A stretch of DNA of 64,000 bases from a virus: positions 32,235-96,234 of IMG/VR virus record IMGVR_UViG_3300030118_003002; one strand, written 5' to 3'. A model generated the notes under the pieces. The model made no database searches, had not been told where the DNA came from, and saw nothing but the letters and a program-made list of their open reading frames with translations. Below are positions 1 to 64,000 of this stretch, one piece after another. Position 1 is the first letter of the stretch. Each line of letters begins with the position of its first letter. The translations under genes were made by a program, and so were the position numbers.

Positions 1-1
1 T

Positions 2-2863
2 TTTAATCAAATAGACCCCGAAAATATTCCATCTTCGGATAGAGCATTACCTTTCTTTACTTATGCTTCTTATGATTGGGATTTAATAACAGGCGGTTCG
101 GGCTATTGGACAAGTAGCACAAATAACCAAGTGCAAGTCGCTGATTATTCAGGTGCAACATTAACTGCTGATGTTGATTTAACACCATTAAGCCTAAAGG
201 AATTTGATATTATAGTTGACTCTAATGGGCGAATGTTAGGTAGGGTTAGTAGTGTAGGAGGGACAGGAAACAAAGTAATTACATTCAAATCGGATATTAA
301 AAAGACCAACCAAAACGCCTACTTTGTTGGTGATTTGTATAGAATAAAAGCATTAGAAGATGGCGGCTTCCCTACTGAAAATTCCGCTAGAATATTAGGT
401 CGTGGAAAGAAAACTAGTGCGTTTTTTGACAGCCCAATACATATGCTAAAGTCTATTGTAGTAAATGATGTTGATGAATATGGAAAATCAGGTTCTCCTT
501 GGCATGATTACCATAGCCATAGTTTAGACGCAGGTGCAGCAGACCATCACGAATTGAATACAATGCTTCCAATAGCGGTCTTTTTGAATAATGTAAATGA
601 AGACCAAAGCGGAAATCTCGCAGATGCAGATATTATTAGTGGAACGGCTCATACTAAACACCCATTTACTTTATTTGCGAATATGGATAACATGGATGAT
701 AATACCGCTACTGCTACTATTGATGTTGAAAGCGCACTATACAACGGTTTTCTTCCTTTATTTTTAGATGATTTTGATATTGAAAACGGAGGGGGTAAGA
801 AACAAAATCCAGCAGAAAAGGGTATGGTTGGACAACCTATTACTTCCACTACTAAGTATGAAATTGATGGAGGGCTTTCAGCAGGTGATATTGGTCTATT
901 CGGAATGAGAACATTCTTAAATTATGCTCATTTTGAAAATTCACGAAATGCCGGAAACGCTACAACAGGGCAACATAGTTCAGTAAATAAAGAAACGGCT
1001 CAAGGAGTTATGTTAAGTTTCAAACCTAGATTGTATTTTGATGAAACCGCTACGGCTGTCAATGCTGCTGGAAACACATCATTCTATCATTACATTATTG
1101 ATGTTGATGCTAATAAAACAGTAAATCATTTTGATGATTCAGATTCGGATGATTTAGTGGAGTTTTCAGGCGATTGGAAAAATTCCTATACTAAAAAATC
1201 TAGAGTTAATAGAATGAGTCTTAGACACATGAATGACTTAACAGGGTGTTATTTAGTTTCTGAAAAAGGCAAATATCTTGAAGAAGGTGCAGTTGTAACA
1301 AATAGCCTAGAAGTTGCTACTCCAATATCTTTAGATGAAGTTTCTCCTACCACAATAGCCTATGTTGTTTCTCACGAAGTTGAAACTACTAACACTAATT
1401 TAAGACATAATATAATTACCGATAAAGCCCTACCTAACGGGTTTTATAGAATAATGCAACCTAACCATACTTGTTTTTATGACTTTTCACCCAAAGAAAT
1501 AGTGCTTAATACTTTATCTTCAAAATATACAAAGAAAACGGGAGAAAATGCTTGCTATGCTGATATTAATTCTTACATAACAACAGGAGAAAAAGCCCCT
1601 AGACAAGTAGGTAATTTCAATAATACAGGAGGTAATGAAGCCGCATTATCTATGTATGTTGTTGCTGATATTGATAGGCAAAGTAGTAGTTCTAACCATG
1701 TAGTATTAAGAGAAGGAAATCATTTTGAAAGCATTTTAGAAACAAAGGCGCATGATATGTGTGTAGCAGACGGAAATACTCATTTTAGAACTTCAATAGA
1801 ATATATAGATAGCGGATTAGATATAGGGCATACTCTTAAATTTTCAGAAATGAAAGAACAATTAGGTGTAGTTTCTATTTCTGAAGTATTTGATTTGACT
1901 TTGGCTAAGGAACTAGATATAGATTTAGATAGGGCAACAATAGGAAGCACAGTTATTATCGGTAATGAATCGGAAGATTTAATAAATGATTTATTGGAAG
2001 AACAAGGAATTGTGTTCGAAAACACTACTCCAGAATATCCTATATTTGTTGCTCCTAATTATCAAGGGATTGACTTATTTTCAGCAATTAATTATCTATT
2101 AGATAAAAAAGAAAAGGTCATATTTCACGATAATGACAATTTTAAGATAAAAGCAAAAGAAGATTCATTCTTCGATACAGGAGTTTTTGTTAGCGATACT
2201 TCAGATGTTGAGTTATATGACTATGAAAAAAAGGAAGACTTATTTAATTTGAAAAATGAAATTGTAGTGTATGGTGCTAGACACAAAGCAGTTAGAAGCA
2301 ATTTCCAAAGCATAAAAGAAGATGGAAAGAAAACTTTAGAAATATATGATGACAAATTAACAACGCAAGAAGAAGTTAATACCAGAGCAGACCAAGAATT
2401 AGAATTACATACTACTTTGAATGAAAATATAACAATAGAAGTAGGACATAAACATTTATCACAGATAAGAGCAGGGGATTCGTTAGAATTAGAAATACCT
2501 AGAGAAAATATACCTAGAAATAAATACAAAGTAGTTCAAAATGAACATTTATTAACAGGAAATATGAGATTACAGTTAGGAAGATATAGTAAAATTTTAG
2601 AAGATAGATTTGCAGAATTAGCAATTGAGGCTAGAGAAATAAGAAGTTCTATTAGAGAAAAAAGATTTGATGAAAGTAGCGTAGGTTTTGTTGACAATAC
2701 TAAGGTTAAAATTAAACCTATCCGATTCATTATTAGAGAGAGAAGTAGCAGTGGTGGTGCAGTGTTAGGTTTTGGAACACATCTAAATACCAACACCCGA
2801 CCACTAGGACATGAGGATGGACAAGGCGTTACTCACACAATATTATTGGAGGAAGAGTTTTGA
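2..2863 (+). CDS. Large virion tail/baseplate-associated protein (5'-truncated)
   Basis: Frame is open from position 2 through the annotated GTG at 131; beta-rich G/T/S/D composition; lies upstream of tail-fibre-like genes. Confidence 0.55.
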   Translation, partial: FNQIDPENIPSSDRALPFFTYASYDWDLITGGSGYWTSSTNNQVQVADYSGATLTADVDLTPLSLKEFDIIVDSNGRMLGRVSSVGGTGNKVITFKSDIKKTNQNAYFVGDLYRIKALEDGGFPTENSARILGRGKKTSAFFDSPIHMLKSIVVNDVDEYGKSGSPWHDYHSHSLDAGAADHHELNTMLPIAVFLNNVNEDQSGNLADADIISGTAHTKHPFTLFANMDNMDDNTATATIDVESALYNGFLPLFLDDFDIENGGGKKQNPAEKGMVGQPITSTTKYEIDGGLSAGDIGLFGMRTFLNYAHFENSRNAGNATTGQHSSVNKETAQGVMLSFKPRLYFDETATAVNAAGNTSFYHYIIDVDANKTVNHFDDSDSDDLVEFSGDWKNSYTKKSRVNRMSLRHMNDLTGCYLVSEKGKYLEEGAVVTNSLEVATPISLDEVSPTTIAYVVSHEVETTNTNLRHNIITDKALPNGFYRIMQPNHTCFYDFSPKEIVLNTLSSKYTKKTGENACYADINSYITTGEKAPRQVGNFNNTGGNEAALSMYVVADIDRQSSSSNHVVLREGNHFESILETKAHDMCVADGNTHFRTSIEYIDSGLDIGHTLKFSEMKEQLGVVSISEVFDLTLAKELDIDLDRATIGSTVIIGNESEDLINDLLEEQGIVFENTTPEYPIFVAPNYQGIDLFSAINYLLDKKEKVIFHDNDNFKIKAKEDSFFDTGVFVSDTSDVELYDYEKKEDLFNLKNEIVVYGARHKAVRSNFQSIKEDGKKTLEIYDDKLTTQEEVNTRADQELELHTTLNENITIEVGHKHLSQIRAGDSLELEIPRENIPRNKYKVVQNEHLLTGNMRLQLGRYSKILEDRFAELAIEAREIRSSIREKRFDESSVGFVDNTKVKIKPIRFIIRERSSSGGAVLGFGTHLNTNTRPLGHEDGQGVTHTILLEEEF

Positions 2864-3213
2864 TAACAAATAAATTCAAATCATTAATGGCAGACCAATT
2901 AGTTACACTACTAAGTAATGCTAGAATAGGGCAGGGTGGTAATTCAACAAGCCCTGCCGCAACGGATTTAGATGTTGATATAGAGGCGGCTGATGGAGCA
3001 TATACTAAATCAGCAATTAAATCCGGTGAAAATACTGTTGAGTATAGTTTAAGAATAGCAGGTTCTAATACTAATTTAACAGGTAAAAGTATTAGAGAAG
3101 CAGCCTTTTTCGATTCAAATGATAATATGTTGGCTAGATTAAATTTTAATGCAATCGGGCCAATATCAAATACTAGTGATTTAGAAATATTTTTTATATT
3201 AGAGGTGGAATGA
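2860..3213 (+). CDS. Small tail-collar/baseplate-type protein
   Basis: ARIGQGG...IREAAFFDSNDNMLAR resembles phage tail-fibre attachment domains; overlaps upstream stop. Confidence 0.5.
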   Translation: MITNKFKSLMADQLVTLLSNARIGQGGNSTSPAATDLDVDIEAADGAYTKSAIKSGENTVEYSLRIAGSNTNLTGKSIREAAFFDSNDNMLARLNFNAIGPISNTSDLEIFFILEVE

Positions 3214-3214
3214 A

Positions 3215-5689
3215 ATGGCAATAGAAAACCCGCACCATTATAGCACTACATCAGGAGTAACTACAACAACGCAAATATCTGACGATATTGATTATCCGCA
3301 TTCTGGATTAATCAAAGCATTAAGTCAAGGTATTAGAGGAAACTATGCTATTAAGGGAAGTGCTACTGATTTTGATATTACATTAACTTCTAGCACTTAT
3401 ACACAAATAGCAGTAACAACAGGTAAAGCATATAGGGATGGTAAATTAGTTACAATAACACAATTAAGTGCTACTAATTTAACAGGTGTCCATGCAACAG
3501 AAGATGTTTACCAATTGTTAGTTGCTCAAGCAAATAATACAATGACATTAAGAGGTTCTAATTCAGTTACTAACAGAATACCAGATTTAACAGATGGCGA
3601 TATTCCTATTGCAGTGATTAAATTAGTTGCAGGTTCGGCTCAAGGTTCTAATGCTACTACTGATAGATTAGTGCAATTTTTAACTACAAGTAAAGTTAGT
3701 AATGATTTAAGCATTGGCTATGATAATTCGGGATATACTGAAATGTCTAAAATAAGTGCTGCTTCTGGCGGAACAACCGTTGAAGTCCCTACTGCTGGTG
3801 GAGATTTTATTATTGATAATACAGATGCGGATAAAAAAATTGTAGCGAGATTAGGAAGCGATACTTCCGCTACTGCTTTTGAAGTTAGAAATAATTCTGA
3901 TGCGGCTAAATTAACCGTTGGTGGAGATGGATTAGTAGCCACTGCTGGTAACATTAAAGTCGGTGGAAATGTAATTCAAGCATCTGACGGTGGTTCAACA
4001 ATTACAATGGACACTTCTGATAATGTGACTATTGGTGGTGGATTAACCACTACAACCACTGCTACTGTTGGAACTGATTTAACAGTTACAGGTGGAGATA
4101 TTAATTTAGGTAACGGGCAAGATGGAACAATAAATGTTAATGCTCTTGGTGCAGGTAATAATGCTAGAAACTTAACAATAACAAGCGGTAATGTTACTGC
4201 TGGTTCGGGAACTGCTGATAGAACAGGTGGTGATTTAACTTTATCTTCCGGTGCTGGTTCGGGAACAGGGACTTCATCAATGATATTCAAAACTGCAATA
4301 GCAGGTTCTAGCGGAACTTCTGCTACAACGCCAGCAGAAAGAATGAGAATACATACTAATGGTAATGTTGGTATTGGAACTGCTTCTCCTTCTGCGGAAT
4401 TACATATTGAAGCGGCTTCTAATCCTACATTAAGAATACAAGAAACAGGGCAAACAGGCTATTTAGAATCCACTTCGGTAGTTGATTCACAAGCAAGAAT
4501 AAAAGCAATTAATAATACTGCATCTGAACCTGTAACATTGGATATAAGCCCTGTTACGGCTTCAACAGGAACAGAACAAAATATAAGAGTATTTAGAGAT
4601 TCAGATGCAGCAGTTGATGGTAATTTTAGAATTCTTAGAGTCGGAACTACTGATTCTGTTGTTCATGTTTATTCTGATAAAGATGGAACGGCACATACTA
4701 TGACAGTGAACGGTGCAACAACAATTGAAACTGATTTGAAATTAAGCACTTCTTCTGATAATGCAATTATCGAAAATGTAACTCAAGATAAAGATATTAT
4801 ATTTCAAGTAAATGATGGGGGTTCTGCAAATACAGAAGTAATGAGAATTGATGGTTCGACTTCAAGCGTAGGTATTGGCGAAACTTCTCCCGATGCACCA
4901 CTTCATGTTACGCACTCAGGAACTACTAATTCAATGATTATTGAGTCAACAGACGGTAGTGCTACTTCTGCACCTGACTTAGTTTTGTATAGAAATAGTT
5001 CAACCGAGGCTGATAATGATGTATTAGGCGTTATAATTTTTAGAGGTAATGATTCTAACTCCGAAGAAGATTATGCGGCAATACAAACACAAGCAGCAGA
5101 TGTTACCGATGGTTCAACGGATGCAAGAATGAAGGTTTATCTTAAAAAGGGCGGGACTAGTAGCAATCATTCTTTTGAATTAGTAGGTCAAACACTTGGA
5201 ATTAGGGAAACTAGTTCTGTTGATTCTTTACAAGCCAATGCGGGACACGGCAGAATATGGGTAAAAAATGATAATCCTAATCATTTATATTTTACAAACG
5301 ATGCCGATGATGATATTAAACTATCAGAAGAAATTATTATTATTTCATTATCAGATGAAACAACTGCTTTGTCAACAGGAACAGGAAAAGCCTCTTTCCA
5401 TATGCCTTTTGCTATGGATTTAACCGCAGTTAAAGCATCTGTAAATACTGCATCAGCAGGTCAGACAATAACTGTTGATATTAACGAAGGCGGTTCAACA
5501 ATATTAAGCACTAAATTAACAATAGATGCGGGAGAAAAAACATCTTCAACTGCTGCTACGGCTGCGGTAATTAGCGATGCGGCTTTAGCCGATAATGCAG
5601 AAATTACTTTTGATATAGACCAAGTGGGAAGTTCTGGTAATGAAGGAAAAGGGCTTAAAGTTACATTGTATGGATATAGGACTTCGTGA
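3215..5689 (+). CDS. Tail fibre / receptor-binding protein
   Basis: G/T/S-rich; repeated ERMRIHTNGNVGIGTASP and EVMRIDGSTSSVGIGETSP fibre motifs. Confidence 0.75.
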   Translation: MAIENPHHYSTTSGVTTTTQISDDIDYPHSGLIKALSQGIRGNYAIKGSATDFDITLTSSTYTQIAVTTGKAYRDGKLVTITQLSATNLTGVHATEDVYQLLVAQANNTMTLRGSNSVTNRIPDLTDGDIPIAVIKLVAGSAQGSNATTDRLVQFLTTSKVSNDLSIGYDNSGYTEMSKISAASGGTTVEVPTAGGDFIIDNTDADKKIVARLGSDTSATAFEVRNNSDAAKLTVGGDGLVATAGNIKVGGNVIQASDGGSTITMDTSDNVTIGGGLTTTTTATVGTDLTVTGGDINLGNGQDGTINVNALGAGNNARNLTITSGNVTAGSGTADRTGGDLTLSSGAGSGTGTSSMIFKTAIAGSSGTSATTPAERMRIHTNGNVGIGTASPSAELHIEAASNPTLRIQETGQTGYLESTSVVDSQARIKAINNTASEPVTLDISPVTASTGTEQNIRVFRDSDAAVDGNFRILRVGTTDSVVHVYSDKDGTAHTMTVNGATTIETDLKLSTSSDNAIIENVTQDKDIIFQVNDGGSANTEVMRIDGSTSSVGIGETSPDAPLHVTHSGTTNSMIIESTDGSATSAPDLVLYRNSSTEADNDVLGVIIFRGNDSNSEEDYAAIQTQAADVTDGSTDARMKVYLKKGGTSSNHSFELVGQTLGIRETSSVDSLQANAGHGRIWVKNDNPNHLYFTNDADDDIKLSEEIIIISLSDETTALSTGTGKASFHMPFAMDLTAVKASVNTASAGQTITVDINEGGSTILSTKLTIDAGEKTSSTAATAAVISDAALADNAEITFDIDQVGSSGNEGKGLKVTLYGYRTS

Positions 5690-5693
5690 TAAA

Positions 5694-6116
5694 ATGGGAG
5701 TAATAATAATTAATTCTTATACAGGAGGAGGTTCAGCCCCTTTAGCGGTTTCTATTGATGAAGGTTCTATACAAGAATTAGCGGTAAATCCAGCACCAGC
5801 GACAGGTAGCCAAACTTCATTTACAACGGCTCAAGGAGATTTAAGTGCTACGGCAGTTGCAACAGGAGGAAGTGGAGTTTATACTTATACTTGGTCTGTT
5901 CTAAGAAAAGTCCTTGACACTTCCGGAAGTGGTTTTTCAGTTAATTCAACAGGAACTACAAATGCTGCAACATGGAATACTTTAACAATTGATGGTGTAA
6001 GACCCGCATCAGCAGGTGTTTTTGATGCAGTATTTGAAATTCAGTGTGTAGTGAATGATGGTTCTAGTAATGCTGCCGTTGTTAGAGACTTTATAGTTGT
6101 TGGAGAAGCATTGTGA
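5694..6116 (+). CDS. Small beta-rich (Ig-like) virion protein
   Basis: ATG at 5694 follows fibre stop; ATGGSGVYTYTW motif typical of Ig-like modules. Confidence 0.5.
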   Translation: MGVIIINSYTGGGSAPLAVSIDEGSIQELAVNPAPATGSQTSFTTAQGDLSATAVATGGSGVYTYTWSVLRKVLDTSGSGFSVNSTGTTNAATWNTLTIDGVRPASAGVFDAVFEIQCVVNDGSSNAAVVRDFIVVGEAL

Positions 6117-6165
6117 ATACTCCAATTTAGAGTATTTTTTCAAGAAAAAAAATGACAAAAAAAAT

Positions 6166-6198
6166 GGGGGAAGTAGCCTATTAAAGACTACCTCCCCC
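6166..6198. terminator. Hairpin between convergent structural and replication blocks
   Basis: GGGGGAAGTAG...CTACCTCCCCC stem; A-run on the left gives a U-tract for - strand transcripts. Confidence 0.6.
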
Positions 6199-6490
6199 TT
6201 TAGTTTTGTTAGACCAAATGCCGCCACATTCTCGGCATTCCCACAATTTAATTTTATCATTAGAACCTATGTAAAATCCTAATATACGCTTCGCTAATGT
6301 AGGCGTATTACAATACTTACAAGTTTGCTTTAAACTCATTTATTGTTGTCACCTTCTTTTTCTCCTACTAATCTTCTCATATACTCTTCAACACTTTGGT
6401 CTGTAATATTATTACCACCAAAAGCAGCAAAGAACAATAATGTGATGACTACTAGGAAAATAAGTAGGCCAAACCATTCTGCTGTTGACA

Positions 6491-7093
6491 TTACCATTCC
6501 ACTCCTAATTCCACAAATTCTTCTTTTTCAATAGAAAACGCTTTAACAATACCATTATCCTGTCCATACTTCCAAAGGTCATATACTAATTGAGTATCTT
6601 TCATGCAATACTCAACGACTTCATCGTATCTTCCCATTTTCCATAATTTAGGTGCATCAGCACTTTCCATTAGTTTAGCATCATCTAAAGAACATTTTAC
6701 AAGGTTCTTTAATTGTATTCTTTCACCGTGTTCTTTGAGAATATATTTACTTGTATCAATATATTTTTCTTCATTTAGATATTTATGAATGCAATAAATA
6801 TCCATAGAGTCTCTAAGAATAGGTAAATCAAAGGCCACTATATTATGACCTAGCACACTTCCTCCTTTTTGCAAATGATTATCTAAATCATATTTTAATT
6901 CAGAAAGAGGTTTAATTACATGACCAGACTTAGCAAAAGAATCAACAGGTTCATCAACATAAACAGTGCCATTTGAACCATCCCAAGTGGCAACAGTTGA
7001 TACTTGAAACATGTGGGTATTACCAAACCCACCTATGTCATGTGACATATTCTTTGTTTCAATATCTAACGCTAATACAGACATTATAATCAC
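6491..7093 (-). CDS. DEDD/RNase H-fold 3'-5' exonuclease
   Basis: ALDIET (ExoI), GHNIVAFD (ExoII), EYCMKD (ExoIII). Confidence 0.8.
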   Translation of the reverse strand: MIIMSVLALDIETKNMSHDIGGFGNTHMFQVSTVATWDGSNGTVYVDEPVDSFAKSGHVIKPLSELKYDLDNHLQKGGSVLGHNIVAFDLPILRDSMDIYCIHKYLNEEKYIDTSKYILKEHGERIQLKNLVKCSLDDAKLMESADAPKLWKMGRYDEVVEYCMKDTQLVYDLWKYGQDNGIVKAFSIEKEEFVELGVEW

Positions 7094-7320
7094 TCAGAAC
7101 CATTAGACCACAGTTTAGAAATCTTCTTTGCTTCTGCATCTTCAACAGGTTCATTGTCGCCAATTCTTCTTTTTAGAAACGCAACAATGTTTGTCCCTGC
7201 AATACTTAGCATAGAACAGCATTCCCAGCCTTCATCTCCATATGTGTCTAAAGTCTCAATAATTACTTTTGGCCCTTTAGTTACATCAAACACTACATAT
7301 TGGTTTTCCCATTTTGTCAT
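7090..7320 (-). CDS. DUF4177-like small protein
   Basis: KWEN...LDTYGDEGWE...FLKRR pattern. Confidence 0.6.
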   Translation of the reverse strand: MTKWENQYVVFDVTKGPKVIIETLDTYGDEGWECCSMLSIAGTNIVAFLKRRIGDNEPVEDAEAKKISKLWSNGSE

Positions 7321-8855
7321 TTTTTACCCTCCTTTAATCTAATAAATACAGACCTTCCCATTTTATCTGTTTCAAAGTGATGTTCATTCTGATTCCACAA
7401 TTCATATATTCTAGCCTTTTTAAGACCTACTTTATTCATAAGAGTATCAAGGAATAGTTTTTTACTAACATAACCTTCTTCATCTTTATCCATTTCTGTG
7501 AATACTTTAATAAATTGAGGTTCTTGTGCTTTTTCAGCCATGCCCCTTCGCCTTACTCTTAGGCTTCGTTCTAACCAATCCACAAGTGTCATATAACATT
7601 GTCGCACGATGGTAGCGGCTTGACGGACATTATAGCCGGTCACTAGGAAACGGTCTTGTTCTTTAGCAATAGACCGGCTTTGCGCTACGCTACAAAGAAC
7701 AGACATTTTAATTAGAATTTTAAGCAAACGGGTAGTAAAATTAGATGCAATCTTTCTAACTTCGGGTGAAGCAGATTGAATATACAATTCCATACCTTCG
7801 TATTCTAATTCTAATACATCATTAAATTCAGGTGAAAACTTCATAACTTTAAGCCCGTTTTTATCCACAGACTCCCATCTTTCTTTTACCATACAATATA
7901 TCTTAAAGAACGCATTTGCGTGTTTTTCAATTGGCATGTCTGTATTCATAATTTTACCAGCATATGATATTTGCTTTCTTCTCATTTTATCTTGAATAAA
8001 GTGAGGAACATCCCAAATAAACAGAAGCATTCTTTGAAGAACACCTTTTTCTGTCATTACTGATTCTAATTCATGTGGTGGATAAGTCATAGCCAAAACA
8101 GAACGCTCGCAAAAACACATCATTGTATCGCCTTCTTTCAACTTTTTAGATACAACCCAATTTTCACCGTGTAATGTATTCATAAAAGTATTAAGCATTA
8201 CAATAGCATCTTGTTTATGCTGGCTTTCCTTAAACACACCAGAATATTCGAATTCATCCCAATGCGCTAAACCACTACCTTCTAATTCACCTGCAACTCT
8301 TTTTTGTCTAAACTCACCCTTAGTTTCGCTATCTTCTTCTCTATCTAACTCTTCTTTGTAATGCCCAATTAATGCAGCATCGGTATAAAGAGTGGTTGAA
8401 AAGACATTAAAATTCTTAGGTTTCTTAGGCACAAAATCACCTTCGTATTCAGCAGGTATCAATTCTGCTAAAGGGTGGCTATTAGTGTCATTAATCTGCT
8501 TAAATACTCTATTAGCAACAGGGCCAACAAAATTGTATAATGTTGATTTACCCGTTCCAGAAGTTTGAATTTGACAGAAATGAACTCTTGAATCTTCAAT
8601 ACTGAAACCATTAGGAATACTAATATAATCTTTACATATTTGCCCTAAGATTACAAAGTAGCAAATTGCCGCAGGTATTTCATTATAATGCGCTACATTA
8701 GTAGCATCTTTTTGAAACTCTTGAACAATTGCAGGTAATTGACCCGCAAAGAACTTTGTATTTTCTTCATACTGTTCCATGTATTTTTCTTCATTTTCGC
8801 CTTCATACATCAAGGCAGTTTTAACATCTTCAATTTTAATTATTTCATCATTCAT
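7317..8855 (-). CDS. AAA+ ATPase, putative MCM-like replicative helicase
   Basis: Walker A SGTGKS, Walker B HWDEFE, GVLQR arginine-finger-like motif, C-terminal wHTH-like region; replication cluster. Confidence 0.65.
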   Translation of the reverse strand: MNDEIIKIEDVKTALMYEGENEEKYMEQYEENTKFFAGQLPAIVQEFQKDATNVAHYNEIPAAICYFVILGQICKDYISIPNGFSIEDSRVHFCQIQTSGTGKSTLYNFVGPVANRVFKQINDTNSHPLAELIPAEYEGDFVPKKPKNFNVFSTTLYTDAALIGHYKEELDREEDSETKGEFRQKRVAGELEGSGLAHWDEFEYSGVFKESQHKQDAIVMLNTFMNTLHGENWVVSKKLKEGDTMMCFCERSVLAMTYPPHELESVMTEKGVLQRMLLFIWDVPHFIQDKMRRKQISYAGKIMNTDMPIEKHANAFFKIYCMVKERWESVDKNGLKVMKFSPEFNDVLELEYEGMELYIQSASPEVRKIASNFTTRLLKILIKMSVLCSVAQSRSIAKEQDRFLVTGYNVRQAATIVRQCYMTLVDWLERSLRVRRRGMAEKAQEPQFIKVFTEMDKDEEGYVSKKLFLDTLMNKVGLKKARIYELWNQNEHHFETDKMGRSVFIRLKEGKK

Positions 8856-9556
8856 ATTTTCACCTTATCTTCACTGTTTAATGTGTCTAAAATTCTTTTA
8901 GCAGTTTTTTCTCCTATACCATCCATGTGACACAATTCATGGACAGACTGCTCTCCTATTTCCATAATACAACCATACTCTTTAATTAGAGCCTTTGCTT
9001 TTTTATAGGAAACACCTTTAATGCTTGTTAAAACATCTAATCTTAAATCATCGGTAGTGATTCTTTTGAATACTTCCGGCCTAATTACATCTCTAATAAT
9101 AGGTTTCATTTTACAAATAGCGGATATAATTAATGCCGCTTCTTCTTCAGAAGAAACCCAAAAAGCCTTTACATCAGTATCTAATGTAATTCTTCCTATT
9201 GCTCCTAGAAATTTATTATTTAACATTATTGTTCTAGCAGGTTCTTGAATCTTAGATTTTGTATGCCTTTTAACATTATAAATCGCTTCATCTAAAGAAC
9301 CATAAATAATGACTATATTTGTTTTGTAGTGTCTATCCATATTATCTATCTGAGTCCATATTCTTTTATTCATTACTGAACCTAAAAAATCTGTTGATGA
9401 TTTTGCTTCAAAACAAACATCATCAAAAACATAGTCTCCAATCTCAAGCCACTTTTTTTCTGTTTTGATTCCTAAACTCCTACATTTAGTCTCAACTAAA
9501 TGCACTAATTTAGAACCTTGTCTTTCTCGACTATCTATTATCAACATAATTAACAA
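8852..9556 (-). CDS. ERCC4/XPF-family nuclease with HhH motifs
   Basis: IIDSRE, LEIGDY, EAKS..D; C-terminal IKGVS and DGIGEKTA HhH motifs. Confidence 0.85.
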   Translation of the reverse strand: MLIMLIIDSRERQGSKLVHLVETKCRSLGIKTEKKWLEIGDYVFDDVCFEAKSSTDFLGSVMNKRIWTQIDNMDRHYKTNIVIIYGSLDEAIYNVKRHTKSKIQEPARTIMLNNKFLGAIGRITLDTDVKAFWVSSEEEAALIISAICKMKPIIRDVIRPEVFKRITTDDLRLDVLTSIKGVSYKKAKALIKEYGCIMEIGEQSVHELCHMDGIGEKTAKRILDTLNSEDKVKI

Positions 9557-9719
9557 CCTTCCTTATTTCTTCCATACATTCTTTAGCGATATAATATCTT
9601 TGTTTATAAGAATTAATAGTCTGTTTTCTATAATATTTAGAAATCTCTAAATCGTAAATATCAATGTATAATTTAATTTGCTCAAATGTTTTTTGAATAT
9701 CTTCTTTCATATTACTCAC
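9531..9719 (-). CDS. Hypothetical protein
   Basis: Fills gap in tightly packed operon. Confidence 0.5.
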   Translation of the reverse strand: MSNMKEDIQKTFEQIKLYIDIYDLEISKYYRKQTINSYKQRYYIAKECMEEIRKVVNYVDNR

Positions 9720-10770
9720 CTAAATAATCTGGGTATCTCCAACATTTACCAACACAATAACCATCAGAAATTAACTTATTACAGAAAGGAGTTTTATAAT
9801 TCCCAAACACTGTAAATTTAGCATGTTTTCTTGTAGTGGCTTCATCCCAATCTAACCATATTTCGTCATTAGATTCGGCCAACTGTTTTATTTCAGCAAC
9901 AACTAAGTCCAATACTTCTTGTTTTTCCTTTAAAGAATTGATAGGTCGTCTCCCTGTTAGCAAGTCTCTATACCAAGAAACAAGATATGCTCTAGCCATA
10001 TGCGAAGGATTCTCCGTCATAATAGCACTATGTAAGCAGGGCAATATAGGCAATTTACCTGTGTATTTTGCGACACTAATTTCGCCCTCGACTGTATCAA
10101 TAGGGGGTGCTTTTGGAAAAACTACCTTCTTATTGCCGCCCATCTGAAACCGTAAAAGGCGGGGTTTGGTTGCTAACTCAAGAATATGCTCAAGATTAAA
10201 AGAAAGGTCATCAATAATTAAAGGAATGCAATAATACGGATTACCTTCTTTATCAGAAGATGACATATTAACTGTGTTAGGAACTCTTCTCAATCTTGTT
10301 GGTTGTCCTACTCTATCATCTAAAGTATTCTTTCCGCTAAAAGATTGTTTAAGCACTTCTTTCATTCCTCTAAAGAATGTTTGAATATCTCTAATACTTT
10401 CTGTTGGCTCTCCAAATAAAAATAAATGGAAACCTCTCCCCGAAAAGAAGATAGTATGCTTCCAATCATTTTGGATAACCTTTTGCATTATCATTTGTAA
10501 ATCTCTCCATGCTAATTCTAAATCATTATCATGTCCGTCAAAATCTAAAAAAATCCTATCAAGAATAACTGATGATTCTATTTTTGCTGTTTCCGAAAAG
10601 TGTTCAAAGTCGTAAACGGTTGTATAAACATTTGTCCTATTATTTTGAGCATTAATAAACTTAACATATTCATTCCTCGATGAGACTACTTTTCTTTTCA
10701 TTTGTGGGGCGTTCTTTATGTGACTCCCCGCCCAAACTTCCCTCGGATATTTCATTATTTTTACCTCCAA
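9712..10770 (-). CDS. Archaeo-eukaryotic primase, PriS catalytic domain fused to PriL-like Fe-S domain
   Basis: FLDFD, FSGRGFH, RLRRVPNT; C-terminal LPCL...PFC...GYCVGKC; true start probably MKYPREV. Confidence 0.8.
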   Translation of the reverse strand: MEVKIMKYPREVWAGSHIKNAPQMKRKVVSSRNEYVKFINAQNNRTNVYTTVYDFEHFSETAKIESSVILDRIFLDFDGHDNDLELAWRDLQMIMQKVIQNDWKHTIFFSGRGFHLFLFGEPTESIRDIQTFFRGMKEVLKQSFSGKNTLDDRVGQPTRLRRVPNTVNMSSSDKEGNPYYCIPLIIDDLSFNLEHILELATKPRLLRFQMGGNKKVVFPKAPPIDTVEGEISVAKYTGKLPILPCLHSAIMTENPSHMARAYLVSWYRDLLTGRRPINSLKEKQEVLDLVVAEIKQLAESNDEIWLDWDEATTRKHAKFTVFGNYKTPFCNKLISDGYCVGKCWRYPDYLGE

Positions 10771-11044
10771 AATTCACTGTTGCCGTATTTAGCATATTTC
10801 TAATTACTCCGGCTATTTCACCAGATAGTTTAGCATAAATCGCTTCTCTCATTACATCTTCAAATGTATGACCTACGAAGTTTTCGTTTATTCTTACTTC
10901 TCTAACCAAATCAAATCTTTCAATTAGTTTTGATTCAGAATATATTTCATTACAAAGTTTATTGATAGTATCTTTTAGATTAGATATTTCTGTAAATGTC
11001 CAATTTCTTGACAATACTTTTTCTTTTATCATATCTTCATTCAT
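10670..11044 (-). CDS. Hypothetical protein
   Basis: ATGA-coupled to neighbour; the 3' end overlaps the primase gene. Confidence 0.55.
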   Translation of the reverse strand: MNEDMIKEKVLSRNWTFTEISNLKDTINKLCNEIYSESKLIERFDLVREVRINENFVGHTFEDVMREAIYAKLSGEIAGVIRNMLNTATVNFGGKNNEISEGSLGGESHKERPTNEKKSSLIEE

Positions 11045-11223
11045 TCATTTCCCTCCTTGCGATTTAAATATTCTTGTATTCTTACAGGAATAACAATATT
11101 ACTATTGCATTTATCACAACATCTCCCATTTGTTACGGGTTGAGCATTATGTCCACTATCCCAATAAACTTCGCCATTATGGTATTTCTTTTCTATTTCT
11201 TCTTTACATATACTACATTTCAT
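11041..11223 (-). CDS. Small zinc-binding protein
   Basis: CSIC...HNAQP...CCDKC. Confidence 0.65.
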   Translation of the reverse strand: MKCSICKEEIEKKYHNGEVYWDSGHNAQPVTNGRCCDKCNSNIVIPVRIQEYLNRKEGNE

Positions 11224-11227
11224 TTAA

Positions 11228-12148
11228 TCACACCCATGTATCAGTTTGTGCCGCATCACAAATACCAAAGAAAGAACAATGCGAACAAGTCTTATAGAAA
11301 AACTTTGCAGGGAAATGCGAGTTTTCATAAGACCAAATCAACTTAGCAATATTATTCATTACAGAAGTCATTGTTCTTTTCTTTACGCCTTCCGAAAATA
11401 CATAATTAGAAACCGGATAATACCAGCCCCAATGAGTTACTTTCTTATTGGGGTCTAATCCGTTTTTAATCAATACTTCATCTTCTGCGCTTTCAATAAG
11501 TAATTGATAGAATGCCATTTCCTTTCTCATGCTTGTTGATTTGTAGTCTTTCCAAGCACCGGTTTTGTATTCAAAAGGAATATACCCTCCATCTTCTTCA
11601 AAGATTCTATCAATAATACCTTGAATATGTATTTTGTAGTCTCGCTTTAGAGGAAACTTAGGGTTTGTATCTTTATCAATTGTTATATTGGCATCGAATT
11701 TTCCTTCGTTACAAACAGGTAAGTATTCATCAATCTTATTTGCATCCCTCGCTTCAATGAACCTCTCGGCTTCAAACGCTGATTGAGTAATTGAAATATC
11801 CAAGTAATCATCAATAGGATGAAGACTTTGACAATACTCATACAACTCATTAGCAGTCATTGATTCTGCTTTCTTAACATCAAAGTCATTGAAAAAATTC
11901 TCTCTTGAATTGTGGCAAATTGTTCCTTTCAACATAGCCTCCGTTTGGTCTTGAGGCAATCTTTGAATATAAGAAAAATCATACTTTTTAGCACACCAAT
12001 CAAAAGAACCTAAAGAAGATTTAGTTATTTTTAATATAGGTTTGCTAGGGTCATCATAATTTTCAGGCTTCCAATCATAAGTAAAATCCTGCATAGCAGA
12101 AATTATTGCATTATATTTTTCATCGTTATTCATATTACCACCAATCAT
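11228..12148 (-). CDS. Cas4-like PD-(D/E)XK nuclease
   Basis: GIIDRI...FEYKTG; N-terminal Cys plus C-terminal CSHCSFFGIC. Confidence 0.8.
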   Translation of the reverse strand: MIGGNMNNDEKYNAIISAMQDFTYDWKPENYDDPSKPILKITKSSLGSFDWCAKKYDFSYIQRLPQDQTEAMLKGTICHNSRENFFNDFDVKKAESMTANELYEYCQSLHPIDDYLDISITQSAFEAERFIEARDANKIDEYLPVCNEGKFDANITIDKDTNPKFPLKRDYKIHIQGIIDRIFEEDGGYIPFEYKTGAWKDYKSTSMRKEMAFYQLLIESAEDEVLIKNGLDPNKKVTHWGWYYPVSNYVFSEGVKKRTMTSVMNNIAKLIWSYENSHFPAKFFYKTCSHCSFFGICDAAQTDTWV

Positions 12149-13016
12149 CTAATTTCTTTTGTATTTTACCTGTTCTAATACTCGACAAATCCCAATCCAT
12201 CGCCTTGTAAATAGGTTCGGCTTTCTTTATCACCTGTTCGGCATAATGTCGCCAATCGGGTTCATAACTTTCAAGGTCTGCATAAGTAGTTCCGGAAACA
12301 TATTCCGCTTGTCTTTTTTCTCCTGTTAGTGGATGAATGTATGTCTTATGCAAATTCCTTGCTTTCATAAATAAATATGAATCATCAAACTCAGCATTTG
12401 TGTTTTGCCAAGCATATAATATACCAGCAATACCCTCACCAAAAGAGGGTTTTGCATTGTCTAATGTTCTGAATAATTTACCTTCCACACCGCATTTTTT
12501 ACACCATTTAATGTGTTCTTTTATGCTATGCTTAGTTCCGCAATCCGGACATTTTACAGTAAGTCTATTGCTCTTTAGTCTAGACCTTTTAATAATAGAA
12601 TTAATAGGTATTTCGCCATTCAGAACAGAAGAATAAGTATTGTGTAAATACTTATTTATCTCGTCTTGAGTATTCTGATTCACCCACATTTTTAATACAG
12701 TAGTTTGAACTTCTTTTGCCATCTTAGTCTCACTAACTCTTTTAGCAGTAAAACCTGTCATGGTGAATTTGGGTTCATCTAACCATACTCCATCTTCCCA
12801 AGATACTAACCCTGCATTACGATTCTTTACCGTTCCTACACCTAAAGCAGAAAAATACTTTTCAAACTCTAACTGAACAGGGTGTTCATCTAAACCTAAT
12901 ACATTAGGAAAATGTTCTCTAACACTTGCTTCTATTTCTTTGATAGCAGTTTGAGCCTTTTCAACTGAATCAATCTGAACATAGATTGAATCCGTATGCC
13001 CATAAACTACTTTCAT
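12135..13016 (-). CDS. polB: Family B DNA polymerase, C-terminal part (motif C, thumb)
   Basis: VVYGHTDSIYV, LEFEK, KNRNAG, HYAEQV; CPDC...CKKC insert. Confidence 0.9.
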   Translation of the reverse strand: MKVVYGHTDSIYVQIDSVEKAQTAIKEIEASVREHFPNVLGLDEHPVQLEFEKYFSALGVGTVKNRNAGLVSWEDGVWLDEPKFTMTGFTAKRVSETKMAKEVQTTVLKMWVNQNTQDEINKYLHNTYSSVLNGEIPINSIIKRSRLKSNRLTVKCPDCGTKHSIKEHIKWCKKCGVEGKLFRTLDNAKPSFGEGIAGILYAWQNTNAEFDDSYLFMKARNLHKTYIHPLTGEKRQAEYVSGTTYADLESYEPDWRHYAEQVIKKAEPIYKAMDWDLSSIRTGKIQKKLDDWW

Positions 13017-13297
13017 ACTCCGCCCACCTTATCGGGTGCATATATTAGATTATTGAATGTTAATTCGGGATGCAACTTTTGTAGGTCGTTTTGCATTTCG
13101 TGAATCGCTTTTGCTACATTGTATGTTTGCGAATCCTCATTATGTTGCCTATCCAACTCTATTTCCAATCTTTCAATTGTATTTTGCAATCTTTCAATCT
13201 TCTCATCCAATTCATCTATTCTATTAACAAGACCTTCATTTTCCATAGTCAGTCTTTTGATTTCTTCATTTAATTTATCTAATTCATATCTATTCAT
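13013..13297 (-). CDS. Coiled-coil hypothetical protein within the polB split
   Basis: Heptad-rich sequence; ATGA overlap with polB-C. Confidence 0.65.
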   Translation of the reverse strand: MNRYELDKLNEEIKRLTMENEGLVNRIDELDEKIERLQNTIERLEIELDRQHNEDSQTYNVAKAIHEMQNDLQKLHPELTFNNLIYAPDKVGGV

Positions 13298-13402
13298 AAT
13301 ATCACCGTTACTATTGTTAAGATGGTTGCTATGTTCACGATATTTACCATCATCAATATCTTATTTGATTTTGCTATCATAGCCAGCAATTCTTCTAATA
13401 AT

Positions 13403-13573
13403 TCATTCGTCTTGTCCATCATCATGGTTAACACCTTGTTCTATTTCGGTAATGATAGCATGACGCTTCAAGTTATTCATCATTTGAAATATCTCCTTTA
13501 CTTCTTGTAAAGTAATATTCCAAGTTTCTTCTGTATCATACGATACTTTTACAGTTACATATTTAGTTTTCAT
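13403..13573 (-). CDS. Small hypothetical protein, 56 aa (not in ORF track)
   Basis: Read manually: MKTKYVTVKVSYDTEETWNITLQEVKEIFQ...; coupled to neighbours. Confidence 0.5.
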   Translation of the reverse strand: MKTKYVTVKVSYDTEETWNITLQEVKEIFQMMNNLKRHAIITEIEQGVNHDDGQDE

Positions 13574-13782
13574 TATCTTTTCCTCCTAGAATAAAGATTT
13601 CTGCCATCATGCATTCCTATTACATCACAATTTCTTTTAAGAAAATTAGCAATAGAACCAGAACAAGGAACGCAGTTAGTTCCATGTTTATCAACAAGCC
13701 TCTCTCTTACATGAACCGCAGTAAAGGGTTCATCCCAAAATTCAATCAAATTCATTATCCATTTTTTACATCTTTGTTTCAT
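13573..13782 (-). CDS. Small winged-helix-like protein
   Basis: PFTAVHVRERL...SIANFLKR...GRNLY pattern. Confidence 0.5.
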   Translation of the reverse strand: MKQRCKKWIMNLIEFWDEPFTAVHVRERLVDKHGTNCVPCSGSIANFLKRNCDVIGMHDGRNLYSRRKR

Positions 13783-13913
13783 TCAAACAACTCCTTATGA
13801 CCGCAATTATTACATTGTAATTTTGCTTTATCTTTCATTAATCTATAACCTACTTTTGGTTTCTTATACCAAACTATTTCCATTTTACCCTTCTTACAAT
13901 AAATGCATTTCAT
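13779..13913 (-). CDS. Small zinc-ribbon protein, 44 aa (not in ORF track)
   Basis: Read manually: MKCIYCKKG...LQCNNCGHKELFE; ATGA overlaps at both ends. Confidence 0.6.
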   Translation of the reverse strand: MKCIYCKKGKMEIVWYKKPKVGYRLMKDKAKLQCNNCGHKELFE

Positions 13914-15580
13914 ATTTTCATCTCCTTTGCTTTGAAGGCAGCCAATCTAATTGCTTCTCTAGCACTAGCAGTAATACTAGCCGCTAAATCAGCATCAGCC
14001 CAACTAAAACCGGTATAGCCAATGATTCCGTAAAATGAAGCCATTAGTCTCTTTACTGCCATTTGATTGTTATACCACTTGATATAGTCACTGTTATTAT
14101 TGTTCTCTCTCGCCTCACGCATAAGTCGCTTATATTCATTTCGGAGTTGCTTTAACTCTAAAACAGATTGAGGTAATAAGCCTAGTTTATCAGTTTTATA
14201 GAATCTATAATCTGATTCAGTTACTTCCGAGAAATCTCTAGGAGTAAGAAGATTGACCGATAATTCAGTTACTTCATTAGATTTAGTCTCCCATGAAATG
14301 TTTCTAGCAATCATCATAGCAGGGTATAGACCTGCATAATCAAAAGCCGCCACATTAAGATGTAGTCCGTTAGTGTTTTCACTTAATGGGTCATAAATCA
14401 TAGCCCCTTGATAGGACTTCTTTTCTGCTTTCTTATTACCTGTTGGTGCTTTCCACCAAGCATTACGCATGAAGTAAATAGAACCCATATGACTTGCATA
14501 AAAACAAGCATCAAATGGTGCTTTCAGTAATCTTTGTAGTGCAATAATCGCTTCGCTACAATAATTAGTTTCATCTATTTCAACAATTAATTCAACATCT
14601 TTTAGAGCATACTGCAAATAAGTTTCAGTATCTTCTAACCAAGCCCTACGATAGAATTCGTTTGGGTCGGGAAACTTTTCTGAAACTAACTTCTTCTTGT
14701 TAAGTAAAGATTCAGATACATAGTCCAAAGATAAAGAAGGTAATGTTCCTCTTTGCGAGTCATTCCATTGTCTTTCAAAAGCCATGTCTAATGAGAGGGT
14801 TATGCGACCCCCTATGGGTTGTTCTATTGGTGAGAACCCCTTTTCACCTTTAGTATATTTGAAGCCCTTCTTAGTCTGTTTAACACCATCTATGCGGTTA
14901 ATCGGTGACATTCTATTAGGGTTAATTCCTAAAGCACAACACCTTTCAAGCAATTTAGGTATATCAGCAAAGTTACCGAACCAAGCAATTAGCATATCGG
15001 GGTCTTTGTCTATCATTGTATTAATGAAATCTTCAAGCATATGTTTTTCATTACGACAATAATATACATTATTTATCTCTAAAGAATTATCAAATATGTC
15101 TATTGGACATTTTTCAGTAGGAAACCATACCCATTGATGGTATTCTTCATCATAATTATCATACATTACAATAGTAGTAATTTCATTATGGTGTTCTCCT
15201 CCTTGTTGCCATTCCATATCCCAATACCATTTACGCATTTTATACTCCGGCATTTCCGAAATACAATCAACTGCATATCTAAATGTATATGGAACATCTG
15301 CTTCATATGTTTGCTTAAACATTTTTCTAGCAGAAAAAACATCAAAAGAGTTTTCAACATATACTCTCTTTAATCTATCACCATCTAGATTCACCCATTC
15401 TCCTCTTTCATATTCAAACTCTCGTTTGATATACTTAGAAGGAGAATATGTTGTATGTTCCTTTTCGTTTTCCTTCACATAAAAGTAGGGTCTAAATCTT
15501 TCCAATTCGAATTTTTTCTCGTTATTCTCTCTCCAAGATTTGTATATGTGTTTTCCATCTAAACACCTACTAATTATCAT
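13910..15580 (-). CDS. polB: Family B DNA polymerase, N-terminal part (exonuclease, motifs A and B)
   Basis: YWDME, YALKD, AFDYAGLYP (motif A), QMAVKRLMASFYG (motif B). Confidence 0.9.
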   Translation of the reverse strand: MIISRCLDGKHIYKSWRENNEKKFELERFRPYFYVKENEKEHTTYSPSKYIKREFEYERGEWVNLDGDRLKRVYVENSFDVFSARKMFKQTYEADVPYTFRYAVDCISEMPEYKMRKWYWDMEWQQGGEHHNEITTIVMYDNYDEEYHQWVWFPTEKCPIDIFDNSLEINNVYYCRNEKHMLEDFINTMIDKDPDMLIAWFGNFADIPKLLERCCALGINPNRMSPINRIDGVKQTKKGFKYTKGEKGFSPIEQPIGGRITLSLDMAFERQWNDSQRGTLPSLSLDYVSESLLNKKKLVSEKFPDPNEFYRRAWLEDTETYLQYALKDVELIVEIDETNYCSEAIIALQRLLKAPFDACFYASHMGSIYFMRNAWWKAPTGNKKAEKKSYQGAMIYDPLSENTNGLHLNVAAFDYAGLYPAMMIARNISWETKSNEVTELSVNLLTPRDFSEVTESDYRFYKTDKLGLLPQSVLELKQLRNEYKRLMREARENNNNSDYIKWYNNQMAVKRLMASFYGIIGYTGFSWADADLAASITASAREAIRLAAFKAKEMKI

Positions 15581-16375
15581 TCAGTCAACTCCTGTAAAGG
15601 GTGCTTTTACAATCATCTTATTTTCCCCAACAATCAAAAGAGGAAACTCATCCTTTACATAAAAGTTAAGCAATCCTTGTCCTCTCAAGAATCTATGAAG
15701 TGGACTTGAATACTGCAAAGTAGCAGCATCACCTATTGATTGAGTCGGGTGTAAAACCTGTTCATAACTATTAGCAGTTCCATTTTCACTGCTAATCTGA
15801 ACCGTAGCATGAACACCTGCGTCATTATCAACAGGTAAATAATTCAAAAGATAGACACCGCTTTTAACCAATTCACAACCACTAACTGCTTCATCAAATG
15901 ATATATCAGTTATTTGAAATGCACCTTCAAAGTTTGAAGAACCAAACTTCCATAGATTATTAATCACAGGTTCATATGTTACATCAGCAACCATTTGTTT
16001 GATTCTTTCAATAGCATCAATGTTAGGATGATTAACTGCGGCTGGAATAGAAGCGGATTTATTTCCGCCACTAACTCCCAAAAAGTCACCATAACTAAGA
16101 GTAATAATACCATTAAACTTCTTCAAGTAAGGTATAATCATAGCGGCATTACCAATAAATGTGCCTTCTTCTAATGTTTCTTCAACAGGCAAAGATACCG
16201 TTAACCCAAATGTAGTGTCACCATTCCATAGGGTTAAGGTATCGTTTGCCAATTCCATTAAAACATATTCTCCTAACTTAGAGTTAGTTAAACCACTGTC
16301 TCCTAAATACATTCCTTTTCCTTGTATATCTTCTAATCCTTTTATTAATATCTTTGGTGTTATTCTAAACTTCAA
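15581..16375 (-). CDS. pcn: Sliding clamp (PCNA-like)
   Basis: 264 aa two-domain size, C-terminal EFPLLI...IVKAP, adjacent to polB. Confidence 0.65.
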   Translation of the reverse strand: MKFRITPKILIKGLEDIQGKGMYLGDSGLTNSKLGEYVLMELANDTLTLWNGDTTFGLTVSLPVEETLEEGTFIGNAAMIIPYLKKFNGIITLSYGDFLGVSGGNKSASIPAAVNHPNIDAIERIKQMVADVTYEPVINNLWKFGSSNFEGAFQITDISFDEAVSGCELVKSGVYLLNYLPVDNDAGVHATVQISSENGTANSYEQVLHPTQSIGDAATLQYSSPLHRFLRGQGLLNFYVKDEFPLLIVGENKMIVKAPFTGVD

Positions 16376-17190
16376 ATGTTACCCTCCTTTAATTCAGGAA
16401 TACCGTTCCAAACGATATTAGGCGGTGTGCCTTGTCTAATAGTCCAAGTAGTGCCAACCAAATTACCATTTGTTCGGCTACCAACTAATTCAGCCAAATA
16501 GTGCATTTCGCCTTTTATTTTCTTTCTTGAACAATGTATTTCTTGTTCTAGTTTTCCTCCCCAATCTTTCCAATTAGCAATCATACCAATCGGAGAGCCG
16601 TCTTGATACTTTTCTGTTTCATGAGTAATATAAATTACATCACAATCAAGAAGATATATCGAATCTAATAGGTGATAGAAAGTCTTGTTTCTAGCACCAT
16701 ACTGATACGGCATAACCTTTGTGACTAAAGTAGGATTAGGGTTAATTTTCAATATACATGAATCTAACCATGTATCAACACCGTCTAATACAAAAACGGG
16801 TCTTTCTCCTTCTTCAATCTTAGACCTAACATATTTGATAAACATATGCGAATTGTCTTCGCTCTTTGTTATATCAATTACATTGTCTTTATTCATTTCA
16901 ATGGGACAGAACACTTGTATGCGCTCAGTCGCTTCGTGATGTTCACGCCATGTTGATTCAACACCTTTATCCCAATCTAAAACATAAATTGGTCTATCGG
17001 GGAAATCTAAAGCAATTCCTGTCTTTCCTGTTTTGGGATGACCCCAAATACCTAATACTAATCTTGAATTAACTTGCTTTCTTTTTTCAGCCATCATTTG
17101 CTGAAACTTGTTGTTAAAATCTTCTTGCGCTTTTCCAAAACTCATATTACTAGCATTACCTTGTCTGTTCGTTAAACTCATCTTCTTCAC
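16372..17190 (-). CDS. RecA-fold P-loop ATPase (AAA_24/Sak4-like)
   Basis: GHPKTGKT, VLDWDKG, FVLDGVD, YITHE. Confidence 0.7.
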   Translation of the reverse strand: MKKMSLTNRQGNASNMSFGKAQEDFNNKFQQMMAEKRKQVNSRLVLGIWGHPKTGKTGIALDFPDRPIYVLDWDKGVESTWREHHEATERIQVFCPIEMNKDNVIDITKSEDNSHMFIKYVRSKIEEGERPVFVLDGVDTWLDSCILKINPNPTLVTKVMPYQYGARNKTFYHLLDSIYLLDCDVIYITHETEKYQDGSPIGMIANWKDWGGKLEQEIHCSRKKIKGEMHYLAELVGSRTNGNLVGTTWTIRQGTPPNIVWNGIPELKEGNI

Positions 17191-17470
17191 CTAATTCATC
17201 TATATCTATTTCTATTTTATTTCCATGAACCTTAGTCCATTCTTCTATTATTACTTTAAGTTCTTCTCTAGAGCAAACATATCTTGCTTCTTTCGAACCT
17301 ATGTGCATCTTTAGCCAATAGGTTTCATATTCTGTTGCATTCTCTTTCCAAGTTAGGAAGTCAACATTTATCAAATCAATGATATAACTATTACCCTTGA
17401 TTAGAAACCTTCCTTCTAATATTCCATTCATTTTAATACCTCTTAAATCTAAACAGGGCTTCGCACCCAT
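17156..17470 (-). CDS. Hypothetical protein
   Basis: Operon position; likely start MNGILEG. Confidence 0.55.
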   Translation of the reverse strand: MGAKPCLDLRGIKMNGILEGRFLIKGNSYIIDLINVDFLTWKENATEYETYWLKMHIGSKEARYVCSREELKVIIEEWTKVHGNKIEIDIDELGEEDEFNEQTR

Positions 17471-17531
17471 TTGAGCATCTATTTCTCCACAAGTTTATGC
17501 TTACACTTGTATGCCTCATTTGGAGTTAAAT

Positions 17532-18830
17532 TCAATAAGTTTCAAACCAATCAAAATCGGTTTCAACCGGTTGGTTCACTTCAACAGGTGAACCTCTCTT
17601 TTCTGTTACATATAGTCCGGTAACATTAATTGTTACAGGGTCAGCCCCTTCATCAGTTATTCGCTGTGAAGTTCTTCCTACAATAATAACAGAAGAACCA
17701 ATACCAAAGTCCAACTCAACATTAGACGGAATCCAACAAGTAGTCATATTGTTATCGTTATCATAGTCGAATTCAGCATTTAGGTCAGTTATATTCAAAA
17801 TACGATTACCATTCTTTGTAGGCATCATATTCATATTACAGACTGTTCCATCAGTAATAACGAAACGCTCACTAGTAGGTAGTGTCTGCCTAAGAATGTG
17901 CGCTCTATCAATTTCAACCAATGGTGTTAAATGGCTACCAAAGTTATTTGCTAGACATTCTTCGAAATCGTAATTATCCATATTTCTATAATCAGAATTG
18001 TCTGGATTTAAGTCAGCATTTCTAATTAGACTTGCTTTAGTCACATCAGTCATACCATACAAATTATTACCATCATCACTAGGAATTGCTACAAAGTGAA
18101 CAAAATCATAGGTATTTGGAGTAAAGTCAACTCCACCTTGATTCTTATATGAGAAATTATATTTCTTCATTTCTCCACCTTCAACACTTCCATAAAATAC
18201 CCCGCTTCTTCTAAATTGCTCCAAAGGAAGCGGCTTACCGTAGTTACGGTTTTCTCCGCCATTTTGGTATCTTTCTGTATTATCTAAAGGAATAACCCAT
18301 ACACCATCTTCCATTTCTTCAGCAGTGGCAGGTCTTTCAGTTACAGTCTTTTGTTGTAGTTCCCCTTTGTAGTAGCGGGTAATTTGCCAGCCCGTAGCAG
18401 TTTCTTCAACATTAGCAACAATACCTTCTTGCAAAGCATTATCGGCATCTCTCCTGTATTCTTCCTTAGCCTTATTTCTGTTCCAACTCATCATGTCTCT
18501 CGGTTCTTCAAGAGCCACAAAGAAACCAAATGCTTTCTTTACAAGTGAACCACTTGATGAATTGTTTGGTTTATTAGCCCTTTTACTTTGAGCAACATAA
18601 TTACGCCAAAGTCCCTTTGCCAAAGGGTCGTCTGTTCCTATTCCATTTTCTGCACAAATGCTTTCAAATTTAGCAATTGCATCTTCAACGCTCATATCAA
18701 TATATTGCACAGATTTTTCTATTTCATTCTTCATTTCTTCATTCATATTTTTCCCTCTTTTTTTTCTCAAATTAATTGTCCTACCATCCAAGATAATATT
18801 ACCTTTGGTGTCATGGTAGTGGAACGCCAT
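17532..18830 (-). CDS. RPA-like OB-fold ssDNA-binding protein
   Basis: C-terminal OB-like ITDGTV...LNITD...IIVGRT, acidic/aromatic tail; likely start MNEEMK. Confidence 0.55.
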   Translation of the reverse strand: MAFHYHDTKGNIILDGRTINLRKKRGKNMNEEMKNEIEKSVQYIDMSVEDAIAKFESICAENGIGTDDPLAKGLWRNYVAQSKRANKPNNSSSGSLVKKAFGFFVALEEPRDMMSWNRNKAKEEYRRDADNALQEGIVANVEETATGWQITRYYKGELQQKTVTERPATAEEMEDGVWVIPLDNTERYQNGGENRNYGKPLPLEQFRRSGVFYGSVEGGEMKKYNFSYKNQGGVDFTPNTYDFVHFVAIPSDDGNNLYGMTDVTKASLIRNADLNPDNSDYRNMDNYDFEECLANNFGSHLTPLVEIDRAHILRQTLPTSERFVITDGTVCNMNMMPTKNGNRILNITDLNAEFDYDNDNNMTTCWIPSNVELDFGIGSSVIIVGRTSQRITDEGADPVTINVTGLYVTEKRGSPVEVNQPVETDFDWFETY

Positions 18831-19717
18831 TCGCTTTCTCCTATTGTTCTTAGTAACTTAAATTTAGTTAGATTATCTAATCCTTCTGAATTAATTATTG
18901 TATCGTGAATACCAACACAAATCTCTTTTACTGTTCTTCCTTCATAAATTAAATTATGAAGTAATGTAAGAGATTCATTTGGTTTTTTATCTAGTATTAG
19001 CATTAGTATTTTGTTATATTCTTGTAGTGAATTTTCTATTTGCTTTGTTAATGAAAAGCCGGATGATTTAGCCGCTTGTAATTCCGTAATCGCCCTACGC
19101 ATATCACCGTCTAAGGAGGCTATAAAGGGAGTCAACTCATCATCCGAAAAACTAGTCACCTGTTCATTTCGAAGTATTTCCTTGATTACTTCTAATACTA
19201 CTTCATTAGATAGTGGCTTAAAATGATAGTTAGCACACCGGCTTTGTAGTGGGTGAATAATCTTGCTTTTATCATTACAAGTAATAATGAAACGAATATT
19301 ACCAGAATATCTTTCCATGATTCTTTTCAAAGCATTTTGAGCATCCTTTGTCATACCATCCATTTCATCTAATAGACAAATCCTAAAGGGAACATCTCCA
19401 ATAGTTCCGCTTTGAGCAACCCTTTTGATAGTGGTTCTAATTACTTCTAGTCGCCTATCATCAGAAGCATTTACTTCAACAAAATTATCTTTAGCATTTT
19501 CACCTAAGATACTTTTTGCCAAAGCCAAACCTGCTCCTGTTTTACCTGTCCCAGCATTACCATAAAGTAATACATTAGGCATATTTCTTTCTTCAACCCA
19601 TACTTCCGCATCTAAAACAAAATGCTCTTGTCCTTTGATATTTCGCAAAGTCTTAGGTCTATATTTTTCAGTCCACAACATTTCTCTTCCTCCAATTTGG
19701 TAATACTGTTCCGCCAA
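18767..19717 (-). CDS. rfcS: Replication factor C small subunit (clamp loader)
   Basis: LWTEKYRP, GNAGTGKT, EVNASD, LLDEMD, LQSRC, GDMRRAI. Confidence 0.92.
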   Translation of the reverse strand: MAEQYYQIGGREMLWTEKYRPKTLRNIKGQEHFVLDAEVWVEERNMPNVLLYGNAGTGKTGAGLALAKSILGENAKDNFVEVNASDDRRLEVIRTTIKRVAQSGTIGDVPFRICLLDEMDGMTKDAQNALKRIMERYSGNIRFIITCNDKSKIIHPLQSRCANYHFKPLSNEVVLEVIKEILRNEQVTSFSDDELTPFIASLDGDMRRAITELQAAKSSGFSLTKQIENSLQEYNKILMLILDKKPNESLTLLHNLIYEGRTVKEICVGIHDTIINSEGLDNLTKFKLLRTIGESEWRSTTMTPKVILSWMVGQLI

Positions 19718-19961
19718 CTTCTCTCTTTACATCTATGTATTCGTAAGAAGGATTTGTTTTCCAAAGAGTTACTTTGGCATTTTTCCTTGACTTCACAAAT
19801 AACTTATTCTTAGAAAGAATACAAGCGATTTGTTGAGTAGTAAAAGACCTACCCCTACTACTATGACCGTATTCTTTCAATTCATGTATAATTTCTCCAA
19901 CTCCTAATTCTCTATCTTGTAAGACATAAAACAAGGAATTTACTAACTGTTTATTTCTCAT
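19668..19961 (-). CDS. Winged-helix-like protein
   Basis: LGVGEIIHEL...TTQQIACILSK...FVK...LWK. Confidence 0.5.
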   Translation of the reverse strand: MRNKQLVNSLFYVLQDRELGVGEIIHELKEYGHSSRGRSFTTQQIACILSKNKLFVKSRKNAKVTLWKTNPSYEYIDVKREVGGTVLPNWRKRNVVD

Positions 19962-20809
19962 AAATATTCCTCCAATGTATTCATTTTTACTTTTATTTTT
20001 TCCGTTCTTTTTCTTCTTTTCTTTTCACCTAAGTTAAGAATCCTACAATCAGCATTGTTAAACTTAGTTTTAACATACTTTACAAATTCTTCATCATTTT
20101 TCATCTGCGTAAAGATTCTTTTATCTCCATTCTTGATACCTATTCTTTTTAGAAGTCTAGGTATCTTAGAATAACTACCTCTTGATGGCATATTGATTCT
20201 TCCATAGACATTACCGCTATGGCAATAAGCCAACATCTCATAGAAATAGTTTTGACTCCATCTTCTTTTTACTACACCATCAATAAATAATATCTTATTA
20301 GGGTGAATGTTTTCAACAAGCCAAGACATAATCTGTGTGTCGGCTGGTTTATTGTGTTTCAATACTTCCGAAACAATGTCTCTATCAGTTTCTTTTAGAT
20401 AGAACATAACCAAAGAGTAGGTGTCCATATCTAAAGCAAACGGTTCTTGACAATGCGGTGCTAATTCTTTGATTGATTCTGCTAAATAGTTATGAGAACC
20501 TGCTCTTTTGATTTGGCACTTAGCCTTGATTTCCTTTGGAACATCTTTCTCATTTATCGAAGTTAAAACTATTTCACCTCTATACCTTCTAATAACATTG
20601 AGAATAGAATCTTTATTAGGTTTGTAATGCACATCTTCTATAATAATACCATTCTCTTTAGGTAAAGAACCTAAATCTTGAATGTTCATTTCGTTTGCAT
20701 ATACAACTAAAGCGTTGGGTAACATACCTTTTGCCTTTGTTGTTTTTCCTGTTCCTGTTTTTCCTGTTATTAGTATTGGTCTATTGTTATTCAAATTACT
20801 CATACCCAT
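19958..20809 (-). CDS. AAA+ ATPase, RFC large-subunit-like
   Basis: PILITGKTGTGKT, IIIEDVH; near rfcS. Confidence 0.6.
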   Translation of the reverse strand: MGMSNLNNNRPILITGKTGTGKTTKAKGMLPNALVVYANEMNIQDLGSLPKENGIIIEDVHYKPNKDSILNVIRRYRGEIVLTSINEKDVPKEIKAKCQIKRAGSHNYLAESIKELAPHCQEPFALDMDTYSLVMFYLKETDRDIVSEVLKHNKPADTQIMSWLVENIHPNKILFIDGVVKRRWSQNYFYEMLAYCHSGNVYGRINMPSRGSYSKIPRLLKRIGIKNGDKRIFTQMKNDEEFVKYVKTKFNNADCRILNLGEKKRRKRTEKIKVKMNTLEEYL

Positions 20810-21213
20810 TATATCAATCCCTTTATACGGAATAATTCTTCCATACCTTCTAGCGTTAAGTGTTTATTATCTGAAACTATTCCTACTGCTTTCCTAAACG
20901 GAGTCCATAGGTCATTCTTATCAATAAGATGAGGATGGATTAAAACCATCAATCTATACATATTTTTAATGCCACCAATTTTTAGTATTGGTGCAGGTCT
21001 TGATTTAGATTCCTGTTGTATTACAGAAGATTTTATTTCGTGTTGAAGAAGCGTTCTCGACACTGCTTCAACAAACTTCTCTCTTCCTCTTAACTTAACC
21101 ATCAATCTAACTCTATAACCTATGTTAGAATTATCATCTCTTATGATTTGTATTTCAGGTTTTCCTACACTTAACATAATTCCTACTATCATATCTTTAC
21201 TATACATATTCAT
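20809..21213 (-). CDS. Degenerate single-domain LAGLIDADG-like protein
   Basis: MIVGIMLSVG helix, GYRVRL strand, KHLTLEGMEEL tail; catalytic acidic residue absent. Confidence 0.55.
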   Translation of the reverse strand: MNMYSKDMIVGIMLSVGKPEIQIIRDDNSNIGYRVRLMVKLRGREKFVEAVSRTLLQHEIKSSVIQQESKSRPAPILKIGGIKNMYRLMVLIHPHLIDKNDLWTPFRKAVGIVSDNKHLTLEGMEELFRIKGLI

Positions 21214-21556
21214 TCGCTCCCATAACTCCTATGAAGTCATGCTTTAATCTCAAATATTCTAATCCTTCTGAAATTGTTGAAGTTATTAATTCTTCAACAT
21301 CTGAATTGTCTCCTCGAAAAACGACATTGATTTGCGTTCCTCTATATTGCCCTAAAGCATTTGCTAATTCCTCATTAATATATTCTTCAATCATTAACAT
21401 TACATGGTCATGGCCTTTATGCACTAACCTAAGAGTTAGTCCTTGTTGAATCATCATTAAATCTCTATTATCAACTTCTCCATAAACAAGATAAGTATAG
21501 GAAGTAACCCCTCCATACTCTTTAATCCATTCTTGGATATGTTCATCTTGAAGCAA
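21200..21556 (-). CDS. Hypothetical protein
   Basis: Operon position. Confidence 0.55.
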   Translation of the reverse strand: MLQDEHIQEWIKEYGGVTSYTYLVYGEVDNRDLMMIQQGLTLRLVHKGHDHVMLMIEEYINEELANALGQYRGTQINVVFRGDNSDVEELITSTISEGLEYLRLKHDFIGVMGANEYV

Positions 21557-21560
21557 ATAA

Positions 21561-22007
21561 TCACCTTTCCTTTACATAATCTTCCTGTGAAGGCCAATGC
21601 CCGTTAGGTTCTTGGGTGTGACTCAACTCCCACCAATACAAATGTTGCGCTGAAATCCTTTGGTGATTTTTAGCATTCGCATTATCTTCAGCCCACACTA
21701 CCATATCGGAAATAGCACTTTCTAACCATTCAGACAATAAACTAACAAAAGACCTACTGACCGGCATTTCAGTGCTATTATTAATCAATTGTTTAAGACT
21801 GATTCTAGAAGAGTATTTCTTCTTCTCCGGTTGTTTAGGTTCTATAAACTCACCATCTTCTGTAAAGTATGGAACAAGATGTTGAAGCATCTTTTTTGGT
21901 CTGCCTTGTTCGTGAAGAACATTTTTCAAATAAGCATATCCATCCTTTACATCAATGCAAGTATATGTCTCCATATCAATAACTGTCAATTGTCCTTTCT
22001 GTATCAT
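21561..22007 (-). CDS. Protein with C-terminal histone fold
   Basis: LKQLINNSTEMPVSRSFVSLLSEWLE...AEDNANAKNHQRISAQHL aligns by eye with the archaeal histone RVS...A...GRKTIKAED pattern. Confidence 0.6.
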   Translation of the reverse strand: MIQKGQLTVIDMETYTCIDVKDGYAYLKNVLHEQGRPKKMLQHLVPYFTEDGEFIEPKQPEKKKYSSRISLKQLINNSTEMPVSRSFVSLLSEWLESAISDMVVWAEDNANAKNHQRISAQHLYWWELSHTQEPNGHWPSQEDYVKER

Positions 22008-22441
22008 TCGGGTTCACTCCTTTGTGTTTGTTTTAACAGGTTCAAAATCAAATCATGGTCTGCACCATTTTCTAATTGAACAATAGCCATGTTAACAAAT
22101 GTCTTATGTCTAAGGATTTCTTGATGTTGTATATCTGCCTCTTTTATTTTAGCATGAATATTACGAAGGTCATCGTTCAATACAAAACCAGCCTCTTTAC
22201 TAATCTTCTTATCTATTTTTGCCCTTTGGAATGCAGCATCTTTGGGATATTTTTTGCCTATAATATCATATATTCTATGATGTAAATGTCTTAGTTTATT
22301 AATAGAAATCTTCATTCGTTTCTTGTATAACTCCAACATTCTTTCAGTTTGCCTTTTGTTTAACTGTTCTATTGAAAATATATTTCCCTTTTCATCTGCA
22401 ACATATTTATCATGCGGCTTTGCATATTCATCACCCATCAC
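22004..22441 (-). CDS. Hypothetical helical protein
   Basis: Coupled operon gene. Confidence 0.55.
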   Translation of the reverse strand: MMGDEYAKPHDKYVADEKGNIFSIEQLNKRQTERMLELYKKRMKISINKLRHLHHRIYDIIGKKYPKDAAFQRAKIDKKISKEAGFVLNDDLRNIHAKIKEADIQHQEILRHKTFVNMAIVQLENGADHDLILNLLKQTQRSEPE

Positions 22442-23967
22442 ACCATCTCCATTAAATCATCAAATGTATTAATATCTGCTACAAACTTATCATCTCTAAT
22501 TCTAACTAGTCTTGGAAACCTTAATCCCCAATTACCTTGAGCATCTTGTGAAATTAAATCAGCAGTTACTTCAAGGACAATTCTTGGAATAAAGTGATAA
22601 GTGCCATTAGAATGACTATCAATATTTCTTCTTAAATCATTTGTCAATCTAACTAACTGCGAATCACTGAAACCACTACCAATAGAACCTAAAGGAACAT
22701 AATCACCATGTTCACTTCTAACTCCCATAGCGAATGAAGCAAATACATTTGCCCTTCTTCCTTCACCATACTTTGCACTAAGAACAACTACATCTAGATT
22801 AATTCTAGGGGGTTTGTATTTAGCCCAACCAACGCTTCTTTTACCGGATTCATAAGGCAAAGAGGCATCCTTAACTATAATACCTTCAAAGCCGTCATTG
22901 ATTGCTCTATTGTAAAATGCTAAGGTATCTGTTCCTGTCATTCTATGTGCTTGGTCGGGTAATGTTTTAATCGCTATTAATCTATCAGAATACGGCAAGT
23001 CCATAATGGTGTCCTTACCAAACTTTAGACAATCGAAAATAACCCATTTTACTTTGACCCTTTCTCTTGCTTCTTCGTGATTCTTAGAATGGACTCTTGT
23101 TCCCATTAGTTTATGTTCAGCAGGTGAACCATCTTCATTGATAGGATATATTTCCCCATCAAGAATACAAGTGTGAACATTGTATTTTCTAACTTGTTCG
23201 ACTACATCTTGAAACTGCGGAGTAACAATATTTCCTTTGCGATTAAAGATAATTACACTATCTCCTTCTTTGTGAATCTGATACCTATTACCATCATATT
23301 TGTAATCAACGATTCTATTAACAGGCCATTTGTTCATAGGTATTTCTTTTGCTAACATAGGTGCTACAAAAGAACCATGTTCTAGATTAGTAGGTGGTTC
23401 AGAATTAGATTCATAATATCTTACCACATCAGAAATATTGTTAAAGTTACAATGCTTCTTAACTTCTGATACCTTCTTGTTGTAGTGCTTTGCTATTACT
23501 TTCTTAACAATACCACTGTTGATTCCGTTGCGTGGTGTCTTTAACCAATAACGGATAAACCAACGACATTCTAATGCGCTCATATTAATAATAGCGTGTT
23601 GTATAGTTTTGAAAGATTCAGTTTTGATACCATCACAATCCATAGAAAGCAAACTCAATACACTTGATAGCGGAGTTTGTTCTTTTGTTTCTGCTGATAT
23701 ATCCAAGTAATAGATAGCATCTCCTAAATCATCATGTGCTTTGTATTCGCTTTCTATTTCATCTTCAAAAACATCGTATATCTTAGCCATCCACTTTTTT
23801 GCTCTTGATAATCCTATGTTATTATTAGGATATTCTCTAGCCAAAATTGCGAATAGTGCTGGTTTATTCTTGAATGTTCCCACTTGTTCCGTTATCATCG
23901 AAACTTGTTGTGTTGGTGTTTTCTGGTCTGTGCTTTCTAATAGTCTCGCTAGTCTGTTCATTGTCAT
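22438..23967 (-). CDS. lig: ATP-dependent DNA ligase
   Basis: KYDGNR, LDGE, FDCL, EGIIVK, WAKYK, LRFPR. Confidence 0.95.
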   Translation of the reverse strand: MTMNRLARLLESTDQKTPTQQVSMITEQVGTFKNKPALFAILAREYPNNNIGLSRAKKWMAKIYDVFEDEIESEYKAHDDLGDAIYYLDISAETKEQTPLSSVLSLLSMDCDGIKTESFKTIQHAIINMSALECRWFIRYWLKTPRNGINSGIVKKVIAKHYNKKVSEVKKHCNFNNISDVVRYYESNSEPPTNLEHGSFVAPMLAKEIPMNKWPVNRIVDYKYDGNRYQIHKEGDSVIIFNRKGNIVTPQFQDVVEQVRKYNVHTCILDGEIYPINEDGSPAEHKLMGTRVHSKNHEEARERVKVKWVIFDCLKFGKDTIMDLPYSDRLIAIKTLPDQAHRMTGTDTLAFYNRAINDGFEGIIVKDASLPYESGKRSVGWAKYKPPRINLDVVVLSAKYGEGRRANVFASFAMGVRSEHGDYVPLGSIGSGFSDSQLVRLTNDLRRNIDSHSNGTYHFIPRIVLEVTADLISQDAQGNWGLRFPRLVRIRDDKFVADINTFDDLMEMV

Positions 23968-24083
23968 TTATAATCATCTCCATATTTTTATTTACTGTCT
24001 TAACCAATTCTTTTAGAAGGCGGCTAATTTTACCTTCGTGCTTTTCAGCATAAGTCCACATAGCATTTGCTAAGTAAATCCAT

Positions 24084-24452
24084 TCATTCTTCTTCATCAG
24101 AAGCCGCCCCTTGTTCTATACTATTCATCATTCTAACATAATTAATCATCATAGTCTGCATTACTGCTGACTCTTCATTTTTATTTTGTTCCATTAAACG
24201 ATGTAGCATATGAATCATCGAGGCTTGACTGATAGCAGGTGCTAATCTAGCCAAATTGTCGGAATTAAACATTTCCCAATACATCACAAATGATGCTCTT
24301 GGTAAGAACATACCATTCCTAACTACGGCATAATTGCTCTCAAAATGACCCAATGCCGCAGGGTTGTTCTTAATTTTCTTTTTCATGGCTTTTGCCCATT
24401 CAATAAATCTTTTATCATTCGTTACATCTAAAAATATCTTATTCAAATTCAT
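24084..24452 (-). CDS. Hypothetical protein
   Basis: Coupled operon gene. Confidence 0.55.
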   Translation of the reverse strand: MNLNKIFLDVTNDKRFIEWAKAMKKKIKNNPAALGHFESNYAVVRNGMFLPRASFVMYWEMFNSDNLARLAPAISQASMIHMLHRLMEQNKNEESAVMQTMMINYVRMMNSIEQGAASDEEE

Positions 24453-24730
24453 TCTTCTTCATCTCCAAATAGTCTATTCAATAATAATAATTTCAACATA
24501 TGTCCTTGAAACTTACTCCAAGATTTATCAATATGTTCCTTAGTTACTCTCGAACCCCTTCCTTCACCCGCACCAACGGGCATTTCTAATTCTATGAATG
24601 CAGACCATAAATCAATCAATTCAGTTGAATATCTTCTATGTCTATCTAAAGCACCCATTTCAAATTGCCTATGCTTATTCGCTTTTCTAACGCTCGCTTT
24701 CGCTTGCACTTCACTAATTCTAAATTTCAT
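24449..24730 (-). CDS. Hypothetical protein
   Basis: Coupled operon gene. Confidence 0.55.
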   Translation of the reverse strand: MKFRISEVQAKASVRKANKHRQFEMGALDRHRRYSTELIDLWSAFIELEMPVGAGEGRGSRVTKEHIDKSWSKFQGHMLKLLLLNRLFGDEEE

Positions 24731-24924
24731 TCTAATTCCCTCTTTAATATGTTCAGTAATGTTTTGGCTTCCTCTATATTTAGACGAATACCTTTTGTTG
24801 GTTTGTCATTCTTATACCATCTAATATCCATAACTTCTATGTTCCAATAAATTCCTCTTTTAACAAGAACTTCATCATTGGCATTTCTAACAATTCTTCC
24901 TTTTATTTCCATTGGTTCACTCAC
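24727..24924 (-). CDS. PC4-like ssDNA-binding/transcription cofactor
   Basis: VMDIRWY...PTKGIRLNIEE matches the PC4 DIR..Y...PTxKGI.L motif. Confidence 0.75.
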   Translation of the reverse strand: MSEPMEIKGRIVRNANDEVLVKRGIYWNIEVMDIRWYKNDKPTKGIRLNIEEAKTLLNILKRELE

Positions 24925-25324
24925 TAAACCATCCCTCCTTGAATTTCTCTAACTCCTTTCTTGAAGTAAAGTATCTCGGTGTATCTAATTCATCTAAACG
25001 ATTAACAACCCAACAAGCACCACCTAAAGATGATACCTGAACTATTTCATATTGGCCTTCATTTATTTCAATGACCTCGATAGTATTCACTTCGGGAACT
25101 AAGCCATAATTTCTAGTTATTTCGTTAGCAACATCATGTATATTCTCAATGACATATTTGATAATATGCGCTCTTTGAATCGGTATCTTTGGTGCTACTT
25201 GAATAGATAACTTTCCGGTCATTTTACAAACCTTACACTTATTACCTTCACAAATAGGACATTTAACCTCTGCCGCATGAGGAGCAGGTAAAGTTACAGT
25301 TACGGCTCTTTTCTTCATATTCAT
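24917..25324 (-). CDS. Protein with DnaJ-like CxxCxG zinc motifs
   Basis: CPICEG...CKVCKMTG. Confidence 0.55.
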   Translation of the reverse strand: MNMKKRAVTVTLPAPHAAEVKCPICEGNKCKVCKMTGKLSIQVAPKIPIQRAHIIKYVIENIHDVANEITRNYGLVPEVNTIEVIEINEGQYEIVQVSSLGGACWVVNRLDELDTPRYFTSRKELEKFKEGWFSE

Positions 25325-26838
25325 TCCTCTCTCAAAACTGCTACTTCGGTAGTTAGGAAAAGTTTTGCTATTGACATAGCCGCAAGGAAACTGTTTCTAG
25401 TTACCTTTACAGGGTCAACAATACCCAATTCAAACATATTTCCCACTTCACCTGTCATAGCATTTATTGATTCATTTGTTTCTAAAGGAAGATAATGCAA
25501 ATCATCAACACTACTGTTATCACATAAAGTAATAAACGGTGCAATTAACGATTCATACACTACATGATGACCCTTCTTTGCTACATCTAAAGAATCTCTA
25601 GCATTAAGAAGTGCCTTACCTCCACCAATAACAATACCTTCGTCAAGTGCTGCTTTAGTAGCATTAAGCGCATCATCTAATCTTTCTTTAGTTTCACGCA
25701 TTTCCATTTGTGAAGATGCACCAACTTGAATAGTAGCAATACCGCCATTCAATCTTGCTATCCGCTTTTTGTATCGCATCTTGTCATACTTGTCATCTGT
25801 TGATTCATACAACTCTTTCAATGAAAATACTTTGTGCTTCTTAGAATCTGAATCAGCATTACCTCCACCGATGATAACTGTATTATCTTTTGAAATAATT
25901 ACTCTATCAGCAGTTCCCAATTCATCTAAAGTAGCCATTGAAGGTTCATCTTCGCTTTCTTCGTTAAACATTTTACCGCCACAAACAGTTACAATATCGT
26001 CTAACTCATCTAATTGAGCATCACCGAAGTTTGGTGCTTTTACCACTGCTACTTCAATTGTCTTTTGAAGAACATTCATAATTACATTACTTAGTGCAGT
26101 GCCTTCCATACCACGACAAATGATTACCAATGGTTTCTTATTCTTAGCACATAATTCTAGCAACGGAAGTATTTCTTGAAAGTGTCTAATGTTCAGGTTA
26201 GATGAAAAGATAACGGGATTATCAAAGGTTACTTTGCCGTCTTCTCCATTACACATCATATGACTTAGATAGCCTTCATCAAACTCTAAACCGCTTCTTG
26301 TGACTATTTGTGTTTTATGAGTTTTAGATTCTTCAACAGTGATGATACCATCACGCCCTACCGCACTGATAGCCTCTTGAATTAGAGAACCTAACTCATC
26401 ATCATTATTAGCCGCAATAGTAGCAACATTCAGAATATCATCATCAAGAATAGGTATTGCGTTATCTATTAGATAAGAAGCAATAATTTCTTGAGCCTCT
26501 TGTAATTCATTTTGAAGCACTCTAATGTTATAATTCTCTTGTTTCTGAATATTCTCAACAAGTGCTTGAGCAATAATACAAGCAGTTGTTGTTCCATCGC
26601 CAGAATTATCTTGTGCTTTGCTTGCTAAGTTTTGCACCATTTGGACTCCCATTTGAACATAAGGGTCATTACTTGATACATACTTAGTAATTGTAACTCC
26701 GTCATTAATTATAACAGGAGGATTACCTTGCAAAATAACTGTTTTTGCTTGTGGCCCTAATGTTGGTTTAACGGTATTTGCTACTAAATCAATTCCTTCT
26801 TTCAATTTCTGTTTTACTTCTTCTCCATTAATTATCAT
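25321..26838 (-). CDS. groEL: Group I chaperonin GroEL-like
   Basis: TLGP, NDGVTI, GDGTTT, KAPNFGD, GIVIGGG, GIVDP. Confidence 0.93.
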   Translation of the reverse strand: MIINGEEVKQKLKEGIDLVANTVKPTLGPQAKTVILQGNPPVIINDGVTITKYVSSNDPYVQMGVQMVQNLASKAQDNSGDGTTTACIIAQALVENIQKQENYNIRVLQNELQEAQEIIASYLIDNAIPILDDDILNVATIAANNDDELGSLIQEAISAVGRDGIITVEESKTHKTQIVTRSGLEFDEGYLSHMMCNGEDGKVTFDNPVIFSSNLNIRHFQEILPLLELCAKNKKPLVIICRGMEGTALSNVIMNVLQKTIEVAVVKAPNFGDAQLDELDDIVTVCGGKMFNEESEDEPSMATLDELGTADRVIISKDNTVIIGGGNADSDSKKHKVFSLKELYESTDDKYDKMRYKKRIARLNGGIATIQVGASSQMEMRETKERLDDALNATKAALDEGIVIGGGKALLNARDSLDVAKKGHHVVYESLIAPFITLCDNSSVDDLHYLPLETNESINAMTGEVGNMFELGIVDPVKVTRNSFLAAMSIAKLFLTTEVAVLREE

Positions 26839-26983
26839 TATAATCTCTCCAATCCATAATATCCTTCTTCTTGAACAGGCATAGCATTAAAGTTAGCCCA
26901 GCATTTTTCGCTACAAAAATATCTCCAACCGGTAGCACCAAACGCTTTGTATCTAATTGCACTTTGTCCACAATTATCACACA

Positions 26984-27199
26984 TTATACCACCGCCAAAA
27001 TAAACTCATAGGGAATAAACAGAATATCGTTCTGCCTTGTATATTCTCTTTTATCATTAAAAAGAACAACCTTATCTCTAAGGCTGGTATCAACCTTACA
27101 ATCTATTACTCTCCCTTGATTAGCGGCTTTAGTCAAAATACCGCTTTCGCTTTTTGTTTCTTCTATTTTCACAATTACATATTCTCCTACTGCTTTCAT
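26984..27199 (-). CDS. groES: GroES-like co-chaperonin
   Basis: MKAVGEYVIVK...SESGIL...GRVI...DKVVLF...ILAVV. Confidence 0.8.
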   Translation of the reverse strand: MKAVGEYVIVKIEETKSESGILTKAANQGRVIDCKVDTSLRDKVVLFNDKREYTRQNDILFIPYEFILAVV

Positions 27200-27371
27200 T
27201 CCGCATCACCTAAAGGGGTTATTTCAAATGGCAACTGCCAAATTGTTTTTGTTCTGTTATTTAGCAAAAACTGAATAGCGTCATATTCATCTTGATGATG
27301 TTGACTATTCTCTCTCATAATATCCAAATAACTTATTATTTCATCTAATACTTCTGCCTTTATTTTTGTAT

Positions 27372-27644
27372 TCATTCTTCTTCACCTTTGAATTTATTAT
27401 TTCTCGCCACTTGGCAACATACTCTAATTTTCTGTGTTGACTGCAATCCCCAAAAAGAACCTTCATCCCAGCCGAACTTAAATTCAACATAATTACATAA
27501 TTCTCTTCTTGTCATTCTTTGAAAATCATCATCAATCTTAATACCTAAGATTTTATCATTATCTTCATACTTTACAAACTTGTCTAATGTAACATAAACA
27601 AGACCCATAAACCATATTGTCTTTTTAAGCATCCATTGTATCAT
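27372..27644 (-). CDS. Hypothetical protein
   Basis: Coupled operon gene. Confidence 0.5.
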   Translation of the reverse strand: MIQWMLKKTIWFMGLVYVTLDKFVKYEDNDKILGIKIDDDFQRMTRRELCNYVEFKFGWDEGSFWGLQSTQKIRVCCQVARNNKFKGEEE

Positions 27645-27955
27645 TCTTCTTCACCACTGATGTTAACCCATCCCTTATTCATATCAGCATCAATATATGT
27701 CCAAATATGATTCTTATGGAATTCCATTAAGTCTTTGTAAGAATTACCTTTCTTACCCCAATAAACTCCCTTCTTTGGATTAGTAGTATTTTTATCATTA
27801 GGGTGTTTTGACATATGCCTTCGCTTTCTTTCACTTAGAGTTATTCTAGTGACTGCCTTAGCATCCGATTCGCCATATTGTGTTTCTTTATTGAACGGCT
27901 TTCCTTTGTATTGTCTAATTGCATTATTTCCACTTTTAATTTTTCTAAATCTCAT
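27641..27955 (-). CDS. Hypothetical basic protein
   Basis: Coupled operon gene. Confidence 0.5.
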   Translation of the reverse strand: MRFRKIKSGNNAIRQYKGKPFNKETQYGESDAKAVTRITLSERKRRHMSKHPNDKNTTNPKKGVYWGKKGNSYKDLMEFHKNHIWTYIDADMNKGWVNISGEEE

Positions 27956-28497
27956 TCTTCTTCATCTCCTTTTCTAACCCAAACTTGGGTTCTTTCATAT
28001 TCATGGTTACGGTATATATCTAATAGATAAGGTTCTTTTTGACTCCAAGAACCATAATGCCCATCTCCACCTAACACATAAGCAGTCTTCATTAATGGTT
28101 GCCAAATACTAACTGTTCTAATATCAGTTCCACTGAAATAAGCACTACCGAATGGGTGTGTGTGAATCCAGCACTTAATCGGCAATTTCATTCCAACAGG
28201 GTCAATTTGAAAATCAACATAACCGGCTGAACCTGACGAAATATGAATAGCATCATTAGAATCAATAACAACTTGAACCTCTAAACCATTCAGTATTTCT
28301 GTTGAAGCAAACCAAATATGTTCAAATAAATCTTTTATTTCCATACCTTGTTTATAATAAGCATCAATATGATTCTCCGCTTCTGCTCTTGCTATTTCTA
28401 AATCAGTTTCTAAATCAACCTTACAATCACACTTACCACCATAATATACTAAATTACCACAATCCATGCACTGTTCCGCACTCCAATTTTTTCCCAT
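27952..28497 (-). CDS. JAB/MPN+ (JAMM) metallo-isopeptidase
   Basis: Catalytic E (GLEV) followed by WIHTHPFGSAYFSGTD = HxH-x7-S-x2-D. Confidence 0.85.
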   Translation of the reverse strand: MGKNWSAEQCMDCGNLVYYGGKCDCKVDLETDLEIARAEAENHIDAYYKQGMEIKDLFEHIWFASTEILNGLEVQVVIDSNDAIHISSGSAGYVDFQIDPVGMKLPIKCWIHTHPFGSAYFSGTDIRTVSIWQPLMKTAYVLGGDGHYGSWSQKEPYLLDIYRNHEYERTQVWVRKGDEEE

Positions 28498-29580
28498 TTA
28501 TTTCATCTCCATTTTCTTTAATTTTCTTTGGGTCTTTGCTAATTTCTTCTCTAACCGCTTTTGCTTTTTAGCGTTTCTCTTATCTCTCCAACGCTTCCTA
28601 AGCGAAGGTTTTCTTTCTGCTAACTTATTAGCCTCTAACTGTTTCTTGATACCTGCGGCCTCCATAAGCAACGATTTACTTTCAGCATATGTAAAGTCAA
28701 AATGCTTCTCGATATGTTTTGCTATTACCCAATATGGGCGACCAAACTTTTCTCTCGCATCATCAATTGACATAGAATGCCACATTACCAACGCTTCTAA
28801 TGATTCATCATATGTCCAAGGTTTGTTAGTATTAGGATATTCAATACTTTCATTATTCAAGCGAGTCCAATTTTTAGGTAATTTTCTTGTCGCTGACTCA
28901 GGTGCTTCGTGAGAGAATAATGTTCTCTCCGTAGGTATTTCATTTTGAAGAGTATATGTGCCATTCTTTCTAACTGTCTTAATAGAAGGCGTTAGATGTT
29001 TTAGGCTTCTTAACCATCTTTCACGACACGCTCTATGTGTTCTATTCAAATTAGGAGGAAAGCCTTGTTCTCCATCTTTATGTTCATTCATCCAATTAAC
29101 CAAAAGAGCATCTTCTTTTGGAGTCCAACGGGTTGAATTACCACTGTATAACAAGTTGGTATTATTCTTCGCTTTAACATTAAAAGATTGAGTCTCTAAT
29201 AGTGTAGTCTCTAATAGTTTAATCTGCTCATTAGCGGCCTCTTTATCGAATTCGCCACGCTTTGAGGCTTCTATTAACTCATTTGTTAATTTAGTAATTT
29301 CGCTAGTTTTAGCGTCAGGCAGTGTCATAGAAGCAATATACTTGCATTGTTTTCTTGTGGCAGGGTCACTTCTCCAATCACTTGTTTTAGGTTCATCATC
29401 AAAAGATATGTTATATTGATTGATACATCTTCTAATAGTAGCACCATAATTATCCACTGTTCTATCAGGATAGCCTTCTTTATCCATTTGAGCCTTAATT
29501 TCAGGCCAAGTTCTTTTTTCCACTAAACGCAAATATGCGCCTCTCATTATTTGTTCTGTTGTCCATTTCTCTCCTTTCAT
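28498..29580 (-). CDS. Myb/SANT-like repeat protein
   Basis: RWTPKEDALL...NRTHRACRERW; weaker repeats KWTTEQ...RTWPEI and PWTYDES. Confidence 0.6.
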   Translation of the reverse strand: MKGEKWTTEQIMRGAYLRLVEKRTWPEIKAQMDKEGYPDRTVDNYGATIRRCINQYNISFDDEPKTSDWRSDPATRKQCKYIASMTLPDAKTSEITKLTNELIEASKRGEFDKEAANEQIKLLETTLLETQSFNVKAKNNTNLLYSGNSTRWTPKEDALLVNWMNEHKDGEQGFPPNLNRTHRACRERWLRSLKHLTPSIKTVRKNGTYTLQNEIPTERTLFSHEAPESATRKLPKNWTRLNNESIEYPNTNKPWTYDESLEALVMWHSMSIDDAREKFGRPYWVIAKHIEKHFDFTYAESKSLLMEAAGIKKQLEANKLAERKPSLRKRWRDKRNAKKQKRLEKKLAKTQRKLKKMEMK

Positions 29581-29591
29581 TTTTATTCCTC

Positions 29592-30152
29592 CTATACATT
29601 AATTACCATAAAGGATTTTACATCTTCTTTGTTAAACCATCTTTGAATCCATTGTGCGCCAATACCTGCAATAACAACTTGCATGAAATGAACGCCACTA
29701 TTACTTCCATCCCATGAATCTCCTTGACAAGAAAATGAACCATCTGGCCCTGCTAATAAAGAATCATACATTTTAGGGTCTGCATCAGAAGTAACAAAAG
29801 CCCCATTACGACCTTGCGCTCTTAAATCCAACCATTTAATATTTGAATTATACAATGTTCTTCTAACTGATAAATTATCAACACAACATACAACTAAATC
29901 ATATCCTTGCATTTGTTTAGCAGTTAGGATAGGAAACTTGCTTGCATTATTAACACTATTATATCGAGCATTCATCCTACTTACTTTGTGAAAATTAACA
30001 TCTTCTTCTGTAAAGTTTTGATATGTTAAATTCTTAGTTTCGACCTTATCGGGGTCTGCTACTGAAATATCATACATTCCTACTTTATCTAATAGTGGCA
30101 CTAGGAAACTCCCAATACCACCTACTCCTATAATCAATATTTTTCTTTTCAT
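29592..30152 (-). CDS. ThiF/MoeB-family E1-like Ubl-activating enzyme
   Basis: IIGVGGIGS, DPDKVETKNLTYQ, DLVVCCVDN..R, WLD, SFSCQ; start 30152 forms an ATGA overlap. Confidence 0.88.
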   Translation of the reverse strand: MKRKILIIGVGGIGSFLVPLLDKVGMYDISVADPDKVETKNLTYQNFTEEDVNFHKVSRMNARYNSVNNASKFPILTAKQMQGYDLVVCCVDNLSVRRTLYNSNIKWLDLRAQGRNGAFVTSDADPKMYDSLLAGPDGSFSCQGDSWDGSNSGVHFMQVVIAGIGAQWIQRWFNKEDVKSFMVINV

Positions 30153-30784
30153 TCTAATCTCTCCAATTTTGCATTCCATTTTTTATTATAATTATCTATT
30201 TCTTCGTTGTATTTGTTTTTGTAGTGGTCTTTAGGCCACCACTTTGGCATTCTTTTTGCCCTCCATTCAGCAAACCTCCATTTACCTTGAAGGTAATAGT
30301 GTCTGTAACTATTAATTACGAAGTCCCAATCGGGAATCCTGTTATCTTTAACTAATCTATACTTATCATCCATAGCAATAGTTACAGGTGTAGCAAACGA
30401 CCAATTAGAATCTTCATCAATCGTATATGCTATATCTAGTATTCTAGATTGCGAACCATGAACCTTACCGTAGCGATAGGTATATTCTTCACATAATGCT
30501 TTACCATGTTCATATAACCATCGAGTATTATGAGGGTTCTGTCTAGCCCATATTGTTGAAGGATGATTCAACATAGCAGGTTTCATTAGTCTTGAATTAA
30601 TATCTCTATGAAACTGCTTTACTTGTGCTAAAGTAGGTTCTTCACCATAATGTTCAATGTAGTCAAAATACAAAACATTTGTATGTAACATTTGACAAGT
30701 TTCCGTTGGCATTTTAACTATGTGTTTGTCTAACATTTCTAGTGCCGCTTCTTGCGGATTTCTTGATAGTGCAAATATATTCAC
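30149..30784 (-). CDS. Pyrimidine-dimer DNA glycosylase (DenV)-like protein
   Basis: MNIFAL...DKHIVKMPTETCQML, NHPSTIW, EEYTYRYGKVH. Confidence 0.75.
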   Translation of the reverse strand: MNIFALSRNPQEAALEMLDKHIVKMPTETCQMLHTNVLYFDYIEHYGEEPTLAQVKQFHRDINSRLMKPAMLNHPSTIWARQNPHNTRWLYEHGKALCEEYTYRYGKVHGSQSRILDIAYTIDEDSNWSFATPVTIAMDDKYRLVKDNRIPDWDFVINSYRHYYLQGKWRFAEWRAKRMPKWWPKDHYKNKYNEEIDNYNKKWNAKLERLE

Positions 30785-30916
30785 TTAAATTTCCTCCTTG
30801 CTTCTTCAAATATATTATAGTGGTCTTTACGACCAGAAATAATTTGCTTTTTGCAATATTCCTTTCTTTTATTATTAGTAGTCACATAAGTATTTAGAAA
30901 ATCCTTTTTCCAATAT

Positions 30917-31825
30917 CTATGCTCGCTTGTCGGTATTACATCTCTCATTCTTATTGTCATTTATATCACCATATTCTATTATATCTCGCCCTTTAATTTC
31001 GGACATTCTATTAAATCCTAACATTTGGATTAATTTTTTACTTGTCTTTCCTATTGCTGATAAGGAAATATCTGTGCTTTCAGAAATATCATTCTTAGTT
31101 ACACCATAATATCTAAACATATTTGTCGCCACCCAGCATACACTTGCGTAATATGCCTTTGATTTATGATAACAATGGTCTTCTATGATAGGTTCTAACT
31201 TTAACATCAAATCCATAGCATTAGAATAAAACATCACATCATCTGTTATTCTAGAACAGGTCTGCTTTAACATAAAAGAAGGGTCTGCTCCGTAAAGTAT
31301 ATTCTTACTCTTAAAGTGGTGAATCATTTTACGCACTAATCTATTCACTACTTTAGTTGAACATGAATATTCAGAACATAATTCTTTCATAGGAACAGGT
31401 GTTCTATTTTCTTTCAGAACATAAAAGACAACAGCAGTGCATCTAGCCTCTAGTTTGATTTTACCAAACAAACCTTTCTTCTGTGCTTCTAAGTAACATT
31501 CCTTAACTCTATCTTTAAGAGGGTGGTTTATTTGAATAGAAGATAGAATCATATTACAGGTCTGCAAACCAGCAGTAATATGTCTAGGAATAACATTATT
31601 GTTTCCTCTCCTATTAAACTTAAATGAACCCTTTCCTGTTATTATAGAACCCAATTCTCCTCTTTCAGCAGAATGAACAACCTTTCCGTCATCTATCATT
31701 CTGACACTTTCTTCAAACAAATCTGTTACGACCACTAATCCGCAATCGCTACATTCTGTTTCTCCTAGTCTTTCATTATAATTAAAGACTAAACAACCAC
31801 ATTCACCGCATTTCATCAAAATCAA
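30917..31825 (-). CDS. tfb: Transcription factor B (TFB/TFIIB)-like protein
   Basis: N-terminal CGECG...GETECSDCGLVV zinc ribbon plus two cyclin-like helical repeats. Confidence 0.8.
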   Translation of the reverse strand: MILMKCGECGCLVFNYNERLGETECSDCGLVVVTDLFEESVRMIDDGKVVHSAERGELGSIITGKGSFKFNRRGNNNVIPRHITAGLQTCNMILSSIQINHPLKDRVKECYLEAQKKGLFGKIKLEARCTAVVFYVLKENRTPVPMKELCSEYSCSTKVVNRLVRKMIHHFKSKNILYGADPSFMLKQTCSRITDDVMFYSNAMDLMLKLEPIIEDHCYHKSKAYYASVCWVATNMFRYYGVTKNDISESTDISLSAIGKTSKKLIQMLGFNRMSEIKGRDIIEYGDINDNKNERCNTDKRA

Positions 31826-33053
31826 CTCTTATACTATTTTCATTATTACATATATACCTTTTAATCGTGCTAACTATTTTTACTGTTAAAGTATCATTAA
31901 GAAGTGCTAATGCTCTTGCTACAAATTGGTCGCCTAAAGAAGAACCGCCAGACATATTATCAATACAAATTGGTCCTTTCCATTGAGGTTCATTAGTTGG
32001 TTTTGGCGGTAATTTAATTTCTTCTTCAGAACCATTATTAATAGCATCAATATTAATTCCAAAACATTCTTCTTCCCACTTCTCAATTTTTTGTGCGAAG
32101 TGTTCATCAGTATCGGGTGTTGAATAAACAAATGTCGAAACCATCTGAATATCTGATTTGAATTTAGTGTTCGTAAGTTTCCAATCCCAGCCTTTTCCAC
32201 GAACATACATGGCTGATACTTCTTTATCATCATCGTAAATGACTTTGATTCTATCAGGATATTTTTCTTCTGTTTCTTTAACTAATAACTTAGCCCTATC
32301 TTCAACAATATCCTGTTGTCTATTTTGTTTTAGAAATTCAATCATTAGTTTTCTATCTGAAACTTTTGGTTTAACTCCTACTGTTCTTTCATAAAGAATT
32401 TCAGGAGAACAAAACATCCATTTTTTACTTCTCTTTTTACCATGAAGATAAAAAGCGCAAAAGGATTCTAATTCTTTATTAGTCATAGTTCCCCAAACTC
32501 CATCACTAACCTCAATCGCAACTTCATTATCGCTAATTTGCTGACAATTCAATCTAACATTAGTTTTCTGAAAATCATCGAAGAAATGGAATGGCACTCT
32601 ATTCTCTAAACAATACTTTACATCTTCGGGAATACTTAGAGTAGCATACAATCCTTTCATTAGTTTAGCCACATCTTTTTCAAAACATGACTTGAAAGTA
32701 ACTCTAGCCAAAGCAGAAGCAATAGTATGCAAACTTTCTGTTTTACCATTAAGAGTATATCTGCTACCCTTTTTTCCTAATGCTATCAAACAACCTCCAA
32801 TATCAATAACTTCGTTAAAGTCCCTTGAAGGTAAGTTCATATATCTATAATGTCTAGTATAATATCCTCGTCTTGAGGATTTTAAGTTGCTAGAAAAGAA
32901 AGCCGTAATAGCCGAATGAACGGGGTCTTTTGCATTTCTATTAGATTGAATAGAAACATCGTGTGGCGTTTTAATCAAATTACTTCTAATCGTTGTTCTC
33001 CAATGTTGTTGGGAATCATCAGGTCTTTTTATTCTTATTTTTAATTCATTCAT
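31803..33053 (-). CDS. Unknown protein with candidate C-terminal E2/UBC-like active-site motif
   Basis: WKGPICIDNM...GDQFVARALALLND resembles the E2 G-x-I-C-L-D motif plus following helix. Confidence 0.4.
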   Translation of the reverse strand: MNELKIRIKRPDDSQQHWRTTIRSNLIKTPHDVSIQSNRNAKDPVHSAITAFFSSNLKSSRRGYYTRHYRYMNLPSRDFNEVIDIGGCLIALGKKGSRYTLNGKTESLHTIASALARVTFKSCFEKDVAKLMKGLYATLSIPEDVKYCLENRVPFHFFDDFQKTNVRLNCQQISDNEVAIEVSDGVWGTMTNKELESFCAFYLHGKKRSKKWMFCSPEILYERTVGVKPKVSDRKLMIEFLKQNRQQDIVEDRAKLLVKETEEKYPDRIKVIYDDDKEVSAMYVRGKGWDWKLTNTKFKSDIQMVSTFVYSTPDTDEHFAQKIEKWEEECFGINIDAINNGSEEEIKLPPKPTNEPQWKGPICIDNMSGGSSLGDQFVARALALLNDTLTVKIVSTIKRYICNNENSIRVDFDEMR

Positions 33054-33221
33054 TTTATCACATCATATAACTATTATCATTTATATTATTAACACATTCT
33101 TTGTGAATTTCTTTTTTCATATCTTCCGGTAAAAGTAATTGGCCTCCACAAATCCTACATTTAGTAGCGACTCTTTTTTTATACGACCAATTACTCTTTG
33201 TATATTCAGGGTCTTTTTCTT

Positions 33222-33566
33222 TCATTTATACCACCCTTTCATCATATTATAAATATAATTATTATAGAAATCGGTTTGGTTTTTATTATGGTATTGCAGG
33301 GCTTCATGTCTTTCTGTGAATGCTTTTCTGGCATAGTCAGTAAAGCCTGTTTCCACCGCTTCTTCTATTTCCCATAGTATTATTTTAACAGTTTGCCAAA
33401 GTCTATACTTTTTATCTGTTTCATCTTCCAAACCTGCACAAGCGTCAAGTGCTAATTTAATTTTATTTTTCGCAGAATTAGACCATACATCATCATAAGA
33501 AATAATGACTCTTACAAAGTCATTAAAACTCAAATGACGGATAGGCCGAATCCTACGAGTTTTCAT
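33222..33566 (-). CDS. Hypothetical protein
   Basis: RBS-preceded ORF in operon. Confidence 0.5.
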   Translation of the reverse strand: MKTRRIRPIRHLSFNDFVRVIISYDDVWSNSAKNKIKLALDACAGLEDETDKKYRLWQTVKIILWEIEEAVETGFTDYARKAFTERHEALQYHNKNQTDFYNNYIYNMMKGWYK

Positions 33567-33574
33567 CTAATCAC

Positions 33575-35446
33575 CTAGATTTCACAAGCCCCGCCAGCAC
33601 AAGCCAATTCACCTGTTAAGTTAGTATCGTCTTGTTCTTCGGTAATTTTAGTCAAATCAATCTTAGTTAAGGTTAACATCATTTCATCATATGTCTCCTT
33701 ATCTATTGTTTCAAATGGTGCTTGTTTGTATGTTCCTCCATCATAAGGCAATACAGACAAACCATTGTAGTAGTGTCTATTCATCCATAGCCATTCACCA
33801 ACATCATCCCATTCATCATCTTTTACAGATATTGTTGCTGATACATTATGGCTATTCAAACCATCAACATGGCCTGTTCTAACCCAACGGATGCTGAAAT
33901 TCTTAACACGCTCTAATAAATCAAATACTGATTCATGTCGTGTAATGGCATCATCGGGAGACTTTTGAGGAATAGAAATAACTGCCTGTTCCTCCGGATT
34001 AAAGTATTCATCTTCAACCAATTCAGGATGATTAGATGATAGATAAGAATAGATTGCTTCATTTTTACCTACTCTAATTCTTCGAATGTAATAATTATCG
34101 TGCCAAGCATGAATACCGCTACTTGTTCCTAAAACAAGAGAAGTAGTTCCAGCAGGTTTTACACAAGTAATTCTAGCCGCAGGTTTTACACCAATGATTT
34201 TAGAAATCCTCTTGTTTTCCTGTTTAGCAGCAAACGAAGCCATTTCCAAATCTAAAGGTTCAACAACATTAGAAGCAATACCTGTCATAGATACACCGAG
34301 CAAAGAATCCTTTTCAGTATTCTTTTTCCATATTTCTCTAAGGTAATGGAAATCAGTATAACCTGCTTGAAGCGTTCCTATGAATGAAGCCGCTTTTACT
34401 CTTGCTTCTAAATCTGCTTGGTCTGTAATATCAGAAGCATTCACCTCTGTTAGATTACAAAATTGATAAGGCCGTAAAGCAATTTCACAACAAGGATTTG
34501 TTCCCCAATCTTTGTCATTACTAAAATAAACTGCTGGTTCACCACTACCACTATGTTGTATTCTTTCCCATAGACCCATAAAGAAATCTTTAGTTACTCT
34601 ATGTCTAAGAATAACTGCTGAATTATTTGCACGACCTCTTTGTGGATTATTTTCCCACCAATTACCGGACTTACAACTAATCATTTTAGAATCATCTGCA
34701 CTAAATAAACTAATCATGGCGGCTCTCCTAATACCACCTGCTAATACTGCATCTGCTAAATAACACATAATATCATGTGCTTCAATTGAATCTAATTTAG
34801 AGCCATTATTTTTATTTTGGAGCATTCCTTCTATTTTAACTAAACATTCTCTTAATGGCTGAAAACCGGGTGCTTTTCCACCACTAGTTCTTAATAGGCT
34901 TCCTTTTGGTCTAATATCAGAATAATCAAAAATAGGACTACTACTCCTAATTCCGGTATAACACTCCAAAAGGATTTTAATTGAATCAGCCCATCCTTCA
35001 ATAGAATCGCTAATAAGATACCTGCGTTTTCTTTCGGAATTAGGCTGAATGATTTCCGGTAATTGCTCAATATGATGCCGTTGAACCGAATATCCAACCC
35101 CCGTTCCACCGAGAAGTAAGAACATAGCCTCGCTAAAAGATAAAAGGGAATCAATAGGCATATAAGCACAATTATAAACCCTATTTGGACTAATTTCGAT
35201 AGGTTTGCCCCCAAATTGCATAGAGCGCATTGAAGGGAGAATTTTCTTTGTTTTGACGAATTTTTCATAAATTTCACCTATTTCTTCTGTTAATTCTGGA
35301 TATTTTTTAATATGCATATTTCTGTTTCTTTCGACTATTTCATTCCAAGTTTCTCTTCTTTTCTTTGCTGGTAAATACCTTGCATATTTCATATGCACTG
35401 TAATATCAGACAATGTTTCTATTGCTGTATTTGACATCTTTAACAC
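33575..35446 (-). CDS. nrdJ: Class II (AdoCbl-dependent) ribonucleotide reductase
   Basis: NPCCEI, VKPAGTTS, GGIRRAA, C-terminal CAGGACEI. Confidence 0.9.
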   Translation of the reverse strand: MLKMSNTAIETLSDITVHMKYARYLPAKKRRETWNEIVERNRNMHIKKYPELTEEIGEIYEKFVKTKKILPSMRSMQFGGKPIEISPNRVYNCAYMPIDSLLSFSEAMFLLLGGTGVGYSVQRHHIEQLPEIIQPNSERKRRYLISDSIEGWADSIKILLECYTGIRSSSPIFDYSDIRPKGSLLRTSGGKAPGFQPLRECLVKIEGMLQNKNNGSKLDSIEAHDIMCYLADAVLAGGIRRAAMISLFSADDSKMISCKSGNWWENNPQRGRANNSAVILRHRVTKDFFMGLWERIQHSGSGEPAVYFSNDKDWGTNPCCEIALRPYQFCNLTEVNASDITDQADLEARVKAASFIGTLQAGYTDFHYLREIWKKNTEKDSLLGVSMTGIASNVVEPLDLEMASFAAKQENKRISKIIGVKPAARITCVKPAGTTSLVLGTSSGIHAWHDNYYIRRIRVGKNEAIYSYLSSNHPELVEDEYFNPEEQAVISIPQKSPDDAITRHESVFDLLERVKNFSIRWVRTGHVDGLNSHNVSATISVKDDEWDDVGEWLWMNRHYYNGLSVLPYDGGTYKQAPFETIDKETYDEMMLTLTKIDLTKITEEQDDTNLTGELACAGGACEI

Positions 35447-35820
35447 CTATATTTGCTGGCTTTAGGTAATTCAAATAGAGTCGAAAAGGATGAAAGCCAC
35501 TCACCTTTTTTGCTAATTACCCACTCTTTCTCAATGACAAATTCCCATTCGTCAAAGTTATTAACTGCGAAAGGATATTCTTCTAATAAAATACTTACAG
35601 AAGAATATTCCTTATCCTTGAATAGAATCTTTGTTTCACCCGAAGCGTATATTTGGCCGTATTTACCACGACCAATAACATAACCTTCGGGATAGAAGTC
35701 CGGTGTAAAAACCGCTACTTCATCACGGATGAATGGTTTTGTCAAGTTCCAACCATTCAGTTCAAATAAAATTTTAAGAGCATCGGGAGACATAAAATGT
35801 TTCAAATTCATATTAACCAC
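35440..35820 (-). CDS. Hypothetical protein
   Basis: Operon position. Confidence 0.5.
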   Translation of the reverse strand: MVNMNLKHFMSPDALKILFELNGWNLTKPFIRDEVAVFTPDFYPEGYVIGRGKYGQIYASGETKILFKDKEYSSVSILLEEYPFAVNNFDEWEFVIEKEWVISKKGEWLSSFSTLFELPKASKYRC

Positions 35821-35830
35821 ACTGCAAAAA

Positions 35831-35867
35831 GGGGAGAGAACAAGGCACTAAGCCTCATTCTCCCCCC
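35831..35867 (-). terminator. Hairpin plus U-run downstream of the Ubl gene
   Basis: GGGGAGAGAA...TTCTCCCCC stem, AAAAA at 35826-35830. Confidence 0.55.
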
Positions 35868-35898
35868 AAATGTCGCAAATATAGTCGGGTTAATAAAA

Positions 35899-36099
35899 TC
35901 AACCGCCAACGATTGCTGGCGTTAAATCAACTGACTCAACAGTGTCCCAATTGATACCTGCTATTTCTTCTCTAGCCATCATTTCACCATTGATGAAAAC
36001 CCAATGTGTAGGGTGTGTATCAATTTGCTCAATGACTTCTTCGGAAGCCATAACTAGTTCTGTGTGTCCTGTTTCGTTCAAAATTGTTAACTTAATCAT
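35899..36099 (-). CDS. Ubiquitin-like beta-grasp protein (ThiS/MoaD/SAMP-like)
   Basis: 66 aa; MIKLTI strand, VFINGE, C-terminal VDLTPAIVGG. Confidence 0.82.
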   Translation of the reverse strand: MIKLTILNETGHTELVMASEEVIEQIDTHPTHWVFINGEMMAREEIAGINWDTVESVDLTPAIVGG

Positions 36100-36137
36100 T
36101 CTATCATCTCCGTCTTATTCTTTCCATGTGCTGACTG

Positions 36138-36153
36138 CATATAAAGGGAGTCA
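36138..36153 (-). promoter_or_regulatory. TATA-type promoter TGACTCCCTTTATATG upstream of Ubl
   Basis: Exact 16-bp copy at 42882-42897; both lie upstream of - strand genes. Confidence 0.65.
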
Positions 36154-36263
36154 TTCTCCATTCTCGTCTCCCCCTATTGCTAAAGCGGCCAAAGGCCAAA
36201 TCATTGTTGAAGCCGCTACTACGGCTATTGTTCCTACTACTAATTCTTTCAATAATCCCATAT

Positions 36264-37535
36264 TCATTCCTCTTTCATTCTTTCTATTTCATTACTTGCC
36301 TCTTTTCGGGTTAATCCCGTTCTCCATTCCGAATTTTCTTCGGGGCAATAGCCCAAATCTTCTAAGTATTTGATTTGGGCTGGAGTTATCATTTTATCAC
36401 AAATTCCCTTTAATGAAGATAATTGACTTCCTGTTAATTCTCTTCTTTCAGACAATTGTGTTTTAACGCTGGATAAGAATTTATATTCCCAAGTCGTTTC
36501 TGCCAAAGATACATCAAAAGGTCTTAAACCATAATACATACACATTTGCATAAATGTTTCATTTGCTGATGTGCTTAGTATTAGTTTAGCCTTTTCGGTT
36601 GCTTTTCTTTCATGTTCAAGCCTTTGTGCTTCTCTCCTTTGTCTATTTATTTCGGCTTGACGCTCTCTTTCTTCCCTTCCGGCTTCCCATGCCCTTTGTT
36701 TTTCTTCGGCTTCTAATCGCATTTGTTCTTGTCTTTGTCTTCTTATTGCCTGTTGTCTAAGATAATTGTCTGTTCTTTCTTGAGCATGATTCATTAAACT
36801 ATCAAACCTTTCTTTATGTTTAATAGTGAACATAGCATCAAAAATAATCATGTCTTGCCACAACTTATCTGTTGGATAGCCTCTTGTTCTTGATTGCGCC
36901 CTTTTGTTATTAGGGTGTTCCCAACGCCAAACAATAGAAGCCATTTGATAATACCTATCTGTTGGTGAACCAACTCCTTTCTTTCTAAGAGCAGAAGTAT
37001 ATCTGTAACGATTATCCCCACTATCCCAAAACAAATTAGGTTGTCCTTTAACATTAATTAGAATGTCAGCCTCTTTGATTTTTTCATATATCATATTAAA
37101 CTGTTCACCGTTTTGGTGCATCCATGCTTTAGCCATCATTGTTTTTGTTCGCTCTTGAATCCAAGTATCAATTTCACCTTCTGTAATATCTTCAATATCT
37201 CTTCCGGTTCTGTTAGCAATTTCTTTCATAATTAGATAAGTATTGATATGGTCTGAACCAACACATTCAACAATACCGTTTTCAGTATTAACAATTTCAA
37301 AGTGATATACTACACTATGACCGCAAAGACATTTACCTCTCCCCATTTGTGAGTTTCTAACCCAATCGGGAGCATCTTCATCACCGCCCCACCAAACTGA
37401 ACCTGTGGCAATCCATTCTTCTTTTGCTTCTTCATAATTATCAGCAACAGATAATTCAACCATTCTTTCCATTAGTTTTCTATCCCAACGGCCTTGTCCT
37501 AAACTTCTCTTTGCTACTATTGTTTCAACCATCAT
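36264..37535 (-). CDS. Hypothetical protein with Cys/His metal-binding motif and coiled coil
   Basis: CLCGH...CVGSDH; R/E/Q-rich segment. Confidence 0.6.
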   Translation of the reverse strand: MMVETIVAKRSLGQGRWDRKLMERMVELSVADNYEEAKEEWIATGSVWWGGDEDAPDWVRNSQMGRGKCLCGHSVVYHFEIVNTENGIVECVGSDHINTYLIMKEIANRTGRDIEDITEGEIDTWIQERTKTMMAKAWMHQNGEQFNMIYEKIKEADILINVKGQPNLFWDSGDNRYRYTSALRKKGVGSPTDRYYQMASIVWRWEHPNNKRAQSRTRGYPTDKLWQDMIIFDAMFTIKHKERFDSLMNHAQERTDNYLRQQAIRRQRQEQMRLEAEEKQRAWEAGREERERQAEINRQRREAQRLEHERKATEKAKLILSTSANETFMQMCMYYGLRPFDVSLAETTWEYKFLSSVKTQLSERRELTGSQLSSLKGICDKMITPAQIKYLEDLGYCPEENSEWRTGLTRKEASNEIERMKEE

Positions 37536-37776
37536 TCATCATCTCTAAATCGTCTTTTTCAAACTGTCTTTGTTCTTGAAGATAGCCTGTTAGTATCATA
37601 TCTATCTTCTCCGGTAAGTTATCTATAATACCTGCAATAATCTTTCTATTAAGACTAATCCATATTCTATGATAGGTATTCAATACAACTTTCGGCTCAT
37701 CATTTTCATTCTGTGAAATTACAATCGGTGGTAATTCACTTGTATTTACTATTCTAAATTCAACATTCGTTTTCAT
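37525..37776 (-). CDS. Hypothetical protein
   Basis: Operon position. Confidence 0.55.
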   Translation of the reverse strand: MKTNVEFRIVNTSELPPIVISQNENDEPKVVLNTYHRIWISLNRKIIAGIIDNLPEKIDMILTGYLQEQRQFEKDDLEMMNDG

Positions 37777-38082
37777 TCAAATTCCTCCCGCTAATGCAAA
37801 CAAGTTACTTACATTCTTATGAGCAATATAATTCTCAATATCATGCAAGAAATCTTGTGAGTTACTAATATATTTGCTATGATTAACCAATAGACTAGCC
37901 ACTGTTTGCGCTAGTTTCTGATTGCTCAAGCCACTAATCAACTTTGCCATTTCAAAGGCTAAGTGTTCTCTATAATTATCATCCATCATGCAAGTTATAC
38001 ATTCTCTCTTAATCATACAATCGTGCTGATGGTCGGGTTCGATAACATACCCTTTACCTTGACATTCTAAACATTCACTCAT
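37777..38082 (-). CDS. Zinc-finger protein
   Basis: CLECQGKG...CITC. Confidence 0.55.
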   Translation of the reverse strand: MSECLECQGKGYVIEPDHQHDCMIKRECITCMMDDNYREHLAFEMAKLISGLSNQKLAQTVASLLVNHSKYISNSQDFLHDIENYIAHKNVSNLFALAGGI

Positions 38083-38339
38083 TCTTCTTCACGCCCTGCT
38101 TCCATAAAAAACTCTTTTGAATCGACCCATACTTGATGAGTGATTACTAAACCTTTCAAATCAGCCTTCCAATCACCTTCATCTGTTCTAATTACCCAAA
38201 ATTGTTCTAAGTCATTCAGTGTGTCGAAATGAAACTTAGTGTATCTTGCTATCTTATTATTACTGTATATTGTATTTCCATATTCTATTTCTATATTCAT
38301 TTTTATTCCTCCTTTTTTGTTATGGGTGGTGGAATCCAC
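38079..38339 (-). CDS. Hypothetical protein
   Basis: Likely start MNIEIE after GGAGG. Confidence 0.5.
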   Translation of the reverse strand: MDSTTHNKKGGIKMNIEIEYGNTIYSNNKIARYTKFHFDTLNDLEQFWVIRTDEGDWKADLKGLVITHQVWVDSKEFFMEAGREEE

Positions 38340-38533
38340 CTCGAATTATATTTTGCGTTGTATTCTTCTAAACAACTTTCGCATAGTTTGAATTCGATAA
38401 CTTCTCCGCTATGCACGAAAGAAGTCATCATTTCGTAGGATGATGCTAAACCACACCTACTACATTTAGGAACAGGTATTACCGGTTCTTTTCTTAATCT
38501 TCTAAAAAAATCTATTATTTTCATTAATATCAC
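38303..38533 (-). CDS. Small zinc-finger protein
   Basis: CSRC...LCESC. Confidence 0.55.
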   Translation of the reverse strand: MILMKIIDFFRRLRKEPVIPVPKCSRCGLASSYEMMTSFVHSGEVIEFKLCESCLEEYNAKYNSRWIPPPITKKEE

Positions 38534-38983
38534 CTAAAGGCGCAGGGAACAAGTCATGGTTAAAAAACAAAAACCCTAAGGATTTCACCACTATCTAGTC
38601 AGAGTTAAACTTCTTGTTATTACCTAGAAAACCTGCTATTTGGGGAAAAGAAGATTGTGTTGCTTATACGGCTAGAGTCGGTTTCAGTAAAACCATTTGA
38701 CTAAACTCCTTCATCAACTATTAAATGAAAAACATCGCTAAATGTCTTCTTTTTATTAGCAAACCCCCTGTGACCTTATTCTCTCATATTACTATCCGCC
38801 CACCGAACATAAGTCCGAGAGAATATGGACTCATATTTTTTGATAGGTAATAATACCCACCAATTTACCGCCCACACTTATTCTTATAACATCACCTTTT
38901 ATTTCTAAATTAGTAACATCATCAATATATTGTGAAGCCCATTCAATTAGATATTCTTTGTGTAATTTATGCATAATATCACC

Positions 38984-39322
38984 TCAAAAAGTTTTACCAT
39001 GCATAAATTCACGGCTTTCGTTATATTCCATCTTAGCAAGAATAGCACCTGCAATATCTAAGTCTTTACCAAAAGCATAATCCATAATTCGAATTACTGC
39101 GTCTGCTAATTCTTCTTCAAGATTACTAAACTCCATAATCTTATTTGAAGAAGGATTACCTTCACGCAAAGCCTCTAATGCTTCTGAAATTTCAGCATGA
39201 ATCAATGCCATTCTTTCACCATCATTTACTTCATCTTTCCAAAAACCATGATTAACTGCGTTCTTGTAAATCCTCTTTGCTTTCTTATTCCATTCTTTTT
39301 CAAAACTCAAATTGCTCACCAT
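38984..39322 (-). CDS. MazG-like NTP pyrophosphohydrolase
   Basis: EISEALEA...EEELADAVIR. Confidence 0.8.
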   Translation of the reverse strand: MVSNLSFEKEWNKKAKRIYKNAVNHGFWKDEVNDGERMALIHAEISEALEALREGNPSSNKIMEFSNLEEELADAVIRIMDYAFGKDLDIAGAILAKMEYNESREFMHGKTF

Positions 39323-39548
39323 CCTCCGGATTAAATAAGCCTCTCTTAATTGCTAAGGCTTCCATCTTCTTTTTGTGACTTCTTGGTGCATGTTTTCTTG
39401 CATACACAATAACTTCTGCACCATTAGGCACTATTGCCGAATGCTTTGAGCATATTGGCGTTCCTGTTTTATCACAATCTGTTACTGACTGTATTTTACA
39501 ATAAGCACATGTTGGTCTTTTACTTTCCATATTCCATAATCCTACCAT
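39300..39548 (-). CDS. Small zinc-finger protein
   Basis: CAYC...C...ICSKH. Confidence 0.5.
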   Translation of the reverse strand: MVGLWNMESKRPTCAYCKIQSVTDCDKTGTPICSKHSAIVPNGAEVIVYARKHAPRSHKKKMEALAIKRGLFNPEDGEQFEF

Positions 39549-39550
39549 AT

Positions 39551-39991
39551 TTATTCCTCCTTATTTACCGGACAATCAACATTTAATGTTTGATGGTCTA
39601 GGTTGTTACATATACAGATTTCTTCATCTGTTAAAAAATTAGCACTGAATTTAGCATATCTATGAATAGTTAAACCATAGTCATAAGGATAACCGAATGT
39701 TTCAACATCATCCCATTCCTCTCCTATTCTAACGAATCCATAACTTTCTTCATCTTCAATACGACCAATTGCAGACATAATATCATCAACTGTTTTATAT
39801 CCATCATACCATTTAACATAATCGCATTGAACATACAAAACTTCAGCCTTATCTCCATTATACATTTTGATAGTGCCTTCTTCGAATATATCCCACAAAT
39901 CCTTGTCTTGCTCGTATTCTGCTTTTAACATGTCATACAATTCTTTATTGTCTTTTCTTGTTACTATATTTACTTCGCTTCTATATCCCAT
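39551..39991 (-). CDS. Conserved phage-type hypothetical protein
   Basis: MGYRSEV...KWY...FVRIGEEWDD. Confidence 0.6.
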   Translation of the reverse strand: MGYRSEVNIVTRKDNKELYDMLKAEYEQDKDLWDIFEEGTIKMYNGDKAEVLYVQCDYVKWYDGYKTVDDIMSAIGRIEDEESYGFVRIGEEWDDVETFGYPYDYGLTIHRYAKFSANFLTDEEICICNNLDHQTLNVDCPVNKEE

Positions 39992-40342
39992 ATTTATTCC
40001 TCCTCACAAGTGCATTTTGCTTTCAAAACACGACTAGCATCAACAAAATCGACACTACTATGAATATTGTATTTTGCCGTTGCTTCGCACCCTTTACAAG
40101 TCATAAGCATTATTCTTACTTCCCTTCCATTCATCTTAAATCACCGTTCATAAACTTCCCAGCCCAATCTGCAAAACTAGTATATGCTACTACATTACTA
40201 ACATCAATCTTAGAAATGTCAGTGGTTTCGTCTGTCAAAAAGATTACTCTTTTCTTCAGACTATCCCACAACACCTCCTTTGTTATACTCCATTCATCTA
40301 GTGCTTTTGTCATTATTCTATATTTACTCATTTTTATTCACC

Positions 40343-41776
40343 TCAATTTTTTGGTTTTGGTCCACAATAAAACAAATTTCTTTTGGCTCTTGTAATTGCT
40401 ACATAGCAAATGTTTCTTTCTTCTCTAGGATTAGATGCCTTTGGATGAGGCATTCTGTCCGTAGCCAAGATATATACATTATCAGCCTCAAGACCTTTAG
40501 CCTTGTGAACAGTGGAAAGCATAATCTCTCCTTCTTCATTATTATCGAATACTCTCTTGATTTCATTTACAATTCCACCAACAGTAGTAGCCATAGAAGC
40601 AAAAATCTTCAAACATTCATACTTATCTTCAAGGTTGTTTGCTTGATTGACTTTATCAGCCGCAATCAACTTATCATAAGTAAATTTGAAGTCTTGTGCT
40701 AGTAATTCAGAAAACTCTTCTGAACCCATATTATCATTCTTAGTAATTTTTCTAACTGCATTAATCAGTCCTTTAGTCATATCACGACCTAGAACATAGG
40801 CAGATTTGCCCTGTAAAATTAAATCGTAAAACGCTGAAACCAAAGGTGCATTATATCTGCATAGAACCATATCGTTTGCTTGTGGATTAAACGGTGCATT
40901 CTCAACAACCATTCCATCTATTGCATCAGAACGGCAAGTAAAATTCTTGACATATCTGTTTGCTTCTGCAACGACTGTTTTAGGGCATCTCCAAGTCAAA
41001 CTCAAAGAAAAACGCTTGATTTCTCTATCACCTTTTTCTAGCCTTCTGACAAACATATCCATTGAATTTGAATCTGCTCCTCGGAAACCATAAATTGCTT
41101 GATTTGGGTCGCCCACAATAATACATCTGCCATTTGCAACACATCTAGAAATCAATTCTCTTTGCATTTCATTGAAATCTTGCGCCTCATCAACATATAA
41201 TGTATCAAAAATAGGTAATGGCATATCTAATACTAAAGGTAGCCAAATCATGTCATCAAAATCAATCATAGCAGTATTTCTCTTGCATTGATTAAGAATG
41301 GCTGGAATACTATCAATAGCGATTAACTCTTCACGGTCTGATTTGAATTCAATATTGTATTCATCAATCAATCTGTAAATAGACTTCTTATCATCACCTT
41401 CAACCATTGAACCTTTAATCAAACTAATTAGTTTAGTTAATGGTTGTGCGTAAAAATCACGACCAAGCATATCATCAATAATATTTCTCAATTTGAAATT
41501 ATTGACCTTAGTTCTAATTCCAGCACTTCTTAATGCAGCAAAACCTAATGCATGAAAAGTCTTTGCTTCAACATCATCTGGTAGTCTTTCTGCTAATTCT
41601 TTCTGAATGGATTTATTAAAGCACAAAAATGCTTTCTTCTGTCCATCGTCTCTATTTGCTCCTTCAACAATTGTAAATGTTTTACCAACACCTGCACCTG
41701 CGTCAACAATAATGTGACTTGTGCCATTTGCTATTTCATTCCAAATTGCTTCTTGCTCTTTTGTTCCTGTTATCAT
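40343..41776 (-). CDS. UvrD/Rep-like superfamily 1 helicase
   Basis: AGAGVGKT, VDEAQD, VGDPNQAIYGFRGA, STVHKAKGLE, YVAITRA. Confidence 0.92.
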   Translation of the reverse strand: MITGTKEQEAIWNEIANGTSHIIVDAGAGVGKTFTIVEGANRDDGQKKAFLCFNKSIQKELAERLPDDVEAKTFHALGFAALRSAGIRTKVNNFKLRNIIDDMLGRDFYAQPLTKLISLIKGSMVEGDDKKSIYRLIDEYNIEFKSDREELIAIDSIPAILNQCKRNTAMIDFDDMIWLPLVLDMPLPIFDTLYVDEAQDFNEMQRELISRCVANGRCIIVGDPNQAIYGFRGADSNSMDMFVRRLEKGDREIKRFSLSLTWRCPKTVVAEANRYVKNFTCRSDAIDGMVVENAPFNPQANDMVLCRYNAPLVSAFYDLILQGKSAYVLGRDMTKGLINAVRKITKNDNMGSEEFSELLAQDFKFTYDKLIAADKVNQANNLEDKYECLKIFASMATTVGGIVNEIKRVFDNNEEGEIMLSTVHKAKGLEADNVYILATDRMPHPKASNPREERNICYVAITRAKRNLFYCGPKPKN

Positions 41777-41867
41777 TTTTATTTCCTCCTATTATTATTT
41801 TTAGGGAATGTGAAAACGCCCAATTTCTTAGGCGGTGAAAATGTGTAAAAATTTACACTTGAATAAG

Positions 41868-42029
41868 CGGGCTATGTGGGGTTCGAACCCACGACCAACG
41901 GGTATCTTTTGAGGAAAATGAGTTATGAGAAAGTATAACACATAATCGAAAATTGAGCAAGACCCCATTTATTACTTCGATAAAACCTCATTAAAAGCCC
42001 GTTGCGCTACCTGACTGCGCCAATAGCCC
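41868..42029 (-). tRNA. tRNA-Lys(UUU) with 88-nt intron (41904-41991) at position 37/38
   Basis: Acceptor GGGCTAT/ATAGCCC, D arm GCGC/GCGC, anticodon stem ACGGG/CCCGT, T arm GTGGG-TTCGAAC-CCCAC; exact BHB (CTTT/AAAG helix, TAA and ATA bulges, TGAGG/CCTCA); no encoded CCA. Confidence 0.93.
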
Positions 42030-42271
42030 AAAGCGGAAGAAGGAGAGACAATCTGATAAATCAGACATATTCTCCTAAAGCCCCATGTCTCTCAACTTCT
42101 TCCATAATGAAAGAATGTCACACAATCGCTTGTCAAGGGCGACTAATGTGACAATACTTTTCACCGGAGTCTAGGGTGGCTGGACTACTTATAGGGTGAC
42201 CCAAGTCATCCCCCCCTCCCTTTTTAATAAATTAATACAAATCTATTGCCTCTTAACATACAATAAAAAAA

Positions 42272-42303
42272 GCCCCCCACAAGAGCGAACTCCTGTGAGG
42301 GGC
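42272..42303 (-). terminator. Hairpin plus U-run
   Basis: GCCCCCCACAAGAG...CTCCTGTGAGGGGC with adjacent A-run. Confidence 0.6.
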
Positions 42304-42350
42304 AAAAGACCCATTAGGGTTAAACCAAATCTTTCAGAATTAAATCAAAT

Positions 42351-42884
42351 TCATTCTTCAGAAGATTCACTTGACAAAAGCGACTCAACGCTCCCATCCC
42401 AAGTTTGTTCTTTGAACATTTTACTTAGTTGGGTTCGTGCTTTCTTTGCCTGTGCCTTTGCATAATCTTCAGCAGATTCATATTGTCCTCCACCGGATTT
42501 AGCATGACGAAGACAAAGAGCCGCCATAATTCCATCATGGTTGTAGTAGTTAACTGCCGCTTCTTCAACGACACCGCAAATGCGGTCAATTACTACTCTA
42601 ACACTTGTTGGAACTGCGCTCTTTGCACCTTTGCGGCCAAATGGTGAACCATCACGGCCTTTCAATAGTGCCTTTAGCGCATTTGCCGCAGCATCTCTTT
42701 CATTCGGGTTATTTTGACCGACTTCAAGGTGTAGTTGAACCACTTGTTTCAACGCACCATCAATCGCATCTGTTTCTAGGTATTCATTCGTTTCAATAAC
42801 GATACTGTCCCACTTTACATCATCCATATTATCATATCCTACCCCGCCTATTTTGGGGGCAGACTCTCCATATGCTAACACCAT
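42351..42884 (-). CDS. Paralog family member 1 (likely start MDDVKW)
   Basis: Shares W..., KG..S...V..V.D.I, RHAKSGG..Y, K...WDGS with 45887-46447 and 46697-47185. Confidence 0.7.
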   Translation of the reverse strand: MVLAYGESAPKIGGVGYDNMDDVKWDSIVIETNEYLETDAIDGALKQVVQLHLEVGQNNPNERDAAANALKALLKGRDGSPFGRKGAKSAVPTSVRVVIDRICGVVEEAAVNYYNHDGIMAALCLRHAKSGGGQYESAEDYAKAQAKKARTQLSKMFKEQTWDGSVESLLSSESSEE

Positions 42885-42897
42885 ATAAAGGGAGTCA
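42882..42897 (-). promoter_or_regulatory. TATA-type promoter TGACTCCCTTTATATG
   Basis: Identical to 36138-36153. Confidence 0.65.
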
Positions 42898-42974
42898 ATT
42901 ATCTGTATTTTCGGCTACTTGCGAACCTGTTCAGAATTAGTGTTTAATAAGTAATAATTGATTTTCACTCAAAT

Positions 42975-43230
42975 ACATTATTCCACCGGAAAATTATTCG
43001 GAAAAATAATGGAATTAGAAACTTCAAGGTTATGTTGCACAGCCCTTGAGTTTCTGAAGGGTTTGGCATTATTCCATTATTCCACCCGAAACGGGGGGTC
43101 ACTATCTCATAGAGAGAGTAAATCAAAGAGAGAGGGGGGAAATTGTGTATGTATGGTATGGAATAATGGAATAATAGAATAATATTAATTTCTTAGGGGT
43201 TATGTTGCACAACCCCTAAGTTTCTTAAAT
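42975..43230. repeat. Origin-like nested direct and inverted repeats
   Basis: Perfect 17-bp inverted repeat 43068-43084/43159-43175; two hairpins with loop ATGTTGCAC (about 43022-43050 and 43192-43220). Confidence 0.65.
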
Positions 43231-43482
43231 TTTATTTCCGATTCTGGTTGGAAAAATGAGTGGAAACATTTTTTGCATCATATATTATATGGTATTTCAT
43301 ATGAGTATTTTATGATATACATATTTCTTATACGGTCAATTGAAAACAATACAGAATAATATGTTAATATTTTAGAATCAATAAATCACCTTCAACCAAT
43401 CGCTCTCTAATACTATCTTTCTTGGTGATAGTGGGACTTTGGGGTAACGAAGTGAAGAACGAGAACCCTAAAAAAATGGTGC

Positions 43483-43530
43483 GGGATGCCGAATCCGGAG
43501 AAAACAACTAAACTCCGGATTCGACACCCC
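43483..43530 (-). terminator. Hairpin plus U-run
   Basis: CGAATCCGGAG...CTCCGGATTCG perfect stem with A-run on the left. Confidence 0.6.
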
Positions 43531-43549
43531 TAATTCTTGATTTCACGAC

Positions 43550-43822
43550 TCAATCTTTGTTGTAATGTGCAAACATTTTGTCGTGGAAACGGGAGAATCT
43601 ATTCAACTGTGTTGAGTTCCAAACTCCGTATATCCTAATCTTAGTATAGCCGAAATCCATTTGGCTAATATGTAGGCTTCTATTCTTCTTCAATTCACTA
43701 GCCAAAAACCGTAGGATTTCTGGTTGGTATTTTTGTGCGGCTTCACAGGCATTCATGGTGAGTGTTCCTCTCCACTGCCCGTTCTCTAATTCAATGTCTA
43801 TGTTTAATCCCATAAGAACCAA
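43550..43822 (-). CDS. Hypothetical early protein
   Basis: Between promoter-like CCCTATATGAAA (- strand) and terminator. Confidence 0.55.
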   Translation of the reverse strand: MVLMGLNIDIELENGQWRGTLTMNACEAAQKYQPEILRFLASELKKNRSLHISQMDFGYTKIRIYGVWNSTQLNRFSRFHDKMFAHYNKD

Positions 43823-43936
43823 TACTATGAATTACACTATTTCATATAGGGTTGGCTTCGCTAATCCTCAAAGTTACAACCATATGGTATGTCTTTTGAA
43901 CATACCTTATGATAAAGTAATTAAATTGATATTAAT

Positions 43937-44326
43937 ATGACATGGGTAAATATATCATGCAAGAATAACTGTGGAGAAACAATATCAGTAGGCCACTATG
44001 GACTAGGTGATTATGAAGATGAATATGCAGATTATGAAATCATCGCTACCTGTGGTGAATGTAATCGTGCAGAACAGGGTATTCCAAGCAAATACGAAGA
44101 AGAACGAACATATGAGGAATCTATGACCGATTTCAAAACTAGAGTTATGAACGAAGGAATTGATAATGTGATTGATTATCGGATTGTGTATGAAGGCAAT
44201 CTGAATGATGTAGTCCAATTTACTGTTAGTTTGTGGAAGGAACAATCACATCCTAGATATTTAGAGGCAATTTGGGGATTGTTGAAAACACTACCTAGTA
44301 ATGGATTAATGGTGGTGGCCGAGTAA
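43937..44326 (+). CDS. Hypothetical early protein with Cys motifs
   Basis: Own promoter and terminator; CKNNC...CGEC. Confidence 0.65.
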   Translation: MTWVNISCKNNCGETISVGHYGLGDYEDEYADYEIIATCGECNRAEQGIPSKYEEERTYEESMTDFKTRVMNEGIDNVIDYRIVYEGNLNDVVQFTVSLWKEQSHPRYLEAIWGLLKTLPSNGLMVVAE

Positions 44327-44350
44327 AAATCGGCCATCACCTATTTTTTT
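44311..44350 (+). terminator. Hairpin plus U-tract
   Basis: GGTGGTGGCCGA...TCGGCCATCACC then TATTTTTTT. Confidence 0.75.
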
Positions 44351-44438
44351 ATGGTCTGTGCCGTTGCTCAAAAGAACACTTCCAAACCATATGGTTGAGT
44401 CTTTTGAATAAACCCTAGATAAAGTATTGATAAACATA

Positions 44439-44822
44439 GTATTGTTCAGCAAGGGTTCGCTACCTTTGTTGGATAGTCAGTGGCCGAATACACTAGTAGC
44501 GGTGTAAGGCACTTCTTAACCGTGTGGTGCGGGTTTCACCCATTATCGGAAGTCCTATTGGATAGTATGATAGTGGTTCTTGAAGCGTATGTTCCTCAAA
44601 AGGGCATCAATTACCAATTGATGAATACATGAGAAGGTAGTGCGACCCTCAATTGAACAAAAGCAGTAAATTGAGTTACAAACTTAGTGGTGCAAGATAA
44701 TCCACTCCACTTCCTAGAACCAGAAATGGTATCTTCTAGGCTGACACCCTTTAGAATTCAGCGAGAGAGTCGAAAACTAAGCCGGTGGCTATCTCTCTCG
44801 CTGGATTCGCCTAAATTTTTTT
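44439..44822 (+). ncRNA. Putative structured non-coding RNA (~380 nt)
   Basis: Promoter upstream, terminator hairpin plus T-run downstream, long-range pairing 44442-44466 with 44634-44660, no credible ORF. Confidence 0.6.
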
Positions 44823-44875
44823 ATGGTTTATCCATTAATTCAAAAGAACCATTACTCAACCATATGGTTTGAACT

Positions 44876-45151
44876 TTGTCAAACCTTACATATAGTCGTT
44901 TAATTTATAACAACATGGAAACCAAAGTAAAATGGGGAACAACAGTCCATCCGGACAATACAATACTAAAGCAAGTAATTAGCAAGTTTGAAGACGAAGA
45001 AACAATGTTTCATATTTGGAATAGAGCAGTTGCTAATGATGATTTACCTAAAATGAAGCATTTTATGGATATTGAAGCATTAACTATTACTTCTCAAGCG
45101 TTTGTATCTTTTAACGAATACTTAGAATATATGGGAGATGAAGAAGAATGA
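44876..45151 (+). CDS. Hypothetical early protein (likely start METKVK)
   Basis: First of four short coupled ORFs running to about 45602. Confidence 0.6.
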   Translation: MSNLTYSRLIYNNMETKVKWGTTVHPDNTILKQVISKFEDEETMFHIWNRAVANDDLPKMKHFMDIEALTITSQAFVSFNEYLEYMGDEEE

Positions 45152-45602
45152 ATGATTATGAAATGATGAAGAAAATAATATTCAACTTGGCTGAATACCT
45201 AAATTGTCCTAATGAAGAATTAGAGAAAATGATAGGTGTTAGTTGGATGCGATTTCATAGTTTAGTAGCAAGATTGGAGGGAGAAGAAGAATGAGTTGTT
45301 ATGATTGTGGAAGTAATAAATTAGAGATGGAAGAAAGTTATACAGGCACTTGGTTCATTTGCTGTAAAGAATGTGAATGGGTCGAGATATACGATTTGTA
45401 TAAAGCAGATAATGAACCGGAAAATTATGGAGATGATTAAATGGATAGAATAGAAAAGATGAGAAAAAGAGTTGCTGAAGGTGAAGCATGGTGGGCAGAT
45501 TATGTCGCTAAAATAAATGAGCAGAATGCAGATAAAGTTGCTATTGGTTGTGTTTTGAATCCAGATAAGCCTTTAACATCTGAAAGAAGATATGTTGATT
45601 AA

Positions 45603-45637
45603 AGGGGATTGGGGCGAAAGCCCCATCCTCTTTTTTT
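45603..45637 (+). terminator. Hairpin (GAAA-type loop) plus U-tract
   Basis: GGGGATTGGGGC-GAAA-GCCCCATCCTC-TTTTTTT. Confidence 0.8.
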
Positions 45638-45886
45638 AACAGATAAGGTAGCACAAAGTCGCTACCATATGGTTGTGTCACACTTTGGTAATACGGAGTA
45701 TTTGACACAACCCTATTAAAAAAAATAGTGGGCGGAAGGGGAAACAGCGAGTGTCCTTTGGTTTTCTCACTGTTTCCCCCTTCCTACTCTTCCGCATTGA
45801 CCTATGTTCAGATTCAATTGTAATTTTAACAGGTGTTACCGGATGCCCGTAGGAATCGTATGGGGCTTAAAGGGATTGAATCGGTA

Positions 45887-46447
45887 TCACACGGCATCCT
45901 CCTCTTGGGATTCTTCCGTTTCTTCCTCGTCTGAGGAATTGGACTTCATAGGCGGAGTCATGCCTGTTAGTCCACTATCGCTCATAGTTCCATCCCAGCG
46001 ACCATCTTTCAATGCCGCTTTTAGAACTCTTACAGCCTTTGTTGCCATATCAGAAGCCAATGCTTCAATGTCAGCGTATGCGCCACCTGTTTTACCATGT
46101 GGCAGCATTACTTCAAGTAGCAAGTCAGCGTCTGAAATTGTGACAAATGCATTTTGAATGCGATTGCTCACAGAATCCACAACTGCCTGAATTGCTGGGT
46201 CTAGCGTTGAGCCACGACCTTTCTTTATTGGCGAGTTTGGGAGGGTCTTGCATAATGCCCGAACTGCTTCCCAAAAACGATTTCTGTCATCATCAGATGC
46301 GGCTGAATCGCCAGCATCTAGATTTACTGTTATTACTGCTCCCATAGCCCCTGCATCATTATGCTCAAGCCATGCTCTAATTTCGTTAGACTTTGTTATC
46401 CACTTTTCTTGTTCCATTCTTTTCATCTCCTGTATTGACTCCATCAA
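45887..46447 (-). CDS. Paralog family member 2 (likely start 46417, MEQEKW)
   Basis: Identical block DRNRFWEAVRALCKTLPNSPIKKGRGSTL shared with 46697-47185. Confidence 0.8.
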   Translation of the reverse strand: MMESIQEMKRMEQEKWITKSNEIRAWLEHNDAGAMGAVITVNLDAGDSAASDDDRNRFWEAVRALCKTLPNSPIKKGRGSTLDPAIQAVVDSVSNRIQNAFVTISDADLLLEVMLPHGKTGGAYADIEALASDMATKAVRVLKAALKDGRWDGTMSDSGLTGMTPPMKSNSSDEEETEESQEEDAV

Positions 46448-46587
46448 TACCGACTCAATCCCTTTGAGCCACTACTATCCAATAACCTACTTTATGTAAG
46501 GTTGCTCAAAGATGCAACCATATGGTAATAAATATTCATGTAATGAATACACTTTGGTTTTACTACCCTAAAATAAAAAAATAAGGC

Positions 46588-46661
46588 ATAACCCGCATAG
46601 GCTGATTAATCATACAGATAATAGATATAAGAATCGGAATTATCAGTCCTATGCGGGTTAT
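46588..46661 (-). terminator. Long hairpin with U-rich tract
   Basis: ATAACCCGCATAGG...CCTATGCGGGTTAT 14-bp perfect stem; A-run on the left. Confidence 0.65.
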
Positions 46662-46696
46662 TTGGTGAATCTGGGGCTTGGGGATTAAAGCATCAA

Positions 46697-47185
46697 TCAT
46701 TCTTCCTCGTCAACCTCCTCAACGGGGAATGCTTGGGTTAATAGCCCTTGACGACTACCATCCCAAATTTGCTCTTTGTATCTCTTCTTGAGAGAATTAA
46801 CTACTGTTTGTGACATATATGCAGAATACTCGTCAGCAGTGAATAAACCACCACCACTCTTTCCATGCTTCAATAGAAGCATATTCATGTCACCAATAGC
46901 AAAAAAATCACTAGCGGCTTGAGCGACTTCATCAGATATTGAATCTAAAACCGCTTGGACTTCATTAGGTAGTGTTGAACCACGACCTTTCTTAATAGGG
47001 CTATTTGGAAGTGTTTTACACAAGGCTCTAACTGCCTCCCAAAATCTATTCCTATCTTCATCTGTTTGTGCTTCATTACCGGCTTCAATATTAACTTGAA
47101 TAACCTGTCCCATAGCACCTGCGTCATTTTCCTTTAACCATGCAATAATCATGGCAACTTTATCATTCCATTTTTCTATTTCCAT
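46697..47185 (-). CDS. Paralog family member 3
   Basis: Shares the identical block with member 2; GGAG RBS upstream. Confidence 0.8.
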   Translation of the reverse strand: MEIEKWNDKVAMIIAWLKENDAGAMGQVIQVNIEAGNEAQTDEDRNRFWEAVRALCKTLPNSPIKKGRGSTLPNEVQAVLDSISDEVAQAASDFFAIGDMNMLLLKHGKSGGGLFTADEYSAYMSQTVVNSLKKRYKEQIWDGSRQGLLTQAFPVEEVDEEE

Positions 47186-47502
47186 TCTTAATCAACTCCT
47201 AAAATGTGTTAGATTAATGCTTCAATCCCCGAAGCCACTACTATTTGACCTCGGACTTCATATAAGGTAGCCATTCGTGCCTCATTACCAAAGTTGCTAC
47301 CATATGCTTTTAACATTAATTGGCTGATATTATTATTTATACAACCATATGGCTTTGTCCAAATTTTTTATTTTTTATATTAACATTAAAATGCCTGTAT
47401 TTAACGGTTAATTAACCAATATTAACATTTGAAGGTTAATTATTTCGCCATTAAACCGGCATTATTATATGTTTTACAGCCCTCGCCTAATCCGAGATAT
47501 AC

Positions 47503-47727
47503 ATGTCTAGTGCAGATGACATAGAAAGCATGATACAAGGTATTAATCAACAATTAACAGAAATAGTTTCGGATATTAAATCAAATACAAGTAAAAAGAA
47601 CATTACAACCCCTGAAGATAATAAGATTAAGTTAAGAAAAATAGCAAAGAAACTTAAAGAGATTAAATCTAAATTAACAGATGTTTATTCACCAAATACA
47701 CGGCAAACTACATTAAATATTGAATGA
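47503..47727 (+). CDS. Small coiled-coil protein
   Basis: Heptad pattern; C-terminal RQTTL could be a PIP-like box. Confidence 0.45.
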   Translation: MSSADDIESMIQGINQQLTEIVSDIKSNTSKKNITTPEDNKIKLRKIAKKLKEIKSKLTDVYSPNTRQTTLNIE

Positions 47728-47864
47728 TTATATTAAATGATTAAGATTTTATTCTGGGAATACATTAATTAATAAAAAAATGCTGACGCTAGTGCCAAAA
47801 AAATTCCGCCACATTTTTTGAAAAATCGTTTTTATTTTAAGCAATAAACAGGAAAAGGATTATT

Positions 47865-48218
47865 ATGACATGGAAAAATATACTAAAAGAAGATGAAGAA
47901 GATTACTATGAATCTGATACAAAAGAAGTAATTAAGGATTTTAACATCGCTAAAAATAACATGGAAGAGATGAAAAAGAGATTTGAAGAAATTGAATCTG
48001 TAGTTGAAGAATATGCAGATTTAGTGCTTAAATTTGATGAAGAAGTTATGAAATTGACAACGCTTCATGATAGGTTGGGATATGAAGGCAAATCTGCTAA
48101 TGAGTTCCGTGATAATGTATTTGAAAAATACAGATATGAAGCGTATGATAATTCTAAAAAGATAAATGCGCCTGTGGAAAAGATAGCAGAAAAATTGTTT
48201 AAACATAGAAGATTTTAA
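47865..48218 (+). CDS. W-tag protein (MTWKNILK)
   Basis: Shared N-terminal motif. Confidence 0.75.
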   Translation: MTWKNILKEDEEDYYESDTKEVIKDFNIAKNNMEEMKKRFEEIESVVEEYADLVLKFDEEVMKLTTLHDRLGYEGKSANEFRDNVFEKYRYEAYDNSKKINAPVEKIAEKLFKHRRF

Positions 48219-48230
48219 GGAGAGATTGAC

Positions 48231-48608
48231 ATGACATGGAAAGAAGTATTAAAATTAGACAGGGCTAAATTAAAGCGAAGGCGAGAAGAAGGAATGAAGT
48301 CAATAGAAGAATTAACTCAACTTCCCGAAGAAGATAGAGCATATATGAGAGGGGCTTTAGCGTCAGATATTGCGGCTGAAGAAATGGTTCATGCTGATGC
48401 TAGAAGGGAAAAAAGAAAGAGAACAGGTCTTTCAACAAAATATGACCAACCTTCGGGAACTCCAAGAAAAAATAGGCCACATAGAATGAAAGAAGAAGAT
48501 AAGCCAAAACCAAGAAAAAGGGCAAGCGAAGAAAGGTTGAGAGAACTAATTCGAAGAAATAAGCCACCTAAAATGGGGAGTAAAGGGTCAGGTTTTAGGG
48601 GACATTGA
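48231..48608 (+). CDS. W-tag basic protein (MTWKEVLK)
   Basis: Shared N-terminal motif; GGAG RBS. Confidence 0.75.
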   Translation: MTWKEVLKLDRAKLKRRREEGMKSIEELTQLPEEDRAYMRGALASDIAAEEMVHADARREKRKRTGLSTKYDQPSGTPRKNRPHRMKEEDKPKPRKRASEERLRELIRRNKPPKMGSKGSGFRGH

Positions 48609-48713
48609 TATGACAAGATGCAAACTACTAGATTCATGGTTAGATGCTAAGTCTAAAGAATTAGACAAGGCAGAAAAGAAAGCAGGTAAGGATTTGTTTA
48701 CAGGTGAGAAGAA

Positions 48714-48983
48714 ATGAGTTGGAAAGACGAGATTAAAAAAGATGTGCCTGAATTTGGCTATCCCAATACTAAAGTTATGCACAGTCCAATGGCAAAAGAC
48801 GCTGATAGAGTATCAGATTTGCTTTCTGAAGCATATAATAGATTGTATGATAATAAAGAATTACAAGAAAAATTCTTACTACTTCATAAAAGTGGCTCAG
48901 ATGGTTTAGATAAAGAAGAAGCAAAAAAGGATTTTGATGAAGGATTCAAAGCACTTGGTATATTCTTGAGTAATTTTAGGTGA
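48714..48983 (+). CDS. W-tag protein (MSWKDEIKK)
   Basis: Shared N-terminal motif. Confidence 0.7.
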   Translation: MSWKDEIKKDVPEFGYPNTKVMHSPMAKDADRVSDLLSEAYNRLYDNKELQEKFLLLHKSGSDGLDKEEAKKDFDEGFKALGIFLSNFR

Positions 48984-48989
48984 GAAGAA

Positions 48990-49271
48990 ATGAATTGGGA
49001 AGATATAATAAAAAGAAGAAAGATTTCTGATAATGAAAGAAACATAGACCCTAAATCGTTTAGAGAATATGGCATGAGTCCTTCTTATGAAGAACCAACA
49101 TCAGCAAAGGATGATTATTCCACAAGGTCGCCCGAACTACAAAAAGGGGCGCATACCTATCAACAAGGAATAGAAAAAATAGGCAGGTTGTTTATGAAAG
49201 GTAAAATTGATACCAAAAGATATGAACAATTGCGTGATGAATTAAAAGAAATATTTGGGATGGATGATTGA
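48990..49271 (+). CDS. W-tag protein (MNWEDIIK)
   Basis: Shared N-terminal motif. Confidence 0.7.
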   Translation: MNWEDIIKRRKISDNERNIDPKSFREYGMSPSYEEPTSAKDDYSTRSPELQKGAHTYQQGIEKIGRLFMKGKIDTKRYEQLRDELKEIFGMDD

Positions 49272-49272
49272 T

Positions 49273-49635
49273 ATGTCATGGGAAAATATCATCAAAAAAG
49301 ACAATATGTTGACTAATGTTGCTGATGCAACAGAACTAACCGCTATTTATCTTGGAGATGAACTCAATTATGATTATGATGGTAAATTTGCAGGTATGGG
49401 TTTTAGACGACACGCACTGAATTTAATCGCTGATGCTATGAGAGAAGGTAAATCAGATAAAGAAATTAGAGAAATGTTAAATGATGAAATACCGGATAGA
49501 TTAGAAAGGGATGAAAGATTCACAAAAAGACTTGAATTACATAGATTTAATTTCAAAGATATTAATTTCCCAGAAGCAATCAAAGATGCTTTAGACCCCG
49601 AAATAGAATATTTATCACATTTGAGAGATGATTAA
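49273..49635 (+). CDS. W-tag protein (MSWENIIKK; start reassigned)
   Basis: Internal ATG at 49273 begins the motif. Confidence 0.7.
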   Translation: MSWENIIKKDNMLTNVADATELTAIYLGDELNYDYDGKFAGMGFRRHALNLIADAMREGKSDKEIREMLNDEIPDRLERDERFTKRLELHRFNFKDINFPEAIKDALDPEIEYLSHLRDD

Positions 49636-49636
49636 A

Positions 49637-49954
49637 ATGAGTTGGTTTGATATTGTAAAAAAGGATTATGAATCCATAACAGAAGAAATATTAGAAGCAG
49701 GGGAGCATTTAGAAAAGTTGAGAAATGAAACTGAAAGTATCAGTCTTAAATTAGGTTTGATGACAAGAGGAAGAACTTATAATATGTTATCAGATGAAGA
49801 AAAGAATGAATGGAGTAAGTTAACTGCTAAATTAAAAAACACTTCTAAAGAATTTCAAAAAACTGCTAGGCTTGCTTTAGAGTTAGTCGAAAGAGCGCAA
49901 ATGTTTTCTGGAAACCCTGATGCTAGCGTTAAATTTATTGATGAAAATATTTGA
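49637..49954 (+). CDS. W-tag protein (MSWFDIVKK; start reassigned)
   Basis: ATG at 49637 begins the motif. Confidence 0.7.
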   Translation: MSWFDIVKKDYESITEEILEAGEHLEKLRNETESISLKLGLMTRGRTYNMLSDEEKNEWSKLTAKLKNTSKEFQKTARLALELVERAQMFSGNPDASVKFIDENI

Positions 49955-49963
49955 GGGAAACCT

Positions 49964-50260
49964 ATGACATGGCAAACCATTCTGAAAAAGGAAATTACTA
50001 GTTTTTCAGGAATGGCTAGATTAACAGATGTATTAGAAGACCACGAAGAAATACAGAATTCGCTAAGTCATATCCGTAGGAAATTAACAGGCATATTACA
50101 TTCTATAGATAATATAGCCGGAGATACAGAAATTAATGAAACAATTAATGATTTATTAGGTTCTATAAAAGATTTGAAAACTACTATTCAAATGATGGAT
50201 GATTCATACCAAGAAGAACAGGGAATGGCTTGGGGAATGTTACAGGAGGACAATGAATGA
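49964..50260 (+). CDS. W-tag coiled-coil protein (MTWQTILKK)
   Basis: Shared N-terminal motif. Confidence 0.7.
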   Translation: MTWQTILKKEITSFSGMARLTDVLEDHEEIQNSLSHIRRKLTGILHSIDNIAGDTEINETINDLLGSIKDLKTTIQMMDDSYQEEQGMAWGMLQEDNE

Positions 50261-50628
50261 ATTGGTTTAACATTCTCAAAATGATGACTCCTAGAGAGTT
50301 TCTAGAAGCATTAGGTTTAGAAGGTGACATTAAAGGCGGTGTCGGCAAAGGCGGAACTAATATGTCTTTGCACCATGATACAGGATATGTCAAGGTTCGT
50401 CAGAAAGGCGGAGGTAAATACTTCGTTACTGTTGATGGCAAAAAAACCCTTGAAGCATATAGTCTAGGTGAACTATTACAACAGGTAATGTCAGAAATTA
50501 AAAAGCAAGAATCTTCTTATACCGATGTTCTTCTAAGAGAAGCAGGGGCGGTTAGCACTGCTACACCCAACATAATAAATTTAAGATATTCACACAAAAA
50601 GAAGGAGGAAGATGAAGATGCCGAGTAA
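50257..50628 (+). CDS. W-tag protein (MNWFNILK)
   Basis: Shared N-terminal motif. Confidence 0.7.
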   Translation: MNWFNILKMMTPREFLEALGLEGDIKGGVGKGGTNMSLHHDTGYVKVRQKGGGKYFVTVDGKKTLEAYSLGELLQQVMSEIKKQESSYTDVLLREAGAVSTATPNIINLRYSHKKKEEDEDAE

Positions 50629-51736
50629 GAAGAAAGCACGAACAAGTGATGGTTTCGGTAATACTGTTGATAGTCCTACATTAGATTTTATTGCTGATTA
50701 CATAGCATGGGAAACTAAATGTAAGGGAATTAGCGATAAAGATATACAATCAGAAGGAAGAAAAACAAAACAAGGAAAAAGAGCAGTTCCTAATACTTTA
50801 TTCGGTCAATTAGAACAACATGTTACTTCTGCGTATAGGCGGCCTAATTCTCGTAATAAAGGAGATAAAGGAATATTTGAAGTTTTGAAAGATATTGCTA
50901 AGGCTATTAAAGGAAAGAAGGTTTTAACAAAAGACAATCTTGAAGACTTGGAAAAAATACAAGATAAATTAGCAATCTTTGAACAGGCTGGAAGTAAATT
51001 AAATCCTAGAAATATTCTTTTCCATACTCCTGTTTCTTTTGATGAAGTTAAAAGAGGAGGGAAAAAGGTTGTTATTGCGAGCGATGATGAAGAACCTATT
51101 TACGGACATTATGTTGATAAATACTTTGTTGCTAAATATCCAGAAAAGAACTATGAAGTTAAACCTAATTGGTCTAATAAAGCGAAAAATAAAGCAAATC
51201 CTCCATTAGCACAGGCATTATTTGGTGGTGGAGATTTAGGAATTGAGAAAGGTCTTATTGATATTGTTGATGGTGCTATTGAAGAGTTGAAAAAAGAAGG
51301 TATTGACCTATACACTATTGGAGTTAGAAGGGCTAGTGCATTAGCATTGATGGGAGGAGTTAGAAAATGGGTAACTAATAATATAAAGAACCCTAGATTC
51401 TATCCGGAGAATAGTGGTAAAATAAATCTTGGAGCAATAGCAAATGCACTAAGAGCAGAAACATTCACAGTTGCTAGTGAGAAAGAACAAAAATTACTTA
51501 TCTATGCGGCTACAAATAAAAAGATGGAATTTGCTCAAGATATTAAAGAATATAGAATAGGTCAAATAAGCAATCAAGTTATGGGAACTCTCATTAAAGA
51601 AGTAATCGCAAGAGGTCGCCAAGAAAACATTAAAGTTAGAAATGGTTACTATTTGAGATTGAGGGGATTATCAGACCCTCCTTCTGATACATGGAAAGAT
51701 ATTAAAAAATCATGGCAAGACATTTTGAGGTGGTAA
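50612..51736 (+). CDS. Hypothetical late protein with C-terminal W-tag-like motifs
   Basis: Ends SDTWKDIKKSWQDILRW. Confidence 0.7.
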   Translation: MKMPSKKKARTSDGFGNTVDSPTLDFIADYIAWETKCKGISDKDIQSEGRKTKQGKRAVPNTLFGQLEQHVTSAYRRPNSRNKGDKGIFEVLKDIAKAIKGKKVLTKDNLEDLEKIQDKLAIFEQAGSKLNPRNILFHTPVSFDEVKRGGKKVVIASDDEEPIYGHYVDKYFVAKYPEKNYEVKPNWSNKAKNKANPPLAQALFGGGDLGIEKGLIDIVDGAIEELKKEGIDLYTIGVRRASALALMGGVRKWVTNNIKNPRFYPENSGKINLGAIANALRAETFTVASEKEQKLLIYAATNKKMEFAQDIKEYRIGQISNQVMGTLIKEVIARGRQENIKVRNGYYLRLRGLSDPPSDTWKDIKKSWQDILRW

Positions 51737-51737
51737 A

Positions 51738-52103
51738 ATGAGTTGGGAAGATATAATTAAGATTGGGTATATTCCATCAGATGCAAGAAAAAGAAGCGCA
51801 CCTACTATTAATTGGTTAGATGCTTTTGATAAATTTGGGTTTGATGACGGGGCAGAAAATAAAGGACAAACAGAAGATATTGTTGATTTTTTAGAGGATA
51901 ATAAATATAAATCACATTTAACTTATGCCGGAGGACATAATACTTACATTTCTCGAATAGAAGATTTTGATGGAGAGAAAGTATATCCAATAGAAGGAGA
52001 GAGTTCTCGTTATGGGAAAAGACGATTTTTCCCGCCTAAACTTCTAAAACTGTTAGATGGTAAATATGGTAAATCAACGAAGTCAGAACACATTAAGAGT
52101 TGA
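51738..52103 (+). CDS. W-tag protein (MSWEDIIK)
   Basis: Shared N-terminal motif. Confidence 0.7.
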   Translation: MSWEDIIKIGYIPSDARKRSAPTINWLDAFDKFGFDDGAENKGQTEDIVDFLEDNKYKSHLTYAGGHNTYISRIEDFDGEKVYPIEGESSRYGKRRFFPPKLLKLLDGKYGKSTKSEHIKS

Positions 52104-52765
52104 TTAAAATGATAACCCGTAAACGATGTTCTGTTTGTCAACATGACGATAGAGAAGAAATTGAAGCCGCATTAGAAGGTGGATTTACTTCTTGTGATGA
52201 TATGGATAAAAGATATAATTGGCGAAGCGGTTCATCAGCCCAACACATGAGAAATCATATGGGAGATTATACCAACAGTAGTAATCCAAAATGTAAATTA
52301 TGCACAGACCCAATGAGGAAGCATTACGAACAGGCACTTTCAGAAGGTAATATTACCGTTGAGGGAGTTTCACAGGCTCTTGAAGTTACTAAAGAGCAGG
52401 TGCAAAGGCACATGAAGCACCACTTAGCACCATTGGTTCAGCAATCTGCTGCCACAATGATAGCGAAAAAAGAAGTAAATGAGATTGATTTGCTAAGTGC
52501 TAACATACAAAGATTAGATTCCAAGTTAGACGAGTTGTTCAGAAATACAGAACTAGAACCAAGAGAGATAGATAGTTTGACTAAACTCGCAAAAGAAGTT
52601 AGAGAGTCTTTGAGGTATCTTTTAGAATTTAAAGGCAAACTTGTTCACAAGAGACAAGACACAATTATTGTCGCACAAATGCAGATTGTTCAAGAAGTCT
52701 TAGCACAGAATAATCCTGAGATTTGGCTTGAAATTAAAAAGAAAATGCAGGAGAAATTACAATGA
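52100..52765 (+). CDS. Tandem CxxC...HxxxH zinc/HTH protein, possible terminase small subunit
   Basis: CSVC...HMRNH and CKLC...HMKHH repeats plus C-terminal coiled coil. Confidence 0.5.
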   Translation: MIKMITRKRCSVCQHDDREEIEAALEGGFTSCDDMDKRYNWRSGSSAQHMRNHMGDYTNSSNPKCKLCTDPMRKHYEQALSEGNITVEGVSQALEVTKEQVQRHMKHHLAPLVQQSAATMIAKKEVNEIDLLSANIQRLDSKLDELFRNTELEPREIDSLTKLAKEVRESLRYLLEFKGKLVHKRQDTIIVAQMQIVQEVLAQNNPEIWLEIKKKMQEKLQ

Positions 52766-52989
52766 GTTGGAAAGATATATTAAAAGAAGAAATAAAACAC
52801 TATAACAAATTACCAAACGATATGCCCGAAGCAACGAAGTATGATTTTGCCGTTGATAAAGGAGAAGAGAAAGCAAGATTGGCTTTTGCTAAAGAAATAC
52901 TTGAAGAAGAATTTAGCAGTAAAACCCATAAAATAATAAGTTATAATGACCCTTACGACCAAATGTTTTACAGGATTGTTGAAAGATAA
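52762..52989 (+). CDS. W-tag protein (MSWKDILK)
   Basis: Shared N-terminal motif. Confidence 0.7.
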   Translation: MSWKDILKEEIKHYNKLPNDMPEATKYDFAVDKGEEKARLAFAKEILEEEFSSKTHKIISYNDPYDQMFYRIVER

Positions 52990-53001
52990 GGAGGAATTAC
53001 A

Positions 53002-53427
53002 ATGAGTTGGAAAGAAATAGTAAAAGCACCTACGCCAAACTATCAAAAGAAAAGGTTTATTAGAAGGGGCGAGTCAAAGTATAGTGTAATTGATGGTAGT
53101 TTAATGGCAGAGATAGTTAAAGGATTAGGACTACCCGAAAAAGACGAAGATGGGGATAAGATTCAATATGAAGAAGATTATGATTATTTAGACTTAGATA
53201 TTTCCGCAGATATTGATTCCCCTGACATTACTATCACAGTTAAACCTAAAGGAAAAATTAGTATTTATAAATCCGAAGACACTATCACTCCGGTATATAC
53301 TTTCAAGGAAGATGAAATAATCATGGATGATGCTATTGATATTCCGGTAGGTGAAAAAGTGACTCTAGACTTTGAAATTGTGGATTTTCATAATGGGAAA
53401 TTGTATTTAGAATTGACGGGAAAATAA
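53002..53427 (+). CDS. W-tag acidic protein (MSWKEIVK)
   Basis: Shared N-terminal motif. Confidence 0.7.
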   Translation: MSWKEIVKAPTPNYQKKRFIRRGESKYSVIDGSLMAEIVKGLGLPEKDEDGDKIQYEEDYDYLDLDISADIDSPDITITVKPKGKISIYKSEDTITPVYTFKEDEIIMDDAIDIPVGEKVTLDFEIVDFHNGKLYLELTGK

Positions 53428-53445
53428 TACAGGAGGTGAATTACA

Positions 53446-53637
53446 ATGAAAAAAGACATGAATGTGAACAGATATGAAAAAGAAATTATCGCTACGATTG
53501 ATACTTTGAAAGAATTAGTTAGGTCTAAAAATATGCGTATGATAAACAGGGCTTTGTATAAGACAATAGATGATATTACTGCTTTAATAAAATTATACAA
53601 AGAGGCGATAGAGGATGAATTAACGCCTCCCAAATAA
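53446..53637 (+). CDS. Small helical protein
   Basis: GGAGGTGA RBS. Confidence 0.6.
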   Translation: MKKDMNVNRYEKEIIATIDTLKELVRSKNMRMINRALYKTIDDITALIKLYKEAIEDELTPPK

Positions 53638-53652
53638 GAAGGAGAGATTACA

Positions 53653-54150
53653 ATGAGTTGGGAAGATATATTGAAAAGAAGCATATTAAATAATCAATTC
53701 TATGCTTTCCAAGAATATTTACAATATGATGCCGAGCCTCCGTTTATAGATTATGAAAATATTAAAGCAAAAGAAGGCGATACTTTAGGAAATCGTTTTA
53801 CTATAAAAGTGAGAAAACCATTGACTAAAAAAATTGAAGTTCAAGAAAGAAAACCCTATCAAGAATCAGTTGCGGAGGCTATTGGAAGAAAGGACTATTA
53901 TTATGAAGAAGGAAAATTATATATTAATAATATTGAAATAGCAGATTATTTTATAGAAGGTGGAGATGAGGGAATAAATATGAGTAAAACTTTATCTGAT
54001 AGTGATATACAAAAAGTGTTTGATTATTTTGTAAATAATATTAGTGAATCTGATTTAAAACAATATAAAGAATACTTACCAGAAGCCTTTGAAGAAGCAC
54101 GAAATATGAGTCAATCACAAGATTTTTGGAGTAGGGCATTTAGAAATTAA
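53653..54150 (+). CDS. W-tag protein (MSWEDILK)
   Basis: Shared N-terminal motif. Confidence 0.7.
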   Translation: MSWEDILKRSILNNQFYAFQEYLQYDAEPPFIDYENIKAKEGDTLGNRFTIKVRKPLTKKIEVQERKPYQESVAEAIGRKDYYYEEGKLYINNIEIADYFIEGGDEGINMSKTLSDSDIQKVFDYFVNNISESDLKQYKEYLPEAFEEARNMSQSQDFWSRAFRN

Positions 54151-54162
54151 GGAGAAATTACA

Positions 54163-54369
54163 ATGAGTTGGAAAAGCATTATCAAACAGGATTGGAAAGA
54201 TACGGCAAGGGGCGACCTAGATGCTGATGAATCCTTAATTGCTTTTCAACAATCATTGTTTTACATGGAAAAGGTATTAGAAGAATTGAAAAAACCTAAT
54301 CCTAATATTCCGGAATTGATAGAGTTTATCGAATATAATATTCAAACAATAAAGGAGGAGTTAAAATGA
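54163..54369 (+). CDS. W-tag protein (MSWKSIIK)
   Basis: Shared N-terminal motif. Confidence 0.7.
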   Translation: MSWKSIIKQDWKDTARGDLDADESLIAFQQSLFYMEKVLEELKKPNPNIPELIEFIEYNIQTIKEELK

Positions 54370-54584
54370 GAGAACACCCAAATATTGCTAGAATGAAAAG
54401 AGTTAGAGCGAGAAGAAAACATAAGGAAAATCTTCCTAACCTTATTGAAGAGTATAAAGGACTAATAGAAATGGTAAGGGAAATGAGAAAACAACCCGAA
54501 TACGCTGATAAAAAAGAAAATCTGAATAGAGTCCTAGATACTTTTTCAGAAGGTCTTAAAAAACTAAAAAAGGAATTACAATGA
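54366..54584 (+). CDS. Small helical protein
   Basis: GGAGG RBS, coupled. Confidence 0.55.
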   Translation: MREHPNIARMKRVRARRKHKENLPNLIEEYKGLIEMVREMRKQPEYADKKENLNRVLDTFSEGLKKLKKELQ

Positions 54585-54593
54585 GGTGGTCTA

Positions 54594-56645
54594 ATGAAAG
54601 CCTTCCCTGCTGATTTTCTTACTCTCTTTCAGATGCTTTCAGACGATACAACGGCAGAAATTTTGTTTAATATTAAAAGCACTAATAGAAAAATTACTAA
54701 TCCTAACTTTGATGAAATGGTAAATCATTTCAAAGAACAGGAAATTGATATAAGTTCTGTTTATGAGTTTATGGAAGAAAAGAATCTTATTACTAATCTT
54801 CTTCGTAATAAAACAAAAGCAGAAAAAATAGAAATAAGACAAAATATTGCTAAGAATTTAGAAAAACTTATTGAAGGTTTAGGTCAGAGAAAATCTAGAG
54901 ATAAGACACAAAGACTTCTAAACGGAATTTTAGCAGATGATTCCCAATCTAGGGCTAATATTGTTGCCTTGAATGTTTTTCTAAAGGATTCGACTGATAA
55001 AAAACTTAAACATATAAAAACAAGATACTTAAATCCTGAAAATAGAGCAAAATTAATAGAAGTTATTGAGAAAAAAGAGTCTAAAAAGAGAAATTTTACT
55101 CCAAAAGACTTCTATAATGAGAAATTAATCAATTTAACTAGAGTTTTAGTTGAAATTCGTGCAGTTTCAGGCGAAGTTGATGAAAATTTGTTGGATGATG
55201 AGGCTAAAGAGTCTAATTGGCAGACTGAAATGAGTGGAAATTTAGTAATTTTGAGAAAAATAGTTAAATTTCAACGAAAAATAACACAAGGCGACATTAA
55301 AAAGTTAATTAAAGATGAATTACCATCATTATTCGCTTTAGCATCAACGGAAGATGTTAAAATGCGTAGTATTTCTCCTGATTTAAGAAGATTATTGTAT
55401 GAAACTGACTCATCTTTCGTAAATATAGGCAGTGCTTCAAGAATAAAAGCATTAGCGACTAAATTACTAGAAAGTTTTGGTAATGTTGAAAGAGAAGAAA
55501 TAGAAAATTGGTTCAAATTGGTGATGGAAGGTGCAAAAACCGGAGATTCTAGAGATACTAATTTTATGAAAGAAATTACTAATTTTAAGATTAATGGTAA
55601 GTCTATGTATCAAAGAATTTTAAGTGGAAAAGAGAATTCTAGCAAACATACTCCTTCTTTTTACATTCGCAAACTGTTAGAAACACCTACGGACAGTAAT
55701 TTGTTTGAAAATGTTATGAAAGAAATGGCGGCTGAAACTATCCTTACTAGAAAAGATTGGTTAGCATGGAAGAAACAGTCTGCCAGCACCAAAGAGGAAA
55801 AGGAAAACATTGAGTTAGACTCCAAAAAGGCACTCACTACGGAAGAAAGAAAAGCCTTTGAAAAAGAATATTTTAATGCTACGACCAATACTGTTCCGGC
55901 AATATTTATTGCTTATATGAAAGACGAAGGTGATTTGGAAATAACAGATGAGGACTATACTATTGTAAATCCTACTCAAGCAGAAGAATCCCAAAAGGCT
56001 ATTGTTATGAAAGAGGAAGCCAGCAAGGAGATACAGAAAGAACTCGGACAAGTATTAGAAGAAGAAGCAGCAGTTAGAGACTACAAAGAATGGTTGAAGG
56101 AAAATGGCTATTCCTATGATACGAATTTTTATGCTAAACAAAAACTAACTGCTCAAACTAGTGATGCTGAATTGCAAAATGAATCACAGTTAGTCAAGAC
56201 AATATTTTCTGTAATAAGTTCTCAAACGGAGACAAAAGGAGAAGAGACAGTTATTATAGAAGACCCGCTAAGAAATTTTTTCATAGACAATTCTCTCAAA
56301 GTTGTATTGGATAAAAAATCTAAGAATATCAAAGATGGGTTAGCCGTCTTTTATCACATAAGTAATTCTATGGCGAGTCCGTTAGTTGCCGAAGCGCAAA
56401 AAATAGACAAGGAAGTTAAGAAAGGTTTAACAGTTAAAAACAAAACCTTGCTCCGAGCAGTTAGGGGCTTTGCGGATAAGATTGAAGTAAACCTTAAATT
56501 ATTCAAGAGTAATTTCGAAAAGGCATTAACTGATAGATTACAAGATATTGGAGAAAATCCTATTAATTATCCTACTATTTATGATTCACCTAATTACACT
56601 AATAAATTAGTTAGTTATGCATTAATGAAAAGGCGAGAACTATGA
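54594..56645 (+). CDS. Large K/E-rich helical protein (possible internal virion protein)
   Basis: 683 aa, no recognisable catalytic motif, late region. Confidence 0.6.
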   Translation: MKAFPADFLTLFQMLSDDTTAEILFNIKSTNRKITNPNFDEMVNHFKEQEIDISSVYEFMEEKNLITNLLRNKTKAEKIEIRQNIAKNLEKLIEGLGQRKSRDKTQRLLNGILADDSQSRANIVALNVFLKDSTDKKLKHIKTRYLNPENRAKLIEVIEKKESKKRNFTPKDFYNEKLINLTRVLVEIRAVSGEVDENLLDDEAKESNWQTEMSGNLVILRKIVKFQRKITQGDIKKLIKDELPSLFALASTEDVKMRSISPDLRRLLYETDSSFVNIGSASRIKALATKLLESFGNVEREEIENWFKLVMEGAKTGDSRDTNFMKEITNFKINGKSMYQRILSGKENSSKHTPSFYIRKLLETPTDSNLFENVMKEMAAETILTRKDWLAWKKQSASTKEEKENIELDSKKALTTEERKAFEKEYFNATTNTVPAIFIAYMKDEGDLEITDEDYTIVNPTQAEESQKAIVMKEEASKEIQKELGQVLEEEAAVRDYKEWLKENGYSYDTNFYAKQKLTAQTSDAELQNESQLVKTIFSVISSQTETKGEETVIIEDPLRNFFIDNSLKVVLDKKSKNIKDGLAVFYHISNSMASPLVAEAQKIDKEVKKGLTVKNKTLLRAVRGFADKIEVNLKLFKSNFEKALTDRLQDIGENPINYPTIYDSPNYTNKLVSYALMKRREL

Positions 56646-59293
56646 CAGAAAAAATGAATAAATATTTGAAACCTAAAGTTGTTTCGACTATCCTAAATGC
56701 TTCCGAAAAAGAGTTTAGAAGCGTTGTTCGTGGCGGAGGAAAAACTGCTAAAAAACAGGCGGTTGCTAAAATAGACGATTTCATTAGAGATAAAGTTAGA
56801 GAATACAGAAAGGCTATTAGTTCTGCTTATTTAGAACAAAACAATCAAAAATTATCAATGGGAGAAAGACGAAACCTTCTCTCAGAAATTGGAGAAGAAG
56901 TAAAGGCTCATTTAATGACATTAGAAACAAAAAAGGTTGAAAGAGATGTTACACAAGAAAGCGGTCTTAAAGAACATTTAATGGACAGTATTACTGATGT
57001 TCTGTATGATGTAAAACATATTAGATATGACAATAGGAAATTAAGAACAGAAGATATTTTATCAACTGATTTTTCTTCTGACCTTATTACTTTAACAGAA
57101 GGAAAAAAAGTAAATGCTGATGAAATAGAATCTGAAATCAGATTAAATGTTTTAATTGAGGGTATGCCTGTTCCTAAGAATATTAAAAATAATCTTATGT
57201 CTATGACTGCCAGAATTAAAGAACTATCTAAAAGAACTACTGCTCGTTTCAAAATACACAGACATGAAATTCATCTAAAGAAGATTTTTGGCAGCGATAC
57301 GCAGCGAGCGAGAGATGCTAAACAAAGAAGGGCAACATATCGGTTTTGGAAAGGTGTAGCAAAAGAACAGGATAGCATGATTAAAAATTTAGAAGTGCTG
57401 GTGCAGAAACTAGATAAGGCAAACCCCGATAAAGATAAGGCCGATAAAGATGTAGCAGAATTTATTAGATTTATGAAAGGCGACCCCCAATTAGAATATG
57501 TATTTCCTTTTGAAAGCAAATCTTTAGGGTTTGCTGATTTGAATGCTAGGTCATACAAGTTCCTACTTAAATTTTTGAAGTTGTTCAATTACGATGTTAA
57601 TTTTAGAGGAAAGGGTATTGAACAAGAAGAAGTTGATGAGGAATCACCCGTAAAAGATAGTGTTGACGCTCTTGAAGATGCTTATGCTCAAGCCGTTACA
57701 GGTGAAGAAGAAGAAACTGATGAAGGGACAACAACTGATGCGGCAGTAAGCGAAAGGCAATCACAAGCCTCTCGATTAACAATACAAGACAAAACATTGA
57801 GAGATATTTTTGATGATGCCGATGTTAAGGAACTTATAGAGGATGCAGAAAAGATGGACTACGACCCTCTAGGTATTCTAGTGATTAAAGATGACTTAGA
57901 CGGATTAATGCCTCTATTTGGAGAAATAGAAGAAATTGAGGACTACCTAAAAGAAAAGTTGACCTTCTTAGACATTGATGAGGATGATGAAGAATCGCTT
58001 TTCAAGACATTTATGGAAGATTTAGAAAGAATAGACAGTTTAGCAGACTCTCAGAAAAAATTCCATCTTCCTATTTTTGCCGCAAATAACGCAGCATTAA
58101 GGACAATATATCCAGAATTAAAATCAAAGGCAGGTAAAATGTCAACTGATATTGACAGATTTTTAGAATTATTTGCTAATCTATTGCAGAAAGAAAAGGG
58201 AACTTTACCTGCTACTTTAAGATTAGATATGACAGGTGCGGGAACAGGTGGAGCGCAAAGTTTTATGCAAGGAGATAAAGAAATTGATATGGCTAAAATA
58301 AGATATTTCAAATATGCCACAACAATTCCATCTAGAAGGGGTTCTCCTAGAAAATCTTTCACAGAAGCAAAGAGTAAAAATAGTGCAATAGAAACTCAAA
58401 TTAATAAAGTAGTAAAGGACATGGCGGAGGTTTTTATTGCTCCTCAACAAAGTCACCTAGATGCGGGAATATCGTTACCGTTCAAAAATAATTATGCCAT
58501 GAGATATATTGCAGCAAATAAAAAACTAGATTCTAAGTTTGCCATATATTCTGCTATCAATAAAAAATTCATGGAAACAGGAGAGGCATTTATTGATGAG
58601 GAAGATGTTAGTAGTTTAACAACATTCCCTAGATTGTTAAGGACAGGAGATGCAATAAAGTCTTTTGAAAAGATAAAATCTGCTGGCGTTAAATTTGCTA
58701 GAGCATTATATGATGTTGCCGAGAGTTTAGACCGTAAAGAAAAGACTTTGAATAACAAAATAAAAGAAAGCATACAAAAAGATGTTGCTGCTATATTAGG
58801 TTCTATTCGAAGTATTACAGGAAGAAGAGAAGAATTCTTTATGAATGATGAATGGGGTAATAATATCGGTATTATGGAATCTTACAGAAATTCTAAAAAA
58901 GATAGTTTTGAAGACATTACCGTTCTTAAAACTATTGTTGATTTATTAGAGAGTAAACATGGAGAAACAGCAATTCCTGATGAAAACCAAAGAAAGAAAC
59001 TTTTAGAAAACTTAAAAGAAATTAAGAAGAGTGAAATTCAAAGAAAGATTTTGAGTGTCCATGATGCTATAAGACTAATTAAAAATCAACCTGTATTTTA
59101 TTCTAGAAAAAGAATTGACAATATAGAACATATGGAAGAAATGATTAACAAAATGGAAAGGGAATATCATTTAGATATTAGCGCAAGTGAAATGTCTAGC
59201 ATAGTTAATGATATAGATTCTTTTGACTCAATCAGTAAATCCTATGGAATAAGCACTGAACATATTTATGTCATTAAAGCAAACTTTAGGTGA
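56642..59293 (+). CDS. Large K/E/D-rich helical protein (possible internal virion protein)
   Basis: 883 aa, no recognisable catalytic motif. Confidence 0.6.
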   Translation: MTEKMNKYLKPKVVSTILNASEKEFRSVVRGGGKTAKKQAVAKIDDFIRDKVREYRKAISSAYLEQNNQKLSMGERRNLLSEIGEEVKAHLMTLETKKVERDVTQESGLKEHLMDSITDVLYDVKHIRYDNRKLRTEDILSTDFSSDLITLTEGKKVNADEIESEIRLNVLIEGMPVPKNIKNNLMSMTARIKELSKRTTARFKIHRHEIHLKKIFGSDTQRARDAKQRRATYRFWKGVAKEQDSMIKNLEVLVQKLDKANPDKDKADKDVAEFIRFMKGDPQLEYVFPFESKSLGFADLNARSYKFLLKFLKLFNYDVNFRGKGIEQEEVDEESPVKDSVDALEDAYAQAVTGEEEETDEGTTTDAAVSERQSQASRLTIQDKTLRDIFDDADVKELIEDAEKMDYDPLGILVIKDDLDGLMPLFGEIEEIEDYLKEKLTFLDIDEDDEESLFKTFMEDLERIDSLADSQKKFHLPIFAANNAALRTIYPELKSKAGKMSTDIDRFLELFANLLQKEKGTLPATLRLDMTGAGTGGAQSFMQGDKEIDMAKIRYFKYATTIPSRRGSPRKSFTEAKSKNSAIETQINKVVKDMAEVFIAPQQSHLDAGISLPFKNNYAMRYIAANKKLDSKFAIYSAINKKFMETGEAFIDEEDVSSLTTFPRLLRTGDAIKSFEKIKSAGVKFARALYDVAESLDRKEKTLNNKIKESIQKDVAAILGSIRSITGRREEFFMNDEWGNNIGIMESYRNSKKDSFEDITVLKTIVDLLESKHGETAIPDENQRKKLLENLKEIKKSEIQRKILSVHDAIRLIKNQPVFYSRKRIDNIEHMEEMINKMEREYHLDISASEMSSIVNDIDSFDSISKSYGISTEHIYVIKANFR

Positions 59294-59820
59294 TTTATTT
59301 GACTAAACGCTTTGAATACACTATTAGCGATAGAAGTTTTAGTGAAAGCGAGACAAAGAAAATATTTGCTGATGCTGGAATTGATTGGCCTACAAGAGCA
59401 GAAAGATATGAACAACTAAAAGGAACTATATTTCAAGAAGTGGATGGTGAATGGTGGATTTCATATTTAGATGGAAAACCCGTTGGTTCATATGGAATTG
59501 CTAAGTTTGAAGGAGTTTATTTATCTTTAGGTGCAAGAAGTTATTCTGCTGGTGCAGGTGAATTTGCATCAAGATATGTTGTGAATAAACATGGTGATAA
59601 ACCAATTTTAGCGAATGGTGCAACTCAAGATGGAGTAAAACTATTGAATAAATTAAAATTTAAACCGATAGAAGTGAAGAATGGATTAATTCAAGGTAAT
59701 GAAGATGTGCCAACAGAAGTAAAATCTGCTTTAGAAGCCGCTAAAGATAGAGGCGGAACAATAGTCAGAAAAATATATTTGAAAAATTCAGACACATGGT
59801 TTGTTTTATTGAGGAATTAA
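59290..59820 (+). CDS. Possible GNAT-fold protein
   Basis: WWISYLDGKPVG, AGAG, GVKLLNKLKFK pattern. Confidence 0.35.
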   Translation: MIYLTKRFEYTISDRSFSESETKKIFADAGIDWPTRAERYEQLKGTIFQEVDGEWWISYLDGKPVGSYGIAKFEGVYLSLGARSYSAGAGEFASRYVVNKHGDKPILANGATQDGVKLLNKLKFKPIEVKNGLIQGNEDVPTEVKSALEAAKDRGGTIVRKIYLKNSDTWFVLLRN

Positions 59821-59821
59821 T

Positions 59822-61252
59822 ATGGAAGTTGAACCGTTTAATTTTGAACATCAGATGGATATGGAGTTATCCAAAAACTCTTTTCCATACTTCTTTCAGA
59901 ATGTATTAGGTTTTGACTTTCCTTCTTATATCAGTGAATGGCATGACCTAATGAATGAAACTCAAAGAACAGTTATTATTTGTAGTCGTGACCACGGAAA
60001 ATCTGTATTTATGCACAGTTGGGTTGTTTGGAAATTAATTTTCGAAGAGCCACCATATCAAATGCTTTACATTTCATCTAACCAAAAACAGACATTGGTT
60101 CACATGAGAGATATTGACAAGATGTTTAACCATCCCATGTTAAAGAAATACAAACCTGCTAGGGGATGGGCTATTGGAAACATTACACTAACTAATGGTA
60201 ATCAAATCTTAGAGCGTTCAGTAGGTTCACAGATTCGTGGATTGCACCCTCAAGAAATAGTAATTGACGACCCTTTGAAAGAGTTTAGTATGACAGGTAT
60301 TCAGAAGGTTACAGATTGGTTTTATGGTGATATGATTCCGACACTTCACCACACCGCTTCTCTAAGAGTAATTGGAACTCCATTTAGTTATACAGATATT
60401 TACCAACAGTTATCAGAAAACGATGCTTATACTGTTAGAACATACCCATGTCTTAATTCTTTGAATGAACCGTTATGGCCGGAGAGATGGAATTATGATG
60501 CACTAATGGCGAGAAAGGCGGAAGTAGGTTCGCTTATGTTCACAAGAGAATATATGTGTGTGCCTATTTCAACAGGAACTTCTCTATTCAATCCGGATTA
60601 TTTAGAGAAAGCCAAGAACAAAGATTATGTTTTGAAGCCTCAAAGACGAGAGGGATTCAAGTATTATGTTGGAGTTGACCCTGCTATTTCAACAGATGGC
60701 GACTACAATGTAATTACTGTATTAGAAGTTGATGAACATGACAATAAGACAATAGTATTTGTTGACCGTTCAAAGAATGTTGAGTTTAGAGAGAACATAG
60801 AAAAGGTTCGTCTAATAGGAAAAATGTTCCATCCCGAAGTAGTCCTTTTTGAAACAAACACCTTTGCTAAATCATTTACACAGGAGTTAAGGAATGTGTC
60901 TGATTTGAATGTGCATGATTTCAATACCACTAGAAAACGAAAGGAGGAAATTATTCTTAGCCTTCAAATGAATTTTGAAAATGAGAAGATTAGACTACCT
61001 TATGGTAATGAAGAAAGTCGGAGAGTTACTATGACACTGATAGAAGAATTGTCAATGTTTGCTATTACTGATAAAGGAAAGTTTGAGGGTATTGGAGCGC
61101 ATGACGATATGGTGATGAGCCTAGCATTAGCAAATGCCGCAACACATACTATGAGTGAAACATTCATACTATTGGATGACTTGGGCTTATTTGAGCCGGT
61201 TAAAACTAACAAGTATGCGAAGACTAACGGCTTTTTGGGAATGAACTTTTGA
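59822..61252 (+). CDS. terL: Terminase large subunit
   Basis: SRDHGKS Walker A, IVIDDP Walker B, VIGTP, VGVDPA and HDDMVMSLALA nuclease motifs. Confidence 0.93.
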   Translation: MEVEPFNFEHQMDMELSKNSFPYFFQNVLGFDFPSYISEWHDLMNETQRTVIICSRDHGKSVFMHSWVVWKLIFEEPPYQMLYISSNQKQTLVHMRDIDKMFNHPMLKKYKPARGWAIGNITLTNGNQILERSVGSQIRGLHPQEIVIDDPLKEFSMTGIQKVTDWFYGDMIPTLHHTASLRVIGTPFSYTDIYQQLSENDAYTVRTYPCLNSLNEPLWPERWNYDALMARKAEVGSLMFTREYMCVPISTGTSLFNPDYLEKAKNKDYVLKPQRREGFKYYVGVDPAISTDGDYNVITVLEVDEHDNKTIVFVDRSKNVEFRENIEKVRLIGKMFHPEVVLFETNTFAKSFTQELRNVSDLNVHDFNTTRKRKEEIILSLQMNFENEKIRLPYGNEESRRVTMTLIEELSMFAITDKGKFEGIGAHDDMVMSLALANAATHTMSETFILLDDLGLFEPVKTNKYAKTNGFLGMNF

Positions 61253-61261
61253 GGTGGTTAT

Positions 61262-62911
61262 ATGACTGAACCAGAACAAAAAGAAGAAGCGGCAGAGGAA
61301 CTTAAAGAATCTGCTAAACTCCAAAGAGAATCTAAGAAAAAATTAGAACAAGTTCAAGCCGATTTAGGAACTAAATTAGCAGGTGTTTCTGATTATGTCA
61401 TGTCAGATTATGAAGCGGTGACTACTCTTTCAAAGAATCTGAATATAAACGCCACTGATGCTAGAAAAAGGTTATCCACCTTCCCGTCTGAATATGTTGT
61501 TGATGGACAAAACATTCCAGATTTAGTTAGAAAGATGCGTAAAGCAAGAAGGAAATTAAAAGGTGATTCTAGAATTAGAATGTCTGAAGCGATTGATACC
61601 GTTATTGATGGTTATGCAGACCACATCAATAAATGCATTGATTCTATTTATTGGATTAAACCTTACAAAGTTCCGCTATTAAAGATGAGATTCAACGAAA
61701 AAGATTTATCTAAATTAAATAAAATTTCAGAAGTTAAAGAGAGAAGAGTTGTTGTTGACTCTCTTTGTAAATTATGGGAAATTGATTTGAAAAAGGAAGG
61801 AATGGCTTTTAGTTCTGAATACGCTAAATTAGAGAAAGAATCTAGATTAGCAAAGAAACAGTTTAGAGAAGAATTAAAAAAGGTTAGTGACCAATCTTTA
61901 GTTAAATCAAAGAAAGAAAGAACATTAGACTTTATTATGAAAGCAATATGTGAAAATCCGGGAATTGGTCTATTAAGCATACATGATAAAATGCCAAATC
62001 AATTACACAAAATGAATTCATCAAACACTATTTCTAAGATGATTAAAAAATTAGAAGTGGGTCATTATGATGGGTCATATTACAAATTACCTAATGAATT
62101 AAAGAAAAATGTATGGGCTTATACTGCCGCATTTATTGATTCAGACGGCTACATTACTATGGATAGAAACCATAATCCAAGAGTAGGTTTAGTGGCAACA
62201 GGAGAAAGAGGTAAAGTGTTTATGAATGAAATGCACAAGTCTATTGGTTTTGGTAAGTTACACTTAGACCAAAAATCCCCACAAGATACAAGACCTGTAA
62301 ATCGCCTTAACTTTTATTCGCAAGATGATGTGTATAATCTATTGACAAAGTGCTTGCCACACTTTAGAATGAAGAAGGGTAATGCTGAATTGTTGCTAGA
62401 ATTAATACGCATGAAGAAGTCATACAAGAAGGCTGATTGGTATAAGGGCAGGTGTGAAGAAATATTCAAACTGATGAAGTGGGAGAACCACAAAGACCAT
62501 GTTGGGTTTGACTTTTCCAAAGAGGGAATATATGTTGATGATATTTCTAAATTACAAGGCAATTGTAAAATGAGCCTTATGGATGAGTTAGAAGGCATCG
62601 GAGGAATTATTGCTAAACAACAAGTAAAGACATTTGTAATTACAGAAGTTGATTGGGATGATGCAGAATATATCGAAGGTGAATCTGTTAGATTAGATGA
62701 AAGCGATTTACCAACATACATGGCCGTTCCTATTGCTGATTTGGGCTTTCCCGATGATTGGGCTATGACACAAGAATACATAGATGATGCAATAAATAAC
62801 TTTTTAGAAGATGAAACAGGCTACACTGCTAAAGGATTTATGTGGCACTATGTTGATGAGAATGGTAAAGTAATGCAACCGGAAGATTTTCCGGAATATG
62901 AGGAGGAATAA
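61262..62911 (+). CDS. Multidomain protein with LAGLIDADG domain
   Basis: AYTAAFIDSDGYI motif preceded by helical and wHTH-like regions; acidic C-terminus. Confidence 0.65.
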   Translation: MTEPEQKEEAAEELKESAKLQRESKKKLEQVQADLGTKLAGVSDYVMSDYEAVTTLSKNLNINATDARKRLSTFPSEYVVDGQNIPDLVRKMRKARRKLKGDSRIRMSEAIDTVIDGYADHINKCIDSIYWIKPYKVPLLKMRFNEKDLSKLNKISEVKERRVVVDSLCKLWEIDLKKEGMAFSSEYAKLEKESRLAKKQFREELKKVSDQSLVKSKKERTLDFIMKAICENPGIGLLSIHDKMPNQLHKMNSSNTISKMIKKLEVGHYDGSYYKLPNELKKNVWAYTAAFIDSDGYITMDRNHNPRVGLVATGERGKVFMNEMHKSIGFGKLHLDQKSPQDTRPVNRLNFYSQDDVYNLLTKCLPHFRMKKGNAELLLELIRMKKSYKKADWYKGRCEEIFKLMKWENHKDHVGFDFSKEGIYVDDISKLQGNCKMSLMDELEGIGGIIAKQQVKTFVITEVDWDDAEYIEGESVRLDESDLPTYMAVPIADLGFPDDWAMTQEYIDDAINNFLEDETGYTAKGFMWHYVDENGKVMQPEDFPEYEEE

Positions 62912-62913
62912 TT

Positions 62914-63120
62914 ATGACATGGGAAGAAGTATTGAAAAAGAAAAAGAAAAAATCAACTGTTAATCAAGCAGGTAATTATACTAAACCTAAAATGAGAAAG
63001 AGAATATTCAACAGAATTAAAGCGGGAACAAAAGGCGGTGCTGCGGGTCAATGGTCTGCAAGAAAAGCACAAATGTTGGCTCAAGCATACAAAAAGGCTG
63101 GTGGTGGCTATCGGGATTAA
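62914..63120 (+). CDS. W-tag plus DUF5872-like N-terminal half
   Basis: MTWEEVLK; YTKP..R......IKAG.KGG..GQWSARKAQ.LA..YK..GGGY. Confidence 0.75.
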   Translation: MTWEEVLKKKKKKSTVNQAGNYTKPKMRKRIFNRIKAGTKGGAAGQWSARKAQMLAQAYKKAGGGYRD

Positions 63121-63385
63121 TTGGCGTGATGTTCTCAAAGCCAAATCAAAAAGGCAACAGGACTTAACCACTTGGACTCAAGAAGAATGGGGAAGTCAAG
63201 AACAACACCGAGCGAAAGCAAAAGGGAAAAAAGCACCATCTAAAACTAAAGGTAGGTATATGCCGAAAGCAACTTATCAAAGAACAGATAAAAAGACATT
63301 AGATTATCAAGATTCCAAGAAAAGAAAGGGGCGAAAAAAGGGTAGGCAACACATACCAACAGGAAAGAAGTTTAGTCAGAAGTGA
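63101..63385 (+). CDS. W-tag plus DUF5872-like second half (start uncertain: GTG 63101/63104 or ATT 63116)
   Basis: INWRDVLK then QQDLTTWTQEEWG...GRYMPKA. Confidence 0.65.
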   Translation: MVAIGINWRDVLKAKSKRQQDLTTWTQEEWGSQEQHRAKAKGKKAPSKTKGRYMPKATYQRTDKKTLDYQDSKKRKGRKKGRQHIPTGKKFSQK

Positions 63386-63389
63386 TAAT

Positions 63390-63731
63390 ATGAAATGGCA
63401 AACTCTTCTAAAAAAAGACCCCAAGAAAGGAACGGGTAAAAAACCAAAAGGTTCTGATAGAAGATTATACACTGACGAAAACCCAAAAGACACTGTTCCC
63501 GTTAAGTTTAAGACCGCAGATGATGTGAAAGAAACATTCAGTAGTTCGGCATTCAAGAACAGGTCACATAAAAGACAGTCACAAATAATTAATTTAGTTG
63601 AACAAAGAGCAAGAGTAGCGGCTAAAAGAGCAAAAAATCCAGAAACAAAAAAGAGATTAAATGCTGCACACAAAGTCGCTTTAGCAAGAAAAGAATCTAG
63701 TAAAGAAAAAACAAAGAGGATGAGAGAATGA
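63390..63731 (+). CDS. W-tag basic protein (MKWQTLLKK)
   Basis: DPKKGTGKKPKGSDRRLYTDENP motif of phage-type basic proteins. Confidence 0.7.
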   Translation: MKWQTLLKKDPKKGTGKKPKGSDRRLYTDENPKDTVPVKFKTADDVKETFSSSAFKNRSHKRQSQIINLVEQRARVAAKRAKNPETKKRLNAAHKVALARKESSKEKTKRMRE

Positions 63732-64000
63732 GTTGGAAAGATATATTAAAAACAGAAAAAGCACACTGCGGTTCAGAAAAATTAGATGATGAAGAAGAAC
63801 CTTTTGAAAAATTAACAGGAAACCAAGATAGAATTGATGCTAATAAAGATGGTAAAATTAGCGGAGAGGATTTCAAATTACTTAGGGATAAAAAGGTCGC
63901 TAAGAAAATGAAATCTGATTCTCAAATAGAAAAGGAGATACTTGCAGAAATTAAAAAAGAAGGTGGGGCATTAGGAATGAAAAACCTAAAAGCAATTGCA
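63728..64000 (+). CDS. W-tag protein with EF-hand-like loop (3'-truncated; not in ORF track)
   Basis: Read manually: MSWKDILK...IDANKDGKISGEDFKLL. Confidence 0.7.
   Translation, partial: MSWKDILKTEKAHCGSEKLDDEEEPFEKLTGNQDRIDANKDGKISGEDFKLLRDKKVAKKMKSDSQIEKEILAEIKKEGGALGMKNLKAIA

Follow-up and report, generated by a model that had tools for sequence, protein, structure and literature searches.

A predicted ubiquitin-like protein-tagging gene set in a magrovirus of Marine Group II archaea

The analysed window is a 64,000-nucleotide stretch (positions 32,235 to 96,234) of the IMG/VR record IMGVR_UViG_3300030118_003002, a group-B magrovirus from the ocean whose 96,234-bp genome is rated 100% complete. 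Three genes noted in the preliminary description, namely a small ubiquitin-like protein (Ubl), a ThiF-family E1 and a JAMM protease (JAB), are confirmed as open reading frames on the minus strand of this window. A fourth gene on the same strand, encoding a 416-aa protein with a predicted E2/UBC-like domain, is added here. The genes are not chance reading frames: the Ubl has 556 homologues, the E1 has 741 and the 416-aa protein has 429.

The Ubl gene (35899-36099, minus strand) encodes an acidic protein of 66 aa that ends in PAIVGG. It has no hit in Pfam, NCBIfam, PADLOC or PHROG. However, its AlphaFold2 model has a mean pLDDT of 92.4 and the order b-b-a-b-b-(a)-b, which is a beta-grasp, and the best structural matches from Foldseek and VIA are all ubiquitin, NEDD8, SUMO, MoaD or BilA. 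A candidate archaeal TATA element (TTTATAT; 36139-36145, minus strand) can be read about 43 nt upstream of the start codon. Directly after the stop codon lies a terminator-like hairpin of 16 bp followed by U5 (35826-35867, minus strand), with a folding energy of -30.1 kcal/mol and z = -5.9; none of 200 shuffled sequences (0 of 200) folds as well.

The C-terminal GG is invariant in 29 of 29 aligned homologues, while what follows it is variable (NY, NL, VC, SY, AILS...) or absent. About two thirds of 120 close homologues carry 1-4 variable residues after the GG, which is the signature of a precursor. In the present genome the protein is already in its mature form, with no residue after the GG. 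Relatives of the Ubl (253 at E<=1e-3) include head-to-tail poly-Ubl genes with 2-3 repeats, most ending in xVGG (one has AG), plus a short cap (relatives P0242-P0244, P0251, P0252 and P0256), as well as fusions of the Ubl to E1 (P0250 and P0294) and to JAB (P0381). The Ubl has a single, poorly conserved Lys, so chains are unlikely. It has no Lys or Arg after R43, so trypsin would leave a 23-residue remnant, and the diGly proteomics suggested in the preliminary description would not work as it stands.

The E1 gene (29592-30152, minus strand) encodes a single ThiF-type adenylation domain of 186 aa. The reading frame could start at 30179, but homologues start at the MKRK methionine (30152), whose ATG overlaps the upstream stop codon as ATGA and is preceded by a GGAG motif. 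Pfam ThiF matches with E 3.8e-17 and 62.7 bits against a cut-off of 28.1, and profile matches include the structures of ThiF, MoeB, MccB, Cap2, Uba4, Uba5 and UBA3. The GxGGxG motif, the VDN Asp and the S-C-Q Cys (codon 29727-29729) are invariant, and there is no CxxC pair. The nucleotide-site residues and the S-C-Q Cys remain invariant from the magrovirus to a phage homologue at 37% identity and to host homologues. However, the protein lacks the N-terminal helices that carry the Arg finger in MoeB and ThiF, and it has Tyr where the NLxRQ Arg sits. Co-folding of the E1 with the Ubl gave only weak support for a complex, with a score of 0.47 against 0.00 for the best of 3 controls. That mark was reached by 58 of 80 solved complexes and by 2 of 110 mismatched pairs, but at 0.60 or under it was reached by only 7 of those 80 and by both mismatches. 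The runs agree in at least 89% of contacts and the pLDDT of the partner is at least 84. Because E1:Ubl complexes have been solved, the pass may reflect likeness.

The JAB gene (27952-28497, minus strand) encodes a JAMM/MPN+ metalloprotease of 181 aa with a variable N-terminal part that here holds a CxxC...CxC cluster. The motif E73...H112-x-H114-x7-S122-xx-D125 is exact and is conserved in 10 of 10 sequences. Pfam Prok-JAB gives only a partial hit below its cut-off (E 2.3e-4, 21.5 bits against 25), whereas the profile matches AMSH-LP, STAMBP, Rpn11, BRCC36 and JAMM1 over the motif with E values of 7e-4 to 0.2. BLASTP to the host JAB gives E 7e-18.

A rival explanation is a sulfur-carrier system. 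In this reading, the E1 adenylates the Ubl, which is then turned into a C-terminal thiocarboxylate by host sulfurtransferases and donates sulfur for a thiolated tRNA base, cofactor or other metabolite needed during infection. The JAMM protease would only uncap the GG, as in CysO/Mec+ and QbsE/QbsD, and the 416-aa protein would be unrelated or would be the sulfur acceptor enzyme. The best family models for the E1 are indeed the ThiF and MoeB adenylyltransferases (TIGR02356, E 7e-15), MoaD is the top VIA match for the Ubl (Z 5.2), the xPxxVGG tail appears similar to MoaD/ThiS tails, and a capped GG together with a JAMM protease is known for sulfur carriers (PMC1779556). On the other hand, all NCBIfam ThiF/MoeB hits are far below their cut-offs, for example 54.9 bits against 275, and no ThiG, MoaE, rhodanese or PP-loop (NcsA/TtuA-type) ATPase was found in the whole viral genome. 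Head-to-tail poly-Ubl genes and Ubl fusions to large domains are typical of modifiers, not of sulfur carriers. The JAB is kept even where the Ubl needs no uncapping, as in this genome, and the three genes co-occur strictly with a predicted E2-fold protein. The sulfur-carrier role remains the main rival, but it is considered unlikely.

The 416-aa protein (31803-33053, minus strand) matches no Pfam family. Its AlphaFold2 model, built from a 74-sequence alignment, has a pLDDT of 86. The N-terminal 245 residues are of unknown fold, whereas the C-terminal domain (residues ~246-416, nt 31806-32318) is predicted to have an E2/UBC-like fold. An unbiased VIA search of 48,161 chains matched residues 244-416 almost only to E2, RWD, UEV and FANCL-ELF structures with Z 3.8-5.9; E2, RWD and UEV folds made up more than 40 of 50 rows, including UBE2S (Z 5.6, rmsd 3.9 over 114 residues) and Ubc9 (Z 5.6). 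The motif W-x-G-P-I-C363-I-D-N-M contains a cysteine (codon 31965-31967) that, with its flanks, is invariant in 74 of 74 sequences, and the stretch GPIC363IDNM seems to resemble the E2 active-site stretch GxICLDIL. The E2 assignment nevertheless rests on a predicted model with middling Z scores, and Foldseek of the whole protein found nothing significant. The domain has no HPN motif, has a 45-residue insert before the Cys strand and matches no Pfam E2 family, and Cys363 could not be superposed on an E2 catalytic Cys. RWD and UEV domains share the fold but are inactive.

Another rival explanation is E2-independent tagging of the SAMP/Urm1 type, in which the E1 alone activates the Ubl, conjugation follows without a carrier enzyme, and the 416-aa protein is a UEV/RWD-like binder, an adaptor or the main substrate of the tag. 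Archaeal SAMPylation appears to need only the E1 UbaA (PMC2948915), the inactive RWD, UEV and FANCL-ELF domains match at equal or higher Z, and in the host the E2-like homologue is not next to the Ubl-E1-JAB genes. However, the invariant Cys is embedded in the most conserved stretch of the protein and recurs in the phage and host counterparts with the same spacing, C-x11-D-x8-L-xx-D, which is hard to explain for a mere binder. The NCBIfam UbaA model scores 30.8 bits against a cut-off of 450. This alternative also seems improbable.

The four genes are strictly associated. All four are present, co-oriented and in the same order in 59 of 59 related viral loci with enough flanking DNA to show them, and the incomplete cases sit at contig ends. 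A TFB-like protein with a Zn ribbon and a cyclin-like region (30917-31825, minus strand) lies between the E2-like gene and E1. It has a weak Pfam TFIIB Zn-ribbon hit (E 0.011), is present in related loci, and fits the gap between the E2-like gene and E1 in the 59 loci; it is a conserved neighbour, and its membership of the system is not shown. The preliminary description regarded the genes as dispersed among unrelated genes, but this holds only for the present lineage. In many magroviruses the Ubl, E2-like, TFB, E1 and JAB genes lie within about 4.3 kb, and a tight cassette recurs in marine phage-like contigs. Six of these show a ~700-aa protein ending YICIVDKS..VNRIxALHND, followed by Ubl, JAB and E1, and a seventh shows the large protein and the Ubl before the retrieved stretch ends. 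An hhalign comparison of the C-terminus of that protein to the magrovirus protein gives E 0.0063.

The set is also not unique to the virus. Host Poseidoniales carry diverged homologues of the Ubl, E1, JAB and the E2-like C-terminus (31-45% identity), and 57 of 101 sampled genomes of the order have the E1 or a di-Ubl at E<=1e-15. The viral proteins may interfere with the homologous host system instead of tagging proteins: the viral JAB could strip host conjugates or process host poly-Ubl, or the viral Ubl and E1 could act as decoys, blunting a host pathway that may be defensive. Bacterial Ubl systems such as Bil and CBASS Cap2/Cap3 are antiviral (PMC10557695), although the function of the host system here is unknown. 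A decoy would not need all four parts to be kept as core genes with intact catalytic motifs in every relative, and this explanation is regarded as very unlikely.

Taken together, the beta-grasp fold with its invariant GG, the precursor-type extensions, the fusions, the strict co-occurrence and the predicted E2-fold domain with an invariant Cys support the core inference of the preliminary description, that the virus carries its own Ubl/E1/JAB tagging set with a candidate E2. Most likely, though with only moderate confidence, this is a virus-owned system of Ubl activation, transfer and removal; conjugation has not been shown and no target is known. In the proposed scheme, the Ubl is made from its own transcription unit and, in many relatives, is a capped precursor that the JAMM protease must trim. 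The minimal E1, probably a homodimer like ThiF and MoeB, adenylates the C-terminal Gly with ATP and probably then takes the Ubl onto its invariant Cys. The Ubl then passes to Cys363 of the 416-aa protein, whose large N-terminal part would choose the substrate (no separate E3 was recognised), and it ends up on a viral or host protein. The JAMM protease matures precursors and, because it is also kept where the Ubl is uncapped, probably removes the tag as well. Every chemical step in this scheme, the thioester relay and the existence of targets are inferred, and the reversibility of tagging and the roles suggested in the preliminary description (proteasome targeting, control of TFB/Myb proteins, decoy) remain hypotheses. 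No paper among those that could be searched describes this gene set.

Among known systems, the bacterial BilABCD systems of Types I and II (PMC10557695, PMC11601596) have the same four roles: a Ubl with a C-terminal Gly (BilA), an E1 (BilD), an E2 (BilB) and a JAB/JAMM peptidase that pre-processes the Ubl (BilC), with no recognised E3. Tandem beta-grasp Ubls occur in both, and the viral Ubl model matches BilA (8tyz_B) at Z 5.0. In the virus, however, the E1 is a single domain and the set is encoded as a core gene set, not in a cellular defence operon. No PADLOC model matched the Ubl, JAB or E2-like protein, and only the Rossmann part of the E1 matched Cap2-type E1-E2 models. The prokaryotic E1-like/E2-like/JAB/Ubl gene clusters of Iyer, Burroughs and Aravind 2006 (classes 6a-6e; PMC1779556) were described in bacterial chromosomes and plasmids. 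The only phage case in that paper is the lambda/T1 tail-assembly Ubl (TAPI) with the JAB of TAPK, which has no E1 or E2, and the Pfam models derived from those families (Prok-E2_*, UQ_con) do not match the 416-aa protein.

The SAMP/UbaA/JAMM1 system of Haloferax volcanii shares the archaeal context, a small beta-grasp Ubl ending in GG, a ThiF-type E1 and a JAMM protease that removes the tag. SAMPylation, however, probably uses no E2, and UbaA probably also serves sulfur transfer; the viral E1 is about 85 residues shorter than UbaA and has no CxxC pairs. Finally, the sulfur-carrier pairs with a JAMM uncapping protease (CysO/Mec+, QbsE/QbsD) and the ThiS-ThiF and MoaD-MoeB pairs have a beta-grasp protein whose GG is capped by a few residues, a JAMM protease and a ThiF-type adenylating enzyme. 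The virus encodes no sulfur-transfer or sulfur-using partner; a predicted E2-fold partner, poly-Ubl genes and Ubl-enzyme fusions are present instead.

The 96,234-bp virus record is rated 100% complete, and its right-hand 64 kb encodes a split family-B DNA polymerase, an RFC-like ATPase, an ATP-dependent ligase, a GroEL-type chaperonin, a class II ribonucleotide reductase (RNR), a UvrD-type helicase, a TFB-like protein and a terminase. This is the gene set of group-B magroviruses, the tailed viruses assigned to Marine Group II (Poseidoniales) archaea (PMC5434244). The polymerase is split into two ORFs on the minus strand (12135-13016 and 13910-15580), separated by about 0.9 kb. Directly upstream of the GroEL gene (25321-26838), a 71-aa ORF on the minus strand (26984-27199) has a weak Cpn10/GroES hit (E 0.008, 16.6 bits against a cut-off of 21.1), although the first magrovirus paper assumed that these viruses have no co-chaperonin (PMC5434244).

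The preliminary description named a ubiquitin-like protein (Ubl), an E1 and a JAB peptidase, and all three are real ORFs on the minus strand. The Ubl (35899-36099) is an acidic protein of 66 aa that ends in PAIVGG, and one of its homologues is annotated in 'Poseidoniales virus YSH_150918'. No match was obtained for it in Pfam, NCBIfam, PADLOC or PHROGs, and a profile of the Ubl searched against PDB sequences gave only chance hits. An ESM Atlas search gave no usable hit. With a 22-sequence alignment, however, AlphaFold2 gives a model with a pLDDT of 92.4, the strand and helix order of a beta-grasp, b-b-a-b-b-(a)-b, and a flexible tail. The best 50 Foldseek matches in the PDB are ubiquitin, NEDD8, SUMO and ISG15 (probability 0.57-0.98, E about 1e-2), whereas an independent VIA search of 48,161 chains places MoaD, Fubi, the bacterial Ubl BilA and the Ddi1 UBL domain on top (Z 5.0-5.2). 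The predicted fold is therefore settled, but it does not separate a modifier from a sulfur carrier. The Ubl gene is its own unit, with a TATA-like TTTATAT 43 nt upstream and, right after the stop codon, a 16-bp hairpin plus U5 (-30.1 kcal/mol, z -5.9), an arrangement that would suit high expression. A short hydrophobic ORF of about 37 aa on the minus strand (~36151-36264; MNMGLLKELVVGTIAVVAASTMIWPLAALAIGGDENGE) lies between the 423-aa gene and the Ubl promoter region.

Sequence variation at the C-terminus suggests that the Ubl is processed at the di-glycine. Among 120 close homologues the GG never varies; 42 of them end exactly at GG, while most of the rest, about two thirds of the set, carry 1-4 residues after it that differ freely (NY, NL, VC, SY, AF, QQ, AILS). 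A conserved cleavage site followed by a free-running cap is what ubiquitin-type precursors look like. A profile search of 1.84 billion representative sequences found 253 relatives, whose architectures include genes of two or three head-to-tail Ubl repeats, most ending in xVGG (one has AG), with a short terminal cap (proteins P0242-P0244, P0251, P0252, P0256, P0273 and P0297), Ubl-Ubl-E1 and Ubl-E1 fusions (P0250 and P0294), one Ubl-JAB fusion (P0381), and Ubls fused to larger domains. Such fusions tie the Ubl functionally to this E1 and to a JAB, and all of them need a protease that cuts after GG. P0250 and P0242 have no relatives among the viral contigs searched, but P0250 has relatives in Poseidoniales MAGs, and di-Ubl stretches occur in genomes of that order.

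A further group of proteins (P0298, P0322, P0357, P0363, P0382, P0312, P0333 and P0356) has a phage-type Ubl ending in GG, fused to a C-terminal domain of 100-200 aa (about 150 in most) of unknown family. One distant Ubl fusion gives a weak hit to lambda tail-assembly protein I (Lambda_tail_I, E 0.07), and this was the only hint of a role like that of lambda TAPI/TAPK. Such a role was rejected for this virus, since an E1 is present and the genes lie in the replication and early-gene block rather than in the structural module at 47-64 kb.

The E1, a single domain of 186 aa, matches Pfam ThiF (PF00899) at E 3.8e-17, with 62.7 bits against a cut-off of 28.1. Its homologues are 185-187 aa long and start at MKRK; this start, at 30152, overlaps the preceding stop as ATGA and has GGAG 10 nt upstream. 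The preceding gene, on the minus strand (30149-30784), encodes a 211-aa protein with a Pyr_excise (T4 endonuclease V-like) hit (E 7e-8), and it is present in only some relatives. The E1 keeps the glycine loop and the ribose-binding and Mg-binding Asp residues, with G18, G20, G21, G23, D42, D44 and D101-N102 invariant in 18 of 18 sequences. S150-C151-Q152 is also invariant, including in the phage and host homologues. However, the protein starts at the first Rossmann strand and thus lacks the N-terminal Arg-finger helices, and the NLxRQ motif reads KNL[TPS]YQNF, with an invariant Tyr53 in place of the Arg; the host homologue has His at this position. The best matches of the E1 were PDB entries 9egb and 9egc, for which no paper was identified. 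A co-fold of E1 and Ubl with ATP gave weak support, with a score of 0.47 against 0.00 for the best of 3 controls. This mark was reached by 58 of 80 solved complexes and 2 of 110 mismatches, but at 0.60 or under it was reached by only 7 of the 80 and by both mismatches. The runs agree in at least 89% of contacts and the partner's pLDDT is at least 84. Since E1:Ubl complexes are solved, the result may reflect likeness.

The closest models for the E1 are ThiF and MoeB, and a capped GG together with a JAMM protease is known for CysO and QbsE. A sulfur-carrier system is the main alternative to protein tagging. Against this alternative, no rhodanese, PP-loop ATPase, MoaE or ThiG was found in the complete genome, while the positive controls matched, although host enzymes could still serve. 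In addition, all ThiF/MoeB equivalog scores are far under their cut-offs, and a partner with a probable E2 fold and the poly-Ubl genes fit a modifier better.

The JAB (27952-28497, minus strand) has the exact motif E73...H112-x-H114-x7-S122-xx-D125, and all of these residues are conserved. Pfam Prok-JAB nevertheless stays just under its cut-off, at 21.5 bits against 25, and only over residues 108-145. The profile matches AMSH-LP, Rpn11 and JAMM1 structures weakly; its top PDB hits were WD40 repeats, which were rejected as repeat-driven noise because each stretch has E>100. The N-terminus carries a CxxC...CxC cluster (CMDCGNLVYYGGKCDC) that only one of eight related loci (L006) shares, and the N-terminal third of this protein varies greatly. 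Several consecutive genes on the minus strand at 27372-28497 (JAB, the 104-aa ORF and the 90-aa ORF) end in EEE, as do nearly all JAB homologues in the related loci L001-L008, and the GAGGAG codons probably double as the ribosome-binding site of the overlapping next gene. Between JAB and E1 lies a 360-aa protein (28498-29580, minus strand) with a weak Myb-like hit (E 0.016) and a basic tail, which is poorly conserved or absent in relatives where E1 and JAB abut. In this genome the Ubl is already uncapped, yet the JAB is retained, so the JAB probably also removes the tag. The Ubl has one poorly conserved Lys, which makes chains unlikely.

A probable fourth component is the 416-aa protein at 31803-33053, which has 429 homologues. 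No Pfam family matched it at E<=0.1, NCBIfam, PADLOC and PHROGs gave nothing, and UQ_con was not found in the genome. Its most conserved stretch is W-x-G-P-I-C-I-D-N-M...G-D-Q-F-x-x-R-A-L-A-L-L-N-D, in which Cys363 is invariant in 74 of 74 sequences. The model (pLDDT 86) shows, from residue 246, a helix (246-264), a four-stranded meander (269-311), an inserted helix, a strand (357-362) ending at Cys363 and three helices, with the cysteine 10 residues before helix 373-385. Foldseek searches of the whole protein against the PDB found nothing at E<=0.001, and an E2 (2o25_B) appeared only at rank 37 with a probability of 0.38; against BFVD, only three unnamed full-length viral homologues were found. 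The alignment-free VIA search, in contrast, matched residues 244-416 almost exclusively to the UBC-fold superfamily, with more than 40 of 50 rows from E2, RWD, UEV or FANCL-ELF structures. These include FANCL-ELF (Z 5.9), UBE2S (Z 5.6, rmsd 3.9, 114 residues), Ubc9 (Z 5.6), UBE2K, UBC12, UBE2J2, UbcH5, Ubc13, UFC1, RWD and UEV domains, bacterial BubB and the ASFV E2. The Z values are middling (3.8-5.9), and therefore the fold can be called probable but not proven. The context of the cysteine appears to resemble the E2 active-site stretch GxICLDIL, but there is no HPN motif, and a variable 45-residue insert precedes the Cys strand. Alignment of the magrovirus protein with hhalign to the C-terminal domains of four Ubl fusions (P0278, P0265, P0296 and P0247) gave E 0.056, which is not significant, and only the motif spacing C-x11-D-x8-L-xx-D agrees. 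A SAMP-like scheme without an E2, in which the 416-aa protein is a binder or a substrate, cannot be excluded.

To examine co-occurrence, IMG/VR was scanned with the E1 alignment, which found 223 viral contigs, of which 80 were retrieved with 10-kb flanks. HMMs of the four proteins found all four, co-oriented and in the order Ubl, E2-like, E1, JAB, in 59 of 59 loci with enough flank, which demonstrates a gene set only and not activity. Every locus lacking one gene is cut by a contig end on that side, except for two phage loci, whose large protein the E2-like HMM does not reach. In this genome the genes span 8 kb because RNR and other genes are inserted. In others (for example loci L073, L043 and L017) they lie within about 4.3 kb, with E1 and JAB abutting or overlapping and only a TFB-sized gap between the E2-like gene and E1.

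A related set is found in phage-like contigs that carry a sigma-70 factor, a family-A polymerase and RNR, where a back-translated TLTNALVGG-stop pattern was used because the alignment of phage-type Ubls was too variable. Six of these contigs carry a tight cassette consisting of a 700-750-aa protein ending G-x-Y-I-C-I-V-D-K-S...V-N-R-I-x-A-L-H-N-D, followed by Ubl, JAB and E1, and a seventh (L098) shows the large protein and the Ubl before the retrieved stretch ends. The phage JAB is an unambiguous Prok-JAB (53 bits, E 3.8e-14). The C-terminus of the large protein aligns to the magrovirus E2-like motif without gaps, but this is only marginally significant (hhalign E 0.0063).

Homologues also occur in host genomes. 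The Ubl-Ubl-E1 fusions come from Poseidoniales MAGs (GC 46-54%, against 34% for the virus), where a JAB gene follows (locus L085, 7878-9664). On another contig (locus L089, 196-1662) a host 488-aa protein, which ends in SVCIHT...LGDQLAAVALALVDD, has the same Cys motif as the viral E2-like protein. In a sample of 101 genomes of the order, 57 have the E1 and/or a di-Ubl at E<=1e-15. Identities between virus and host are 31% for the Ubl, 33% for E1, 34% for JAB, and 45% over 31 residues of the E2-like motif. The viral set is thus a diverged relative of a host set of unknown function, and an interference role against the host's own system cannot be excluded. The diverged host copies, which include polyubiquitin-like precursor genes, raise the question of whether virus and host compete through protein tagging. 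A more far-reaching possibility, which is considered unlikely on present evidence, is that magroviruses, among the most abundant archaeal viruses in the surface ocean, run their own E1-E2 ubiquitin-like cascade during infection and attach the tag to host proteins. The targets might be transcription factors or defence proteins, which the tag would send to the archaeal proteasome or switch off, in competition with the homologous host system. If so, the hijacking of ubiquitin-type signalling by viruses, known from eukaryotes, would also exist in archaea.

Complete Ubl/E1/E2/JAB sets are known from eukaryotes, a few archaea and, recently, bacterial antiphage systems, but in the papers searched, including all magrovirus papers, none is described as a core gene set of a virus of archaea or bacteria. 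The set described here occurs in hundreds of abundant ocean viral genomes and has the smallest parts yet of this kind, a 186-aa E1 and a 66-aa tag, which makes it an attractive minimal model of E1-to-E2 transfer. It also bears on how ubiquitin-type signalling arose from sulfur-carrier ancestors. With respect to the archaeal SAMP/UbaA system, the viral E1 does not match the UbaA equivalog family, as it scores 30.8 bits against the NF047750 cut-off of 450. The closest described systems are the E1/E2/JAB/Ubl clusters of Iyer et al. 2006 and the bacterial BilABCD operons. The viral genes correspond to the BilABCD gene set of Ubl, E2, JAB and E1, with the E2 assignment resting on a probable fold, but the viral E1 differs from the BilD architecture (PMC11601596) in being one 186-aa domain.

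Follow-up and report, generated by a model that had tools for sequence, protein, structure and literature searches.

What is made from a stretch of viral DNA that is bounded by a promoter-like module on one side and by a T-run on the other, and in which no conserved open reading frame is found? This question is raised by positions 44444-44822 of the window, that is, of the whole 64,000-nucleotide stretch of DNA analysed here (G000:C1:32235-96234 of a 96,234-base IMG/VR virus record, rated complete by CheckV). The answer to which the comparative evidence leads, with a probability of slightly less than 0.8, is that the locus is a stand-alone structured non-coding RNA gene of the manA lineage, divergent and enlarged with respect to the manA motif of the Rfam collection (RF01745).

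The genetic surroundings of the locus are those of a virus with archaeal affinities. In particular, the window encodes a family-B DNA polymerase, a class-II-type ribonucleotide reductase and a UvrD helicase, together with an archaeal/eukaryotic-type ATP-dependent DNA ligase and a thermosome-type chaperonin, and its polymerase is closest to those of tailed haloarchaeal viruses, at 25-27% identity. Moreover, a tRNA gene (Rfam tRNA, 53.6 bits), missed by ARAGORN, extends over 162 nt of the minus strand at 41868-42029, a span that implies a long intron of about 88 nt. Magroviruses are viruses of Marine Group II archaea (Philosof et al. 2017, PMC5434244), and both the gene content and the tRNA intron are compatible with these Marine Group II magroviruses (PMC5434244), so that the virus fits the description of magrovirus-like; its gene content points to an archaeal host.

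The RNA unit is placed between the hairpin and T7 run that end the gene at 43937-44326 and the promoter module of the gene starting at 44916. It is preceded by a ACCATATGGT palindrome, whose copy lies at 44386-44395, and by a ACCCTAGATAAAG box, in the same arrangement that precedes the adjoining leaderless genes, as the original prediction, made from the letters of this DNA, had noticed. The palindrome occurs in five exact copies in the 64,000-nt window, against 0.08 expected. All five are located at 43879-46526 and have CAAAG and CTTTG flanks, indicating that the real palindrome is about 30-38 bp long; several of these copies serve divergent units, on both strands. In the two neighbouring genes, at 43937 and 44916, a box of the ACC(C/T)TA(T/G)A type precedes the ATG by 19-25 nt; these genes therefore produce leaderless mRNAs whose start site can be read from the sequence. 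By the same ruler, the RNA is predicted to start around 44443-44445, about 20 nt past its box and at the first base of helix P1. At the other end, the anticipated T-run is present as T7 and is likely an archaeal termination signal. The features of the locus are collected in Table 1.

Table 1. Positions of the promoter-proximal, structural and terminal features of the RNA gene in the window
Feature	Positions	Strand	Description
Operator-like module	44369..44406	.	CAAAAG-n11-ACCATATGGT-n5-CTTTTG; upstream of the RNA gene
BRE/TATA-like box	44410..44424	+	AAACCCTAGATAAAG; ATAGTATTG next downstream
Predicted transcript	44444..44822	+	About 380 nt; manA-like core 44444-44752, 3′ hairpin and U-run
P1 hairpin	44443..44475	+	14 bp in the window's lineage, loop UCGCU; aligned to the first manA hairpin
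P2 closing stem	44476..44480 with 44741..44745	+	GUCAG/CUGAC; 5/5 pairs; encloses about 260 nt
P3	44483..44510	+	Outer stem GCC/GGC, internal loops GAAUA and UAA, inner stem ACACU/GGUGU
P4 domain	44512..44636	+	Stem CUUCU 44512-16 with AGAAG 44632-36
P4a	44520-32	+	CCG-UGUGGUG-CGG; inside P4; GUGGUG loop common to manA
Middle domain	44533..44628	+	Magrovirus-specific; in place of the two small hairpins of manA
P4b	44533-38/44581-86	+	Middle domain
P4c	44540-76	+	Middle domain
P4f	44587-90/44625-28	+	Middle domain
P4d	44594-604	+	CCU-CAAAA-GGG; middle domain
P4e	44605-23	+	Middle domain
P5 three-way junction	44637..44711	+	P5a 44648-75, linker UUACAAACUU, P5b 44686-706
P6 hairpin	44713..44740	+	CCUAGAA/UUCUAGG, inner CCA/UGG
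P2 3′ strand and tail	44741..44752	+	CUGAC followed by conserved single-stranded ACCCUUU
3′ hairpin	44754..44808	+	GAATTCAGCGAGAGAG/CTCTCTCGCTGGATTC; lineage-specific, 16 bp; -30.2 kcal/mol, z -5.19
T7 run	44816..44822	+	Next promoter module begins at 44859

The plus strand of 44444-44822 folds with a minimum free energy of -125.4 kcal/mol (z -4.57), a value that was equalled by 0 of 100 shuffled sequences, and the G+C content of the RNA region is, as anticipated, above that of its surroundings (0.435 vs 0.343 for the window). In the structure model of the window's RNA all 111 base pairs are standard; 11 of them are G-U pairs, which would become A-C on the other strand, and the plus strand is thereby fixed as the functional one. 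No conserved ORF was detected, the longest ones occupying different strands, frames and places even in relatives of nearly identical sequence, which excludes the conserved small ORF that had been named as the explanation to be ruled out. Together with the covariation described below, these results bear out the view of the locus as an ORF-less structured RNA gene of about 380 nt, delimited by a promoter-like module and a T-run.

Homologues were collected with nhmmer and with pattern scans of the loci around the helicase gene in related viruses, in IMG/VR and in marine metagenomes. This search provided 18 distinct sequences, deriving from 9 viral contigs (the window's and 8 other magrovirus-like IMG/VR contigs) and from about 13 marine metagenome contigs, which group into five sequence lineages, A (that of the window), B, C, D and E, with a mean column identity of 56%. 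The cassette lies 2.7-5 kb from the helicase gene, with respect to which it is inverted in L004 and L014. In each of the 16 homologues with upstream DNA, the CAAAG..ACCATATGGT..CTTTG module precedes the RNA by 52-65 nt, and the ACC(C/T)TA(T/G)A-type box precedes P1 at a constant distance in every lineage. Downstream of the RNA, each copy has a 3′ part peculiar to its lineage, which in most lineages is followed by a T-run; the next promoter module comes after these, and in no copy does an ORF intervene between it and the RNA. The T-run measures at least 5 in lineages A, B and E2 and in some members of lineage C, and the end in lineage D reads UUUUAUU.

The RNA was undetected by model R1 (see below) or by the Rfam manA model in 5 related records (L005, L006, L007, L011 and L013), whose helicases are 61-76% identical and one of which is a complete genome with terminal repeats; the RNA is therefore dispensable and behaves as an accessory cassette. 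When 185,579 prokaryote genomes were scanned with a relaxed pattern, 38 matches were returned, none of which was confirmed by model R2, and hence the family was not found in cellular genomes via this route. Likewise, near and distant DNA searches of the INPHARED phage records gave no match. Two 18-mer scans of IMG/VR yielded mostly chance matches, discarded by model R1, and four candidates from the metagenome pattern scan (L040, L048, L051 and L053) proved to be chance matches without alignment to the family.

The homologues, whose collection had been suggested as a check for covariation, display strong covariation across the 18 sequences. The closing stem P2 is perfectly complementary in 18/18 sequences, in six different forms (GUCAG/CUGAC, GUUGG/CCAAC, GACAU/AUGUC, GGAGA/UCUCC, GGGAU/AUCCC and GGUGA/UCACC), none of them broken, and seven different complementary forms occur for the P4 stem. 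Three covariance models were used: R1 for the 5′ third (P1, P3 and P4a; magrovirus sequences only), R2 for the middle domain and R3 for the 3′ domain. In the R1 alignment 96.0% of the cells are paired and both sides have changed in 11 of 17 pairs; slid controls, in which partners were shifted by 1-3 columns, are paired in 24-49% of cells. Specifically, P1 is paired in 94.8% of cells, with both-side changes in 5/6 pairs, and the P3 helices in 100% and 92.5%. The middle domain is paired in 86.9% of cells, with both-side changes in 28 of 37 pairs and slid controls at 36-44%. The best preserved elements here are the P4 stem (94% paired, 5/5 pairs covarying), P4a (100%, 3/3), P4e (95%, 6/6), P4d (100%) and the tip of P4c (98.5%), followed by P4b (87%), P4f (78%) and the lower stem of P4c (59-70%). 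The length of this domain stays within 117-126 nt in 18/18 sequences.

The alignments of the 5′ third and of the middle domain were fitted to their models, a procedure that favours structure; the covariation signal can be considered real because of the slid controls and because a plain MAFFT alignment leaves 5/5 pairs of P2 unbroken. In the 3′ domain the family-wide column test is weak (60.6% paired vs 37-46% in controls), since R3 did not realign lineages A, B and D, and for this reason per-sequence folds were relied upon. Separate minimum free energy folds place the P5 three-way junction (P5a and P5b), followed by P6, in 11/11 sequences of lineages C, D and E, and the same layout was obtained for 3/4 of lineage B. 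The outer stem of P5 is weak, with AGUG at 44639-42 facing CACU at 44708-11 and just 3-4 bp in the window's lineage.

These data also allow the single helices of the original prediction to be placed. The hairpin CATCAATT/AATTGATG (44605-44623) is maintained in every lineage by compensatory changes, TACAC/GTGTA (44489-44506) corresponds to the inner stem of P3, CCTAGAA/TTCTAGG (44713-44740) is present, and the 16-bp hairpin formed by GAATTCAGCGAGAGAG and CTCTCTCGCTGGATTC (44754-44808) is real, with a z of -5.2; all pairs of the latter are kept in relative L042 despite 2 substitutions. A different fate befell the long helix that had been proposed to close a ~220-nt multibranch domain by pairing 44442-44466 with 44634-44660. 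The two segments are complementary in lineage A only and are unused by the minimum free energy fold, and the helix is rejected for its lack of conservation; it also clashes with the comparatively supported P1 (44443-44475) and P5a (44648-44675), and is at most an alternative conformer. As for the tail, its ACC can pair with the GGU of the P4a loop, a contact compatible with 18/18 sequences; only L014 has an altered P4a loop (AGU), and its tail is altered too (ACU). Pairing of the tail with the CAAAAGGG hairpin was considered and rejected, as lineage E1 alters this hairpin (GCU/GGC) with the tail unaltered.

Past the core, the lineages part ways, with 3′ modules other than the window's 16-bp hairpin in the remaining ones. 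Specifically, lineages B (L045), C and E2 carry an extra conserved 3′ module of about 140 nt, where the window's lineage has the single hairpin. This module consists of CCUAUGGCG..GGCCAUAAAACCAUAG..AAAGCCGAAAC..GGAGUAGGCGGCGUUUCU, then a U-run, and is found at L045:880-1035 (-), L054:3470-3630 (-), L050:2200-2355 (-) and L014:6855-7030 (+); it has no Rfam match.

The manA RNA has so far been known from cyanophages, two gamma-proteobacteria and marine metagenomes, and it has been an orphan riboswitch candidate since 2010. A search of Rfam with Infernal had been indicated at the outset as a check. At gathering thresholds nothing matched the RNA region, the only match in the window being the tRNA located elsewhere. 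With E-value thresholds, the only notable match was manA (RF01745), on the plus strand, which the window's RNA matches with 25.8 bits (E 1.3e-4) in a 651-base search and with 26.2 bits (E 3.3e-6) in the genome, less than half the curated cut-off of 55.2 bits. The best relatives remain below this cut-off as well, with lineage D matching the full model (1-192) at 45.3, 44.8 and 39.5 bits (E 1.1e-8 to 5.7e-7) and lineages A and C more weakly than lineage D.

The match is in register with the structure. P1, the closing stem, P4, P5, the GUGGUG hairpin and the GGUGCAAAUCC hairpin fall on matching positions of RF01745, as do the motifs UGGCUGAAUAA, GGUAAGG and the tail CCACCCU. The signature unpaired nucleotides of manA (consensus UGaCUGAAUAA, UAAgG, the GUGGUG loop and the aCcuu tail) are all present in the window, namely as UGGCCGAAUA at 44481-90, directly following the 5′ strand of P2 and conserved in the family, GUAAGG at 44504-09, UGUGGUG at 44523-29 and ACCCUUU at 44746-52; P3 bears the motifs CYGAAUA and GUAAGG aligned to the manA consensus. 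Moreover, the helix order of the manA core, with covariation, is found here: P1, closing stem, P3, P4, GUGGUG hairpin, P5 and P6, and the P6 loop of lineages C, D and E (GGUA..CAAUCC) resembles that of the last manA hairpin. The two short hairpins that manA has within P4, one of them with an ACCA loop, are missing from the window's RNA, and cmscan deletes RF01745 positions ~83-115 in favour of an insertion of 81-90 nt, which is the middle domain.

The search works in the opposite direction too. The bona fide manA of Prochlorococcus phage P-SSM2, which scores 181.6 bits with the Rfam model (L064:1501-1698), is found in register by R1 at L064:1495-1583, with 20.9 bits and an E of 9.5e-5 over 3.2 kb; model R2 of the middle domain gave no match to it. 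R2 in turn links lineage D and the window's lineage, with E below 1e-11 for 18/18 sequences. The tie of the window's RNA to manA rests in part on transitivity through lineage D. Consequently, the original prediction of a novel viral non-coding RNA of an unrecognised family stands as regards a viral structured RNA gene and falls as regards the novelty of the family, the RNA being a distant and enlarged homologue of manA. It is classified here as a variant rather than an ordinary manA member because it falls short of the Rfam cut-off, of one structural feature and of the 5′-UTR location.

A direct comparison makes both the kinship and the distance apparent. The manA RNA of P-SSM2 (AY939844, 142837-143034) has the same helix order as the window's RNA. 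The two have in common a 5-bp closing stem, P3 with its GAAUA and UAA loops, the GUGGUG hairpin in a multi-stem P4, a long P5, P6, the ACCYUU tail and a marine viral setting, and manA and the magrovirus RNA give significant covariance-model matches in both directions. In contrast, the core measures about 300 nt in the magrovirus RNA and 190 in manA, a conserved four-helix domain of about 95 nt with CCUCAAAAGGG stands in place of the two small hairpins, and P5 is a three-way junction. Unlike manA, the magrovirus RNA belongs to archaeal viruses and has its own promoter module and T-run, with no ORF directly downstream; in other words, manA is classed by Rfam as cis-regulatory and located in 5′ UTRs, whereas the window's RNA is a separate unit. 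In its general appearance the magrovirus RNA recalls ROOL, GOLLD, OLE and raiA, which are large, ornate, stand-alone RNA genes, often borne by phages; none of these matches the window's RNA even at E values up to 10.

Whether such an RNA would be expected to act on a neighbouring gene is suggested by the literature on manA, proposed as a riboswitch candidate (Weinberg et al. 2010, PMC2864571) that is located in the 5′ UTRs of ibpA and of genes involved in mannose/fructose metabolism, in the synthesis of nucleotides and in photosynthesis (PMC2864571). By analogy, the core could bind a metabolite and set the passage of RNA polymerase through the hairpin and U7, thus controlling the small early genes from 44916 onward as a cis riboswitch or attenuator. 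A strong hairpin and a U-run do follow the core in the window, the P-SSM2 manA ends 16 nt before the ATG of purL, and lineage E1 has an 18-codon ORF 12 nt past the tail. Nevertheless, the gene downstream of the RNA in the window has a complete palindrome-plus-box module of its own and a leaderless ATG, the 3′ part past the core is wholly different between lineages and no alternative pairing of this part with core sequences is conserved, the gene that comes next in lineage D is encoded on the other strand, and the orientation of the cassette varies between genomes. In addition, manA is not known to have a ligand. Control in cis is thus unlikely, and a trans-acting particle, possibly oligomeric, is favoured over it because of the constant core and variable periphery and of the separate transcription units.

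The remaining explanations are less probable still. That the RNA represents an independent family, with a likeness to manA arisen by convergence or by chance short motifs, would agree with Rfam scores that all lie below the gathering cut-off of 55.2, with the roughly one third of the molecule that has no manA counterpart and with hosts from different domains of life; it is made quite improbable by an alignment that spans the full manA model with helices in the same order, by the unpaired UGRCYGAAUA, GUAAGG, GUGGUG loop and ACCYUU tail at the same places as in manA, and by E values of 1e-8 in one direction and of 9.5e-5 over 3.2 kb in the other. An antisense regulator, whose open segments would pair with viral or host mRNAs, could account for the tail ACCCUUU and several loops being conserved and unpaired. 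The number of complementary 10-mers between the RNA and the rest of the window, however, is 65 vs a mean of 66 for shuffled RNA, and the sole long match, 16 nt within the thermosome gene, has both sequences in the sense orientation and therefore cannot pair, which makes this function very improbable. Finally, the region between the modules is rich in palindromes and the window contains short ORFs (50 and 61 codons), as would suit an element acting as DNA (an origin, a packaging site or a protein-binding array) or a small protein gene; both are scarcely credible given that the G-U pairs, and the exchanges of G-U to G-C or A-U, hold on one strand only, that substitutions keep pairing and neither sequence nor reading frame, and that the ORFs are unconserved even among close relatives.

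The reading as a stand-alone RNA gene of the manA lineage suggests the following sequence of events. The host RNA polymerase would start about 20 nt past the ACCCTAGATAAAG box, governed by a factor binding the ACCATATGGT palindrome, and transcription would stop at the U-run, with the 3′ hairpin stabilising the RNA end. The transcript would fold into the manA core (P1, P2, P3, GUGGUG hairpin, P5 and P6) plus the conserved extra domain of about 95 nt and, as an RNA particle, would exert its action in trans rather than switching the downstream gene. A 2026 cryo-EM preprint reports decamers and a cage of 60 subunits formed in vitro by bacterial and phage manA RNAs (10.64898/2026.07.01.735769), the contacts between copies being kissing loops on peripheral helices around the conserved core (10.64898/2026.07.01.735769). 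The core fold of these self-assembling RNAs is presumably the same as that of the magrovirus RNA, and a constant core with a variable periphery is found in them as in the magrovirus lineages; the contact loops described in the preprint (L5-L7′, L8-L9′ and L3-L8′) are not mappable onto the magrovirus variant. By analogy with these structures, copies of the window's RNA might join via peripheral loops into a defined oligomer, which could bind or sequester a viral or host component. A scaffold role of this kind would be compatible with the self-assembly of manA described in the preprint (10.64898/2026.07.01.735769), and self-assembly of the window's RNA is put forward here as a tentative mechanism, with the odds against it.

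In this context, the P1 loops of several relatives are 6-nt palindromes, UAAUUA in L008 and L036 and UCAUGA in L050, L054, L010, L009 and L012, and the two forms, belonging to lineages C and E, differ by a compensatory pair of changes. Such covariation in a palindrome is what would be expected if the loop paired with the identical loop of a second molecule, and is taken here as a thin hint; it does not occur in the window's lineage, where the loop reads UCGCU.

A bolder proposal, which we consider rather doubtful, is that manA-type RNAs in general are not riboswitches but free-standing viral RNA particles, employed by bacterial and archaeal viruses alike, and that in Poseidoniales the magrovirus RNA, with its additional conserved domain, would form an RNA-only oligomer or cage holding or masking a cargo. 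If true, this would be the first RNA family, and the first principle of RNA assembly, common to viruses of two domains of life. Independently of this proposal, the existence of a stand-alone, enlarged homologue argues that the function of the core needs neither the bacterial gene-control machinery nor a neighbouring gene. The host range of manA is widened across domains of life, a sizeable share of the family escapes the manA model of Rfam, and natural variants with the same core and a different periphery provide material for testing the biological role of the self-assembly observed in vitro.

Some further observations concern single members of the family and the window itself. In P-SSM2 (L064:1460-1720, AY939844 ~142796-143056), a TTGACA-17-TATAAT promoter-like site is found directly upstream of manA and a U7 directly past its tail, and this manA could be made as a separate short RNA. 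The 18-codon ORF of lineage E1 (L010:6490-6562 (-), likewise in L009 and L012) reads MPLSEEKAMIEAEKGTYV and is followed by a CCCC-UUUU-GGGG hairpin; its coding capacity is doubtful, because a 1-nt indel in L012 changes the C-terminus. At L038:1-60, on a contig edge, part of the RNA's 3′ end occurs a second time (profile positions 235-294, with an E of 2e-4); the complete copy lies 1.3 kb downstream of it. Some viruses may have two copies of the RNA. Lastly, the 16-nt GTAAGGCACTTCTTAA (44504-44519), which includes both GUAAGG and the 5′ side of the P4 stem, is found again in inverted orientation at 25604-25619 of the window, inside the minus-strand thermosome gene, so that the RNA and the mRNA are identical, sense to sense, over this segment; the chance expectation for such a 16-nt match is about 0.01.

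Follow-up and report, generated by a model that had tools for sequence, protein, structure and literature searches.

Two neighbouring paralogous genes of a marine archaeal virus raise the question of why a message should carry, at its start and again at its stop codon, sequences that are able to pair with each other over 24 bp. Both genes lie in the window analysed here, a stretch of 64,000 nucleotides (positions 32,235 to 96,234 of IMG/VR record IMGVR_UViG_3300030118_003002) from a 96-kb, magrovirus-like genome with 218 ORFs, and both are read from the minus strand. Gene 2 (46697-47185) encodes a 162-residue protein that is predicted to be all-alpha with an acidic tail, and is preceded by a Shine-Dalgarno (SD)-like AGGAG (47196-47200). 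Gene 1 (45887-46417) encodes 176 residues from a revised start; the original prediction had opened it at TTG 46447 (span 45887-46447), but ATG 46417 is most likely the start because it aligns with the M-E-x-E-K-W of the paralogue and has an AGGAG (46427-46431) 9 nt upstream. With this revision the 5'UTR of both genes is 51-53 nt long. The two proteins are 49% identical in alignment (55% over the local match). A third paralogue (42351-42827, minus strand), whose product is 39% identical to that of gene 2 in alignment, is without the 5'/3' helix and thus serves as an internal negative example.

The family ORF matched no family in Pfam or PHROG, the structure of the gene product had no match in the PDB by Foldseek at E<=0.001, a search of the ESM Atlas gave no usable match, and one of a phage DNA database gave none. 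Against BFVD only two unnamed viral proteins were matched, presumably members of the same gene family, and VIA-align gave generic three-helix-bundle matches only (residues 1-66, Z about 8).

The pairing first described for the two genes is present in both. In gene 1 the 5' arm (46447-46470, minus strand) and the 3' arm (45864-45887, minus strand) face each other at 24 positions, comprising 22 Watson-Crick pairs, one G-U pair and one C.A mismatch; in gene 2 the 5' arm (47212-47236, minus strand) and the 3' arm (46675-46698, minus strand) form 24 pairs, two of them G-U, with a bulged C at 47231. The 3' arms do start in the stop codons, TGA 45889-45887 and TGA 46699-46697, that of gene 1 with the last base of the codon and that of gene 2 within it, and both are followed by CCA. 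Each 5' arm can also fold locally, in gene 1 as the hairpin GGCUCAAA/UUGAGUC with a G-rich loop and in gene 2 as an alternative 5'-terminal hairpin GCUUC/GAAGC with the loop GGGGAUU. Chance is not the source of the long-range pairing, since the two genes rank 1 and 2 among the 218 ORFs in 5'/3' flank duplex energy (z -5.4 and -3.8) and the panhandle appears in both the MFE and the centroid structure of both full-length messages (z -5.1 and -6.0 against dinucleotide shuffles). In these predicted folds the AGGAG and AUG of both genes fall outside the helix. Within this genome the helix is confined to this gene family; the third-ranked ORF (genome positions 18074-19846) was considered as another enclosed gene and discarded, its duplex being only patchy. 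A comparison of arms and UTRs with Rfam gave no match at the gathering score, nor at E<=1.

The placement of the 5' arms can be read against the promoters. Upstream of gene 2 lie a TATA-type element CCTTATATGAAG (47256-47267, minus strand; 47267-47256 in the sense direction), a CATATGG half-site (47300-47306) and a full CCATATGG (47345-47352); the promoter of gene 1 (46490-46525, minus strand) combines the CCATATGG palindrome (46518-46525) with the TATA element CCTTACATAAAG (46490-46501). A TATA-like box upstream of each 5' arm had been noted at about 20-25 nt, and the spacing from the 12-nt element to the arm proves to be exactly 19 nt in both genes. The TATA 12-mer and its 19-nt spacer are common to five other units within 43.8-47.4 kb, and two nearby genes that share this promoter type and seem to be leaderless have the same 19 nt between the element and the ATG; both 5' arms therefore begin at the predicted +1. 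A primary 5'-triphosphate end is likewise predicted for these messages. At the other end the tail of gene 2 (46570-46661, minus strand) contains a perfect 14-bp hairpin (46648-46661 with 46588-46601) and then a T-run at about 46570-46582, and that of gene 1 (45718-45779, minus strand) a hairpin (45766-45779 with 45738-45751) and then a T-run at 45718-45725, and these tails are likely terminators. The geometry of promoter and terminator, that is the TATA spacing and the downstream T-runs, thus suggests that both arms are carried on one transcript.

The same arrangement was sought in 86 non-redundant homologous genes from about 90 marine viral and metagenomic loci, which form 34 clusters at 85% amino acid identity; these homologues are phylogenetically related, and counts of clusters are to that extent not fully independent. 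A helix between the predicted transcript start and the stop-codon sequence is missing from about 6 of the 86 genes (4 clusters) and present in the rest, with a core run of 11-41 pairs that is longer where an inner helix continues beyond an internal loop, and in most lineages the 3' arm starts at the stop codon. Helix positions outside a GGG/CCC core take 3-6 canonical pair types each among 30 clusters. Over the inner 8-15 pairs the sequence changes completely from clade to clade, and from one paralogue to the other in this genome, while the two sides still match within each gene. The observation that the arms differ between two genes while their pairing is kept thus extends to covariation across about 30 diverged lineages. 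Pairing is also specific to the cognate partner: the mean duplex energy is -38.8 kcal/mol for cognate arms against -24.1 for non-cognate and -21.7 (sd 6) for shuffled ones, and the 3' flank of the same gene comes out as best partner in 22 of the 34 clusters and among the best three in 28, although RNAduplex extends helices generously and a correction for this was applied in the strand test only. When 28 whole messages were aligned by plain MAFFT and passed to RNAalifold, the core of the long-range helix was recovered and showed GC/AU swaps of 15:10 and 20:8. Within one clade 93.9% of cells are paired against 84.2% after shuffling (none of 500 shuffles as high), 9 of 27 pairs have changed on both sides, the covariation score is 0.308 against 0.147 (again 0/500), and slid registers are only 33-54% paired.

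Strand asymmetry bears on whether RNA or DNA is the molecule under selection. Internal transition mismatches read on the sense strand fall at 22 positions of G-U type and 6 of A-C type, and in 25 of 34 clusters the sense duplex is more stable than its opposite-strand counterpart. The original prediction had held that the wobbles work only on the transcribed strand; this is borne out as a family-wide bias but is weak in the window itself, where three G-U pairs stand against one C.A mismatch that would read as G-U on the opposite strand. Taken together, covariation, cognate specificity, strand asymmetry and fixed placement at +1 and stop codon strongly support a panhandle on the sense RNA as a selected structure.

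Comparison of the homologues also brings out features within the arms. In most of 30 clusters the 5' arm forms a 5'-terminal hairpin of its own, conserved and covarying, with a G-rich loop (mean dG -6.7, mean z -2.3), and a conserved U-U mismatch or bulge lies near the outer end of the helix, three pairs in; this conserved end reads GCU-U-CG / CG-U-GGC. About half of the clusters also have a local fold in the 3' arm, with energies of -4 to -12 kcal/mol. The 3' arm of compact clades runs straight into a U-tract, CCCUUU(U), and the next promoter, whereas in the clade of the window the first T-run (T5+) comes 85-140 nt past the 3' arm. The irregularities in the drawn helices are limited to a 1-nt bulge or a U-U or C-A mismatch, and inspection of the helices found in no lineage a bulge-helix-bulge motif (two 3-nt bulges on opposite strands with a 4-bp helix between). 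Two resemblances to known RNA elements were considered and rejected: a tRNA-like minihelix end with an NCCA tail, as CCCA follows the 3' arm in only 5 of 29 clusters scored (UCCC being commonest, with 9), and a K-turn or tandem G-A loop, as the UGAA/GGAU of some relatives is replaced by Watson-Crick pairs in the window genes and is not conserved. The segment GGGAUUGAAGC resembles the 3' end of some archaeal CRISPR repeats and could conceivably be a CRISPR-repeat mimic. A motif scan of viral contigs for the 5' hairpin returned at least 120 matches, mostly unrelated, so that the pattern by itself is unspecific.

Local folding of both arms could mean that there are simply two independent elements, a 5'-terminal stabiliser hairpin and a 3' terminator hairpin, whose complementarity is a by-product of a shared palindromic motif with no long-range helix in the cell. 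The 5' hairpin is indeed conserved and covaries by itself, and the locally folding 3' arms and the terminator-like CCCUUU of the compact clades are in keeping with such an origin. The complementarity, however, reaches well past the palindromic part into the clade-specific inner pairs, the loops are complementary (G-rich versus C-rich) rather than identical, and the long-range helix is far more stable than both hairpins and dominates the predicted ensemble; two unconnected hairpins are accordingly judged improbable. The arms are also true inverted repeats around a single gene, each is partly palindromic, as protein-binding sites often are, and the family occurs in tandem cassettes, each with its own palindromic promoter site, all of which could point to a DNA-level element: either recombination sites for inverting or excising a gene cassette, or a pair of sites bound by a DNA-binding protein, possibly the gene's own product. 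Such an element would not explain the wobble bias toward the sense strand, and a recombination site has no reason to place its outer ends at the predicted +1 and its inner ends at the stop codon. The promoter palindrome, moreover, keeps its strand and a distance of 76-137 nt before the ATG in 78 of 78 testable copies, and thus no flipped variant is seen; the cassette holds only the family ORF, and with that ORF matching nothing in Pfam or PHROG it brings no recombinase or transposase recognised by these searches; and one protein could not read the arms of both paralogues of this genome, since these differ. A role at the DNA level is considered quite unlikely.

If the helix exists in RNA, it might be cut rather than kept, a double-strand- or structure-specific nuclease trimming the 3' tail or releasing or circularising the ORF. 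The architecture is like that of rRNA precursor stems, the conserved U-U irregularity three pairs in might serve recognition, and the 85-140-nt tail of the window's clade is something that could be removed. Against this, the bulge-helix-bulge motif is absent from all lineages inspected, Pfam searches found no RNase III or RtcB match in the virus, a 5' arm at the predicted +1 leaves no 5' leader to remove, and in the compact clades the U-tract and next promoter directly follow the 3' arm; processing as the explanation of the locus seems unlikely. The helix might instead switch translation. The 5' arm could be contested between the ribosome-binding region and the 3' arm, which would limit translation to completed transcripts, or a C-rich 3' arm could mask an SD-like G-run. 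The latter would recall the icaR mRNA, whose C-rich 3' partner (with a UCCCC anti-SD motif) reportedly blocks the Shine-Dalgarno sequence and gives rise to a cleavage site for RNase III, while the former draws on some lineages in which 6-7 nt between SD and AUG are complementary to the inner 5' arm. The SD of the window genes, however, lies next to the start codon outside the helix, and the predicted unpaired probability from -14 to +4 goes from 0.54 to 0.59 when the 3' arm is added, with an increase in 13 clusters and a decrease in 6. This change is small and inconsistent, and unmasking of the ribosome-binding site by the 3' arm was rejected; a translational switch is regarded as very unlikely.

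The best explanation as a whole, and one that is held to be probable, is thus that gene 1 and gene 2 are each a separate transcription unit whose message is closed by pairing of its 5' end with the region of its stop codon. The message would begin with a short hairpin exposing a G-rich loop, and the complement of this hairpin, which carries a C-rich tract, starts at the stop codon. After the whole message has been made, the G-loop and the C-tract would nucleate pairing in the manner of the complementary loops of antisense RNAs, and the arms would close the ORF and its ribosome-binding site into a loop, by 24 bp in the window. The outer, GC-rich 10-12 bp with their U-U mismatch or bulge could act as a clamp, putting the 5' end out of reach of 5'-end-dependent decay, while the inner, AU-rich half, which reaches the stop codon, would be opened by every terminating ribosome, so that the closed state would be tied to translation.

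As to what closure is for, end protection coupled to translation termination is the favoured reading of the sequence features. Granted a real RNA helix, end protection or message stability is the leading candidate function, at somewhat less than an even chance; termination-linked ribosome recycling or re-initiation is a possible one, a platform for a regulatory or autoregulatory protein would be rather unlikely, and a processing site would be unlikely. A pure protection of both ends is weakened because the first T-run is so far past the 3' arm in the window's clade that the helix is not at the very 3' end, and a lone 5' hairpin would already protect the 5' end, leaving the 3' partner unaccounted for. 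A bolder and rather unlikely version would make the helix an RNA-only counterpart of the eukaryotic closed loop, in which terminating ribosomal subunits would be handed to the ribosome-binding site of the same message, a termination-reinitiation in cis. The inner end of the helix, anchored on one side at the stop codon and on the other about 20-30 nt before the AUG, would suit such a transfer, the GC-rich outer clamp staying shut while the AU-rich inner half opens in each round; archaea-infecting viruses would then have evolved mRNA circularisation by direct base pairing. The original prediction of a selected closed-loop mRNA is upheld in that pairing has been kept by compensatory change in the homologues, but its list of functions is only partly backed: end protection and a coupling to termination or recycling are plausible, whereas packaging and circularisation are without support, the latter having neither a bulge-helix-bulge motif nor a viral RtcB and facing a predicted primary 5'-triphosphate end.

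To our knowledge, experiments have established direct end-to-end pairing in prokaryotic mRNAs only for a few bacterial messages. The long, well-defined and covarying helix described here, anchored at the predicted transcript start and the stop codon, belongs to an abundant group of uncultured marine archaeal viruses, and with about 30 natural compensatory variants it is a concrete, mutable object with which to ask whether archaeal messages can be closed and how closure affects decay and ribosome recycling. Among the papers searched there was none on archaeal-virus mRNA panhandles, and the magrovirus paper is without mention of promoter, UTR, hairpin, palindrome or inverted repeat.

Several known systems share parts of this arrangement. 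In rRNA operons leader-trailer stems enclose a long RNA in a giant loop and in archaea carry bulge-helix-bulge motifs; the viral stem encloses a protein-coding ORF and is without such a motif, a 5' leader or an implicated processing enzyme. The panhandles and cyclisation sequences of RNA viruses close genome ends and act in replication, and loop-loop kissing of ColE1 RNA I and RNA II serves trans-acting antisense control. The viral helix resembles the former in that terminal complementarity closes the molecule and the latter in that complementary hairpin loops could nucleate pairing, but here it is the mRNA of a dsDNA virus that is paired within itself. An archaeal precedent for the 5' and 3' UTRs of one message acting together comes from haloarchaea, in which reporter assays showed that translational control needs both UTRs (Brenneis and Soppa 2009, PMC2636863); the abstract of that work gives no defined helix, whereas the viral case is a defined covarying helix known from sequence alone. 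In the Staphylococcus aureus icaR mRNA, pairing of 5' and 3' UTRs is described as controlling translation (PMC3868564). The viral message differs in that its SD lies next to the AUG outside the helix, its predicted accessibility is hardly changed and no viral RNase III match was found. Closest is the Bacillus subtilis hbs mRNA, in which a 14-bp 5'UTR-3'UTR helix is described as modulating how easily decay nucleases reach the message and as coupling its stability to translation (Braun, Durand and Condon 2017, PMC5737220), likewise a long-range helix that joins 5'UTR to 3'UTR within one prokaryotic mRNA. Compared with the hbs helix as so described, the viral one is longer (24 bp in the window), is placed at the predicted +1 and the stop codon of an archaeal-type transcription unit in a virus, carries a conserved 5' hairpin with G-rich loop and U-U irregularity, and draws its support from covariation in about 30 lineages, not from experiment; as RNase Y is a bacterial enzyme, the nucleases acting on the viral message would differ. 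It can be placed beside hbs and icaR as an mRNA with complementary 5'UTR and 3' segments in one and the same gene, kept in the viral family by selection.

Inverted repeats enclose two paralogous genes on the minus strand, gene 1 (45887-46417) and gene 2 (46697-47185), and both were correctly located by the original prediction. In mRNA sense the 5' arm of gene 1 (46470-46447) pairs with its 3' arm (45887-45864) by 22 Watson-Crick pairs, one G-U and one C.A, and that of gene 2 (47236-47212) pairs with 46698-46675 by 24 pairs including two G-U, plus one bulged C; each 3' arm does start inside the TGA stop codon. The gene 1 start proposed at TTG 46447 is better replaced by ATG 46417, which gives both genes a 5' UTR of 51-53 nt, and in both AGGAG lies 9-10 nt upstream of the ATG. 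No other ORF of the 218 in the genome has 5' and 3' flanks that pair as strongly as those of genes 1 and 2 (z -5.4 and -3.8), the ORF ranked third having a patchy duplex only, and the panhandle, i.e. the 5' arm paired with the 3' arm of the same message, appears in both the MFE and centroid structures of the full-length messages (z -5.1 and -6.0). Chance therefore does not explain the repeats. A third paralogue (42351-42827, minus strand) is without the 5'-3' helix. Over 42351-42884 its leader carries a local hairpin, CUGCCCC...GGGGUAG, and its stop codon is followed by a classic hairpin and T-run.

Protein-guided searches recovered about 90 viral and metagenomic loci, usually with two or three tandem paralogues that each have their own promoter; the comparison set comprised 86 non-redundant genes in 34 clusters (85% amino acid identity) that are themselves related by descent. 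A helix joining the start of the 5' UTR to sequence at the stop codon or immediately beyond it is found in nearly all homologues, down to ~35% protein identity, four distant clusters of the 34 being without it; its core run is 11-41 pairs, with approximate boundaries as output by RNAduplex. The arms are almost wholly different between clades (e.g. 5' arms GCUACGGGGCGUAGUGGGGGCUUAA, GUCUCAUGGGGAGA and GCUUCAAAGGGAUUGAAGAGUGAAUUAGG), yet complementarity is retained within each gene. The predicted covariation is likewise found, with 3-6 canonical pair types at each helix position except the GGG/CCC core (30 clusters). Mean duplex energy is -38.8 kcal/mol with the cognate 3' flank, that of the same gene, vs -24.1 with non-cognate and -21.7 with shuffled 3' flanks (sd 6), and the cognate flank is the best partner among the 34 in 22 clusters and among the top three in 28. 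RNAalifold, given 28 whole messages aligned by plain MAFFT, recovers the long-range core (GC/AU exchanges 15:10 and 20:8). In a single clade of 12 sequences that aligns well, 93.9% of cells are paired vs 84.2% on shuffling (0/500 as high), both sides have changed in 9 of 27 pairs, the covariation score is 0.308 vs 0.147 shuffled (0/500), and slid registers reduce pairing to 33-54%.

The level at which selection acts was approached by folding both strands and counting internal single mismatches, since a raw count of G-U against A-C is inflated by the folding program, which scores G-U as a pair. These mismatches are G-U in 22 cases on the sense strand vs 6 on the antisense strand, and 25 of 34 clusters have a more stable duplex on the sense strand than on the antisense strand. 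No flipped cassette was seen among the 78 copies with enough upstream sequence, and the helix ends coincide with the predicted +1 and the stop codon. Together the G-U bias, duplex stability, uniform orientation and position of the ends favour selection on the sense RNA. A selected RNA-level helix between the 5' and 3' ends is well supported and probably real.

The predicted transcript start comes from promoter geometry. Six promoter units within 43.8-47.4 kb share the CCATATGG palindrome, a 12-nt TATA element CC[C/T]TA..AT.AAG and a fixed 19-nt spacer to an ATG or RNA start; the palindromes lie at 43880, 44387, 44860 and 45665 on the plus strand and at 47352, 46525, 45672 and 43887 on the minus strand. 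In two neighbouring genes the spacer runs right up to the ATG (43937 and 44916), as expected for leaderless archaeal messages. In genes 1 and 2 it runs exactly as far as the first G of the 5' arm, and this arm is accordingly predicted to be the RNA 5' end. The palindrome precedes the ATG of family genes by 76-137 nt on the same strand in 78/78 copies with enough upstream sequence, and the promoter set resembles a regulon whose transcription units are short, probably early, and grouped around the strand switch. Facing promoter-like units also occupy both strands at 45644-45730, between the terminator of the plus-strand operon (45610-45635) and the gene 1 3' tail; one would read antisense into this tail and the 3' arm, the other into the operon, and such antisense transcription is possible.

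In most of 30 clusters the 5' arm by itself folds into a 5'-terminal hairpin of 5-8 bp whose loop is G-rich (mean dG -6.7 kcal/mol, mean z -2.3), with covarying stems (e.g. GCUUC/GAAGC, CCUCAA/UUGAGG, GUCUC/GAGAC, GCUGCG/CGUGGC), and the 3' arm of about half the clusters has a complementary hairpin with a C-rich loop; nascent RNA can therefore fold locally and then zip into the panhandle. The helix has an AU-rich, variable inner half and a GC-rich, conserved outer half whose end has GCU-U-CG opposite CG-U-GGC with a U-U mismatch, which in the window genes is replaced by the bulged C or C.A. Downstream of the 3' arm comes (U/C)CC(C), followed either by a short U-tract, the next promoter then lying about 55 nt away, or, in the window's clade, by an 85-140-nt tail that has a long hairpin and T-run at its end. 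In some lineages (L006, L007, L008 and relatives), UGAA of the 5' arm opposes GGAU/GGAAU of the 3' arm in an internal loop where tandem sheared G-A pairs could form beside a U-U, K-turn-like or loop-E-like; these positions are ordinary pairs in the window genes. A conserved K-turn, a conserved NCCA tail after the helix and a bulge-helix-bulge motif were sought and rejected, no Rfam family matches the arms or UTRs, and Pfam searches of the virus gave no match to RNase III or RtcB.

The family proteins (155-185 aa) have no match in Pfam or PHROG and share the motifs LPNSPIKKGRGS, HGKSGGG and WDG and an acidic tail. Structure searches with the predicted all-alpha model (pLDDT 84.7) gave no informative structural neighbour, so the protein does not explain a helix restricted to one family. 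Nearby, a plus-strand stretch of about 380 nt lacking ORFs (44439-44822), behind a CCATATGG-type promoter and ending in a T-run, is a candidate viral non-coding RNA; within it 44462-44716 matches the Rfam manA RNA (RF01745) full-length (model 1-192) at a sub-threshold 25.8 bits vs gathering 55.2 (E 6e-4). Many small plus-strand ORFs at 47865-49635 and beyond start M-[ST/N]-W-x-[DENK]-[IV]-[IL]-K (e.g. MTWKNILK, MSWKDEIK, MNWEDIIK, MSWENIIK), an N-terminal motif common to proteins that differ elsewhere.

The parent record, a 96,234-bp IMG/VR virus rated complete, of which the window covers 32235-96234, has a GC content of ~34%, TATA-type promoters and genes for a family-B DNA polymerase, ATP-dependent DNA ligase, thermosome-type chaperonin and class II ribonucleotide reductase. 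This gene set agrees with that of magroviruses, viruses of Marine Group II archaea; both chaperonin and DNA ligase are named in the published description of this group (Philosof et al. 2017, PMC5434244). Homologues of genes 1 and 2 occur in Tara and other marine metagenomes. A minus-strand tRNA with an insert of about 90 nt (41868-42029; Rfam 53.6 bits, spanning 162 nt), missed by ARAGORN under bacterial settings, supports an archaeal host. Together these features point to an archaeal, magrovirus-like virus.

Of the selected closed-loop mRNA originally proposed, the helix stands on the comparative evidence, and its function we infer. G and C tracts possibly nucleate the switch from local hairpins to panhandle, which would bury the 5' end within a GC-rich clamp. 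Judged by its usual footprint, a ribosome that has reached the stop codon should have to open the inner half; the helix would be opened, then re-formed, at every termination event. End protection coupled to translation appears the leading function, followed by the return of ribosomes at the stop codon to the ribosome-binding site close by; a protein-binding platform or processing site would rank below these. Our literature search turned up no archaeal virus described as having a helix of this kind. The closest known systems are the mRNAs of B. subtilis hbs, whose 5' and 3' UTRs interact over 14 bp (PMC5737220), and of S. aureus icaR (PMC3868564), and haloarchaea, in which the two UTRs are functionally interdependent (PMC2636863).

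Follow-up and report, generated by a model that had tools for sequence, protein, structure and literature searches.

A peptide of eight residues with the consensus M-[STN]-W-x-[DEN]-I-L-K is carried by about 22 proteins, approximately a sixth of all genes, of a 96-kb ocean magrovirus infecting marine archaea. We consider, with about even confidence, that this tag is a portable label which mimics the tail of the scaffold and brings a rapidly changing repertoire of proteins into the nascent capsid.

The window analysed, a stretch of 64,000 nt, covers positions 32,235–96,234 of IMG/VR record IMGVR_UViG_3300030118_003002. A preliminary description of this sequence had listed 17 tagged starts, and every one of the 17 was found at its place. 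The IUPAC pattern ATGNNNTGGNNNNNNNTNNTNAAR (M-x-W-x-x-Φ-Φ-K) gave 15 matches in the window, all 15 on the + strand, at ORF starts and within 47865–63751, against a mean of 0.18 and a maximum of 2 in 100 dinucleotide-preserving shuffles of the window. The other two starts, which raise the number to 17, are variants: the tag at 48714 has Glu in the first hydrophobic position, and the tag at 63116 lacks ATG, GTG at 63101 or 63104 being the likely start, which would place 4-5 residues ahead of the tag, as in the orthologues. The motif is also found at the C-terminus of two window proteins (ORF 50612-51736 and ORF 59290-59820). The tagged genes and landmarks are as follows.

47865..48218, + strand: tagged ORF, 117 aa, acidic; the tag is codons 1-8
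48231..48608, + strand: tagged ORF, 125 aa, basic
48714..48983, + strand: tagged ORF, 89 aa; variant tag
48990..49271, + strand: tagged ORF, 93 aa
49273..49635, + strand: tagged ORF, 120 aa; alternative start TTG upstream, at 49255
49637..49954, + strand: tagged ORF, 105 aa
49964..50260, + strand: tagged ORF, 98 aa
50257..50628, + strand: tagged ORF, 123 aa
50612..51736, + strand: 374-aa protein with C-terminal motif, two tandem W-x-x-I copies, the last from 51707
51738..52103, + strand: tagged ORF, 121 aa
52762..52989, + strand: tagged ORF, 75 aa
53002..53427, + strand: tagged ORF, 141 aa
53653..54150, + strand: tagged ORF, 165 aa
54163..54369, + strand: tagged ORF, 68 aa
59290..59820, + strand: 176-aa protein immediately upstream of TerL, with C-terminal motif from 59791
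59822..61252, + strand: TerL, large terminase subunit, untagged landmark
62914..63120, + strand: tagged ORF, 68 aa, basic, phrog_17747
63101..63385, + strand: tagged basic ORF, phrog_14910; tag at 63116-63139, probable GTG start at 63101 or 63104
63390..63731, + strand: tagged ORF, 113 aa, basic
63728..64000, + strand: tagged ORF, 130 aa in total, crossing the contig junction; weak EF-hand-like stretch

The virus contig is circular (99-bp end overlap), and the series runs beyond the window end with at least five further tagged genes, located at genome positions 248, 1134, 3410 and 3981, plus 16357. The shared tag is thus real and its series larger than the preliminary description had noted. 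Tags are restricted to morphogenesis-strand genes around terminase and portal, and no N-terminal tag was found on the replication/early strand; the series itself extends outside 47865-64000. The label 'late' for the tagged genes is inferred from their shared orientation with the head genes. The tag lacks the hydrophobic core of at least about 10 residues after a charged N-region expected for a Sec/Tat signal peptide, because it has three hydrophobic residues only, followed by charged, polar sequence.

Among 509 distinct tags, the W is invariant, the terminal residue is K in 502 and R in 7, and Ile and Leu occupy their respective positions in 77% and 75%, with all synonymous codons represented. 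Ser is encoded by both codon families (AGT and TCA/TCT), Ile by ATT, ATA and ATC, and Leu by all six of its codons. Since the residues are fixed while the synonymous codons vary, the tag is selected at the protein level, in agreement with the earlier argument from codon usage. The bodies behind the tag are unrelated, as had also been claimed: after removal of the first 10 residues, BLASTP gave no pair better than E = 0.3. When representatives of 100 tagged families were scanned, 98 gave no Pfam match at E ≤ 1e-4. The EF-hand reported among the carriers is reduced to the weak stretch in ORF 63728, with Pfam hits below the gathering score.

The tag behaves as a module. In the family of ORF 59290-59820, it is C-terminal in many members and N-terminal in others, and most members of the DUF6321 family have it at the N-terminus, a gene fusion having left it internal in this genome. 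The family of ORF 50612-51736 retains a C-terminal W-x-x-Φ-L motif. The tag of ORF 63728 is invariant in the 39 distinct tagged orthologues found (23 aligned), and indels in their alignment start directly after the tag Lys. Three small basic proteins adjoining TerL are tagged here and untagged in the bacteriophage homologues inspected, those of MEP402 (all three) and HTVC104P (two), the alignments beginning exactly past the tag. From residue 11 on, ORF 62914 is 79% identical to gp49 of Methylophilales phage MEP402, which has no tag. The body of the phrog_14910 protein (ORF 63101) aligns with MEP402 gp48, also untagged, starting at residue 2 of the latter.

The scan of related genomes proposed in the preliminary description returned 2-15 strict matches in each of 28 genomes (4-15 where the record is 73% complete or more), with every match on one strand, while a reversed control pattern gave one match in total. 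Within 80 related loci, 532 tagged ORFs fall into about 187 families, mostly sporadic; the median presence was 6 loci for tagged ORFs versus 50 loci for untagged ORFs. For the window genes 50257-54369, orthologues were detected in 0-4 of the 80 relatives.

The virus encodes TerL, portal, capsid protein, tail genes and a prohead protease of the Peptidase_S78/HK97 type, the last being a 415-aa protease/scaffold fusion with a coiled-coil/acidic extension. The core M-x-W-x-[DE]-I is common to the tag, the C-terminal tail of this protease/scaffold and the tail of an 82-aa helical head-module protein. The protease ends with M-[DE]-W-S-D-I-H-K-M-V in 74 of 76 relatives, the remaining two differing at one position, and the family of the 82-aa protein has the same ending. 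More divergent protease/scaffold fusions (35-56% identity) often end with [ML]-[SD]-W-x-[DE]-[IVL]-[HNE]. In a sister clade, the tails of the small protein and the protease are altered together, as expected if one receptor is common to both. Past the core, the tag continues with Leu-Lys and the tails with His/Asn and a variable residue, and in clades with Lys-less tails the tags nevertheless retain Lys; because of these differences, tag and tail do not have to occupy one and the same pocket. In the sister clade, tails are present and no tags were found, indicating that a tag system does not follow from the tails by themselves. The predicted model of the capsid protein was poor (pLDDT 43.8).

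Based on these observations, a route of capsid loading can be proposed. The label would copy the core of the tail found on the protease/scaffold and on the small helical scaffold-like protein; by analogy to related systems, such a tail would hold the scaffold/protease on the inside of the capsid shell with its HK97 fold. On a free terminus, mostly the N-terminal one, whose start Met would double as the motif Met, the label would bind the capsid protein and lead to co-assembly of its carrier into the procapsid. The S78 protease may then release the carrier within the capsid, perhaps by cleaving behind the invariant Lys, in analogy to the HK97 S78 protease, which cuts the HK97 capsid protein after Lys103. 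The packaged cargo would be a large and quickly changing group of small proteins, acidic or basic, whose genes surround those of terminase and portal; it would presumably be ejected into the next host cell along with the DNA. Any anti-defence role of this cargo is a guess. The earlier proposal of an address label on variable head-region cargo thus finds partial support at the sequence level, in the tail core, the modularity, the addition of tags and the turnover of carriers. Beside the differences past the core and the tagless sister clade, two further points count against capsid loading: about 22 cargo proteins are many for a capsid of about 96 kb, and the co-occurrence of tags with E1 and ubiquitin-like (Ubl) genes described below is not predicted by a pure loading model.

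Other origins of the repeat were weighed against capsid loading. The sequence AGGAG-N2-ATTACA-ATGAGTTGG, upstream of and into the start, is common to the neighbours 52762, 53002, 53653 and 54163, making recent duplication or recombination plausible, but it is extremely improbable that the repeat as a whole represents a nucleic-acid feature (a translation-initiation enhancer or a recombination cassette boundary) or one diverged paralogue family, such an origin being largely refuted by the free synonymous codons under fixed residues, the C-terminal and fusion-internal placement of the motif, the dissimilar bodies and the untagged homologues of three carriers. Docking of the tag on another assembly or packaging hub (portal, terminase, a 1022-aa head-module protein or packaged DNA) or on a host factor, gathering accessory proteins off the capsid shell, is unlikely. 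In agreement with it, the tagged genes flank those of terminase and portal, several carriers are very basic and DNA-binding-like, the bacteriophage homologues of the basic carriers likewise adjoin TerL, and tag and tail differ at two positions; the match of the core to the scaffold/protease tail in particular is, however, left unexplained. We regard as very improbable a role in processing or turnover without packaging, as an N-terminal propeptide or a degron for a viral or host protease, even though shortness, terminal position and an invariant Lys would suit such a signal, the HK97 enzyme cleaves after Lys, and host substrates can be mimicked, as exemplified by the 80alpha capsid and scaffold proteins that are cut by the L27 protease Prp. 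For a degron, a place on the scaffold/protease tail or at both the N- and C-termini is not expected, and since prohead proteases work within the prohead, a protein cleaved by the viral one would already have been packaged.

It is distinctly doubtful that the tag belongs to a viral ubiquitin-like system, in which the Lys would be the acceptor of a 66-aa Ubl, or W-x-x-I would dock the Ubl or its E1 in a manner akin to an Atg8-interacting motif, with a ThiF-type E1 as the activating and a JAB peptidase as the removing enzyme. Of the 25 tagged genomes searched, 23 had E1 (the two without it are incomplete records), with every tagged clade examined represented, and Ubl was present in the one tagged genome tested, whereas both were absent from the four sister-clade genomes searched, all of them tagless; this co-occurrence, however, reflects a single phylogenetic split with no independent events. 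The rarity of Arg in place of Lys is as expected for a conjugation site. The core of the LIR/AIM motif is W-x-x-[ILV], which the tag contains; W-x-x-I, conforming to [WFY]-x-x-[LIV], is present in all tags, yet this core is short and common. An acidic residue is found two positions past the Lys in only about one-third of the tags, and the 66-aa Ubl seems too short to include the N-terminal helices from which the LIR pockets of Atg8 are built. Furthermore, in the clade without E1 and Ubl, the core motif is likewise found at the end of the protease/scaffold and of the small scaffold-like protein, and the genes for Ubl, E1 and JAB are located in the replication block, on the strand opposite to the tagged genes. 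That the Ubl/E1/JAB set conjugates to or docks on the Lys-bearing tag of about twenty virion-module proteins is quite improbable; if true, a viral Ubl system would be coupled to capsid loading or to the timed release of cargo.

Among the archaeal viruses of the surface ocean, magroviruses rank with the most abundant, and most of their genes are without known role. If the tag is a capsid-loading label, about a sixth of the genes of this genome would gain a place in the life cycle at once, and archaeal tailed viruses would deliver a large and rapidly changing protein payload, in the manner of T4, P1 and giant phages. Three or four residues define this short label, which offers a simple sequence criterion by which metagenomes can be searched for candidate injected effectors, with about 187 families in just 80 loci. 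A working tag would also offer a ready means of bringing foreign proteins into shells of the HK97 fold.

The capsid targeting sequence (CTS) of T4 has the hydrophobic pattern aromatic-x-x-Φ-Φ, as does the tag. According to two papers (PMC7411985, PMC9958956), the CTS of T4 IPI-III and Alt (Mullaney and Black 1996) is an N-terminal peptide of about 10 residues that brings unrelated proteins into the prohead and also works on foreign ones, the natural cargo being non-essential and injected with the DNA. The tag is alike in being a short N-terminal peptide on otherwise unrelated proteins, but sequence homology was found neither between tag and CTS nor between the protease and T4-type gp21. In T4, the protease belongs to a different family, the CTS binds the scaffolding core and the carriers number 4-5, while here the tag resembles the scaffold/protease tail itself, may be C-terminal and marks about 22 proteins per genome of an uncultured archaeal virus. 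The Dar anti-restriction proteins of phage P1 are packaged in the head (PMC12810830); they are ejected and protect the DNA. They resemble the proposed system as an accessory set loaded into the head during morphogenesis, but their loading is hierarchical, via DarA/Hdf, with no single shared short tag. Encapsulin cargo-loading peptides, short and C- or N-terminal, dock diverse cargo on the inner face of an HK97-fold shell. Like them, the tag is terminal and usable at either end, as one ortholog family shows; encapsulins, however, are cellular compartments without portal, protease or DNA, with a Gly/Ser-rich consensus and one to few cargo types, and an encapsulin nanocompartment is ruled out here by the genes for TerL, portal, protease, capsid protein and tail.

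Further likenesses concern tails of the protease and scaffold. The HK97 gp4 prohead protease is reportedly targeted into the prohead by its C-terminal tail (Duda, Oh and Hendrix 2013, cited in PMC7411985), and the tail alone is reported to be able to carry a passenger protein. Both viruses have an S78-type protease with a C-terminal tail, conserved in the present relatives, although no sequence similarity was found between the HK97 gp4 tail and that of the virus, and HK97 has no natural passenger family comparable to the tagged set. A C-terminal prohead-protease targeting tail has also been proposed for the SPN3US gp245 propeptide (PMC7411985). The scaffolding protein of 80alpha and CpmB of SaPI1 share the same C-terminal 'helix-and-hook' (RIIK), which binds the N-arm and A/P cleft of the HK97-fold capsid protein, as established by cryo-EM and genetics (PMC5644958). 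The 80alpha tail is C-terminal only and is borrowed for capsid size control by the satellite, whereas cargo loading is proposed here. As with the shared hook, the motif of the tagged proteins also ends the protease/scaffold as far as the core, with two residues past the core differing. The hook Φ-Φ-K resembles the I-L-K of the tag, and CpmB, a helical protein of 72 aa that borrows the scaffold tail, has a counterpart in the 82-aa protein of the present virus.

The window lies at bases 32235-96234 of a virus contig of 96,234 bp, the two ends of which overlap by 99 bp, indicating that the genome is circular or terminally redundant with a size of about 96.1 kb. The minus-strand block of genes includes a split family-B DNA polymerase, an ATP-dependent ligase, a Cpn60/TCP-1 chaperonin, an SF1 helicase and ribonucleotide reductase, and the plus-strand block starts at window position 47503, crosses the contig junction and ends near genome position 38000. 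The landmarks used below are as follows (genome or L081 positions are those of the whole 96-kb record).

Landmark genes of the genome
Window 22438-23967, minus strand: standard ATP-dependent DNA ligase, minus-strand block
Window 27952-36099: genes of the ubiquitin-like system
Window 59822-61252, plus strand: large terminase, plus-strand block
Genome 1759-3408, plus strand: portal, plus-strand block
Genome 11097-12344, plus strand: S78 prohead protease with a long C-terminal extension, plus-strand block
Genome 12346-13689, plus strand: major capsid protein, plus-strand block

The nearest cultured relatives of the protease are haloarchaeal tailed viruses, and among the matches listed one protein with 77% identity to it carries a Euryarchaeota label. 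A related terminase is encoded in at least 197 IMG/VR stretches, with the longest contigs of 90-97 kb, and the best 80 of these, with terminase identity of 80% or more, were kept as relatives. The size, the G+C content (about 34%), the gene repertoire and the division into two opposed blocks of genes all agree with the magroviruses infecting Poseidoniales archaea (PMC5434244, PMC10768690). In the magrovirus papers searched, no mention of an N-terminal motif was found.

Some other features were noted in the same genome. Besides the standard ligase at window 22438-23967, an ATP-dependent DNA ligase domain is present in a 979-aa protein (L081:8120-11059) that is encoded within the head module, immediately upstream of the protease gene. 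The gene directly after the terminase (window 61262-62911) encodes a 549-aa protein, a stretch of which weakly resembles homing endonucleases (PHROG 'HNH endonuclease', E 2e-5), with LAGLIDADG-like sequence by eye; its family is kept in all 80 relatives, and is tagged in none. A C-terminal E-E-stop was found in 18 of 143 called genes, at window 24084-47185 (minus strand), 44876-45294 and 61262-62911 (plus strand) and elsewhere in the genome, the typical DNA being GAAGAAGAATGA or GAGGAGGAATAA. The final codons of these genes also hold the purine-rich ribosome-binding site for the following gene and its overlapping ATGA start, so that the acidic C-termini arise as a side effect of translational coupling.

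All 17 starts with the eight-residue tag, M-[STN]-W-x-[DEN]-I-L-K, that were listed in the preliminary description were found at their positions. The corresponding DNA pattern for M-x-W-x-x-Φ-Φ-K matched 15 times in the window, where shuffled sequence predicts 0.18 matches, and every match was on the plus strand at the start of an ORF, within the range 47865-63751. The remaining two are variants. The preliminary description gave 47865-64000 as the range of the tag and the terminase/head region as its sole location; the series runs on past the window end. No N-terminal tag is present on the replication strand of the genome. In total, about 22 of the approximately 140 genes carry it. Two plus-strand ORFs carry the motif at the opposite end.

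Variant, distal and C-terminal copies of the motif
Window 48714, plus strand: variant tag, Glu in the first hydrophobic position
Window 63116, plus strand: variant tag without ATG, probable GTG start five or four codons upstream, as in orthologues
Genome 248, 1134, 3410, 3981 and 16357: tagged genes past the window end (3981, a 1022-aa protein, is a looser match)
Window 50612-51736, plus strand: 374-aa ORF, C-terminal motif one residue before the stop
Window 59290-59820, plus strand: ORF directly upstream of the terminase, C-terminal motif one residue before the stop

For statistics of the tag, 509 distinct tags were gathered from the 80 related loci. Trp is invariant, Lys is preferred over Arg by 502 to 7, and Ile and Leu occupy their respective positions in 77% and 75% of the tags, while the information content falls to the background level two residues past the Lys. 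The codons vary freely, Ser being encoded by both codon families, the Leu position by all six Leu codons and Lys by both codons, and the proposed selection at the protein level is thus borne out. After removal of the first ten residues, no two of the tagged proteins in this genome are similar (best E = 0.3), confirming that the bodies behind the tag are unrelated and ruling out a single paralogue family. A translation- or RNA-level signal is likewise ruled out by the free synonymous codons and by the C-terminal copies of the motif. Four adjacent genes (52762-54163) agree in the spacer at the upstream ribosome site and in their first nine bases, so that 5' ends have probably been copied locally to some extent; such copying, however, leaves the tag set as a whole unexplained. 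By these sequence comparisons the conserved unit is a peptide, neither a DNA nor an RNA signal.

The motif moves as a unit with respect to the proteins that carry it. The family of ORF 59290-59820 includes many proteins with the motif at the C-terminus and others that lack this C-terminal copy and start with the motif instead; in the 374-aa family, a W-x-x-Φ-L motif is retained at the C-terminus. Across the family of gene 63728 the tag never varies, and indels start directly past the Lys. The DUF6321 protein, a tagged protein of about 95 aa in most relatives, is fused in this genome behind a 65-residue N-terminal part, so that the tag becomes internal. It is one of three small basic proteins adjoining the terminase.

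Basic proteins adjoining the terminase (window 62914-63385 and L081:649-1134; window ORFs on the plus strand)
ORF 62914: phrog_17747
ORF 63101/63116: phrog_14910
DUF6321 protein

Close homologues of these three adjoin the terminase in marine bacteriophages, including the Methylophilales phage MEP402 (gp50, gp49 and gp48) and HTVC104P, and the bacteriophage versions inspected have no tag at their start. Alignment to gp48 starts at the residue directly past the tag Lys, and that to gp49 (79% identity) three residues past it. We hold it to be nearly certain that the motif is a modular, protein-level terminal tag. As a separate observation, the three proteins are up to 80% identical to terminase-adjoining proteins of Pelagibacter, Roseobacter, Methylophilales and Puniceispirillum phages, an unusually high degree of conservation between an archaeal virus and bacterial viruses.

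The occurrence of tags was examined in 28 related genomes (four, fifteen and nine), comprising several clades with differing protease tails, using a stricter pattern in which the second hydrophobic position was restricted to Leu codons plus TTY (Phe). The scan proposed at the outset detected tags in all 28, with 2-15 matches per genome (4-15 in records at least 73% complete), always on one strand, while a reversed control pattern gave one match in total. In contrast, none of the five genomes of a sister clade, with tails of the M-S-W-D-E-V-H type, contained tags. By this distribution, the tags are an innovation in part of the order, built upon an older two-protein tail system.

The first component of this tail system is the protease. 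Of its 415 aa, residues about 20-200 form the S78 domain, behind which lies an acidic, coiled-coil-like extension of the kind seen in protease/scaffold fusions. Since the capsid protein lacks an N-terminal delta domain, its sequence being kept from the first residue on even in a clade with 40% identity, the protease extension is the likely scaffold. It ends with M-[DE]-W-S-D-I-H-K-M-V plus three residues in 74 of 76 relatives, the other two differing at one position. The listing of protease homologues gave close relatives only; divergent tails were found by a search of 1.8 billion representative proteins, in which protease/scaffold fusions of 35-56% identity very often end with [ML]-[SD]-W-x-[DE]-[IVL]-[HNE]-x-[LAM], 8-17 residues before the stop. 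The second component is encoded in the head module.

Small head-module protein
Genome 7395-7643 (L081:7395-7643), before the window start: 82-aa protein with an N-terminal helix, a Ser/Thr/Pro-rich linker and a protease-type C-terminal tail

All 63 members of this family have the protease-type tail, and the protein may be a true or auxiliary scaffolding protein. Its sister-clade counterpart is 105-115 aa long with a co-varying tail, and there the small protein and the protease both end with M-[ST]-W-x-[DE]-[IV]-H-x-[ML]-A. This change in step between clades suggests that the two tails have one receptor in common.

The tag and the tails share a common core including the Met, which at the N-terminus is supplied by the start codon. 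The two residues past the core differ, being Leu-Lys in the tag and His or Asn followed by a further residue in the tails; this second residue is Lys only in the clade of this virus and its nearest relatives. Tag and tail were compared across clades for covariation, and none was found, the tags staying I-L-K while the tails vary. The motif is thus C-terminal on the scaffold and used mainly at the N-terminus by the tagged carriers. A conserved 121-aa family (L081:7046-7411) starts with M-T-W-D-[YF]-Y, with F-I-L-K about nine residues on, and may represent a split or looped variant of the tag.

Tagged ORFs of 60 aa or more numbered 532 in the 80 loci, with a median length of 118 aa, and fell into about 187 sequence families, of which 178 are mostly tagged. 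A tagged family is present in a median of 6 loci, compared with 50 for untagged ORFs. The tagged genes at window 50257-54369 have orthologues in just 0-4 of the 80 relatives, yet tagged genes exist at that place in all of them; those downstream of the terminase are kept in 27-55 loci. By isoelectric point the carriers form two groups, acidic (pI 4.5-6) and very basic (pI 9-11). In these respects they behave as accessory cargo would. Among 100 representatives of tagged families, two matched Pfam, a pentapeptide-repeat protein and a DUF6943 protein, and the Pfam/PHROGs search of this set gave one regulator-like match besides the former; tagged proteins of the window and genome matched DUF6943, DUF6321, phrog_17747, phrog_14910 and, weakly, phrog_7404. 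The pentapeptide-repeat protein (Pfam E 8e-11) is a single case among the 100. The pentapeptide-repeat fold acts as a DNA mimic in some systems, and this protein would fit an injected anti-defence role by analogy; for the carriers such a role is a guess.

The main alternative to capsid loading is that the tag is linked to the ubiquitin-like system of the virus itself. E1 was detected in 23 of 25 tagged genomes searched, both misses being incomplete records, and Ubl in the single tagged genome in which it was sought, while neither was found in four sister-clade genomes searched, which lack tags; the near-absolute preference for Lys over Arg is also in line with such a link. This co-occurrence, however, amounts to one evolutionary split and is therefore weak evidence, and in the clade without the Ubl system the scaffold proteins end with the same core motif. 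We thus consider this link improbable. A link with the viral chaperonin is ruled out, since tagged and untagged clades both encode it. The E1-like gene matches in three relatives (G006, G022 and G027) contain in-frame TGA codons, with 1, 1 and 3 stops, respectively, which could be sequencing errors, pseudogenes or recoding.

For the loading of carriers into the capsid by the tag, we put the chances at about even. Under this model, the tails of the protease/scaffold and the 82-aa protein would be shell-binding elements, and the tag a derived copy of the tail that, while the head assembles, positions the carrier at the inner shell or within the scaffold core. Release of the cargo by the S78 protease may follow. 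A cut directly after the invariant Lys of the tag is plausible by analogy, because the HK97 enzyme cuts its capsid protein after Lys103. The fold model of the capsid protein (40-row alignment) was poor, with a mean pLDDT of 43.8.

This model has precedents in known systems. In T4, the short terminal peptide CTS loads unrelated proteins into the prohead (PMC7411985, PMC9958956). Prohead proteases are brought in via C-terminal tails, as for HK97 gp4 (work cited in PMC7411985), and the same mode of recruitment has been proposed for SPN3US (PMC7411985). The tails of HK97 gp4 and of the halovirus HVTV-1 protease show no resemblance to the magrovirus tail. In 80alpha, the last 16-21 residues of SP bind the HK97-fold capsid protein, and the small unrelated protein CpmB of SaPI1 borrows these residues (PMC5644958). 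The 82-aa protein of this virus resembles CpmB in its layout.
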